Positions 1 through 35,329 of a DNA stretch of 35,329 bases are shown piece after piece. Where the stretch lies: the NCBI GenBank assembly GCA_038209745.1, contig JBBQXJ010000050.1:1-35329 (forward strand), in the 5' to 3' direction. How positions within the stretch are numbered: the stretch's first letter is position 1; the number at the start of each line of letters is the position of its first letter. This DNA comes from Verrucomicrobiota bacterium (lineage in GTDB: Bacteria; Verrucomicrobiota; Verrucomicrobiia; Limisphaerales; CANJSG01). Under the pieces are notes generated by a model. It saw nothing but the letters and a program-made list of their open reading frames with translations. It was not told the origin of the DNA and searched no databases. A program made the translations under genes and the position numbers.

Positions 1-141
1 TGCCGTCCTTCGGCGCATACTCGCAGCGCGTCACCCGCCACTGCCGGCCCAAACCGAGGAGTTCATGAAACAATTGCTCAGGTGTCATCCCCCTTGCTGA
101 CCCATCTCCTACCCTCTACCCACTGAAAACAGCGAGGAACC
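1..141 (-). mobile_element. ISL3-family IS, left end and transposase 5' end (truncated by window edge)
   Basis: Minus strand from 141 reads GGTTCCTCGCTGTTTTCAGTGGG, an ISL3-like terminal IR; ATG at 88 gives MTPEQLFHELLGLGRQWRVTRCEYAPKDG, resembling ISL3 transposase N-termini. Confidence 0.75.
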
Positions 142-178
142 TCAAATCTGTTCAGAATCGTTCCGACCAGGCGGGTTT

Positions 179-1486
179 CTATTGAGCCGCTGCGCGAATT
201 TCCTTCGGATCCACCGTGAACTCGAACTCCAGCGGGTGGCTGACGATGACTTCGAGGGAAATGGTCTTGGCGACGATGGGCTTGGCGAGCCGGACGAGGT
301 ATTCGCGGCGGCCGCTGGACTCGGTGCTGTAGCCGTTGTTCTCGGTCTTGATCTCAGTTCCTTCCGGGTCGTGGAGCGTGAACCGGATCTCGTCGTCCCG
401 GTCGGCGCCATCGGCATGGATCATCAGGGCCGCACCCGGGCTGGTCCAATAGCGGTAACTGTTGGTGTAGGAGGAGCCTGTGCCGTTTCCGAAGTTTCCG
501 GCTTGGCTCGGGTCAAGGACGGGAGCCAGATCGTTGGTGATGGTGACGCGTCCCGGAGCGGTGAACCAATCGACGCTCACCTTGACCCCGGCCGCTTGGT
601 GGGACTGGTCGATGGCGACAATCTCGCCGTCGGCGGGCGTTTTCAGATCGCGTAGGGTGAACTTCTCGGAATCGGCGAATTCCTCGGGGTTTCGTCGATG
701 GACCAGGGTGTTCAGCTTCCAGGCGGGTTCGCCGGGGAAAAGGAATTGGTTTTCGTTGCCGGTGGCGTCGGAAGCCGTGATCCAGCCGGGTTTCGCGTTC
801 TTCCACAGCGGGTCGGTGGAGTCGACGCGCCATTGGGCGCTCAGGCGGTGATAGTCTTTAGAACCGGCATCCGCCAACGACTCCAAGGTGACGGTCAACG
901 GGCCGTTGGTGCGGGTGATGGGGAGCGGGTCCGGGGTCCATTCCGCGAAGGGAGCGAAGATGGGCGTCGGCACGGTGAAAGTGGCGAGCAGGTTCGTCTG
1001 TCCGAGGAATCGGAGCTCGAACGTCTTCTGGCGCCTCGGGAGGCTGCGCAGGATCAGGCCATAGATCAGGCTCGATCCTGCCCCGCTCGAACACGAGCTG
1101 CTGCCGCCGCCCGACAGGTAGAAACCGGAGGAATCGACCGGGACGTATCCGACCCAGGGCATTTGGGAAAGGGTTTGGCCGGCCGGAGCTGCGACCCGGA
1201 AGAAGACGGTGACCGAGTTGCTCCCACTGGAGCAAGTGGAGTTGTAGGCCGACGGGATCCACGGCTGAAACCGTTGCGGCAGGATGCGGCGGGCGAACTT
1301 CTCCCACGGCTTCTCCGTGGTGAACGTCTGACTGCCGACGGTGGTGCCCAGCAGTTCGACCGTGGTGCCATCCGGCAGCGTGGCGATGGGGCTCCGGAGA
1401 GTCATGGCCGTCCAGACCGCGAGGCCGACGAGCGCGACGACGAAGAGGGTCGTCAAGGCGATGAGGACCGGTTTGAGCTTCTTCAT
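179..1486 (-). CDS. Hypothetical N-terminally membrane-anchored protein
   Basis: Start moved to MKKLKPVLIALTTLFVVALVGLAVW (basic residues + TM helix); coding-like GC3; no family recognised. Confidence 0.8.
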   Translation of the reverse strand: MKKLKPVLIALTTLFVVALVGLAVWTAMTLRSPIATLPDGTTVELLGTTVGSQTFTTEKPWEKFARRILPQRFQPWIPSAYNSTCSSGSNSVTVFFRVAAPAGQTLSQMPWVGYVPVDSSGFYLSGGGSSSCSSGAGSSLIYGLILRSLPRRQKTFELRFLGQTNLLATFTVPTPIFAPFAEWTPDPLPITRTNGPLTVTLESLADAGSKDYHRLSAQWRVDSTDPLWKNAKPGWITASDATGNENQFLFPGEPAWKLNTLVHRRNPEEFADSEKFTLRDLKTPADGEIVAIDQSHQAAGVKVSVDWFTAPGRVTITNDLAPVLDPSQAGNFGNGTGSSYTNSYRYWTSPGAALMIHADGADRDDEIRFTLHDPEGTEIKTENNGYSTESSGRREYLVRLAKPIVAKTISLEVIVSHPLEFEFTVDPKEIRAAAQ

Positions 1487-1597
1487 GGCGTCGCCTCGGA
1501 ATGCCGGGGATCCGGATCCGGAGCAATGAGGAAAAGCACATTGAGGACGCAAGTGAAGACGTCGGGTCAAAAGAGGACGGCGAACTCCCGTTCGCCG

Positions 1598-2959
1598 CTA
1601 CGGGGCCGTTTCGATCAAGGCGACGGCTGCAAGAACGTCTTCAGTGGTGAAGTCAGGAGCTGCGTCGAAGCGGCCGTCGGTGCCGGCGTGGCCGGTCTGC
1701 ACGAGGATGGAGCGGAGGCCTGCGTTCTTGGCGGTCTGGAGATCGACGGTGGTGTCGCCGATGAACCAGGACTGGGCGGGGTCGATGTTCAGATCGGCGA
1801 CCGCACGGTCGATCATGCCGGTGCCGGGCTTGCGGCAGTCGCAGGCGATCTTCAGCTCGGGACGTTCTCCGGGGAACCCTTTCTCCGGGTGGTGCGGGCA
1901 GAGGTAGATGCGGTCGAGAAAGGCGTGTTCCAGGCCGAGCAGGGTCTCCAGTTTGTTGTGGGCTTCGCGGACGTCGGCTTCGGTGGCCAGGCCTTTGGCG
2001 ATGACGGGCTGGTTGGTCACGAGGACGGTTCGGTAGCCGAGCTGGTTCAGACGGTGAACGGCCTCGGCGGCGCCGGGGATGAGCTTCAACTGACCAGAGG
2101 AAGTCAGGCCGTGGCGGCTCACTTCCTCGACGAGAGTGCCGTCGCGGTCGAGGAAGACGGCGCGTTGTTTCACGTCGAGGGAGCTTCGGGCGATGGCGCC
2201 GGAAGCGAGCTGCGCGGCGATCTTGTCGTAACGCTCGGGCGTTCCGATGTCCTTGATGAATTCCGGCGTGTTGTAGCCGAGCAACCGTTTCCTGGCGCGG
2301 AGCAGGGCGGGGAAGAGGTCTTTGCCGAAGTCGAGAACCGGGGAGGATCCGGCATCGGCGGCCGATCCCTGATCCCGGATGCCCGATGCCTGATTTCGCC
2401 ACGGAGCGAGCGCGGCCTTCTCCATCACGTAGAGCCCCGCGTTGACCAGATTCTGGCGCCACACTCCCAGAGGATGCGGGCGATTGTGGAAGGCGGTGAT
2501 CTGGTCGTGGTCGTCCACTTCGACGAGGTCGGAATCGAGCGGATGATCGTTGGGATGGAGGACGAGGGTGGCGTCGGCGCGGTGCGACTCGTGGTGGAGC
2601 CAGAGGCGGCCGAGATCGAGATTGACCATGGTGTCGCCGTAGAGGACGGCGAAGCGATCAGCCAAGAGATCGAAGCCATCGAGCACGGCGCCGGCGGTGC
2701 CCAACGGTTCGCGCTCCACGAGGGTGCGGAGCTGGACGCCGAACTTGGAGCCGTCGCCGAAGTACGCCTCGATGATGTCCGCTCGGTAGCAGGCGAAGAT
2801 GAGGATTTCGGTGAACCCGTGTTTGCGACAGAGCTCGATCTGGTGCTCGAGGAGCGGCTTGCCGGCGAAGGGGATCATCGGCTTGGGCAGGTCGCCGAGC
2901 CGGGCGCGCAGGCGCGTGCCCATGCCTCCCGCGAGGATGATGGCTTGGCGGGATATCAT
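1598..2959 (-). CDS. Fused nucleotidyltransferase (HddC-like) / HAD-IIIA heptose-bisphosphate phosphatase (GmhB-like)
   Basis: N-term ILAGGMGTRL..LPKPM, EPLGTAGA, YGD; C-term FLDRDGT, VTNQP, CPHHP..CDCRKP, IGD. Confidence 0.9.
   Translation of the reverse strand: MISRQAIILAGGMGTRLRARLGDLPKPMIPFAGKPLLEHQIELCRKHGFTEILIFACYRADIIEAYFGDGSKFGVQLRTLVEREPLGTAGAVLDGFDLLADRFAVLYGDTMVNLDLGRLWLHHESHRADATLVLHPNDHPLDSDLVEVDDHDQITAFHNRPHPLGVWRQNLVNAGLYVMEKAALAPWRNQASGIRDQGSAADAGSSPVLDFGKDLFPALLRARKRLLGYNTPEFIKDIGTPERYDKIAAQLASGAIARSSLDVKQRAVFLDRDGTLVEEVSRHGLTSSGQLKLIPGAAEAVHRLNQLGYRTVLVTNQPVIAKGLATEADVREAHNKLETLLGLEHAFLDRIYLCPHHPEKGFPGERPELKIACDCRKPGTGMIDRAVADLNIDPAQSWFIGDTTVDLQTAKNAGLRSILVQTGHAGTDGRFDAAPDFTTEDVLAAVALIETAP
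2362..2396. repeat. Five tandem degenerate heptamers inside the HddC-GmhB CDS
   Basis: ccgatcc ctgatcc cggatgc ccgatgc ctgattt; encodes NQASGIRDQGS; related to 26476-26498. Confidence 0.7.
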
Positions 2960-2967
2960 TCAAACAG

Positions 2968-3098
2968 ACCGCACAAAACGCGGAATGACGCAGAAACAAA
3001 TAACGGACGTTCGCTTCCAACTACCGGGCGTTCTCCCACTCGTTTCTAAACGGACTCTGAAAATTTTCCGCGTCATTCGATCTGCGTGTTCTGTGGTT
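2968..3098. repeat. Intergenic imperfect inverted repeat pair
   Basis: gaatgacgcagaaa (2983-2996) vs reverse complement of 3065-3078, gaatgacgcggaaa (13/14); outer arms also similar. Confidence 0.65.
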
Positions 3099-3106
3099 GA
3101 GCCCAG

Positions 3107-4069
3107 TCATGCGCCCTGCTCGGTCGCCACTTGATCGATGGATCGGTCGACGGCGGCGTTGGACGTCAGGCGCGGTGACCAGCCGAGACCCTTCAGCTTG
3201 TCCACCGAGTAGGTGAACTTCGGCACATCGCCCACCCAGCCCCGGCTGCCGCCGGTGTAGCGGATCGTGGCCGACGGGGCGACGCGCTTCACCACGGTTT
3301 CGGCGATGTAGCGGACGGTCGTCGCGGAGTCGGCGGTGCCGATGTTGTAGAAGTTCAGCTTGTCCTGCGCACGGTCCACGATGAAGAGCATGGCTTCGAT
3401 CAGGTCGGCGACGTGGAAGTAGGGCTTCTCCTGTTTGCCGTCGCCGAGGACTTCCAGTTCGGCCGGATTCGCCCGGAGCTTCTGCACGAAGTCGAAGATC
3501 GCTCCGTGGGTGGAGCGGTTCCCCACGACATTGGGAAAACGGAAGATCCACGCGCGGTCGAGCGACGCTTGGAGCGCGGAGGAGATGATCGCTTCGGAGG
3601 CGAGCTTCATGGCGCCGTAGTTCGAGATGGGGAAGAGCGGGCCGGCGTCCTCGACCAGCGCGCCGGGCAGTTCGCCGTAGATGGCGGAGGTGGAGGCGAA
3701 GGCCAGGCGGCGGATGGAGAATTCCTTGAGCACCTTCAGCAGGTTGAACGTGGTGAGGAAGGTGTCGCGGTGGTCGACGTCGGGATCGGCCCCGCCGGCG
3801 CGGATGTCGGAGTTGGCCGCGAGATGCCAGGCGGCGTCGAACGCGGCGGGGGCGGATTCGAGCCGGACGATTTCGCGGAGATTCGGCAGGTCGTTGACGT
3901 CGATCTGGTAGAAGCGGAAGCGGTCGCTTTTCCTCGCGGCGACGAGATTGGACTCGCGGCCGAGCTTCATGTTGTCGACGCCGACGACGGTGCAGCCGCG
4001 CGCGAGGAGCGCGTCCACGAGATGGCTGCCGATGAATCCGGCCGCGCCGGTGACGAGACACTTGGTCAT
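3107..4069 (-). CDS. NAD-dependent epimerase/dehydratase (extended SDR, UDP-glucose 4-epimerase-like)
   Basis: VTGAAGFIGSHL, HLAAN, ASTSAIYG, YGAMK, FRFPNVVG. Confidence 0.92.
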   Translation of the reverse strand: MTKCLVTGAAGFIGSHLVDALLARGCTVVGVDNMKLGRESNLVAARKSDRFRFYQIDVNDLPNLREIVRLESAPAAFDAAWHLAANSDIRAGGADPDVDHRDTFLTTFNLLKVLKEFSIRRLAFASTSAIYGELPGALVEDAGPLFPISNYGAMKLASEAIISSALQASLDRAWIFRFPNVVGNRSTHGAIFDFVQKLRANPAELEVLGDGKQEKPYFHVADLIEAMLFIVDRAQDKLNFYNIGTADSATTVRYIAETVVKRVAPSATIRYTGGSRGWVGDVPKFTYSVDKLKGLGWSPRLTSNAAVDRSIDQVATEQGA

Positions 4070-4138
4070 GCGAAGGAGTGTGGAAGGTGCGGCCACGCGA
4101 GTCCATAGCGGGAAGGTCGGGATGGACTCCGGCGGCCG

Positions 4139-4915
4139 GTGCCGTTACCAACTACGCCCGTGAAAGCTGTCATTCTCGCCGCCGGCAAGGGCACCCGCAT
4201 GGGCGGCCTCACCACCGACATTCCCAAACCGATGCTCCCGGTGCAGGGGCGCCCGATTCTGGAACACATCCTCACCGGCCTGCGCGACGCGGCCGGCATC
4301 CGCGAGTTCTTCATCGTGACGGGGCATCGGGCCGAAGTGGTGGAGGAACATTTCGGCGACGGTTCCAAGTTCGGAGCGACCGTTCGCTATGGCCGGCAAA
4401 TGATGCAGGACGGCACGGGCAAAGCGCCGGAACTCGCGAAGGAGTTTGTCGGCGCCGATCCGTTCCTGCTGACCTATGGCGACATCCTGGTGAAGCCGGA
4501 GACCTACGCCCAGATGGTGGCGCGGTTCGGCGGCGGGGCGTTCGACGGCGTGGTGACGGTGACCGGGAGCGAGGACGTGACCCAGGGCGGATTGTTCTTC
4601 TTCGACGAGGCGTTTTGTCTGAACCACCTGGTGGAAAAACCCTCACAGACGCAGGTGGAGCAGCTCCGGGCCGAAGGCCGGCTGAAGCCCGGAGCGACCG
4701 CCTGGTATAACGCCGGCATCTATGTGTTCCGGCCGTCGGTCTACGACTTCACGGCGCGCCTCCGGAAATCGCCGCGCGGCGAATTCGAACTGACGGACGC
4801 GTTGAGCGCGATGATCGCGGCGGGTCAAAAACTGGCGGGACTCCAGATTCCAGGACGTTGGGTCGATGTGCGGGATCCCGGCGTTTTGGCCAGGGTCGAG
4901 GCGGGCGAAATCTAG
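4139..4915 (+). CDS. Sugar-phosphate nucleotidyltransferase (glucose-1-P thymidylyltransferase-like)
   Basis: VILAAGKGTRMGGLT..PKPM, YGD, EKP, SPRGEFELTDAL; GTG start uncertain (4139 or 4160). Confidence 0.88.
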   Translation: MPLPTTPVKAVILAAGKGTRMGGLTTDIPKPMLPVQGRPILEHILTGLRDAAGIREFFIVTGHRAEVVEEHFGDGSKFGATVRYGRQMMQDGTGKAPELAKEFVGADPFLLTYGDILVKPETYAQMVARFGGGAFDGVVTVTGSEDVTQGGLFFFDEAFCLNHLVEKPSQTQVEQLRAEGRLKPGATAWYNAGIYVFRPSVYDFTARLRKSPRGEFELTDALSAMIAAGQKLAGLQIPGRWVDVRDPGVLARVEAGEI

Positions 4916-5121
4916 CCGCTCGCCGCAGGCGGAGAGAGTCGTCGAAGGTCGGCCGATGGTGGCGACGGTCTTGCGGATGACCGATGATCCGGCGGTCCCA
5001 AGCTGCCCTTCGAGGTTCGTTTCCCAAGCAACCTGGGAAGTCGCCTAGAACCGAGGCAGGCCAATGATCAGGCTCCGAAGCTTGACGCCCGCGCCCGTGC
5101 GCTGGTTTCGTCTGCCGTGTC

Positions 5122-5193
5122 AGGCAATGGATTCTGCCTGCCCGGAACGATCCGGGAAACCGCCGCGGCGAACGCCGGGCTGATGACTCCTAC
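5122..5193 (+). ncRNA. Fluoride riboswitch (crcB motif)
   Basis: GGCAATGGATTCTGCC..AAACCGCC..GGCTGATGACTCCTAC matches the motif consensus; directly upstream of a CLC-F gene. Confidence 0.92.
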
Positions 5194-5297
5194 GCAACCA
5201 AACGTAGGTCCGCCATGCCCGAAAACCGCCGCCGCCGCCACAGCCGACAAGATCCGCTCTCCCCGTCCACGCTTCGTGCCAGGCCGCAGTTCCGCCC

Positions 5298-6635
5298 ATG
5301 AACCTCCGGCGCGAATCTTCCATCTGGCTGGCTCAGGCCCTGATCGCCCTCAAGTGGCTGGGGCTGCTCGTGCCCGTGGCGGCCGCGGTCGGCTCGGCCT
5401 GCGCCTTCTTTCTCTGGAGCCTCGATTGGGCGACCGAATACCGCTTCGTCCATCCGTGGCTCTTGTATCTGCTGCCGGTGGGAGGCGTCGTGATCGGCCT
5501 CATCTACCATCGCTGGGGCAAGTCGATCGAGGGCGGCAACAACCTCATCATGGACCAGATCCACCAGCCGGGCGGAGGCGTGCCGCGACGGATGGCGCCG
5601 TTGGTCCTGTTCGGCACCGTGGCCACTCATTTCTTCGGCGGTTCGGCCGGGCGTGAAGGGACCGCGGTGCAGATGGGTGGAAGCATCGCCGGTGCGTTTG
5701 CCCGGTGGCTGCGGCTGGAATCGGCGGACATCCGGGTCCTGTTGATGGCGGGGGTGGCGGCGGGCTTCGGAGCGGTCTTCGGCACGCCGTTGGCCGGGGC
5801 GGTCTTCGCGCTCGAAGTGCTGATCATCGGGCGAATGGAGTATCGGGCGCTGCTCCCGTGTTTCATCGCATCCGTGCTGGCGGACTGGAGCTGCCACCTT
5901 TGGGGCATCGGCCACACGCAGTATCACGTCGGGTTCACTGGAACCGCCGGCATCACGGGCGCGTTCAAACTGGATCCATGGCTCTTCGGCAAGGTCGTCG
6001 TGTGTTCGGCCGCGTTCGGTCTGGTCAGCGCCTTGTTCTCGGAATTGTCGCACGGGCTGAACGACTGGTTCAAGCGGCTCGTCCCCTATGCGCCGCTCCG
6101 GCCGGCGCTCGGTGGAGGACTGGTCATCGGGTTGACGCTGCTGCTGGGCACACGGGACTTCCTCGGGCTCGGCGTGACGAATCCCGATCCGAACGGAATC
6201 TCCATCGTTTCGTTCTTCACCTCGGCGGAGATCCATCCGTGGGGCTGGTGGTGGAAGCTGCTCTTCACGGCGGTGACGTTGAGTTGCGGGTTCAAGGGCG
6301 GCGAAGTGACGCCGCTGTTCTTCATCGGCGCCGCCCTGGGCAACGCGCTGGCCGGATTGACCGGCGCGCCGACCGATCTGTTCGCCGCGCTGGGCTTCGT
6401 CGCGGTCTTCGCCGGGGCGACCAACACGCCCCTGGCCTGCACCATCATGGGGATCGAACTCTTCGGAGCGGAACACGCGCTGTATCTCGCGACGGCGTGC
6501 TTCATCGCCTACCGGTGCAGCGGACATTCGGGCATCTACCTGTCCCAACGCATCGGCGTGCGCAAGGGCCACGGAGCCGCCATCACGGACGGGAAGACCC
6601 TTCGGCGGATCCGCGAAGAGCGGTCCAAGCCGTAG
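5298..6635 (+). CDS. eriC: CLC-F fluoride/H+ antiporter
   Basis: CLC-F clade signatures GNNLI, GREGT, GEVTP; many TM segments; fluoride riboswitch upstream. Confidence 0.92.
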
Positions 6636-6763
6636 CCTTCCAGGGCCGCTCGCCTCGTCACCGGAAGTTCACTTGGGCGCCTCCTGTCCGACGCCGGCCT
6701 CCCTTCCAATGTTGTGCGTTGATCGGCCGCCCATTCCGGGCCCAAACCAGAAAACAACGAACG

Positions 6764-7531
6764 ATGAACACATCGAACTTCATGGGCGGACGGGTCCTAT
6801 CACGGGGCCAAACCTCGAACGCCTACCGGTTGAGAATGGCCGAGTCGACGGCCGATGTCCGCGCGGCCCAGACGCTCCGCTTTCTCGTCTTCAACCTGGA
6901 GATGAACGAAGGCCTCGAAGCCTCCTACGCCACGCTCCGCGACGAGGATCCATTCGACGCGATCTGCGACCACCTGCTCGTCGAAGAAGAGGCCACCGGC
7001 GACATCGTCGGCACTTACCGGCTCCAGACCGGAACGCGAGCGGCGGCCAACCTCGGGTTCTACAGCTCCCAGGAATTCGACCTCTTCGCGCTGGAACCGC
7101 TTCGCCCCCAGCTCGTCGAACTCGGCCGCGCCTGCGTCCACATCCGCCATCGCAACCTCGCCGTGCTGGCGCTGCTCTGGAAGGGCATCGCGGCCTACGC
7201 CCGTCAACGCGGAGGTCGCTACTTGATCGGCTGCAGTTCGCTGTCCTCCACCGAGGCCAAGGTCGGGGCGTCCGCCTATTCCCATCTCATGCGCCGGCAC
7301 CTGGTCGACGAACCTTTCCAGATCCGTCCGCAAGTCGGCTGGGAATGTCCCCTGGATCAATTGGCCGAAGAGACGCCGAAGATTCCGCGCCTCCTGACCG
7401 CGTATTTGTCCTTCGGCGCAAAGATCTGCGGGCAACCGGCCATCGACCGTGAGTTTCGCACCATCGATTTCTTCACCCTGCTCGATCTGCAGACCTTGCC
7501 GGAAGAGACGGTGAACCGGTTCCTGAAGTAG
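6764..7531 (+). CDS. olsB: GNAT N-acyltransferase, OlsB-like
   Basis: AQTLRFLVFNLEM, DEDPFDAICDHLL, VGTYRL, VELGRACV, YLIGCSS, PAIDREFRTIDFF; start at MNTSNF. Confidence 0.8.
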   Translation: MNTSNFMGGRVLSRGQTSNAYRLRMAESTADVRAAQTLRFLVFNLEMNEGLEASYATLRDEDPFDAICDHLLVEEEATGDIVGTYRLQTGTRAAANLGFYSSQEFDLFALEPLRPQLVELGRACVHIRHRNLAVLALLWKGIAAYARQRGGRYLIGCSSLSSTEAKVGASAYSHLMRRHLVDEPFQIRPQVGWECPLDQLAEETPKIPRLLTAYLSFGAKICGQPAIDREFRTIDFFTLLDLQTLPEETVNRFLK

Positions 7532-7701
7532 CTGGGATCCGCCGCTGGGCAGACACCCCTCCTCGTTGTTTTTGTCTGCCAAGATCTCAGGGTGACGTCG
7601 CCTGGGTTTGGAAAGCAGATCGAGAAAACGGGCAGGGATGCCCGCCCGGCGCGACCTCCGGACTTCCGGTCAACCGTCCCGTCGGTGTTCAATCGTTACC
7701 G

Positions 7702-8481
7702 ATGTCACGGCATCCCATCCGCGTTCTCTGGCGTTTCTTCCTCTTCCTCGGGGTTTGTGGCTGCGCATTGCTGGACTTCGTCCTGCGGGTCTGGCTGACC
7801 GGGCGCGCCGGCGAGATCCGGAAACGGACCGAATGGTCGCGCCGCTGGGGCCGGGCCTTCGCCTCCGTCCTTCAGGTGGAGATCATGGTCGAGGGAAGGG
7901 CGCCCTCCGCCGGAATCCTGGTTTCCAACCATCTCTCCTATCTCGACATCGTCGTCTTCGCCACCACCCGTCCCATGGTCTTCGTCTCGAAGGCCGACGT
8001 GCAAAGCTGGCCGATGATCGGATGGCTCACGCGCTGTGCCGGCTCGCTCTTCCTGAAGCGAGAAGTGAAGGCGGACGTCGTGCGCATCGGACAACAATTC
8101 GCACCTCTGATCGCGGCAGGGGAAGTGATCGCCGTCTTCCCGGAAGGAACCAGTTCGGGCGGGGACGCCGTCCTGCCGTTCAAAGCCTCTCTCTTCGCGC
8201 CCGTCGCCGCGCACGGCTGGACGCTGACGCCGGCCGCGATCCGCTATCAATTGGACGAGGGCGACGTGAGCCAGGAAGTCGCCTACTGGGCCGACATGTC
8301 CTTTGCCCCGCACTTCATGAATCTGCTCTCCAAGCGCCGCATCCGAGCGACGGTGCGATTCGGCGAACCCATTGAAGGCGTCACCGACCGCAAGCAACTG
8401 GCGCGCGAAGCCCACGACCAGGTGACCGCGCTGCACGCCGAATTGACCGGGTCGGGCGCAGATCCGATCCGGGTTCAATAG
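7702..8481 (+). CDS. Lysophospholipid acyltransferase, PlsC/OlsA-like
   Basis: SNHLSYLD (HX4D), FVSKADV, FPEGTS, LPFK. Confidence 0.9.
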   Translation: MSRHPIRVLWRFFLFLGVCGCALLDFVLRVWLTGRAGEIRKRTEWSRRWGRAFASVLQVEIMVEGRAPSAGILVSNHLSYLDIVVFATTRPMVFVSKADVQSWPMIGWLTRCAGSLFLKREVKADVVRIGQQFAPLIAAGEVIAVFPEGTSSGGDAVLPFKASLFAPVAAHGWTLTPAAIRYQLDEGDVSQEVAYWADMSFAPHFMNLLSKRRIRATVRFGEPIEGVTDRKQLAREAHDQVTALHAELTGSGADPIRVQ

Positions 8482-8488
8482 GCTCCGC

Positions 8489-10750
8489 TCACTCCCTCGC
8501 CGTGTTCTCATAGCGGACTCCCTCGGGCACGGGAACCGCCACCGGAACGGTGGTCCCGTGGCGACCTTCCGTGAGACGCGACGCGTCGACCGCCACGAAC
8601 GCGGTGAAGGCCGACATCAAATCGTAGTCGAGCGCGAGCTGCTTGATCTGCCGGCTGTAGAACCAGCTGTTTTCGCGAGTGCCCTCGCGGGCAAGGTGGC
8701 CGATCTTCATGCGGGCCCAGACGCTGGGCAGCGCTTCGTGGCCGGCGGCCGTGTTGTCGAGGTCGACGGGCAGATCCAGCGTCAGCTTGCGCTCGGCGCT
8801 GCGGCCCTTGATGTTAATCTTTCTTCCGCCGCCTCCCTTGAAACGCCCGGTCAAGATCACCGGGCGGCCCACGAAGAGATCGGGCACCTTCTTCGGGAAA
8901 ACCTCCTCCACGTCCATCCCGTCCCAGTCGATCGTCACGTCGGTCAAGGCCGGGTGGCTGATGCGGTCGAAGAACCCATTCATCACGGAGGCCGCGTCGT
9001 CGTGCAGCCCGAGATACGCGACGGCCCCGCGCCCCAGCTTGGCCATGCTGTCCATCAGGTAGCGGTTCACCGCCGAGCCGACGCCGAAGCTGGAGATCCG
9101 GGAGTCGCCGAGCCGCTGGTCGATCTCCTTGAGGATCTCCACTTCGTTCCCGATGTAGCCGTCGGTCAGGAAACAGACGAAGCGCAGCCGGCGCGGATCA
9201 TGGGGAAAGTTCAACGCCGCTTTGATCCCTTCGATCATCATGGTGCCGCCGTCGCTGTTCAGCCGGCCCAGATAGGAAAGTCCGCGCCGGATGTTGTTCG
9301 GGGTCGCGGCCAGCGGTGCGCCGCCGAGCTGCGAAGCCCGATTGGAGAAGTTGATGATCTGGAAGGTGTCGTCCGGATCGAGACGGTTGAGCGCGCTCGC
9401 GATGGCGGCCTTGGCTTGGGCCAGCGGTTCGCCGTTCATGCTCCCGGAACAATCCAGCACGAAGACCAGTTCCAGCGCCTGCCGATGCAATCGCTCCAGC
9501 GTGGCCGGAGGCTGGAGCATCAGCGTGAAATAGCCGCCGCGTTCGTCGTGATGCGTGAGCATGCTGGATTGGATCGCGTCGCCGGCCAGCCTGTAGCGCA
9601 GAACGAAGTCCCTGTTCGGCACGGTGTCCGAGGGACTGAGCGTGACAACTGTGTGGCCGGGTCCCTTTGCCGTCTGTTCGATGCGGTGGGTCTTGCAGAC
9701 GAGTTCCTGGATCTCCATGCCGGCGTCGAGATCGACCTTCAAGGCGATGTCATGACCGCTGCGCTCGCCGGGCGCGAGGGAGGAGACTTCCGTCGGCTGA
9801 CCCGACCCGCCCGATGCGCCCCGTGCGACGGCCCCGACCCCTTTGGCCGAGCCGGGCGGGTTGAAGCGCGGGCCGACCACCATCGGAAAGACGAACTCAT
9901 ACCAGCCGTCTTCCTGCCGCAAGGTGTTGAAGTAGCGGAGAGTGACGTCGATGTCGTGGCCGGGTTCGATGTTGGCCACGGCTTGGGTGAAGATGTTTGG
10001 CCGATTCTGCGTGAGGAGCGACGCGGTGTAGCCTTGGGCTTTGGCGTCGGCGTAGATCTTCTCCGCCTCTTCCTTTTCCCGGATCACGCCGCGGATCTTC
10101 CGCGAGCCGATGGTCATGACGAACTCGTTGACGGCGGCGTTCTCCGGCAGAGGGAAGACGTAGAGCGCCTCGATCTTGCCGTCGTAGGGATTGTGGAACT
10201 GCTGGGTGACGCGGACGCTGCCGATGGAGCCGCAGATGCTGGCCTGCACGTCGGTGTGCTTCAGCGGCAACGCGACCTCGCGCTCCTCGTATCGCGTCAT
10301 CAACGAGCCCGAGCGCGGGATGTCGTCGTCGGAAACGGCGGAAGATTTGGGGTAGCGGGAAATGACCCAGAGCTCTTCGTCGGGAGAGGGGAAGGAGCCT
10401 TCGGGAGCCTCGGAAAGTGTAATATTGCCCAGACTTCGGCCGAACGTTTGGGGAGCATTCCAAGGCCGAGCGAACTCGGATCCACCGTAGGGCAGAGGTG
10501 GCAGCCCGTTCGGAGATTTGGAGCAGCCGGACCACCACAAAACCATCGCAGCAGCAGCGAGCAGCCCCAACCAACGAGCGGGCGACCCACCGCTGGTCCC
10601 TACCAGGAGGGGAATAATCAACCGACAAAGACCGCTCTCCGGCGCTTCGCGACTTCCCCTCCTGGGACGGGTCGGGGGTGGGTCGGCGTTGAAACCATTG
10701 GCGTTTTCTTCCGCCGCTCTGCGGCTGGGTTCTGTTCCTCGTGGCTTCAT
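8489..10750 (-). CDS. VIT + vWA domain protein, probable lipoprotein
   Basis: VIT (LPLKHTDV..FPLPENAAV), MIDAS DCSGS, LTDG; hydrophobic stretch ending WSGC; AGAGGA RBS before ATG 10750. Confidence 0.88.
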   Translation of the reverse strand: MKPRGTEPSRRAAEENANGFNADPPPTRPRRGSREAPESGLCRLIIPLLVGTSGGSPARWLGLLAAAAMVLWWSGCSKSPNGLPPLPYGGSEFARPWNAPQTFGRSLGNITLSEAPEGSFPSPDEELWVISRYPKSSAVSDDDIPRSGSLMTRYEEREVALPLKHTDVQASICGSIGSVRVTQQFHNPYDGKIEALYVFPLPENAAVNEFVMTIGSRKIRGVIREKEEAEKIYADAKAQGYTASLLTQNRPNIFTQAVANIEPGHDIDVTLRYFNTLRQEDGWYEFVFPMVVGPRFNPPGSAKGVGAVARGASGGSGQPTEVSSLAPGERSGHDIALKVDLDAGMEIQELVCKTHRIEQTAKGPGHTVVTLSPSDTVPNRDFVLRYRLAGDAIQSSMLTHHDERGGYFTLMLQPPATLERLHRQALELVFVLDCSGSMNGEPLAQAKAAIASALNRLDPDDTFQIINFSNRASQLGGAPLAATPNNIRRGLSYLGRLNSDGGTMMIEGIKAALNFPHDPRRLRFVCFLTDGYIGNEVEILKEIDQRLGDSRISSFGVGSAVNRYLMDSMAKLGRGAVAYLGLHDDAASVMNGFFDRISHPALTDVTIDWDGMDVEEVFPKKVPDLFVGRPVILTGRFKGGGGRKINIKGRSAERKLTLDLPVDLDNTAAGHEALPSVWARMKIGHLAREGTRENSWFYSRQIKQLALDYDLMSAFTAFVAVDASRLTEGRHGTTVPVAVPVPEGVRYENTARE
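10583..10685. repeat. Inverted repeat element in 5' part of the VIT-vWA CDS
   Basis: 32-bp arms 10583-10614 and 10654-10685, 26/32 complementary. Confidence 0.75.
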
Positions 10751-10757
10751 GGTTCCT

Positions 10758-11321
10758 CTACGGGTTCTCATCGGGCGTCTTCTCCTTGGCGTCGGCGGTG
10801 GCGGTGATCTTGGTGCCATCCACGGTGGCAGCGGTGGCCAGCGTGACGGAAAACTTGGGCTCGGTCTTGCCGGTCACCCGAAGGTGAATCGTGGCGATAC
10901 GGGTCCGGCCGTGGGGCAACTTGGTAGCCGGCTTCGTGCTGAAGGCGGCAAGAACGACGTGGTCCTTCTGCATCGCCTTCGGATCGTAGTGCGGTGGCTC
11001 GCTGAAGGCCGGGCTGTCGCCGCCTTCGATGCCGGCGATCTTCACCTCGCCCTGGGTGGCCTTGACCGTGAGTTGATAGGCGGCAAGGGGCGCGGAACCG
11101 GAATCAATGAAGACCTCCAGCGTCATGAAGCGCGGGCCTTTGTCGCTGGTCGTGCGCCAGTCCTCGGCGGCATGGGCGGTGTCGAACGACGTGTGAAAGA
11201 ACATGGCAAGGACCGCGGCCAATAACGTGGTGAACTTGGCCGGGTCGAAGAGCGAGCGTCCGTAGATGTTGGCGGTGGAGCACCGCCGCAGTCCAAAAGC
11301 GTCGCCAAATTCGCGGTTCAT
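10758..11321 (-). CDS. Secreted beta-rich protein, possibly cohesin-like
   Basis: ATGA overlap with upstream stop; signal-like LLAAVLAMFF..AHA; beta-strand pattern LEVFIDSGSAPLAAYQLTV..TRIATIHLRV. Fold call is inference. Confidence 0.7.
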   Translation of the reverse strand: MNREFGDAFGLRRCSTANIYGRSLFDPAKFTTLLAAVLAMFFHTSFDTAHAAEDWRTTSDKGPRFMTLEVFIDSGSAPLAAYQLTVKATQGEVKIAGIEGGDSPAFSEPPHYDPKAMQKDHVVLAAFSTKPATKLPHGRTRIATIHLRVTGKTEPKFSVTLATAATVDGTKITATADAKEKTPDENP

Positions 11322-11878
11322 ATCCCGGTGGGCAGGCGCACGGCCTGGTTGGCGGCGAAGTCCACATCGCGCTGATCCACGCGGCCGTCGCCGTTGAGAT
11401 CGAACTCGGGCCCGGCCGTTCCCGCCGCCAGTTTTCGGGCCAGGAGGAAGGCATCGAGCACATCGACTTGTCCGCTGTGATCGAGGTCCGCCCGGAGATC
11501 CTGTTGGGTGGTGCGTTCCCAAGGACGGAGCAGGAACAACCCAATGACCAGCGCGGCTGCTGCGGCCAACCAAGGGTAGGGCGACGCCTCCCGGCGAGCC
11601 GCCTGGGGGCGAACAATCTTGAGGGTGGCTTCTCCGGCATCTTCAAAACGCCTGGAAGTCGCCGGAGTTGCTGCCTCGGTGATTGAACGCCCCAAGGGCG
11701 GCTCGGCGGGCGCCGTCGCCCTACCGCCCTCTCGCAGGAGATGATCGGCAGCCGCCTTGGTGATGGCCTCGTCGATGGAAGACGGAACGACGATTCGGGG
11801 CCGGCTTAGGGACCGCAACGCCTCGGCCAGCTTCGGCGGAAGCTCGGGCTCGGGCTGGTTTTCGGGATCTGGCTTCAT
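11318..11878 (-). CDS. Putative anti-sigma factor with C-terminal dockerin/EF-hand-like domain
   Basis: Follows ECF sigma; single TM; paired Ca-loops DLDHSGQVDVLD and DLNGDGRVDQRD. Confidence 0.78.
   Translation of the reverse strand: MKPDPENQPEPELPPKLAEALRSLSRPRIVVPSSIDEAITKAAADHLLREGGRATAPAEPPLGRSITEAATPATSRRFEDAGEATLKIVRPQAARREASPYPWLAAAAALVIGLFLLRPWERTTQQDLRADLDHSGQVDVLDAFLLARKLAAGTAGPEFDLNGDGRVDQRDVDFAANQAVRLPTGI
11575..11725. repeat. GTAG REP doublet inside the anti-sigma CDS
   Basis: 29-bp arms 11575-11603 and 11697-11725, 26/29 complementary, both starting GGTAG. Confidence 0.85.
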
Positions 11879-11889
11879 CGTCGTCGTAG

Positions 11890-11922
11890 GTTCAGCACTT
11901 CAGCGGGGAAAAAGGTTCACGG
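11890..11922 (-). promoter_or_regulatory. Putative ECF promoter for the anti-sigma gene
   Basis: CCGTGAACC-N17-GCTGAAC; same motif and spacing as 12525-12557. Confidence 0.6.
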
Positions 11923-12522
11923 CTCAAAGAAGCGGCGGGTGCGAGGATCCTCGCGCAGCATCCGGACCCCGTTGTGCAGCCGGGATTTTACCGTGCCGAG
12001 AGGGACCTCCAGCGCTTCGGCTATTTCGGCGAGACTCAGTCCGTCCACATGGCGCAGCCAGAGGGTTTCCCGATGCTCCTCCGGCAGGCCGGCCATGACG
12101 GTGGCCAGTTCGGCGAGTCGGGATTCCGATGGCTGGGCGGATGCAGGTTCTTCCGCAGCGACGGAATTGAGCGTCTCTGGATCGACCGAGTTCAGGCGAA
12201 CGATCTTGCGTCGGACGTTCAGGGAAAGGCTGCGGACCACGGGGTAGAGAAAGGTCCGGAACTGGCAGGAGAGCTCGAAGCCGGGGAACTTCTTCAGCAC
12301 ATAGAGGAAAGTTTCCTGCAACACGTCGAGCGCCAGATCGGGATCGCCGGTGAAACGATGGGACAAGGCGACCGCCCAGTCCCGATGCCGCTGGTAGAGA
12401 GCCTCAAACGCAGCCGGATCGCCGGCGTTGATCGCGGCGATGAGCGACTGATCGGTGGCTGTCTCTGCGGCGTCCGTCGGCAATGTCGGGATGCTGGGCC
12501 GGTCAGGTTGAGCGGCCAACAT
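11917..12522 (-). CDS. ECF sigma-70 factor
   Basis: GDPAAFEALY, ALDVLQETF, FRTFLY, GLSLAEIAEALEVPLGTVKSRL; start uncertain. Confidence 0.9.
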   Translation of the reverse strand: MLAAQPDRPSIPTLPTDAAETATDQSLIAAINAGDPAAFEALYQRHRDWAVALSHRFTGDPDLALDVLQETFLYVLKKFPGFELSCQFRTFLYPVVRSLSLNVRRKIVRLNSVDPETLNSVAAEEPASAQPSESRLAELATVMAGLPEEHRETLWLRHVDGLSLAEIAEALEVPLGTVKSRLHNGVRMLREDPRTRRFFEP

Positions 12523-12524
12523 CT

Positions 12525-12557
12525 GTTTAGCCAACGGGACGGAGGAAAGGTTCACGG
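12525..12557 (-). promoter_or_regulatory. Putative autoregulated ECF promoter
   Basis: CCGTGAACC-N17-GCTAAAC just upstream of the sigma gene. Confidence 0.6.
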
Positions 12558-12559
12558 TA

Positions 12560-13140
12560 ATTCGCGAGGCAAATGTAGCCGGCGAGTCTGGAGCGGAGGG
12601 GTTCGCGGATTTCGGGAAGCGAGTCATTGGGGAAGGGGTCGGGCAGGAGGGCCAGGAGGGCCAGGAGGGCGTTGCGGATGAGGGCGGGGTTGGCCAGCAG
12701 GTTGGGCTTGCGACTGCGGGAGCGGTCCACGCCCATGGGCGTGGCGCGGGGCCAGTGGTTGCGATTCTCCACGCCGCCCCGGTGGCCGCAGATCAGGACT
12801 CTCGACGGTGGCTTGACCCATCCGGCCACGCCCAGGGCCTAAGAGGCCAGGTTGGGCGATGCCCCCTTGGGCGCGAGGACCAGGAACCGTCGATTCTGGA
12901 CGACCCGCTTGAGGCGCTCCACCCGCAGGGAAGCGGTCTCCAGACCCACAGCGCCACGACCCGCCCGTCGAACTCGACGACCTGACGGAGGCGATCACCG
13001 ACCGGGTGGCCCGCGCCCGGAGAATGGTGCGTTGCCCGTTGAGGGAAGAACCACCCGGTCTCCTCCGGGCCCGAAACCCGCACGTTGCTTGCCAGCCGGG
13101 TCGTCGTTGGATCCGCGTCCCATGCTTTCATCCCACCCCG
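12560..13140 (-). pseudogene. Internally deleted ISAs1-family transposase remnant with DUF4338-like N-terminus
   Basis: THHSPGAGHPVGDRLRQVV and VVQNRRFLVL..PNLAS*ALG (DUF4338-like, frameshift, stop) joined to GGVENRNHW..DRSRSRKPNLLANPALIRNALL (ISAs1 C-terminus). Confidence 0.75.
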
Positions 13141-13301
13141 CCGAACCGAAAAAGTGCGTTCGAGTTCAGCCAAATCTCCCCGCCTTGTGGCTCAGCGTCT
13201 TCGGCCGTAGGAAAAAAGAACCCTGTAGCAAACTCGCCCCTCTCCGAGTTTTTGCTCGCCAAGCCTACCGGTCCCGGGCAAATACCCTGCCTTTTTGAAC
13301 G

Positions 13302-14843
13302 ATGAACGAGCAAATCGTCATTCTTGATTTCGGGTCGCAATACACCCAAGTCATCGCCCGGCGCATCCGTGAGTGCAACGTCTACTCGACGATCGTGCGC
13401 TACGACACCCCTGCCGCCGAAATCGCCAAACTCAACCCCAAGGGCATCATCCTGTCCGGCGGTCCGAGCAGCGTCTACGCGGAGAACGCCCCGCTGCCCG
13501 ACAAGGCGATCTTCAAGCTCGGCCTGCCCATCCTCGGCGTCTGCTACGGCGTCCAGCTCCTGGCCCACTACCTCGGCGGCAAGGTCGAGAAAGGTCCGAA
13601 GCGCGAATACGGCAAGGGCACGCTGACCGTCACCGACCCGGAATGCGGCCTCTTCAAGCACCTGCCCGCCAAGCTCCAGGTTTGGAACAGCCACGGTGAC
13701 AAGATCACCCGGTTGCCGAAGGACTTCGTCGTCGTCGGCACCACCGAGAATTCCGACTACGCCGCCATCGAGCATCCGAAGCGGAAGATCTTCGGCATCC
13801 AGTTTCATCCCGAGGTCGTCCACACGCCCAAGGGCAAGGAGATCATCTCCAACTTCGTCCACGGCATCTGCGGCTGCGACAAAAGCTGGACCATGCGCAG
13901 CTACCTCGAACAGTCGGTCGAGGAACTCCGCGCGCAGATCGGCAAGGAACACGTCATTCTCGGCCTCTCCGGCGGGGTCGATTCCAGCGTGGCCGCCGCG
14001 TTGCTCCATCGCGCCATCGGCGACCAGCTCACCTGCATCTTCGTGAACAACGGCCTCCTCCGCTCCCGCGAAGCCGAGGCCGTGCAGGAGGTCTTCGGCC
14101 GCAACTTCAAGATCAAGCTCCAGTATGAGGACGCTTCCGCGCTCTTCCTGAAGAAGCTGAAGAAGGTCACCGATCCGGAGAAGAAGCGGAAGGTCATCGG
14201 CAAGACCTTCATCGACGTCTTCCAGTCCGCCACCAAACGCGCCGGCAAGGCCAAGTTCCTCGCCCAGGGCACGCTCTATCCCGACGTGATCGAGTCCGTC
14301 CCCATCGACGGCAACCCCGCCTCGATGATCAAGAGCCACCACAACGTGGGCGGCCTGCCGAAGAACATGAAGTTCGCGCTGGTCGAGCCCTTGAAATGCC
14401 TCTTCAAGGACGAGGTCCGGCTTCTCGGCCTGGAACTCGGACTGCCCAAGGAAATCGTCTATCGCCAGCCCTTCCCCGGCCCCGGACTCGCCGTCCGCAT
14501 CCTCGGCGAAGTGAGCGAGGAGAAGTGCGCCATCCTCCGCAACGCCGACGCCATAGTCGTCGAGGAGATGAAGGAGTGCGGCCTCTACTACAAGACGTGG
14601 CAGACCTTCGCCGTGCTGCTGCCCGTGCGCAGCGTCGGCGTGCAGGGCGACGAGCGCACCTACGACTTCACCGTCGCCCTCCGCGCCGTGGAATCGCAGG
14701 ACGGCATGACCGCCGACTGGGTCCGCCTGCCCTACGACCTGCTGGAGAAGATCTCCCTCCGCATCACCAACGAGGTGAAGGGCGTCAACCGCGTCGTCTT
14801 CGACCTCACCAGCAAGCCGCCCGGCACGATCGAGTGGGAGTGA
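13302..14843 (+). CDS. guaA: GMP synthase (glutamine-hydrolysing)
   Basis: [44 protein letters not shown]. Confidence 0.98.
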
Positions 14844-15040
14844 GTTTTCCAACCTTCTTCGAGAACCTAAAAGCCTTCCGCGCCTGGCTGGATTCCAGCG
14901 CGTTCTCGAAGACGGAGTTGCTGGTGGGCTTCCGCAAGGTCGGCTCCGGCCTTGCGCGCCTTTCCTGATCCGACTCCGACGGATGAAGCCCTCTGCTTCG
15001 GCTGGATCACCGGCGTGCGCCGCAGGAGCGCGGACGGTCA
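14840..15040 (+). pseudogene. YdeI/OmdA-family fragment
   Basis: FRAWL..ELLVGFRKVGSG, then TGA at a usual Trp and a +1 frameshift into DEALCFGWITGVR. Confidence 0.75.
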
Positions 15041-15361
15041 CGTTCGCGAGGCCGCGTCCGGAGGGCTAGAGCGGCTCAAAAAATTCCTTGGCCGCCTTTT
15101 CAAGGCCACAGGCCTCGAACGTGAATAGCTCCGGGTGCAACCGGTAGACACCCGCTTGGTTTCCGCTACCGCCTCGGCCTCCACGGCGGCCGCCAGACCC
15201 ACCAACCGCCGCGCTGTGGGGTCGTCGGCCGCTTGTCCCAGAGATTGGAGAACGGCCGAACCCCCAGCGCGCTCCAAACCACGTTGGCCGGGTCGGCATC
15301 GGTTACACGCATAGGGCCAAGCGGGGCCCCAGCGGACGAAGATCCACAGACCGTCGGACGA

Positions 15362-16708
15362 TCAACGACTGGACTCGAACAAGAGATACGCCGGGCTCTC
15401 GGAGACGGTCACTTTCACCGAGCCATCCGGAGACTGCGCCGCATCGGATGCGGCAGCTTCTCCGGCGCGCAACGGCATCGCTTCGGCGCGGGCCAGCTTT
15501 CCCGGGACGTTCGGCAGAACCACGGCTGCACTTCGGCCTTCACCGGTTGGCGACCAGACCGCCCAGACCCGCTTCATCGGCGAATTTTCCAGCCGGTATT
15601 CCTGCACGCGCAATGTGCCGGAAACGTTCGTCACCACGTGGTCGAACCGGTAGGCGCCCAGCGTCCTCTGCAGATGCGCCATCGCATGGAAGGAAGGTTT
15701 CGGTACGAAGTTCCGGGTCAGGCCGGAGCTCCCGTGAAGCTGTGGTTCGTCCGAATCGTTGAAGAAGTAGACGTAGGCGCGCTCCACCGGCATCGCCGAG
15801 AAGACCAGCACCGAGCGCACGAGCCATTGGGCCTGCTGCGTGTCGGTCACGCCGACCCATTTCGCGAAATCACCGGTCGGCTTGGGTGGCTTCGTGGTGC
15901 TGTCGTAGCCGAACTCCGTCACCCAGACCGGTTTTCCGGCGGCGTGCTGGTCGCGCCAATGGCAGAGCGCCTCGACGTCCTTGAGATACTTCGGCAGACG
16001 GGGATCCTCGGGGAAGCTCCGCCGCCACGTCGGCCAATTCTCCAACTGGGCGTAGGTGTGGATGTTCAGCACATCGAACAACTGGGGATGCTTCTCCACG
16101 CAGGCCACGCTCTTGTCGTAGTCGCCGCTCGCCCCGGTCGTCAGGTTGCACGTCGCGATCCTCAGCTTCGGATCCCCTTCGCGGATCCCTTCCGCCATGG
16201 CCCGGAACATCCGCCCGTAGTCCGCATCGCTCCACTTGCCTGGTTCATTGCCGATCTCGACCGCCTCCACCATTTGCCGCTGTCCCGAGGGTCCGAACTC
16301 CTTGGCGAAAGACCGTCCATAGGCGCGCGCGTCCGCTTCAAGGGTGGCCCAGTTCGTCAGCGGAACGGTCGAGAACATCAGCGAAACATCCGTTCTCCAG
16401 CCATTCGTCTTCCACGATCCGTAGACCCCGCTCCAATCCACCCGATTCTTGGCGAAGGGCCATTCCGGCAGAGTGCCCGTGTCCGTCGCCAAGTCCCATT
16501 CTACCGGATGATAATCCCGCACCAGGCCCGCCACCGGACGATACAGTTCGGGTTTGAACAGGATGGTGTGCCCGTTGATCCCGATGAAATCCCGCATCAA
16601 CGGCGTCTTCTCCGCGGCGTCCGCGCCGCCAACAGCACCGAGTCCAATGACCGAAGCCATCACCCACACAGCCGAGCAAAAGTGTCGTCGAAATCTGGGG
16701 AAGGGCAT
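15362..16708 (-). CDS. Secreted glycoside hydrolase, clan GH-A (GH5/GH39-like)
   Basis: EIGNEP acid/base, NIHTY, VWVTEFGY nucleophile; signal peptide; start may be 16660. Confidence 0.8.
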   Translation of the reverse strand: MPFPRFRRHFCSAVWVMASVIGLGAVGGADAAEKTPLMRDFIGINGHTILFKPELYRPVAGLVRDYHPVEWDLATDTGTLPEWPFAKNRVDWSGVYGSWKTNGWRTDVSLMFSTVPLTNWATLEADARAYGRSFAKEFGPSGQRQMVEAVEIGNEPGKWSDADYGRMFRAMAEGIREGDPKLRIATCNLTTGASGDYDKSVACVEKHPQLFDVLNIHTYAQLENWPTWRRSFPEDPRLPKYLKDVEALCHWRDQHAAGKPVWVTEFGYDSTTKPPKPTGDFAKWVGVTDTQQAQWLVRSVLVFSAMPVERAYVYFFNDSDEPQLHGSSGLTRNFVPKPSFHAMAHLQRTLGAYRFDHVVTNVSGTLRVQEYRLENSPMKRVWAVWSPTGEGRSAAVVLPNVPGKLARAEAMPLRAGEAAASDAAQSPDGSVKVTVSESPAYLLFESSR

Positions 16709-16823
16709 CGCTGCGAACCGTATCCGCCAGCCGCCGCCTGTAAACTGCGGACGGTGCTGGTCGCGCCAGCGTCTTGGACTGCGGCGCCGCTGGGTTCAAA
16801 TCGTGGGCGCTGCGAACGATCTA

Positions 16824-17290
16824 TTAGCCGAGGGTCTTACCCGGGAGCAGGTCGGTTTCTGGAGCGTCCACGTTGTCTGTAACTTCAATCCTCGTTTCCG
16901 GCAGATGCCGCGAGTTTTGCTGTGTGAATCCCTTCCCGTTCTTGAGTCGAATGGACGACCCGCCTCGCAGCTTCTTGCCCTTGATGTTCACCAGGTCCCA
17001 TCGTCGGCGCTGACTTTGTCGACGGTCAGGTTGTCCACTTGGCTGACGAGCGCGGCGAAGTGGCCGCCGAGCAACACGGAGAAATCGCGAGGCATGACAT
17101 TGCGGGAATTCTTCAGAGCAATGGTCATGTAGCCTTCGCCGTTCATCGTCGGGTCCAACACTGGGCGGCCATCGGCGGACGCGACGCCGTGGGGGGCGTA
17201 GTCGGTTCCCTCGACCGGATTGGCGACCTCGGTGCCGAAGTCCTGATCCATGTTCCAGCTGTTGTTCTCGGGGAGGTCGTATCGCCCGGC
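16824..17290 (-). pseudogene. Possible orphan gene fragment
   Basis: High-GC3 codon run [26 protein letters not shown], possibly continued in another frame; no clear start. Confidence 0.35.
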
Positions 17291-17516
17291 TTGCTGGAGG
17301 GCAGGAAGTCCCCATGGTCGAGATGGAAAGAAGGTGGATCGGGTGAAGCGCATGGGGGGTCTTCCAGTGGCAGCCGAGCCCTTGTGCCGCCAAACCGATA
17401 AGTCGTGTGCCCAGTGTCTGGAAGAACCGTGCGTTGGCGGGCACACGGCCCGATCTGGGCTCTTTGTTCTGCTTCCAGACAAGGCAGACTCTTGTTGCTT
17501 TACCTCTGCCAATGTC

Positions 17517-18359
17517 ATGAACACAAAAGGATTCCGGGCCCGCACCCAAGGCTTCACTCTCATCGAACTTCTGGTCGTGATCGCCATCATCGCGATCTTG
17601 GCCGGGATGCTTCTGCCCGCGCTGCAGAAGGCCAAGCTGAAGGCGACCGCGGCCTCCGATCTCAGCAACACAAGACAGATCGCGCTGGCCTCGACGATGT
17701 ATAGCTCGGACAACAGCGACCGATTCTCGGCGTATGGCGATGCCGGCGGCTACTGGAGGGGGCCGATGTTGAACAACAACCCCATTCCCCGCGGCAGCAT
17801 GGGCTCCTACTCCGTTGTCCAGCTGGAGAGCGCGGTCCGTGCCGGCTGGCAGGCATCGCCGCTCTTCCCCTATGCGCCGAAAGCCGAGGTCATCCACTGC
17901 CCGGGCGATCTCAGGACGAAGTATCTTCGGCCGGGACAGGGCTGGGCCTTCGACAGCTATTCCCGTTCGGACGTGATCAACGGCGGCGGGTGGAGTGCGC
18001 AGAAGCCCTACACGAAGGCGTCCAATATCAGGGACGCGTCCGACACGTTTCTCTTGATCGAGGAGGCTGATCCCCGTTCCTACAATCTCGGGAGCTGGGT
18101 CATGGACGCGAACCGCAAGTCGGGCCAGATCGGCTGGGTGGATGCTTTTGCGGTCTTCCATGGGAACTTCAGCACCTTCGCCTACATGGACGGTCATTCC
18201 GCCGGACGCCGCTGGAACGACAAGCAGCTGATCAAGGCGGCGACCGATTCCGGCAAGGGCAAGGAATCGTTCTATTTCCCCAACGGCAATTTCAACAACC
18301 AGGACTTCCGGTTCGTCTACAACGGCTTCCGTTGGGACGGTTGGATCCCGGCGCCCTGA
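17517..18359 (+). CDS. Prepilin-type N-terminal cleavage/methylation protein with H-X9-DG motif
   Basis: [43 protein letters not shown]. Confidence 0.92.
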
Positions 18360-18500
18360 GGAACGCCTCTCCTGTTCCGCCTGCCCAAGACCCACGCGGA
18401 TGCCCGGGCTTTTGTGGTTGTCCGGGTTTAAGGTTTGATGGCAGAAGGTACCCCGTTTCTGCGGTTCAAGATGCCTCTTCATTTCAATTCTCCTCCCGCT

Positions 18501-19376
18501 ATGAAGCACCCGTTCCCCAGCATTCCTACGATCTTCGCGATTCTATTCATAACCGCCAGTTTAGCTGCGGCGGAGCGAGCGCCCGTGGTCCTGCTCTGGC
18601 CGAACGGCGCGCCCGGCTCGGAGGCGAAAAAGGATCTGCCCGAGATCGATCTACACAAGAGCTACGGGTCGATCGCCGGCATCCACAATCCGTCGATCAC
18701 CGCCTTTCTTCCGGCCACGGGACGAGCCACCGGCGCGGGCATTCTCGTGATTCCCGGAGGCGGCCATCGAGAGCTTTGCGTCGTCCATGAGGGTTACAAC
18801 GTCGGCCAATGGCTGGCGGACCACGGAATCGCCGCCTTCGTCCTCAAACACCGACTCGCGAAGGAGACGAACTCCACCTATCGCATCGAGGTCGAGTCTC
18901 TGGCCGACACCCAGCGCGCACTTCGGCTGATCCGCTCCCGTGCGGAGGAATGGAGCGTCGATCCCGCCCGGCTCGGCGCGATGGGATTCTCCGCCGGAGG
19001 AGAGCTGGTGAATCTGGTCAGCGGCCGGAACGACGACGGGAACGCCGCCGCCCCGGACCCGGTTGACCGGTTCGGCTGCAAGATCGCCTTCCAAGGGCTG
19101 ATCTATCCCGGCCGCTCCGGCGACATCCTGCCGCGCGCCGATTCCCCGCCCGCTTTCCTCGCCTGCGGATTCGACGATCGGCAGGACATCGCCGAAGGGT
19201 TGGCCGAGGTCTATCTCCGCTTCAAACGCGCCAAGGTCCCGGCCGAGCTCCACATCTACACCGGGACGGGCCACGGCTTCGGCCTCCGCGCCTCGAACAA
19301 GGGTCCCTCCTCCGAGTGGCCCGTTCGCTTCCGCGAATGGCTGGATGAACGCGGTTTCCTGCAAGGCAAGCCGTAG
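18501..19376 (+). CDS. Secreted alpha/beta hydrolase (carbohydrate esterase-like)
   Basis: LWPNGAPG, PGGG, GFSAGG, ELHIY..GHGFG; signal peptide. Confidence 0.88.
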   Translation: MKHPFPSIPTIFAILFITASLAAAERAPVVLLWPNGAPGSEAKKDLPEIDLHKSYGSIAGIHNPSITAFLPATGRATGAGILVIPGGGHRELCVVHEGYNVGQWLADHGIAAFVLKHRLAKETNSTYRIEVESLADTQRALRLIRSRAEEWSVDPARLGAMGFSAGGELVNLVSGRNDDGNAAAPDPVDRFGCKIAFQGLIYPGRSGDILPRADSPPAFLACGFDDRQDIAEGLAEVYLRFKRAKVPAELHIYTGTGHGFGLRASNKGPSSEWPVRFREWLDERGFLQGKP

Positions 19377-19453
19377 CCGCCGACAACCTGTCCTTCTACC
19401 GACTCGCAGGTGCTTGCTTGCCCGCGACCCAGGACGCGGAGGACTATCGTTCC

Positions 19454-20455
19454 ATGTCGAAGACGTTTGGTTTGGTGGTGCATGGCGGCGCGGGTTTGAT
19501 CCTCCGAGAAACGCTGTCTCCCGCGTTGGAGGCGGACTACCGGACCGCGCTGCAGGGCGCCCTGGACGCGGGACACGAGATTCTCAAGGACGGAGGAAGC
19601 GCCGTTGATGCGGTCGTCGCCGCACTGGTCCTCTTGGAGGACGATCCGCTCTTCAACGCCGGTCGCGGCTCGGCTTTGAACGCAGAAGGTCTCTGCGAAC
19701 TAGATGCCGCGATCATGGATGGCAGCACCCTCGCCGCCGGGGCCGCAGCCGGTCTGCGCAACGTGCAGCACCCGATCCGCCTCTCCCGCGACATCATGGA
19801 ACGCAGTCCCCATGTGATGCTCATCGGCGACGGCGCGGAACGCTTCGCCCGGGAATTGGACCATCCCATCGTCCCCAACGAATTCTTCCAGACAGCCCGC
19901 CGCCGCCGTCAATTGGAGAACGTCCAACGCGCCGCCGAGCAGCTTCCTTCGCATCTTTCGCCAGCGGAACAGGACGACAACCAGGTGCCGGTCGCTTCGG
20001 CGGAAAACAAATGGGGCACCGTCGGCTGCGTCGCGCTCGACGCCAACGGCCACCTCGCCGCCGGCACTTCCACCGGAGGCATGACGAACAAAAAATACGG
20101 CCGCGTCGGCGATTCCCCGATCATCGGCGCCGGGACGTATGCCGAGGACGCCACCTGCGCGGTCAGCGCCACGGGCCACGGGGAATACTTCATCCGTGCG
20201 GCATTCGCCCGCGACGTCGCCGCCCGGATGGCCTTCGGCGGCCGGTCCGTCGGCGAAGCGGCTGCGGCCGCCCTCCATCGGATCGGCGCGCTTGGCGGCA
20301 GCGGTGGGGCCATCGCGCTCGATGCCTCGGGCAATTTTGCCACTCCGTTCAACACCCCGGGGATGTATCGAGGCTGGAAGTTTTCCGATGGCCGGGCCGC
20401 GGTCGCGATCTTTCCGGACGGTTCCGCCGTGAACACTTCCGCCGCATCCCGCTGA
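19454..20455 (+). CDS. iaaA: Isoaspartyl peptidase/L-asparaginase (Ntn hydrolase)
   Basis: HGGAG, FNAGRG, ELDAAIMDG, GTVGCV, TSTGG, GRVGDSP, TGHGE. Confidence 0.92.
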   Translation: MSKTFGLVVHGGAGLILRETLSPALEADYRTALQGALDAGHEILKDGGSAVDAVVAALVLLEDDPLFNAGRGSALNAEGLCELDAAIMDGSTLAAGAAAGLRNVQHPIRLSRDIMERSPHVMLIGDGAERFARELDHPIVPNEFFQTARRRRQLENVQRAAEQLPSHLSPAEQDDNQVPVASAENKWGTVGCVALDANGHLAAGTSTGGMTNKKYGRVGDSPIIGAGTYAEDATCAVSATGHGEYFIRAAFARDVAARMAFGGRSVGEAAAAALHRIGALGGSGGAIALDASGNFATPFNTPGMYRGWKFSDGRAAVAIFPDGSAVNTSAASR

Positions 20456-20570
20456 ATCGACCCCGCTCGGCGCAAAGTCCCCTGAATGGGTTGCTGGCCA
20501 GACGGGTCAAAAAAAAGTTCGCTGCGTTGAGAATTCTCGATTTCCGTCCACTGTCCCTTAGTTCGCCGCC

Positions 20571-23500
20571 ATGATACTGATGCCACATCGCCTTCCGCTC
20601 GGAACCGGTCCGCTTCCTTGGAAGCTGCTCGTCGTCCTGATCGCGTCCACCCTGTTTTTGCCCTGCGCCCAGGCGGCTCCCTCCGACCACGTCTCCTTCA
20701 ACCGGCAGATCGAACCGCTGCTTTCGGAGAATTGCTATCATTGCCACGGCCCCGATTCCGGCACCCGCAAACCGAAGAAGAACCCGCTCCGTCTCGACCG
20801 TGAAAAAGAAGCCCTCGCCCCGCGCGACGGAGATCCGCCGGTCATCCTCAAGGGCAATCCCCTCAAGTCCGAACTGGTCCGTCGTCTCCGGACCAAGGAC
20901 GAGGAGGACATCATGCCCCCGCCGTCCGAACACAAGACGCTGAAAGCCTCCGAGATCGCCCTGATCGAGAAGTGGATCGCGGAAGGGGCCCACTACGAGG
21001 CGCATTGGGCCTTCATTCCCCCGGTCAAAGCCCCGCTGCCCCCGGAGCCCACGGGGTGGGCCAGGAACCAGATCGACTACTACGTCGCCGGCGCCCTGCG
21101 GGACAAGGGTCTTCAACCGAACGGCGAGGAGGACAAGGCGCGGCTCTTCCGTCGACTCAGCTTCGATCTCACCGGCCTTCCTCCCGATGAAGAGGAACTG
21201 AAGGCTTTCGTGAAAGACCGTTCCTCCGACGCCTATCTCAAGGCGGTCAACCGGATGCTAGACAGCGACGAGAGCGCCGAGAACTTCACCCGCCACTGGC
21301 TCGACACCGTGCGCTACGCCGACACCCAGGGAATCCACCACGACCATCTGCGCACCATCTGGCCCTATCGCGACTGGGTCATCTCCGCCTTCCGCAAGAA
21401 CATGCCGTTCGACGAGTTCACCATCGAACAGATCGCCGGCGATCTCCTGCCCAACGCGTCTCTCGACCAGAAGGTTGCCTCCGGCTACAACCGCCTTCTC
21501 CCCACCACCGGCGAGGGCGGCGCCATCCCCGAGGAATACGAGGCCATCTATGCCAAGGACCGCACCGAAACCACCTCGGCCGTTTGGCTCGGCCTGACCA
21601 CCGGTTGTGCCACCTGCCACGACCACAAGTTCGATCCCATCTCGACCAAGGAGTTCTATTCGCTGACGTCCTTTTTCCGGAACAACACCATGCGCGCCCT
21701 CGACAGCGGCAGCACCGGAAACAACGCCCCGATGCTCTTCGTGCCCGCGAAGCAGGACCGCGACCGCTGGCCGGAACTGGAGGCCGCCATCGCCGCGCAG
21801 AACGCGAACCTGGATCTGCGGAAAAAGGAATCGGGTCCGGAGTTTGATCGATGGATTACCGGCCAGGAGCACCAACCGCTCAAACTGCCGCCCAATCCGA
21901 AGCCCTTCCTCTCCCTGCCGTTGACCGAGACCGCCGGGGCCGCCTCCGGAGTCGCCGGCGGGAAGCCCATCTCCTGGTTGGGCAGCACGCAACACGTGGC
22001 AGGGCCGTTCGGCCAGGCGCCGCAGGTCGAAGGCGCGGAGCCCGTTCCCGGCGCGACGCCTTCCGTTCCTCGCAACGGCCAGGCAAGCTACGGCGCATTC
22101 GTCTACGTGGAGGACAAGCCCAGCGGCGCCATCTTCTCCCGCATGGATCGCAGCGCCGGCTTCCGCGGCTGGGATCTTTTTCTGGATAGCGCGAAACCCA
22201 TTGTCCACATCATCGACCAGTGGCCGGACGCGGCTCTGAAGATCACGGCCAAGGAAGCGCTCTCTCCGGGTCGTTGGCACCACGTCATGGCCGTGTTCGA
22301 CGGCACGAAGAAAGGGGCCGAGGCGATCACGCTCTTCGTCGATGGCATCAAGGCCGCCGTGGACGTGAACAACAACCAACTCGGAACCAACATCGTCGCC
22401 GAGGTGCCGTTCCGCCTCGGCGGCCGCACGGACAAGGAAGGAACTGGCGACGTGCTCAAGGACGGCAAGGTCTACCTCCAGGACCTCCGTTTCTACGAAG
22501 CGGCGCTGTCCGCCGAAGATGTCGGCCGCATCGCCACGGTCGGACTCGTGCAGGAGTACCTTTCCAAGTCCGGCGAGCAGCGCGACCAGCCCACCAAAGA
22601 CCGCTTGCTCAGCCTTTATCTCGCTGGCTTCGACGAGCCCACCCGGAAAATGCGGGCCGATCTGGATCGTCTGGACGCCGAGCACGAGATCCTCCGAGAC
22701 CGGGGCGCCACCACCTTGGTGATGGAGGAGAAGAAGGACTCCAAGCCCATGGCCCACGTCCTCATCCGAGGCAGCTATTCCAACAAAGGCGAGGAAGTAG
22801 GCCCGGCCACTCCGGCCTCGCTGCCGCCGTTCCCGCCCTACGAGCCGCGCAACCGCCTGGGTCTTGCGAAGTGGATCGTCTCCCGCGACCACCCGCTGAC
22901 CGCCCGGGTCACCGTGAATCGCATTTGGTCCTATCTCTTCGGGACCGGTCTGGTGGAGACCACCGAAGACTTCGGCGTCATGGGCGCCCGGCCGGCCAAT
23001 CAAGACCTGCTCGACTGGATGGCTGTGGACTTCATCGATTCCGGCTGGAACTTCCGCCGCCTCGTCCAGACCATGGTGTTGAGCGCGACCTATCGACAGT
23101 CCCCGCTGGCCAGTCCGGAGAAGTTCGAGAAAGACCCGTCGAACCGGTTGCTCTCCCGCGGCCCCCGCTACCGGCTCGATGCCGAACAGATCCGCGACCA
23201 GGCGCTCGTCGCCGGCGGACTGCTGGTCGAAAAAGTCGGTGGCCCTCCGGTAAAACCCTATCAGCCACAAGGCCTCTGGGAGACCGTGGCGATGAAGGAT
23301 TCCAACACCCGCTACTACAAACAGGACACCGGAGAAGGCCTTTATCGACGCTCGCTCTACACCTTCTGGAAACGCGTCTCGCCTCCACCGAGCATGGAGA
23401 TTCTCAACGCGCCCAGCCGCGAGACCTTCTGCACCCGCCGCGACCGCACCGACACTCCTCTCCAGGCATTGGTCACGATGAACGACCCGCAGTTTGTCGA

Positions 23501-23795
23501 AGCCGCCCGCGCGTTGGCGACCCGCGCCATCCAGTCGTCCAAGAACGCGGACAAACGCCTCGACCTGATCAGCCGCTCCCTGCTGGCCCGCACCTTGCAG
23601 CCGGATGAACGCGTGATCGTAACCCGCATGCTTGATACCGCCGCCGCCGCCTATGCGAAGAACCCTGCGGCCGCCGGTGAATTGGTCGATGTCGGCGATT
23701 CCAAAGTCGCCCCGAAGCTGAAGCCCGAAGAACTGGCTGCTTGGACCCTTGTCGCCAGCCAGATCATGAACCTCGACGAGTCGCTGACGAAGTAG
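20571..23795 (+). CDS. Planctomycete cytochrome c + DUF1549 + LamG + DUF1553 protein
   Basis: CYHCH, HWAF, DLTGLPP, CATCHDHKFDP, LamG-like WHHVM, RLDAEQIRD, YRRSLY, TPLQAL. Confidence 0.92.
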   Translation: MILMPHRLPLGTGPLPWKLLVVLIASTLFLPCAQAAPSDHVSFNRQIEPLLSENCYHCHGPDSGTRKPKKNPLRLDREKEALAPRDGDPPVILKGNPLKSELVRRLRTKDEEDIMPPPSEHKTLKASEIALIEKWIAEGAHYEAHWAFIPPVKAPLPPEPTGWARNQIDYYVAGALRDKGLQPNGEEDKARLFRRLSFDLTGLPPDEEELKAFVKDRSSDAYLKAVNRMLDSDESAENFTRHWLDTVRYADTQGIHHDHLRTIWPYRDWVISAFRKNMPFDEFTIEQIAGDLLPNASLDQKVASGYNRLLPTTGEGGAIPEEYEAIYAKDRTETTSAVWLGLTTGCATCHDHKFDPISTKEFYSLTSFFRNNTMRALDSGSTGNNAPMLFVPAKQDRDRWPELEAAIAAQNANLDLRKKESGPEFDRWITGQEHQPLKLPPNPKPFLSLPLTETAGAASGVAGGKPISWLGSTQHVAGPFGQAPQVEGAEPVPGATPSVPRNGQASYGAFVYVEDKPSGAIFSRMDRSAGFRGWDLFLDSAKPIVHIIDQWPDAALKITAKEALSPGRWHHVMAVFDGTKKGAEAITLFVDGIKAAVDVNNNQLGTNIVAEVPFRLGGRTDKEGTGDVLKDGKVYLQDLRFYEAALSAEDVGRIATVGLVQEYLSKSGEQRDQPTKDRLLSLYLAGFDEPTRKMRADLDRLDAEHEILRDRGATTLVMEEKKDSKPMAHVLIRGSYSNKGEEVGPATPASLPPFPPYEPRNRLGLAKWIVSRDHPLTARVTVNRIWSYLFGTGLVETTEDFGVMGARPANQDLLDWMAVDFIDSGWNFRRLVQTMVLSATYRQSPLASPEKFEKDPSNRLLSRGPRYRLDAEQIRDQALVAGGLLVEKVGGPPVKPYQPQGLWETVAMKDSNTRYYKQDTGEGLYRRSLYTFWKRVSPPPSMEILNAPSRETFCTRRDRTDTPLQALVTMNDPQFVEAARALATRAIQSSKNADKRLDLISRSLLARTLQPDERVIVTRMLDTAAAAYAKNPAAAGELVDVGDSKVAPKLKPEELAAWTLVASQIMNLDESLTK

Positions 23796-23814
23796 CCCCT
23801 CTCCTGAGCCAATA

Positions 23815-25299
23815 ATGAACCTCCCCCCCGATTCCCAGGACTTGCTCAGGCAGTTCAACGCCCACGTCACCCGCCGCCAGTTCTTCCGCAAGACCGCCAC
23901 CGGCCTCGGCGTCGCCGCGCTTTCATCGCTCCTCGGCCCACGCGCTTTCGGCGCCACCGCCCAGGGCGAAGAGATCGCCAACAACCTCACGAAGATCGCC
24001 CCCAAGGCGAAGCGCGCCATCTACATCTCCCTCATCGGCGCGCCCTCGCAGGTCGACACCTTCGACTACAAGCCCGGCCTCCAGGACCGGTTCAAGATGG
24101 ATCTGAAGGACTGGTTGAAGTCCCAGGGTGAACGCCTCACCGGCATGACTGCGGGCCAGAGCACCTTCCCGCTCGCCCCCTCGATCTTCAAATTCTCCCA
24201 ATACGGGCAGAGCGGCACCTGGTTCAGCGAGCTCCTCCCTTGGCACGGCAAGATGGCGGACGACATCTGCGTCATCCGTTCGATGAAGACCGACGCCATC
24301 AACCACGAGCCGGCCAACCAGCTCGTCTACACCGGCTCGATGATCTCCGGAAAGGCGTCCATTGGTTCCTGGATCGCCTACGGCCTCGGCTCGATGAACG
24401 AGTCCCTCCCGACCTTCGTCGTCCTGCACGCCCAGCACTCCAGTCCCTTCTCCAACGTCCAGGCCATGTCCGCCCGTCTCTGGTCCGCCGGCTTCCTGCC
24501 CGGAAAATTCGCCGGCGTCGCGCTGCGCTCCAAGGGCGATCCCGTCCTCTACTTGAAAGACCCCGCCGGAGTCTCGCGCGAGCTTCGCCGTGAGATGATC
24601 GACGGAATCGGAGAGCTGAACCGCCGCTCCTTCGCGGCCGTCGGCGATCCCGAGATCCAGACCCGCACCCAGCAGTTCGAGTTGGCCTTCCGCATGCAGG
24701 CCAGCGTGCCCGACCTGACCAACATGTCGGGCGAACCCGAATCCATCCACGAGCTTTACGGCGAGGAGTCCAAGAACGCCGGCACCTTCGCCAGCTCGGC
24801 CATCATGGCCCGCCGGCTCGTCGAACGCGGCGTTCGCTTCGTCCAGATCTTCCACCGCGGATGGGATCAACACGGCGACCTTCCCCGTGATCTCTCCTCC
24901 CAGTGCAAGGACGTCGACCAAGCCTGCTACGGGCTCATCCAGGATCTGAAACAACGGGGAATGCTGGACGACACCCTGGTCATCTTCGGCGGTGAATTCG
25001 GCCGCACGATCTATTGCCAGGGCAAGCTCACCGAGACCGACTATGGCCGCGACCATCATCCCCGTGCTTTCAGCATGTGGATGGCCGGAGGCGGCGTGAA
25101 GCCCGGCATCAGCTACGGTCAAACCGACGAAATGTCCTATAATATCGTGGAAAACCCGGTTCACGTCCACGACCTCCACGCCACCATCCTCCATCAGCTC
25201 GGCCTGAATCCGGAAACCTTCGCCTTCAAGTATCAGGGCCTCGACCAACGCCTCATCGGCGTCGAACCCGCCAAGGTCGTGAAGGATATCCTGAGCTGA
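23815..25299 (+). CDS. DUF1501 sulfatase-like protein with Tat signal
   Basis: TRRQFF, GAPSQVDTFDYKP, ARRLVERGVRFVQ, GWDQH, GEFGRT, GRDHH. Confidence 0.92.
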   Translation: MNLPPDSQDLLRQFNAHVTRRQFFRKTATGLGVAALSSLLGPRAFGATAQGEEIANNLTKIAPKAKRAIYISLIGAPSQVDTFDYKPGLQDRFKMDLKDWLKSQGERLTGMTAGQSTFPLAPSIFKFSQYGQSGTWFSELLPWHGKMADDICVIRSMKTDAINHEPANQLVYTGSMISGKASIGSWIAYGLGSMNESLPTFVVLHAQHSSPFSNVQAMSARLWSAGFLPGKFAGVALRSKGDPVLYLKDPAGVSRELRREMIDGIGELNRRSFAAVGDPEIQTRTQQFELAFRMQASVPDLTNMSGEPESIHELYGEESKNAGTFASSAIMARRLVERGVRFVQIFHRGWDQHGDLPRDLSSQCKDVDQACYGLIQDLKQRGMLDDTLVIFGGEFGRTIYCQGKLTETDYGRDHHPRAFSMWMAGGGVKPGISYGQTDEMSYNIVENPVHVHDLHATILHQLGLNPETFAFKYQGLDQRLIGVEPAKVVKDILS

Positions 25300-25453
25300 T
25301 CCGGCAGATCCGCCCTTGCCACTCAGGAGAAAGAGAGGGCCCGGATGGAGTGGGCGGGTGAGAAGAGGCGCTCGACCGATACCGCGCAATCAGAGTTGCG
25401 GGGCGCCGTCGCCTCGCTCGGGACACGGAGGCCTTCCGCCCCTCTTTTTGGCG

Positions 25454-26257
25454 TCAGGGTAGGGCGATCTCCCGCGATTTCCGGCCTTCGAACATCCGGA
25501 ATTTCGTGAAGCCCGCCGCCTTGGCCGCAGCGATCGCCTTGTCGAAGGCGGCTCCCACTTCTCCCGGAGCGTGCGCGTCGGAGCCGAAGGTGATGGGCAC
25601 GTCCAGTTCGTGGGCCAGCTTGAGGAACGCGGGCCCCGGATAGATCTCGCGACAGTCTTTGCGCAAACCGGCGGTGTTCAGCTCGATGGCGCAACCGGCT
25701 TTCTTCGCCGCCTCGAGAAAGGTGCGAAACAATCCCGAACAGTCTTCCTTGGGCACGATGTTGAACTTCTTGGGCAGGTCGGCGTGGCCGATGATCTCGA
25801 AGAGTCCGCTGGCGGCCGCGGCGGTGAGACGCTTGAAGTATTCGGTCCACACTTGGATCGGGTCGCGCGTCTTCCATTCGGAAAGTTTGTTCGGATTGTC
25901 CACGTCCCATGTGTCGGAGACGTAGTGGACGGAGCCGATGAAGTAGTCCCAGGGATGGAGCGACGCGAGGTGGCGGATCCATTCTTCCTGACCGGGCAGA
26001 TAGTCGACTTCCATGGCGAGGCGGATGGTGAGCTGCGGGAAGTCGCGCCGCGCTTTCATCACCTTCTCCACGTAGTCGCCCAGTTGGTCGAAGCGCATCC
26101 GCCAGTCGTCGAAGTCGTCCCTCTTCATCGGAGAGTGGTCCGACATTCCGATCTCGCGGAGTCCGAGCTCCACGGCGCGCGCGGCGTATTCGGAAGGCTC
26201 GCCGACGGCGTGGCGGCAAAGCGGAGTGTGCATGTGGTAGTCGGGCAACGACATCAT
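25454..26257 (-). CDS. PHP-family histidinol-phosphatase (HisJ/HisK-like)
   Basis: DYHMHT, SDH, IGSVH, IGHADL, ELNT, GSDAH. Confidence 0.88.
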   Translation of the reverse strand: MMSLPDYHMHTPLCRHAVGEPSEYAARAVELGLREIGMSDHSPMKRDDFDDWRMRFDQLGDYVEKVMKARRDFPQLTIRLAMEVDYLPGQEEWIRHLASLHPWDYFIGSVHYVSDTWDVDNPNKLSEWKTRDPIQVWTEYFKRLTAAAASGLFEIIGHADLPKKFNIVPKEDCSGLFRTFLEAAKKAGCAIELNTAGLRKDCREIYPGPAFLKLAHELDVPITFGSDAHAPGEVGAAFDKAIAAAKAAGFTKFRMFEGRKSREIALP

Positions 26258-26475
26258 TTGCCCATCTTAGAAAGCCGAGCCAGCGGTCGTCGATCCCGCG
26301 TTGAACGGTCCAACAGTCCACGCCCGGGGAGCACTCCACCCATTTCGATCATGGCGCCGACCGCGTCAATCTGTGCGCCAACGACAGCAGTGTTCCGGCG
26401 CAGAACACCGATGTCCGCTTTTTCGGTCCATGGCGAACTCCGAAGGCGATGCCATGGGCCGTAGTCCGTTTGCCG

Positions 26476-26498
26476 GGCATCAGGTATCGGGCATCAGG
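26476..26498. repeat. Intergenic heptamer tandem
   Basis: ggcatca ggtatcg ggcatca gg; 16/17 match to the reverse complement of the repeat at 2362-2396. Confidence 0.55.
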
Positions 26499-26909
26499 TG
26501 AGATGAATTTGTCGCTTCAGGATCCCTCCTTCGCGCAGGCGATCACAATAATGGGACCGCCAAATCGGGCGCTCGGCCAACAATTACTCCCAGGCTCTGC
26601 GGGCGCGACATCTCCAAGAATCCGATCACCTCGAGCTCGACGGCTTCCGAAGGCGGTAATGCCTTCGCCGTCGATGGCCACGTCCAGCGGCGCCGTTTCG
26701 ACCGACTGGAGCTGCGCACCCCAGTAAACGGCCCGGAACTCGCCGTCTTCTGGTGGTGCGGGCCCCCACAGTTTTGCCGGAAGGATGCAGTGAACGGAAC
26801 CAGCCTCCGTCTGCCCTTGGACGACCTTTTGGCTCTCACCATCGCACCCAGCGTTGCTTCGGATGGTTCGGTGCCTTCGATTTCCGGCTATCGGTCGCTG
26901 ATGGACCGC

Positions 26910-27198
26910 GATGCGGTGCTGACCCTCGGCGGACGCCGCATCTATCTCAGCGGCGACACCGGGATCACGCCCGAGATGCGGGCCCTCACGAACATCGACG
27001 TCGCGTTGCCGTGCATGAATCGGCCCTTCACGACGACCGCCGCCGACGCGACCAATACGGTCCGCGCGTTCCTCCCGAAGGGGGTTTATCCCTGCCGCTA
27101 CCGAGACCAAGAGCGGTTCGACCGCCAATGCCGATACGTTCAAGCAGCGACTGGGCACCGACACCGGCGTCGAGGTCCGGTTGAGGAACTGGCATTGA
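26910..27198 (+). pseudogene. MBL-fold metallo-hydrolase 3' fragment
   Basis: VLTLGGRRIYLSGDT..PEMRAL.NIDVA..CMN.PF; YPCRY lacks the usual His; frameshift into FKQRLGTDTGVEVRLRNWH*; no HxHxDH half. Confidence 0.75.
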
Positions 27199-27268
27199 AC
27201 GGGATGGTTTCGACCGGAGCCGCTTGGGCCGGGCTTGCCCGTGAATCCCGCAACGCTAGCCTGCGCGC

Positions 27269-28036
27269 GTGACGTCCTCCTCCGCCAAGTCTCCGGGGTC
27301 CGATCAGTCCCGTCCGCCGGACAAGTCGCCCCGCGTCTTCGCCACCACCCAATGGACCGCCGTCTTGCGGGCCCGGGGTTCCGATTCGCAGGCGCATGAA
27401 GCCCTCTCCCGGCTCTGCCAGACCTATTGGTATCCGCTGTATGCCTTCGTCCGCCGGGAAGGCCACGATCCGGCGGACGCGCAGGATCTGACCCAGGAAT
27501 TCTTCGCCCGGCTGCTGGAAAGCCAGTGGTTGGCCGAGGTCGATCCCGGGCTGGGTCGGTTTCGGTCATTCCTGCTGGCCTCGCTGAAACATTTCCTGGC
27601 GAACGAGCGCGCCAAGGCCCGCACCTTGAAACGCGGCGGCGGCGTCCCCCATGTCCCTTTCCAGCTCGATACCGGAGAGGAACGCTTCCGCCACGAACCC
27701 GCCGACAACCGGTCCCCTGACAAGGCCTACGACCGCCAATGGGCCCTCATGCTCCTGGCGCGTGCCCTCGATCAACTCCGCGAGGAACTCGTCGCCTCCG
27801 GCAAGGAGACGCTCTTTGCGACCCTCAAAGATGCTCTTGGCGGCGACCGCCACGCGGTGCGCTACGTCGAACTGGGCGAGCAATTGGGCCTCTCCGAAAC
27901 CGCCGTCAAGGTGACCGTCCATCGCCTGCGCAAGCGCTACCGCGAGCTTCTGCGCGCCGCCATCGCCGACACGCTGGTCGAAGGAGCGGACGTCGAGGAA
28001 GAGCTGCGCCACCTCCAAGCAGCGCTGAGTGCATGA
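27269..28036 (+). CDS. ECF sigma factor, kinase-associated type
   Basis: FATTQW..LCQTYWYPLYAFVRR, DAQDLTQEFF, GRFRSFL, AVKVTVHRLRKRY. Confidence 0.9.
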   Translation: MTSSSAKSPGSDQSRPPDKSPRVFATTQWTAVLRARGSDSQAHEALSRLCQTYWYPLYAFVRREGHDPADAQDLTQEFFARLLESQWLAEVDPGLGRFRSFLLASLKHFLANERAKARTLKRGGGVPHVPFQLDTGEERFRHEPADNRSPDKAYDRQWALMLLARALDQLREELVASGKETLFATLKDALGGDRHAVRYVELGEQLGLSETAVKVTVHRLRKRYRELLRAAIADTLVEGADVEEELRHLQAALSA

Positions 28037-28040
28037 GAGA

Positions 28041-28147
28041 AAATTCGAAACGCGAAGGCCAAAACGCGAAGAACCTCGTGGATTCAAATCCGAAATCCCC
28101 GTTCCCCTCGCATCCCTTCGGACTTTGACCTTCGGATTTCGTGCTTT
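28041..28147. repeat. Inverted heptamer-based repeat between ECF and kinase
   Basis: aaattcg aaacgcg aaggcca aaacgcg aa vs ttcggac tttgacc ttcggat ttcgtgc ttt. Confidence 0.65.
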
Positions 28148-28198
28148 TTCCCGGGTAACCTTTCGCCGTCGATCTGTCTGTAAGAGAGCAGAGACACC

Positions 28199-30520
28199 AT
28201 GCGCACACCACGAATCTGCCCCACCTGCGGAAAGCCCGTTCCCCCCGACGCCCCGCACGACGTCTGTCCCGCCTGCCTGCTCCAAGGCGGCTTCGCCACC
28301 GGCAGCCTCGCCTCCGAAGCGCCCGGCTCGCGGCCGCGCTTCACCGCTCCGACCCTGGACGAATTGGCCCCGCTCTTTCCCCAGCTCGAACTGCTGGAAT
28401 TCATCGGCCAAGGCGGCATGGGCGCCGTCTACAAGGCTCGCCAGAAGGAATTGGACCGCCTCGTCGCGCTGAAAATTCTCCCGCCCGGCATCGGCGATGA
28501 TCCTGCCTTCGCCGAACGTTTCAGCCGCGAAGCCCGCGCCCTGGCCAAGCTGAACCATCCCGGCATCGTCACCCTCTACGAGTTCGGCAAAACCCGTAGC
28601 CGCCGAGGTGACGAGGCGGAACTTTCGAGCCCCTCGAGGCCGGGCATCTCTGCCCGGCCCGCTTCCGACGAATCCGAGAACATCGACGAAAGCACGGCCA
28701 AGCCTGCCTCCGATCCGCCTCCTTACCTCGGCGGCTTCGGTCCGCTCTACTACTTCCTCATGGAGTTCGTGGACGGGGTGAACCTTCGCCAACTCCTCGG
28801 CACCGACCGCGTCTCGGCCCGCGAAGCCTTGGCCATCGTCCCGCAGATCTGCGACGCGCTCCAGTTCGCCCACGACCAGGGCATCGTCCACCGCGACATC
28901 AAGCCGGAGAACATCCTCCTCGACCGGAGGGGCCGGGTGAAGGTGGCGGACTTCGGTTTGGCCAAGCTGGTGGCTCCCGGTGGGGCCGAGTTGCCGCTCG
29001 GCCCTGATTCAAGGGCTGCACAGCAGCACAGCTCCACCGGGATCATGGGCACCCCGCACTACATGGCGCCCGAGCAGTCCAGCCGCCCCGCCGAAGTCGA
29101 TCACCGCGCCGACATCTACGCCCTCGGCGTCGTCTTCTACCAGATGCTCACCGGCGAACTGCCGGAGAAGCAGCTCCAGCCCCCGTCCAAGAAAGTCCAG
29201 ATCGACGTCCGTCTCGACGAGATCGTCCTCCGCGCCCTGGAGAAGAATCCGGACCAACGCTATCAACAGGTCAGCCAGATGAAGACCGGCGTGGACGCGA
29301 TCAGCGAATCGCCCCTTCCCGGTAGCCGCGGACATGAGTCCGCGCCATCCGTCGAATCGGAAGATCAGCGCCGGCTCACGGCGGCGGCTACGACGACCGG
29401 TTACGCTCGTCTTGCGCTGGGATTCTTCCTCGCCGGCACCTTGGGGACGCTTCTCTTGATGACCGTTTCCTACCGGCACGACATGGCGCTCATCTTCGGC
29501 GGCGTCGCCTTGGTGCTGGCCTTCGTCTTCGGCTGTCTGGGCTGGCGACAACGAATGGGCAAGTTCGTGGTCATCACCCTGTCGGCGGTTGTCTTGATCG
29601 TGGTGCTTGGGGCCTCGGCGGCTTTCCTCTTTTGGGGAATGTCCAAGGATCGCGCCGAAGCCAGCGCCCGCAACGCGGAAGCCAGAGCTCGGTTGGATCA
29701 GGTCAAAACGATGGTGGTCGCCTCCAACAAGTTCGCCTCGTCCCAACCCGCTCTCCTTGCCTCCCGTCCGGCCGACGCGCCCAAGCTCCTCTTCCTCGCC
29801 TCGCTGGCGGCCTACCTCGCCGATACGAACCGTGTCTTCCATCCCGATGGATCGCCGGTCGTGAGCGCCGAGGAGCGACTCTGGGTCGCGGAGACCTCTC
29901 CCAAGTATGACGTCACCGGTGGTTCCGTCTTGGAGTCAGACGAGCTTCGGCTTTGGTTTTCCGTTCCGGGCACGGCTGACTTCTCAAACTACGAGCTGGA
30001 TTTTCTGGATGGCTCCGGCAACCCCGTTCCCGCTGGACCAGGCGGTTCGACCCACCTCCAGTTCGGCGAGACTGAAGTCGGGAATGAGACGATCGGATGG
30101 TTCACTATGACGGTCGCCGGCCACGGAGCGCCGCCTCGTGCGACCCTCCGCTTGACCTACACGTCCGGTTCCGAGGGAGCGCCCCAGGAAATTGTTCCGA
30201 AACCCAATGTGAATCTTCTGCAAAGGCTCGAGGACGAAAGCCTGTTGAGCGCCGTCGGCGAGAACGCGGACGGCGATGCCTTCGTCTCGATCACGACCGA
30301 TCCTCGGCAGGGGAAGCGGCATCTGACAGAAGTCTTCGCCATCGCCAAAGACGATCGGGAGATCGGCTCCAACGGAAGCGCCAGTCTGGGCGACCGCAAA
30401 TCCGAGACTCGGACACAGCTCTTCGATTTCCGGATCCACTTGGCCGACGTCGCGAAGTTCCGCATCGCCTTCCGACCGATCCACACCGTGGAGTGGAAGG
30501 ACGTGCTGCTGCCGAAGTGA
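28199..30520 (+). CDS. Membrane Hanks-type Ser/Thr kinase with N-terminal zinc ribbon
   Basis: [44 protein letters not shown]; about 3 TM helices; C-terminal domain. Confidence 0.95.
28596..28738. repeat. GTAG REP doublet 1 in kinase
   Basis: 25-bp arms 28596-28620 and 28714-28738, 22/25 complementary. Confidence 0.88.
28977..29040. repeat. GTGG REP doublet 2 in kinase activation loop
   Basis: 29-bp arms, 21/29 complementary; left arm 25/30 identical to 34285-34314. Confidence 0.8.
29322..29391. repeat. GTAG REP doublet 3 in kinase juxtamembrane linker
   Basis: 24-bp arms 29322-29345 and 29368-29391, 19/24 complementary, both starting GTAGCCGC. Confidence 0.82.
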
Positions 30521-30587
30521 TGACCGCCGACTCCCGAAAATATCCTTCGCCACGCGTGGGGAGCTCCGCATCATCCTCTTTCGATCC

Positions 30588-31484
30588 ATGGCCGCCGAAC
30601 CGATCCAGTTCTTCAATCGCTACACCGGACGCACCGAGACCGAGCAGGTCTACGGCGAAGGGTTTCTCCGCTTCACCTATGGGAATCCCCTCGGCCTGCT
30701 CGCGCTGCACGCATTGGCCAAGCGCGCGATCTTCTCCCGCTGGTATGGCTGGCGGATGGACCGGAGCGTCAGCCGGTCGCGGGTCGCGTGCTTCATCGAA
30801 CGCTACGGGCTGGACGCGGGCGAGTTCGCCGACGCGCCGGAGTCGTTCCGCAGCTTCAACGAGTTCTTCTACCGCAAGCTGAAGCCCGAGGCCCGGCCCA
30901 TTGCGCCCGGGGCGAACGTCGCCGCCTTCCCGGCGGATGGCCGGCATCTTGGGCTGCAGGACATCTCCAAGGCGGACGGCTTCTACGTGAAGGGGCAGCG
31001 GCTGGAATTGGCCGGGCTGCTGGGGGACGCGGCGCTGGCGAAGGAGTTCGCCGGCGGTTCGATCGTCTTTTCGCGACTGTGTCCGGTGGACTATCATCGG
31101 TTCCACTTCCCGGTGTCGGGCGTGGTCGGCACTCCCCGGTTGATCAATGGCTTTCTCTTTTCGGTGAGCCCCATCGCTCTCCGGCGGAACATCGGCTACC
31201 TCTGCGAGAACAAGCGCTCCCTGTCCGTCATCGAGTCGCCGGAGTTCGGCCGGGTCGCGACGCTGGAGGTCGGCGCCACCAATGTCGGCAGCTGGGACTA
31301 CACGTTCGCGCCCGGGCCGGTGAGCAAGGGGCAGGAGAAGGGTTTCTTCCGTTTCGGCGGTTCGCTGACCATCACGCTCTTTGGCAAGGGCAGGGCCCGA
31401 TTGGCGGACGATCTGATCGCGCAGGCGGCGGTCAATCGCGAGGTGTATGCGCGCATTGGCGATGGGATGGCGACGGCCGTCTGA
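30588..31484 (+). CDS. psd: Phosphatidylserine decarboxylase proenzyme
   Basis: FNEFFYRKLK..ARP, PADG, RLCPVDYHRFHFP, VGATNVGS, FRFGGS cleavage site. Confidence 0.93.
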   Translation: MAAEPIQFFNRYTGRTETEQVYGEGFLRFTYGNPLGLLALHALAKRAIFSRWYGWRMDRSVSRSRVACFIERYGLDAGEFADAPESFRSFNEFFYRKLKPEARPIAPGANVAAFPADGRHLGLQDISKADGFYVKGQRLELAGLLGDAALAKEFAGGSIVFSRLCPVDYHRFHFPVSGVVGTPRLINGFLFSVSPIALRRNIGYLCENKRSLSVIESPEFGRVATLEVGATNVGSWDYTFAPGPVSKGQEKGFFRFGGSLTITLFGKGRARLADDLIAQAAVNREVYARIGDGMATAV

Positions 31485-31577
31485 ACGCAGTCCGACGGTC
31501 GCCGCAGGACCGGCCCCGCGGCGCCGGACTCGTTACTGGACAACCCTCGGACCGCTACCTACCGTCCCGCTCCTATT

Positions 31578-32510
31578 ATGGAGAAAGTTGTAATCATCGG
31601 CACCGGCTGCGCCGGATTGACCGCCGCCATCTACACGGCCCGCGCGAACCTCGCGCCGTTGGTCCTCACCGGCACCATGCCCGGCGGTCTGCTTACGACC
31701 ACCAGCACGGTCGAGAATTTCCCCGGCTTCCCGGAAGGCGTGGACGGCTACGAGCTGATGGTCCGCATGCAGCAGCAGGCCGAGAAGTTCGGCGCCCGGA
31801 TCAAGACCCTGGTCACCGTCGAGTCCGTCGACTTGTCCCAGCGCCCCTTCAAGCTCGTCGTGGACGGAGAAGCCGTGGAAACCGAGACCCTCATCATCTC
31901 GACCGGGGCCGGCCATCGGCATCTCGGTCTCGAGAGCGAACATCTGCTGGAGAAGAAGGGCGTGACCTATTGCGCCACGTGCGACGGCGCCTGGCCGATG
32001 TTCCGCAACCAGCCTTTGGTCGTGGTCGGCGGCGGTGATTCCGCCTGCGAAGAGGCGACCTATCTGACCCGCTTTGGCTCCGTGGTCCACTTGATCCATC
32101 GCCGCGATTCGCTGCGCGCTTCCAAGATCATGGCCGACCGAGCCCTGGCCAATGAGAAGGTCAAACCCATCTGGAACTCGGTGGTCACCGAAGTCCTCGA
32201 CGTCAAAGAGGACAAAGTCACCGGCGTCCGCCTGAAGAATCTCGTCACCGGCGAAGAATCGGTCCTGCCTTGCGCCGGCGTCTTTGTCGCCATCGGCCAC
32301 GTGCCCAACACCCAGATCTTCGCGGGACAGGTGGAGATGGACGAGAACGGCTACGTCATCCGCAAGGAAGGTTCCCAGACGAGCGTGCCGGGCGTGTTCG
32401 TGGCGGGCGACTGCTCGGACCCCGTCTATCGCCAGGCGATCACCGCCGCCGGCATGGGCTGCGCCGCCGCCATCGACGCCGAGCGATTCCTCGGTGCGCT
32501 CAATCAATGA
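31578..32510 (+). CDS. trxB: Thioredoxin reductase
   Basis: VENFPGF, CATCDG, GGGDSA, HRRD, FVAIGH, YRQAITAAG. Confidence 0.96.
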   Translation: MEKVVIIGTGCAGLTAAIYTARANLAPLVLTGTMPGGLLTTTSTVENFPGFPEGVDGYELMVRMQQQAEKFGARIKTLVTVESVDLSQRPFKLVVDGEAVETETLIISTGAGHRHLGLESEHLLEKKGVTYCATCDGAWPMFRNQPLVVVGGGDSACEEATYLTRFGSVVHLIHRRDSLRASKIMADRALANEKVKPIWNSVVTEVLDVKEDKVTGVRLKNLVTGEESVLPCAGVFVAIGHVPNTQIFAGQVEMDENGYVIRKEGSQTSVPGVFVAGDCSDPVYRQAITAAGMGCAAAIDAERFLGALNQ

Positions 32511-33166
32511 GGCCCGAACCCGGTTCCGAATCGCTGGGCTACTACTCGGCCCGGGCCCGGGAATACGAAGCCATTTACGACAAGCCAGAACGCCAGCCGG
32601 ATCTCCAACGGCTGGCGCTTTTGTTGAGGGAAACGTTGTCCGGTCGCAGCGTGCTGGAACTGGCCTGCGGCACCGGCTACTGGACGGAACGATTTGCGCC
32701 GGTCGCCACTCGCGTCTCCGCCTATGATCTGAGCGATGAAGTGCTCGCCATCGCCCGCACGAAAGCGGTTCCGCCGGGCCGGGTCCACTTCGGCAAATCC
32801 GACGTCTACGCTCTCCCGAAACCTCCGTTCCCGTGCGACGCCGCCGTGGCGGGCTTCTGGTGGTCCCACATTCCGAAGGCGCGGATCCGCGAGTTCCTGG
32901 CCGGACTGCATGACCGGCTCGAGCCTGGAGCGATGGTGGTGTTCTTCGACAATCGATTCGTGCCCGGCAACAACACGCGGATCAGCCGGACTTCCGAGAC
33001 GGAAGACACCTTCCAAATCCGACGGCTCGGCGATGGATCGACCCATGAGGTGATGAAGAACTTCCCGAGCCGCGAAGACCTGTTGGCGGCCATTGCGCCG
33101 GACGCGGTCGAGCCGGAGATCGTCGAGCTGACCTTTTTCTGGTTTCTGCGCTATCGGCTGAAGTGA
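32507..33166 (+). CDS. Class I SAM-dependent methyltransferase
   Basis: YYSARAREY, VLELACGTGYWT, GFWWSH; ATGA overlap with trxB. Confidence 0.88.
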   Translation: MRPEPGSESLGYYSARAREYEAIYDKPERQPDLQRLALLLRETLSGRSVLELACGTGYWTERFAPVATRVSAYDLSDEVLAIARTKAVPPGRVHFGKSDVYALPKPPFPCDAAVAGFWWSHIPKARIREFLAGLHDRLEPGAMVVFFDNRFVPGNNTRISRTSETEDTFQIRRLGDGSTHEVMKNFPSREDLLAAIAPDAVEPEIVELTFFWFLRYRLK

Positions 33167-33242
33167 CCCACGGGCCACGGATTCGGCGGGTCTTGCCGAT
33201 GCAGTGACTGCGGCCATCTCCCTCGCGTCCGTCAGATGGAGC

Positions 33243-34211
33243 CTACGGCTTGCGTTCCAGCCACGACTTCAGTTCCGCGATCTCCTCGGGGTTCAGGCGC
33301 CGGTTCGGCGGCATGTAGCCGAAGTCCACCATCACGCGGATCGGGTGCGACTGGACCTGATAGAGCTGGTCACGATCCCCGGCCTCCCGTTCGTGGCAGC
33401 GAGTGCAGAATTTCAAAGTCAGGGGTTCTCCCGTGGACGGCTTCGGCGAGTCGTCGGGGAAGTAGAACTGCGAACGGGGCTGATCGGCGATGTGGAGGCT
33501 GACCGCTGCGGCCAGCGGGGCATCCAGCACCAGATCTTCGCGGGCGGGATGAATCGCGAGGGGACCGGAGGAATGGCACTTGTAGCAGCTCGTCCCCTCG
33601 AAGTGCGGCCCCGTCTTCTTGATCTCGGCGAAGTAGTCCAGGACGGGGCTCACCGTCAGGTCCTGCACGATCGAAAAATTGGCCCACCCTTCGTCCGTCG
33701 CCGTCCGTTGCACGAGCAGATAGACCCGGACGACCGCGTTGGAGAACGCCGCGATGTGGTTCAACATCGGCCGGCGGATCACGTCCTCCTGCGTGCTGAT
33801 CAAGCCCACATCCGAGATCGGCACCGCCTCTCCCGCTTGGAACAGGCGTTTCGCCTCCATCATGTAGGCCTTCACTTCGTCGTGCGTCAGTCCCTTCGCC
33901 TCGGCGCGCGGATGCGGCGGCAGGATCACGACCGGATTGGTCCAAGACTTGTGGATCCTTTCTGGACCCACCGTGTTCATGGCCGTGACGAACTTCTCGC
34001 GGGTGAACTCCGGCAGGGTCAACGCCGGCTCCAACAGAAGGCCCGTCCCGGTGGACACGGCGGGTGCGATGGGTTTGGGCGCTTTGTCTTTCTTGGCAGG
34101 AGGCAGGTCATCCGTCCGACCGGTCGAAACAGACGCGAGCAACCAACCGGACAAAATTCCTCGAATCAGCGAAGCAGCGACGCGTTCAACGCGGAAGCGA
34201 TCGGGGAACAT
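33243..34211 (-). CDS. Secreted diheme c-type cytochrome, unknown family
   Basis: CYKCH and CTRCH; C-terminal GYMPP..LNPEEIAELKSWL; signal-like N-terminus. Confidence 0.75.
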   Translation of the reverse strand: MFPDRFRVERVAASLIRGILSGWLLASVSTGRTDDLPPAKKDKAPKPIAPAVSTGTGLLLEPALTLPEFTREKFVTAMNTVGPERIHKSWTNPVVILPPHPRAEAKGLTHDEVKAYMMEAKRLFQAGEAVPISDVGLISTQEDVIRRPMLNHIAAFSNAVVRVYLLVQRTATDEGWANFSIVQDLTVSPVLDYFAEIKKTGPHFEGTSCYKCHSSGPLAIHPAREDLVLDAPLAAAVSLHIADQPRSQFYFPDDSPKPSTGEPLTLKFCTRCHEREAGDRDQLYQVQSHPIRVMVDFGYMPPNRRLNPEEIAELKSWLERKP

Positions 34212-34284
34212 GGGCGGATGTTGGCCGAAGCGCTTCCGGATTCAAGTCGTGCCACAAGACCGATGCATCAAAATCCCTTCATGG

Positions 34285-34314
34285 GGTGGGGCAGCGGTGC
34301 CGCGCAGCCCTGAT
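34285..34314 (+). repeat. Intergenic single REP copy
   Basis: ggtggggcagcggtgccgcgcagccctgat, 25/30 identical to 28979-29008. Confidence 0.7.
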
Positions 34315-34369
34315 CGTCGTCCCGAGCGCAGCGCAGGCTGACCGCGACGCCCGAACTCCGGCCCATGAA

Positions 34370-34631
34370 CCGAATCCGCCGAAACCATGCCGGCGAATAC
34401 GGTGAACAGGTCGATGGGCTGGTCGCTGGTAAAATCGTGGTCCGACCTCACGGACAATCCTCCACGGGCGCGGATCGGCCGGACGGTGGCAGCGACGGTG
34501 AAGACTTCAAACGGCTTGCCCGAACCGGGACTCATCCGGGCCTTCATCCGCGCCGCCGTGGAAAACACCTCGAACGGTCCTCCCAGATCGAGAACCTCGA
34601 TCTCGTCGAAGACTTAGATGCCGGTTTTCAT
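34370..34631 (-). pseudogene. DJ-1/PfpI-family 5' fragment
   Basis: MKTGI*VFDEIEVLDLGGPFEVFS..PFEVFTVA..PIRARGGLSV; in-frame TAA at codon 6; truncated. Confidence 0.8.
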
Positions 34632-34701
34632 TCTGAACGGGTCAAGTTGTGGGTGTGACGTGACCTCGCCAAGGTGAGGCAGAGGGGATGTGAGAATCTT
34701 A

Positions 34702-35329
34702 GAGCCTGTCTGAAAAAGAGATTACATGGAGGGAATCAGGCGAGTCGGTTGAGCATGAGGCGGATCATGGCGGGGTAGACAAAGGCTTCGGCGCTGGATT
34801 CGGGGGTCTCGTGGTCACGGACGAGGCGTCTGTTCTGCATGAGCCAAGCGAAGGTGCGTTCGACGATCCAGCGCTGGGGCAGGACCACGAAGCCGGTGGC
34901 GACCTCGTGGCGTTTGACGACCTCGACCCCCAGCGCGGGCCGGTGTTCGCGGGCCTTTTTGGCGAAGTCCTCTCCGGTGTAGCCGCCGTCGACCCACCGC
35001 TTCTTGAACCAGCCCAGCCAGCAGAGCACGGTGGCCGGCACGGCGAGGCCGCCGACCCGTTCGGGCGTGCTGGCGGGGGTGGCCTTCACGGCCAGCACCA
35101 TTCCGAGGGTATCCACCAGGAGGTGGCGTTGGCGGCCCTTGATCTTCTTGGCCGCGTCGTAGCCGACCCGGCTGCCGTGGGGACTGGCCTTCACGCTCTG
35201 GCGGTCGAGGACGCCGGCCGAGGGCTGGCAGTTCTTGCCGGCGGCGTGGCGCACCCTCGCACGGAGCCGGGCGTTGATGACGGCCCAGGTGCCGTCCTTG
35301 GTCCAGCGGCGGAAGACAGGGTAGACGGT
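34702..35329 (-). mobile_element. IS5-family (IS1031-group-like) element, right part
   Basis: Terminal GAGCCTGTCTGAAAAA at 34702 preceded by TTA; transposase CDS inside. Confidence 0.85.
34736..35329 (-). CDS. IS5-family transposase (5' truncated by window edge)
   Basis: Open to the window end: FRRWTKDGTW, LDRQSVK, GYDAAKKIKGR, VDTLG, VDGGY, RWIVERTFAW. Confidence 0.88.
   Translation of the reverse strand, partial: TVYPVFRRWTKDGTWAVINARLRARVRHAAGKNCQPSAGVLDRQSVKASPHGSRVGYDAAKKIKGRQRHLLVDTLGMVLAVKATPASTPERVGGLAVPATVLCWLGWFKKRWVDGGYTGEDFAKKAREHRPALGVEVVKRHEVATGFVVLPQRWIVERTFAWLMQNRRLVRDHETPESSAEAFVYPAMIRLMLNRLA

Follow-up and report, generated by a model that had tools for sequence, protein, structure and literature searches.

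In-frame repeat inserts of several families in protein-coding genes of a verrucomicrobial genome

Genes and repeat segments of the window

The window analysed here is the whole of a 35,329-nucleotide stretch, contig C50 of the 4.58 Mb genome G000 of a Verrucomicrobiota bacterium. Its repeat segments lie in and between the following genes (host gene denotes a gene carrying a segment).

1598..2959, minus strand: HddC-GmhB fusion (nucleotidyl transferase and HAD phosphatase), host gene; dN/dS 0.19-0.22 against 5 genus orthologues
2362..2398, minus strand: heptamer tandem repeat of family H1 in HddC-GmhB; about 15 extra residues
8489..10771, minus strand: VIT-vWA lipoprotein, host gene; dN/dS 0.27
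10583..10685, minus strand: VIT insert, inverted dimer of family G5, in frame in the signal-peptide n-region
10758..11321, minus strand: secreted cohesin-like protein, host gene; dN/dS 0.38
11269..11301, minus strand: cohesin-like insert, single partial arm of family G12, in frame
11318..11878, minus strand: anti-sigma factor carrying a dockerin at its C-terminus, host gene; dN/dS 0.25 for the C-terminal part
11575..11725, minus strand: anti-sigma insert, full-length GTAG-tagged inverted dimer (~150 nt) of family G1, in the linker ahead of the hydrophobic helix
11917..12555 (start approximate), minus strand: ECF-type sigma factor of the first locus, insert-free
16760..16790, no strand: partial single G12 arm (the 16774 unit), intergenic; 10 other copies
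26474..26502, no strand: H1 heptamer repeat (the 26476 unit), intergenic; 10 other copies
27269..28036, plus strand: ECF-type sigma factor upstream of the kinase, insert-free
28044..28143, no strand: heptamer-repeat inverted pair of family H2, intergenic, in the sigma-kinase gap
28199..30520, plus strand: membrane Ser/Thr kinase with PknB-like fold (Pfam Pkinase), host gene
28594..28740, plus strand: kinase insert 1, GTAG-tagged inverted dimer of family G16, 49 codons, site S1
28975..29042, plus strand: kinase insert 2, inverted dimer of family G13, filling the activation loop (site S2)
29322..29391, plus strand: kinase insert 3, decayed GTAG-tagged inverted dimer, in the linker from kinase domain to first membrane helix
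34285..34314, no strand: single G13 arm, intergenic; 23 other copies

Copies were counted by searching every segment against the whole of G000 with blastn-short (E<=0.05), 'other copies' excluding the segment itself; three ordinary coding control segments gave 0, 2 and 2 matches at the same threshold, and reversed G000 gave 0-3 with blastn-short. The original prediction placed at least seven repeat-derived segments in open coding sequences, and the seven named are all real and located in stop-free reading frames. Five are internal (three in the kinase, one each in the anti-sigma factor and HddC-GmhB), whereas those of the VIT-vWA and cohesin-like proteins only lengthen N-terminal signal peptides. 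Most segments are repeated, as had been expected of their arms. Three tagged inserts belong to dispersed multi-copy families with 5-71 other copies per arm (anti-sigma 59 and 71, kinase-1 30 and 23, kinase-2 15 and 5), the VIT arms have 14 and 20 other copies, the cohesin-like insert 20 and the HddC segment 43. Kinase insert 3 is barely repeated (2 and 0), and its family is found mainly in other verrucomicrobial kinase loci.

A GTAG-like terminal tag beside a short palindrome is present in the anti-sigma and the three kinase inserts, in degenerate form in kinase insert 2, and not in the HddC, VIT and cohesin-like segments. The four tagged inserts are inverted doublets that fold as single-stranded DNA to a long hairpin, with z scores from -2.75 (kinase-3) through -4.5 (kinase-2) and -6.8 (kinase-1) to -9.8 (anti-sigma); the VIT segment scores -3.8 and the cohesin-like one -2.0. 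The label 'palindromic' fits only part of the set, the HddC segment being a heptamer tandem repeat (z +0.7, no hairpin) and the cohesin-like and 16774 units single partial arms. Nor are the families of GTAG type throughout: for two of the seven segments the families are non-GTAG ones, found beside a DUF559 gene and a four-helix-bundle gene. Zero Rfam families matched the inserts.

The kinase has all its motifs (glycine loop, VALK lysine, HRD..KPEN, DFG and APE), its top fold match is PknB (E 2.6e-16) and its core dN/dS is 0.07-0.18. Site S1 is the beta4-beta5 loop, between two N-lobe beta-strands. At S2 the native LTxAGK motif is gone and a repeat-encoded Thr stands ahead of the GTP motif. In the structure model the kinase inserts fall, at low pLDDT, within the activation loop and a beta-hairpin loop, and it is from such modelling that the inserts are located in loops. 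Alignment with orthologues, a check proposed in the original prediction, identified kinase inserts 1 and 2 and the anti-sigma and HddC segments as internal inserts; kinase insert 3 lies in a variable linker where no empty orthologous site is alignable. The anti-sigma insert, which carries the G1 internal hairpin and was aligned with 21 other G1 dimers, is missing in three of four orthologues, and the fourth has a different, shorter stretch. The HddC-GmhB reading frame is closed by the TAG of a repeat arm of family G2 (1578-1602).

Both N-terminal inserts are placed after a coupled start codon and before the hydrophobic core of the signal peptide. The VIT-vWA start at 10771 overlaps the end of the upstream gene, as in orthologue L042/L046, and two VIT-vWA orthologues have other repeat-like N-terminal stretches (read by eye). 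The cohesin-like start codon is ATGA-coupled, and in orthologues L046 and L048 the signal peptide lies directly at the start. 'Cohesin-like' is a lead only, with zero Pfam matches and one Atlas cluster in which PF00963 occurs on 14% of members. Because the two inserts would be either cleaved with the signal peptide or upstream of the true start, they probably add no loop to the mature protein, and the expectation of new peptide loops in every host does not extend to them. Purifying selection was found in all five host genes tested (dN/dS 0.07-0.38), in agreement with the proposal that several families add in-frame peptides to genes under such selection.

Repeat families and the genes they flank

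In the census of G000, false single-arm calls occurred and 24 were dropped. Internal to ORFs are 70 of the 445 strict elements, in 52 ORFs that include MutS, UvrA, PolA, DnaE and tRNA synthetases; the other 375 are not internal, and density is 0.022 per kb in coding against 0.26 per kb in other DNA. The proposed link to ECF signalling loci is therefore local only, internal inserts being genome-wide and common in housekeeping genes. Two or three inserts are found in 15 of the 52 host ORFs, against 1.4 expected (maximum 6 in 5000 simulations), and nested and mixed-family inserts are present. Internal copies showed neither more decay nor a different age than the others (p=0.54), an observation that counts against the reading preferred below.

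Families differ widely in their distribution. G3 (16/24), G11 (9/13) and H1 (24/41) are mostly internal, and G4 (0/25), G2 (0/22) and G17 (0/16) never are (G3 versus G4, Fisher p=2e-7). Among the window's tagged families the non-internal share is 33/36 for G1, 14/16 for G16 and 13/14 for G13; G3, G11 and G6 are not mainly extragenic. The 16 internal G3 copies are divided 10 to 6 between the two open frames, and none lies in the frame in which the tag is a stop. Stop-codon content was rejected as the source of the family bias, since the number of open frames is out of step with it; the bias has no explanation and also sits uneasily with the preferred reading. A target-site duplication signal is missing in 105 dimers, whose approximate boundaries gave 30, 7 and 0 shared flanking 4-, 5- and 6-mers against 31.0, 8.4 and 1.6 after shuffling.

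A search for RAYT genes gave zero matches on C50, so the original statement that none is visible holds for this contig. RAYT-like genes sit on other contigs of G000, some flanked by the families found in the kinase. The cut-off of NF047646 is 80 bits, and all six matches fall below it, the best with 79.7. The same arms occur on both sides of the genes flanked by G2 (C5), G13 (C78, no clean ORF recovered) and G11 (C11), and an arm on one side of those flanked by G16 (C23) and G15 (C25). None of the matches examined is flanked by G1, G3 or G12, a further point against the preferred reading. G5 also flanks the DUF559 gene of the genome, and only one of six four-helix-bundle genes has a modelled family beside it.

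Recurrence at the same loops in relatives

Among 106 related kinases (110 loci less one duplicate and three that were not extracted), only the beta4-beta5 and activation loops vary, and many different repeat families occupy them. Occupancy was counted by a strong inverted repeat, since a library built from the loops would be circular; it was found in 20 and 31 of the 106 at the two loops, far above even the extragenic density in G000, which does not favour the reading preferred below. No frame-breaking kinase inserts were found, and the four loci outside the 106 all gave single-frame alignments, one with an internal stop. With an insert-free query, a repeat was found in 0 of 50 activation loops of 17-19 aa versus 16 of 25 loops of at least 25 aa. 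Loop inserts were grouped by unsupervised clustering, and the family names of individual loops were assigned by eye; G000 has zero matches to clusters E, I, L, Q, R and S. The loop peptides, 14 to 55 aa long, are unlike in sequence across families, and many alleles within the same clades are free of repeats. In the activation loop the head offsets differ over ~20 nt between families (read by eye), and the native Thr motif is lost, with a repeat-encoded Thr at the same position, in the window kinase and four others. At S1 the left arm is identical over 25 nt in two kinases with a core dS of 0.5 and unrelated spacers; this would not be expected of one old insert decaying neutrally, and the preferred reading is the weaker for it.

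Close relatives differ in repeat family at one site, and repeat family and gene relatedness are incongruent. In HddC-GmhB a single loop varies in length, and this loop holds the H1 segment; it has 32 aa here against 17 aa in 10 of 27 orthologues. Its flanks in G004 and G001 are 98.5% and 96.7% identical, yet the insert families differ; the alternative element is repeated in all five genomes (13, 19, 2, 40 and 13 matches), and the HddC element of G003 has a compensatory stem change. MutS has inserts in 9 of 30 orthologues; all sit in one loop and have the right junction in common, and the repeats, read by eye, differ; eight of the nine carriers lie within one clade of nine, and a common target sequence is not visible at the empty sites. 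In PolA, two G000 sites have long variants in others, among 16 sequences only.

Known systems and possible origins

The basic phenomenon has already been published for a relative, Opitutus terrae, in which multi-family in-frame GTAG REPs (GTAG-17, -18 and -19) are described (Di Nocera, De Gregorio & Rocco, 2013; PMC3733652); being of the same phylum, it is a closer precedent than Rickettsia, which the original prediction had named. Supplement S3 of that paper has at least 70 rows for O. terrae by our count, including one Ser/Thr kinase, close to the 70 internal elements found here. As described there, GTAG families lie in frame in known proteins as singles, dimers and double or mixed-family inserts, and DNA-repair genes and helicases are hit, as in G000 (PMC3733652). 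The elements in that account are tagged REPs only, mostly at different sites in genes of one category, whereas here non-GTAG families insert too and many families share one loop (PMC3733652). The window alone would be a further example, the basic phenomenon being in print; the added part is the recurrence of different repeats at the same loop. Within the open-access literature, neither such recurrence nor kinase activation-loop inserts were found beyond Di Nocera et al. (2013).

Inverted dimers with variable spacers, long hairpins and the same arms flanking RAYT-like genes resemble the REPINs and REPtrons described in PMC3116915 and PMC3733652. In Pseudomonas fluorescens SBW25, however, only 14 of 1067 occurrences are reported to overlap genes (Bertels & Rainey, 2011; PMC3116915), whereas some families here are mostly intragenic. 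Rickettsia palindromic elements (RPEs; Ogata, 2000, as cited in PMC3733652 and PMC3184786) likewise place palindromic DNA in frame in conserved genes and add peptides, and in-frame insertion at surface loops of conserved genes was found here as well. They belong to another organism, and expression of RPE-bearing proteins is reported there (PMC3733652), whereas the present proteins are known from sequence. Like MITEs fused to ORFs, which are described as short, non-autonomous elements with inverted ends inside or at the ends of genes (Delihas, 2011; PMC3184786), the repeats lie within genes, but unlike them they lack the duplication signal.

The best reading, which we consider rather probable, is that selfish repeats were filtered into tolerant loops, where they were kept and turned over. 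Several families of small non-autonomous repeats would have spread through the genomes of the lineage. RAYT-like HUH transposases would probably have moved the GTAG-type REP dimers, and the DUF559-linked and heptamer repeats would be unrelated to these. Most copies are extragenic, and genic ones would survive only in frame, stop-free and in a tolerated loop or linker. Genic copies would probably be hard to lose, because a viable deletion must be in-frame and loop-confined, and an enlarged neutral loop could gain insertions, deletions and recombinational swaps. Such retention, together with the enlarged loops, would let the same few loops fill and turn over across the order. The contrast between short and long activation loops is expected if the enlarged loop is the target. 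Also in favour of this reading are the low repeat density in coding DNA, the frame use of G3, the modelled loop positions, the excess of ORFs with two or three inserts, the nested and mixed-family inserts, the MutS and HddC cases, and the RAYT-like genes with G2, G13 or G11 arms on both sides. The insert peptides, if translated, would be tolerated passengers.

Alternatively, enzymes or post-nick repair might target the resident hairpin or repeat, so that the loop is swapped repeat for repeat, with some families guided into coding sequence. The frequent substitution rather than interruption of the native loop would fit such directed replacement, as would the MutS junctions shared by different families, the HddC family switch between alleles of 97-98% identity, fresh arms that share one offset but not their spacers, a family bias not due to stops, and the description of REPs as targets of some IS elements (PMC3116915). 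We nevertheless regard it as doubtful: the activation-loop offsets vary, the empty MutS sites share no target sequence, the dimers lack target-site duplications, and homologous recombination between strains accounts for swaps with no special enzyme. Unlikely, too, is a scheme in which occupied loops act as exchange cassettes, unrelated families being directed to the resident repeat and replacing it, with the activation loop of one subfamily hypervariable and the repeat-encoded Thr of the window kinase replacing the native phospho-acceptor motif and used in regulation. That inserts in the kinase activation loop or in regulatory linkers are selected for an effect on autophosphorylation, on access of substrates or on the folding and translation of the mRNA appears improbable. 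The very high activation-loop occupancy in one kinase subfamily, the substituted Thr in five kinases and the compensatory change in G003 would suit selection, but the peptides are dissimilar and variable in length, repeat-free alleles are common, and the HddC and MutS loops behave alike without a signalling role.

Assembly or annotation errors, or dying host genes, are a highly improbable source, and artefact and decay are refuted for the internal inserts. The genome is metagenome-assembled, false single-arm calls did occur, and the two N-terminal inserts could precede the true start, a possibility of which Di Nocera et al. warn (PMC3733652). Against this, dN/dS is well below 1 in five host genes, catalytic motifs are intact and orthologous inserts occur in independent genomes. 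Window positions 10540-11626 are matched with zero differences by a contig of run X1, which may be the source sample. Contigs from two other studies cross kinase insert 1; these show strain differences, and 16 gap positions occur in two spanning contigs. The 23 runs listed include no RNA run carrying the sequence. Four DNA runs gave no usable empty allele, and arm-arm joints in them may stem from other repeat copies.

The order-wide recurrence amounts to an insertion scan that nature has carried out on essential enzymes and kinases, marking loops that accept 10-60 foreign residues, and it allows a test of whether REPs seek out resident repeats or simply build up wherever a protein tolerates them. 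It also offers natural activation-loop variants, with which one may ask if a regulatory phosphosite can arise from selfish DNA. For annotation of Verrucomicrobiota it is a warning, as the inserts break up profile matches and displace start calls.

Repeat-derived segments in apparently intact host genes

The seven repeat-derived segments reported in open coding sequences of the window are real: all seven, three in the kinase and one each in the anti-sigma, VIT-vWA, cohesin-like and HddC-GmhB genes, lie in stop-free frames. The surrounding genome (4.58 Mb, GC 63%, completeness 92%) carries a kinase whose nearest relatives are labelled mostly Verrucomicrobiota, several of them subdivision 3 or Limisphaerales. 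The host genes are located as follows.

1598-2959: HddC-GmhB fusion
8489-12555: first ECF-type locus, sigma/anti-sigma-dockerin/cohesin-like/VIT-vWA
27269-30520: second ECF-type locus, sigma/kinase

In six of the segments each arm recurs 5-71 times elsewhere in the genome; three coding controls recur 0-2 times, and a search of the reversed genome gave 0-3 matches. The arms of kinase-3 have only 2 and 0 further copies, but this segment is an inverted pair (fold z -2.75) with relatives in other kinase loci. Five segments fold as long hairpins; the cohesin-like segment is a single arm and the HddC segment is a heptamer array without a hairpin. Comparison with orthologues defines inserts at kinase site S1 (an N-lobe loop between two beta-strands; 53 aa, where 55 of 106 relatives have 5 aa), in HddC (32 aa, where 10 of 27 orthologues have 17 aa) and in anti-sigma, where the stretch is missing from three of four orthologues. 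In the VIT and cohesin-like genes the repeat follows a start that overlaps the end of the upstream gene (as it does in orthologue L046) and precedes the core of the signal peptide. Its probable effect is a longer signal peptide that is cleaved off; translation may instead start downstream of the repeat. The ten variants listed, out of a larger number in other runs, leave the VIT reading frame open and lack the second ATG.

The host genes look alive. Outside the inserts, dN/dS is 0.07-0.18 for the kinase (four comparisons), 0.19-0.22 for HddC (five comparisons), 0.27 for VIT, 0.38 for the cohesin-like gene and 0.25 for the C-terminal part of anti-sigma, and the catalytic motifs of the kinase are intact. 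In the AlphaFold model of the kinase (mean pLDDT 66, pTM 0.60, top fold match PknB), insert 1 separates strands 72-77 and 130-135, and insert 2 falls within the activation segment; confidence is low at both, and the end of the C-lobe is poorly modelled too. A second kinase of this type in the genome (G000:C16:54519-55097, L031) has a TGA within the match.

Genome-wide distribution and candidate mobilising genes

A census was made with 33 weight matrices built from local inverted repeats, with thresholds set on the reversed genome. The first cut gave 535 elements, 94 of them internal (in frame inside an ORF) in 74 ORFs; a stricter cut kept 445, of which 70 are internal and spread over 52 ORFs. 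Among the 24 internal elements dropped are clear false calls, for example a conserved GlyA motif, and some that are probably genuine, kinase-3 for one. The count of 70 is approximate because three inserts (anti-sigma, VIT and cohesin-like) escaped the classifier, which also put one element in a shadow frame. Housekeeping hosts are many in a plain listing of 60 of the 74 ORFs (Mfd, UvrA, MutS, PolA, DnaE, RecG, RecJ, HrpA, ValS, IleS, LeuS, MetG, PheT, MetH and NAD synthetase), and fifteen hosts carry two or three inserts versus 1.4 expected from length. Families G3, G11, G6 and the heptamer family H1 are mostly internal and G4, G2 and G17 never are; open-frame counts do not account for this difference. 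A called stop codon is overlapped by 57 of 441 non-internal elements, and the TAG stop of HddC-GmhB comes from a G2 arm at 1578-1602.

A RAYT search of the genome returned PF01797 matches at four places and NF047646 matches at six, none of the six reaching the NF047646 cut-off. RAYT-like matches have the same arms on both sides for G2, G13 and G11 and on one side for G16 and G15; the G11-flanked domain lies in frame within a 1694-aa sugar kinase/pyrophosphorylase-like ORF (G000:C11:3258-8339, L069). The single DUF559 gene is bracketed by G5, the family of the VIT insert, one of six four-helix-bundle genes by H1, the family of the HddC insert, and the three PF13366 genes are flanked by three 10-mer families. 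As background, 83 of 3466 called genes have some modelled arm on both sides. The position of the RAYT-like, DUF559 and other flanked genes suggests that they mobilise the repeats.

Di Nocera et al. (2013; PMC3733652) report that, of the genomes they examined, O. terrae is the richest in intragenic GTAG repeats, and that some genes there hold two inserts and hosts include DNA-repair genes; part 1 of their supplement S3 has 70 entries from three families, including one Ser/Thr kinase. Multi-family in-frame colonisation was therefore already known in the phylum. Recurrence of different families in the same loop was not found in the open-access literature.

Recurrent insertion at the same loops

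Across 106 distinct kinase domains, variation of six or more residues occurs at only two sites, S1 and the activation loop S2. A de novo scan found 4.0 and 3.3 inverted repeats per kb there, with 20 and 31 of the 106 loci positive. The density is 0.04 per kb for the kinase core, 0.05 for the coding part at the C-terminal end and 0.07 for coding DNA of the window's genome. Unsupervised clustering gave 20 loop groups, of which 8 touch S1 and 15 touch S2, three being found at both; one is the native loop and some split a single family. Group A occurs as a dispersed repeat in four of five genomes tested, and groups B, C, D and F match the window's genome repeatedly. Since the first query carried inserts, the search was rerun against another collection with an insert-free query (75 of 80 loci parsed): a repeat is present in 16 of the 25 loci whose activation loop has at least 25 aa (two are identical) and in 0 of the 50 with loops of 17-19 aa. 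At S1 the window kinase and its orthologue from the genus carry repeats of one family, in which the 25-nt left arm is identical and the spacers are unrelated; at S2 their families differ.

HddC has one variable site across 27 orthologues, with at least four families by eye. The flanks in relatives G004 and G001 are 98.5% and 96.7% identical and the inserts differ, a heptamer array versus a palindromic element dispersed in those genomes. In MutS, 9 of 30 orthologues have an insert at one particular loop. Judged by eye, each insert is a different repeat, and the right junction is common to them; eight of the nine fall in one clade. These recurrence figures are counts, not tests, because kin are not independent; independent insertion events at a site number at least as many as its distinct families.

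The simplest account, which we favour as reasonably probable, is that insertion pressure would be high, a filter would keep copies that are in frame and in tolerant loops, loss from coding loops would be slow, and an enlarged loop would turn over through more insertion, deletion and recombination. Directed replacement, repeat for repeat, is a less likely explanation; it would account better for the bias between families, for arms that are fresh and for native loops that have been replaced. Adaptive tuning by the inserts seems improbable; its main support comes from the activation loop, where the window kinase and four non-sister relatives have lost the LTxAGK motif and a repeat end encodes a Thr just ahead of the GTP motif. 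In PknB-type kinases, threonines of the activation loop serve as phospho-acceptors.

Additional observations

A third recurrent kinase site, mostly of one family, lies 35-51 nt beyond the domain end (L123, L124, L143, L149, L153, L156, L162, L166 and L196); the C-terminal halves diverge there, and it could mark domain-swap junctions. In L040 (relative G003) the palindromic HddC insert carries a compensatory change in its stem when compared with G001 and G005. The copies in those two match along the element, while their genes diverge by about 10%. The four-gene unit at 8489-12555 (ECF sigma, anti-sigma with dockerin, secreted cohesin-like protein, VIT-vWA lipoprotein) is conserved in 4 of 40 other genomes searched, and its dockerin and cohesin-like proteins are possibly a sensing pair. 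Extra intergenic arms lie at 15024-15142 (G4 and G18) and 7629-7644 (partial, G3-like). A fluoride riboswitch (RF01734, 5114-5199) precedes an ORF at 5298-6635, presumably a CLC-type fluoride exporter from its sequence. IS-like multi-copy stretches occupy 1-145 (a 21-copy end at the contig start), 12612-13218 (a broken element upstream of the first sigma factor) and 34701-35329 (a transposase fragment at the contig end).

What the first reader, a model, noticed from the sequence alone, without database searches (positions are those of the whole stretch)
28594..28740. 48-aa REPIN-derived insert within the kinase N-lobe
Between LYEFGKT and [13 protein letters not shown], normally a short beta4-beta5 turn, sit 48 extra residues (28595-28738, 144 bp). 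They are bounded by gtagccgccgaggtgacgaggcgga and its 22/25 inverted copy. The frame and all catalytic motifs are kept.
Basis: partly seen in the sequence, partly recalled or inferred. Interest (0 to 1): 0.8.

Follow-up and report, generated by a model that had tools for sequence, protein, structure and literature searches.

The report
Mobile DNA palindrome translated inside kinase loop
A small palindromic mobile repeat (a REP doublet, with a hairpin of a second repeat family nested in it) sits in frame in a surface loop of a bacterial Ser/Thr kinase and is read as a floppy 48-residue stretch; repeats inside genes are already known in this phylum, but this loop has been hit repeatedly in related kinases.

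Summary
Window 28595-28738 (144 nt, 48 codons) lies between strands beta4 and beta5 of a Hanks-type Ser/Thr kinase (28199-30520). It is bounded by 27-nt inverted arms (24/27 complementary). All catalytic motifs and the reading frame are kept.

The arm is a GTAG-tagged REP of a genome-wide family (24 copies at 3 mismatches or fewer, 0 in the control). This family usually occurs as roughly 72-nt inverted doublets (REPINs).

A same-genus relative carries a canonical 72-nt doublet at the same codon. Here the spacer holds 72 extra bases, including a hairpin of a second REP family. The nearest sister kinases and the two closest paralogues in this genome have a 5-residue turn.

The insert is polar (42 of 48 residues) and has low model confidence. 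It is most likely a tolerated, near-neutral passenger.

Intragenic GTAG REP dimers are already published, most abundantly for the verrucomicrobium Opitutus terrae (Di Nocera 2013). This scan has reported the same kind of insert before on other DNA, so this is a new member of a known kind.

The added point is recurrence. 79 of 116 close homologues have enlarged loops, several REP types occur at this loop, and an AU test rejects a single origin of this REP type (p 0.0007).

No cognate transposase and no empty-site allele were found.

The parts
28199..30520 (+). Host gene: Hanks-type Ser/Thr protein kinase, 773 aa, with an N-terminal Cys-rich segment, a kinase domain, predicted membrane-spanning stretches and a C-terminal module
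   Evidence: ORF. Pfam PF00069 152 bits. NCBIfam best match is PknB-type, below its cut-off. PknB chains match at E 1.6e-50.
28595..28738 (+). In-frame insert, 144 nt = 48 codons (protein residues 133-180), between beta4 and beta5
   Evidence: Homologues align in two pieces that skip query residues about 133-180. PknB alignment. Model pLDDT is 43-53 across it.
28594..28620 (+). Left arm: family A REP (GTAG tag at 28596-28599, then a CCGCC...GGCGG hairpin)
   Evidence: pair I1. Position-weight score 41.3, the highest in the genome. Family counts.
28714..28740 (-). Right arm: family A REP in inverted orientation, 3 mismatches to the left arm's 25-mer. Two of these (28724, 28737) read as the consensus letters in contigs of other runs.
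   Evidence: Variants 28724 T>C and 28737 T>A. The P0001 allele reads PPPHLGGY.
28621..28713 (+). Spacer of 93 nt, against about 21 nt in the orthologous doublet of G002 and about 20-30 nt in most family copies
28637..28659 (+). Nested family B REP hairpin (9-bp stem, 4-nt loop) with a degenerate tag. No second B arm was detected.
   Evidence: 37 genome copies at 4 mismatches or fewer against 1 in the control. A profile of 11 B doublets matches only this hairpin, E 1.2e-5. It appears as a stem in the folds.
28975..29042 (+). Activation-loop inverted repeat. Its left arm is a GTGG-tagged hairpin with one other copy in the genome. It adds 11 residues relative to PknB.
   Evidence: pair I2. (C5:49196, 3 mismatches of 31, 0 in the control)..
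29322..29391 (+). Second, diverged REP doublet in the same gene (GTAG...CTAC ends, 24-nt arms 79% complementary, 22-nt spacer), read in frame in the linker after the kinase domain
   Evidence: pairs I3, I4, D4 and D6. It has no close copies elsewhere in the genome.
27269..28036 (+). Upstream ECF-type sigma factor gene (context only)
   Evidence: Pfam Sigma70_r2 27.6 bits.

Best explanation
A non-autonomous GTAG-tagged REP doublet (REPIN type, family A of this genome) entered the kinase gene at the DNA that encodes the beta4-beta5 turn. Its length was a multiple of three and its reading frame had no stop codon, so the gene stayed open.

In a sub-lineage the doublet's spacer later gained about 72 more bases. 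These include a hairpin of a second REP family (B), giving today's 144 nt.

The element is transcribed and translated with the gene as a polar, unstructured 48-residue loop. This loop projects from the N-lobe and leaves the catalytic core intact. It persists because it is tolerated, not because it is needed. Its arms are starting to decay.

Shown here:
- the arms belong to a dispersed repeat family;
- doublets are the family's usual form;
- a relative carries the 72-nt form at the same codon;
- the insert is absent from the sister clade and from the two closest paralogues in this genome;
- the frame and catalytic motifs are kept;
- model confidence across the insert is low;
- the insert is present in independent assemblies.

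Inferred:
- mobilisation by a Y1/HUH (RAYT-type) transposase acting on single-stranded DNA;
- the order of events (A first, then B);
- near-neutrality.
For: Family and form:
- The arm has 24 copies at 3 mismatches or fewer and 29 at 4 or fewer, with 0 in the control. About 48-50 arms score 20 or more on the position-weight matrix, against 1 in the control.
- 15 inverted pairs were found. 14 have an outer length of 63-78 nt and the kinase pair has 143 nt.

Comparative evidence:
- G002 (same genus) has a 72-nt doublet at the same codon. Its left arm is 25/25 identical, and 8 other near-full-length copies occur in that genome.
- P0001 (98% identity over 355 aa; cluster seen on 4 contigs) carries the same 48 aa. 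P0002 (80%) carries a diverged form.
- The clade of own, P0001, P0002, G002 and P0003 has SH-aLRT 99. Its sister is 7 kinases with short loops.
- The own genome gives 12 kinase-domain tblastn hits. Of the 10 whose upstream region could be read, only this one shows an enlarged loop.

The insert itself:
- Family B hairpin: 37 copies against 1 in the control.
- 42 of 48 insert residues are polar or small. GC3 is 0.73 in the insert against 0.85 in the rest of the domain. Codon log-odds per codon are -0.06 against 0.41.
- AlphaFold2 gives pLDDT 43-53 over the insert, between confident strands beta4 (model 80-85) and beta5 (model 138-143).

Signs that the frame is under selection:
- Contigs of 4 runs span the insert. 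Three of them carry a 1-nt deletion at 28634 paired with a 1-nt insertion at 28636/28637, which restores the frame within the insert.

Same family in other genes:
- Family A is read in frame in six other genes: Mfd, RecJ, UvrA, a DinG-like helicase, HrpA and a U32 peptidase.

Literature:
- Di Nocera et al. 2013 (PMC3733652; passages; supplement rows) describe intragenic GTAG REP dimers that encode 20-30 aa. Opitutus terrae has the most, many lie in DNA repair genes, and one lies in a Ser/Thr kinase.
Against: No cognate transposase is established. Four matches to the Y1 transposase family exist.
- The only one near a family A arm is C23:1042-2124, with a single arm about 80 nt downstream. It scores below the NCBIfam RAYT cut-off (61.6 against 80).
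- Its orthologue in G006 has no such arm. No orthologue was found in G002, which does have family A but is only 79% complete.
- The Y1 gene on C137 is flanked by hairpins of its own small family, which has 6 copies.

Only about 29 of the 72 extra spacer bases are explained by the B hairpin. No second B arm is detectable.

Neutrality is not tested. The insert has been kept in frame across lineages that differ by 20% in the kinase domain, which would also fit a use.

The structure model is mediocre overall (mean pLDDT 64.8, pTM 0.59).

Translation of the insert was not shown by RNA or protein data.
Confidence: 0.85

Rival explanations
1. Exapted insert. The REP origin stands, but the loop now has a use. 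It might serve as a Ser/Thr-rich autophosphorylation or docking segment beside helix C, as a modifier of N-lobe dimerisation, or at RNA level as a -86 kcal/mol hairpin that slows translation or sets mRNA stability.
For: - The insert is kept in frame in relatives at 96% and 80% identity, and a compensated frameshift occurs inside it.
- 10 of the 48 residues are Ser or Thr.
- The fold is very stable.
- Enlarged loops are the majority among close homologues, 79 of 116.
Against: - Spacer sequences differ completely between homologues.
- The arms are decaying (3 mismatches).
- Different REP types replace one another at the site.
- The sister clade and the two closest paralogues in this genome work with a 5-residue turn.
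- The frame must be kept in any case if the kinase itself is needed.
- No functional data exist.
Confidence: 0.15
2. The loop was not acquired by transposition into this gene. Instead it was copied from another kinase gene that already carried a REP doublet, by recombination or gene conversion between paralogous or foreign kinase genes.
For: - The kinase tree and the loop type disagree. Family-A-type loops need 7 changes on the best tree, and an AU test rejects holding them as one clade (p 0.0007).
- The N-terminal 355 aa are 98% identical to P0001, while the C-terminal modules are unrelated. Recombination within this gene family therefore happens.
Against: - Insertion points differ between lineages by 0, 2 or 5 codons after the EFG motif.
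- Each genome's insert matches that genome's own REP family. G010's type has 35 near-full-length copies in G010, and G002's has 8.
- Within the own clade the pattern fits simple descent.
Confidence: 0.1
3. An ordinary lineage-specific loop that grew by small indels. On this reading the inverted symmetry and the likeness to the repeats are coincidental.
For: The beta4-beta5 connection is variable in this family, from 5 to 67 aa.
Against: - A 25-mer identical to another genome locus (C30:5344) and within 1 mismatch of 9 further loci, with 0 in the control.
- 24/27 complementary arms, with 0 of 200 shuffles folding as well.
- A canonical doublet at the same codon in G002.
Confidence: 0.02
4. An assembly artefact: a repeat copy wrongly joined into the kinase contig of a metagenome bin.
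For: The genome is a 140-contig bin, and repeats are prone to misassembly.
Against: - Contigs from 4 runs cross both junctions. One is identical (X1). Three carry strain differences, at depth 15-26.
- P0001 comes from 4 contigs.
- The frame is exact.
Confidence: 0.01

Closest known systems
Intragenic GTAG-tagged REPs and REP dimers (Di Nocera, De Gregorio and Rocco 2013, BMC Genomics 14:522, PMC3733652), especially those of Opitutus terrae (Verrucomicrobia)
   Same: Shared features are a 5' GTAG tag followed by a short stem-loop, units paired in opposite orientation with 20-100-bp spacers, and in-frame copies that encode 20-30 aa per dimer. Many copies lie in DNA repair genes; here UvrA, Mfd, RecJ, a DinG-like helicase and HrpA carry family A. 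Some ORFs are hit more than once. Their supplement lists a Ser/Thr kinase of O. terrae with a dimer at residues 625-640.
   Different: Here the insert lies inside the catalytic domain, in the N-lobe beta4-beta5 turn. It is a 48-aa composite with a second-family hairpin in the spacer. The same loop carries REP-type inserts of several kinds in related kinases. I saw passages and supplement rows of the paper, not its figures, so whether its REP families match family A or B was not checked.
REPINs and their RAYT transposases (Bertels and Rainey 2011, PMC3116915; Nunvar 2010, Ton-Hoang 2012, Messing 2012 and Corneloup 2021 seen as search listings only)
   Same: Two REPs in inverted orientation with a less conserved spacer, predicted to form a long hairpin in ssDNA or RNA. 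The typical size is near 71 nt (their GI doublets) and 63-78 nt here.
   Different: In Pseudomonas fluorescens SBW25 only 14 of 1,067 occurrences of the most abundant 16-mers overlap genes (passage). Here 10 of 36 family A loci and 14 of 25 family B loci were called intragenic by my proxy. No RAYT flanked by these REPs was found.
Rickettsia palindromic elements (RPEs; Ogata et al. 2000, recalled; described in passages of PMC3733652 and PMC10969869)
   Same: Palindromic repeats inserted in frame in many unrelated genes. They are read as extra peptide segments that are thought to be compatible with the fold.
   Different: RPEs come from a different phylum and different sequence families. According to the passage, the intragenic R. 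conorii repeats RPE-4 and RPE-6 are CGTC-tagged. RPE-1 is about 150 bp and encodes a conserved peptide, whereas here only the arms are conserved.
Bacterial MITEs (terminal inverted repeats with target-site duplications)
   Same: Small, non-coding and bounded by inverted repeats. They can create in-frame fusions (passage).
   Different: No direct duplication flanks the element (AAAA before and TCCG after the 27-nt arms). Each arm is itself a tagged hairpin, not the end of a degenerate IS.

Membership tests
GTAG-tagged REP (Di Nocera 2013) | Terminal GTAG (or a degenerate GTRG/GYAG) tetranucleotide at one end of the unit | tested here: met
   GTAG lies at 28596-28599. The right arm reads GAAG on its own strand in the window and GTAG in contigs of X2, X6 and X8 (28737 T>A). 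The tag is conserved in 20 of the 29 copies at 4 mismatches or fewer.
GTAG-tagged REP (Di Nocera 2013) | Short stem-loop after the tag (stems 5-13 bp, loops 2-20 nt according to the passage) | tested here: met
   Read directly from the sequence: CCGCC, 10 nt, GGCGG, which is a 5-bp stem. For family B: GCCGGGCA, 4 nt, TGCCCGGC. The single family A arm was not folded on its own.
GTAG-tagged REP (Di Nocera 2013) | Dispersed multi-copy family in the genome | tested here: met
   24 and 29 copies against 0; 48 against 1.
REPIN (Bertels and Rainey 2011) | Two REPs in inverted orientation that, with the spacer, form a hairpin | tested here: met
   pair I1. Folds (z -7.2 and -6.6).
REPIN (Bertels and Rainey 2011) | Doublets at a characteristic spacing are the family's main form | tested here: inconclusive
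   15 pairs and 42 unpaired arms were found among 72 arms at position-weight score 14 or more. Several 'singles' have diverged partners visible by eye. The kinase copy (143 nt) is an outlier to the 63-78-nt mode.
REPIN (Bertels and Rainey 2011) | A cognate single-copy RAYT gene flanked by the same REPs | tested here: inconclusive
   One family A arm lies 80 nt downstream of a RAYT-like gene on C23. The orthologue in G006 has none. The other Y1 genes have no A or B arms nearby. The genome is 92% complete.
REPIN (Bertels and Rainey 2011) | Evidence of mobility (insertion or excision polymorphism) | tested here: inconclusive
   Between species: present as 72 nt in G002, as 144 nt here, and absent in the sister clade. 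Within the population no contig lacking the insert was seen, but contigs cannot show rare variants.
MITE | Target-site duplication flanking terminal inverted repeats | tested here: not met
   No direct repeat is present at the two junctions.
Rickettsia palindromic elements | Sequence membership in an RPE family | not tested
   No RPE sequence was compared. The likeness lies in behaviour only.
Hanks-type Ser/Thr protein kinase (host gene) | Pkinase domain with Gly-rich loop, VAIK Lys, HRD, DFG and APE | tested here: met
   PF00069 at 152 bits against a cut-off of 31.7. Motif positions. Alignment to PknB chains.

The most novel reading that the evidence does not exclude
In one kinase family of Verrucomicrobiota, the beta4-beta5 turn (and, less well documented, the activation loop) is a recurrent landing and turnover site for REP elements. 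REPs of several families have entered the same few codons independently. They nest into one another and replace one another, so repeat traffic, not point mutation, generates the diversity of a regulatory surface next to helix C. A REP doublet also lies 59 nt from the point where near-identical kinase domains switch to unrelated C-terminal modules. This hints that REPs also seed module exchange.
Probability: 0.3. Interest if true: 0.6.

Novelty: new member of a known kind. Interest (0 to 1): 0.35.

Why it matters
The finding adds a well-documented case in which selfish palindromic DNA is carried inside the catalytic domain of a signalling enzyme without breaking it. A two-step history is visible between species: a 72-nt doublet, then a 144-nt composite.

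Practically, such inserts split domain matches and inflate loop lengths in annotations of Verrucomicrobiota. The translated arms recur in many unrelated proteins and can create false similarity.

If the recurrence at this loop reflects more than tolerance, it would give a testable example of mobile repeats diversifying a regulatory surface of bacterial kinases.

Tried and rejected
1. Empty-site or excised alleles. Contigs of 4 runs (X1, X2, X6, X8) were laid on 28300-29100. None joins 28594 to 28739. The only joint inside the element (28622 to 28713, with 19 other letters between and 24 letters on the shorter side, in X8) is what another family A copy with its own spacer would give. Contigs cannot show rare variants, so this says nothing about excision.

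2. RNA evidence. Expression is untested.

3. Cognate RAYT.
- The RAYT-like gene on C23 has one family A arm downstream. Its orthologue in G006 has none.
- tblastn found no paralogue in the genome.
- The Y1 gene on C137 has its own 6-copy hairpin family.
- The C12 gene showed no REP flanks.
- No assignment was made.

4. Second family B arm. A profile of 11 B doublets finds only the one hairpin.

5. Classing homologues' loops by typed peptide motifs. Single-linkage clustering of loops by shared 4-mers then lumped all long loops into one class and was not used.

6. The earlier-findings index has no look-alike of this DNA, and the one note found for this genome is unrelated.

It was run later. No fold search was made, because the kinase fold is not in question.
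Full report
**What is there**

The window holds a 773-aa open reading frame at 28199-30520 on the + strand. It follows an ECF-type sigma factor gene at 27269-28036 (Pfam Sigma70_r2). The protein is a Hanks-type Ser/Thr kinase. Pfam Pkinase scores 152 bits, and the match is split into two stretches.

The Gly-rich loop (residue 70), VALK (89), HRDIKPEN (231), DFG (251) and APE (290) are all present.

Between LYEFGKT and [13 protein letters not shown] lie 48 codons, 28595-28738. The repeat finder reports inverted arms at 28594-28620 and 28714-28740: 27 nt, 89% complementary, 93 nt apart.

The stretch folds into one long hairpin:
- RNA: -86 kcal/mol, z -7.16, with 0 of 200 shuffles as good.
- DNA: -49.6 kcal/mol, z -6.63.

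Against solved PknB chains the query aligns in two blocks. These leave 46 query residues opposite 2 residues of the beta4-beta5 turn.

**The arms are a genomic repeat**

The window is contig C50 of a 4.58-Mb, 140-contig genome with 63% G+C.

The 25-mer arm occurs 24 times at 3 mismatches or fewer and 29 times at 4 or fewer. The reversed, uncomplemented genome used as control gives none. An iterated position-weight matrix finds 48 arms at score 20 or more, against 1 in the control.

Read in context, most copies are inverted doublets of the form GTAG-hairpin ... hairpin-CTAC. Of 72 arms at score 14 or more, 15 inverted pairs were called. 14 of them have an outer length of 63-78 nt. The kinase pair is the outlier at 143 nt.

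Each arm is a GTAG tetranucleotide followed by a 5-bp stem with a 10-nt loop, read directly from the sequence. This is the architecture of GTAG-tagged REPs, and the doublet is a REPIN in the sense of Bertels and Rainey (passages).

**Why it is twice the usual size**

The best homologue in the same-genus genome G002 carries a 72-nt doublet (24 aa) at the same codon. Its left arm is 25/25 identical to the window's, and its spacer is 21 nt. G002 holds 8 further near-full-length copies of that doublet.

The window's spacer is 93 nt, which is 72 nt longer. Inside it, 28637-28659 is a 9-bp-stem hairpin of a second family (B). Family B has 37 copies at 4 mismatches or fewer, against 1 in the control, and also occurs mostly as GTAG-tagged inverted doublets of roughly 65-120 nt.

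A profile built from 11 B doublets matches only this one hairpin in the insert (E 1.2e-5). About 43 of the extra bases therefore remain unexplained.

The simplest history is a family A doublet first, then a gain in its spacer that included a B unit. The reverse order, a loss in G002, is not excluded.

**Age and population**

P0001 is a protein seen on 4 contigs. It is 98% identical over the first 355 residues and has the same 48 residues, with a right arm closer to the family consensus. P0002 (80% identity) has a diverged version of the composite.

Contigs from four public sediment runs cross the whole insert. One is identical. Three differ at 11-14 positions. Their differences include:
- 28724 T>C and 28737 T>A, which restore the consensus arm;
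- a 1-nt deletion at 28634 paired with a 1-nt insertion at 28636/28637, which shifts the frame for about one codon and restores it.

This last pattern is a sign that an open frame through the insert is under selection. That is expected if the kinase is needed.

**Is the loop normally short?**

In the own genome tblastn gave 12 kinase-domain hits, including this gene. For two of them no readable upstream region was obtained. Among the other ten, none but this gene shows an enlarged loop, and the two closest paralogues (C16, C31) have 5 residues.

Three wider samples were examined:

| Sample | With the loop motif | 5-residue loop (6 where noted) | Enlarged loops |
|---|---|---|---|
| Best kinases in 19 loci: own + 18 relatives | 19 | 9 | 10 |
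| Species-representative genomes, 80 loci | 60 | 45 (plus 7 with 6) | 8 |
| 120 closest database proteins | 116 | 37 | 79 (9-67 residues) |

So the short turn is the ground state. In the sub-family nearest to this kinase, however, enlarged loops are the majority.

**What those other long loops are**

The evidence comes from the nine enlarged loops for which DNA was available.

GTAG-tagged inverted repeats:
- G010 (another family of the order) has a 75-nt doublet of a different REP type in the same loop. That type has 35 near-full-length copies elsewhere in G010.
- L131 has the same type (28 aa, fold z -5.1).
- L092 has a 57-aa compound of two nested GTAG doublets (z -5.6).

No strong hairpin:
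- Three shorter loops (12-20 aa) scored z 0.4-0.6.

Not tested further:
- L069 (27 aa) and L073 (22 aa) fold only into short local stems. No repeat-family test was run on them.

The remaining long loops are known only as protein. I did not test them at DNA level.

The junctions fall 0, 2 or 5 codons after the EFG motif in different lineages. The hits are therefore to a small window, not to one nucleotide.

**Tree test**

A tree was built from 130 kinase domains, with the loop and activation-loop columns removed (237 columns, quick search, many weak branches).
- It places own, P0001, P0002, the G002 protein and P0003 in one clade (SH-aLRT 99). P0003 carries yet another loop type.
- That clade is sister to 7 kinases with short loops (support 94).
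- Loops similar to the window's arms (10 rows, defined by identity to arm peptides sliced from the window) need 7 changes on the best tree and at least 3 if only starred branches count.
- The short state needs 16 changes, and at least 4 on starred branches.
- Forcing the 10 rows into one clade costs 197.6 log-likelihood units (p-AU 0.0007).

Caveat: I had seen the free tree before running this test, although the group was defined from the loops alone.

The same REP type has thus reached this loop more than once, or loops have moved between kinase genes by recombination.

**Consequences for the protein**

42 of the 48 residues are Ser, Pro, Arg, Glu, Ala, Gly, Asp, Lys, Asn or Thr, and 6 are hydrophobic. 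The insert's GC3 (0.73) and codon score (-0.06 per codon) fall below the rest of the domain (0.85 and 0.41).

An AlphaFold2 model was built from 54 aligned sequences (mean pLDDT 64.8, pTM 0.59). It gives pLDDT 82-97 for the N-lobe up to beta4, 43-53 across the insert, and 79-90 for beta5 onward. The activation loop and part of the C-lobe are poor.

The insert is best read as a flexible excursion from the N-lobe.

**Wider context in this genome**

Family A is read in frame in six other genes:
- Mfd (aa 397-422)
- RecJ (684-706)
- UvrA (371-395)
- a DinG/XPD-like helicase (844-867)
- HrpA (966-996)
- a U32 peptidase (601-626)

I used a conservative proxy for 'intragenic with the frame kept': the same best-scoring coding frame on both flanks, with no stop codon through the element. 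It calls:
- 10 of 36 family A loci;
- 14 of 25 family B loci;
- 165 of 400 random 72-nt windows.

By this proxy family B shows no depletion from genes.

**The transposase**

Four matches to the Y1 transposase family exist. None can be assigned to family A or B.
- The gene at C23:1042-2124 resembles RAYTs. Pfam Y1_Tnp scores 47.5 bits. NCBIfam REP_Tyr_transpos scores 61.6, below its cut-off of 80. It has one family A arm about 80 nt after its stop codon.
- Its 79%-identical orthologue in G006 has no such arm.
- No orthologue was found in G002 with this query.
- The C137 gene is an IS200-type transposase flanked by its own 6-copy hairpin family.

Mobilisation by a RAYT is therefore inferred from the element's architecture and from the literature, not shown here.

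**Comparison with what is known**

Di Nocera, De Gregorio and Rocco (2013, PMC3733652; passages, supplement rows) report the following:
- GTAG REPs occur in Verrucomicrobia.
[quoted passage not shown] - Some ORFs are hit twice.
- Many hosts are DNA synthesis and repair genes.
- Their table lists a REP dimer in an O. terrae Ser/Thr kinase at residues 625-640.

In-frame Rickettsia palindromic elements are the classical parallel (passages; the original paper is recalled only).

Earlier notes of this scan describe the same kind of insert on other DNA. These include a REPIN in a kinase N-lobe, and loops of dnaE and hsdM 'hit again and again'. I did not check those notes.

None turned up a report of this particular loop as a recurrent site, but three searches cannot show absence.

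**Verdict**

It belongs to a described phenomenon, so it is a new member of a known kind.

Two points go somewhat beyond the published description and remain to be tested at DNA level on more genes:
- the composite, nested structure of the insert;
- the repeated, independent occupation of the same kinase loop.

Noticed in passing
window 28975-29042: The activation loop holds an inverted repeat. Its left arm is a GTGG-tagged hairpin with one other copy in the genome (C5:49196, 3 mismatches of 31, none in the control). Close relatives (P0002, P0003, G002) carry a different palindrome-like segment at the same place. The activation loop may therefore be a second REP-occupied loop.
   Followed up: partly
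window 29322-29391 and about 29263: A second, diverged REP doublet is read in frame in the linker after the kinase domain. P0001 is 98% identical up to residue 355 (about 29263) and then has an unrelated C-terminal module with no match in this genome. The switch lies 59 nt upstream of the doublet. This could mean repeat-associated module exchange.
   Followed up: partly
G000 contigs C13:7361-7436, C19:41300-41366, C80:14172-14245, C10:13457-13526, C16:13710-13800, C39:34440-34515: Family A REP units are read in frame inside Mfd, RecJ, UvrA, a DinG-like helicase, HrpA and a U32 peptidase. This matches the published bias of intragenic REPs toward repair genes.
   Followed up: partly
G000, family B loci (e.g. 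C9:8651-8714, C23:33056-35076, C95:3082-3175, C27:7639-7704): Family B doublets were called intragenic at 14 of 25 loci, no less often than random 72-nt windows (165 of 400) by the same proxy. From the translated flanks (my reading, not checked by Pfam), hosts appear to include an aminotransferase, an ABC ATPase and an SNF2-type helicase with three to four copies.
   Followed up: partly
window 28634-28637: Strain variants in three runs carry a 1-nt deletion and a 1-nt insertion 2-3 nt apart inside the insert. This compensated frameshift keeps the ORF open.
   Followed up: no
G000 C23:600-2230 (L172) and G006 C553 (L173): The RAYT-like gene has no obvious start codon in its open frame. In both genomes it is preceded by a conserved motif of about 19 nt. 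In G000 that motif is also repeated about 480 nt upstream, inside what looks like an RHS/YD-repeat gene. It may be a separate element with its own ends.
   Followed up: no
G000 C137:760-2070: An IS200-type Y1 transposase gene is flanked by five copies of its own TAG-tagged hairpin. That family has only 6 copies in the genome.
   Followed up: partly
G000 C16:13735-13805 and about 13 other loci: A further palindromic family, centred on a perfect inverted repeat of about 27 nt, is present at about 14 loci. It abuts a family A arm inside HrpA, and a look-alike peptide appears in the activation loops of related kinases.
   Followed up: no
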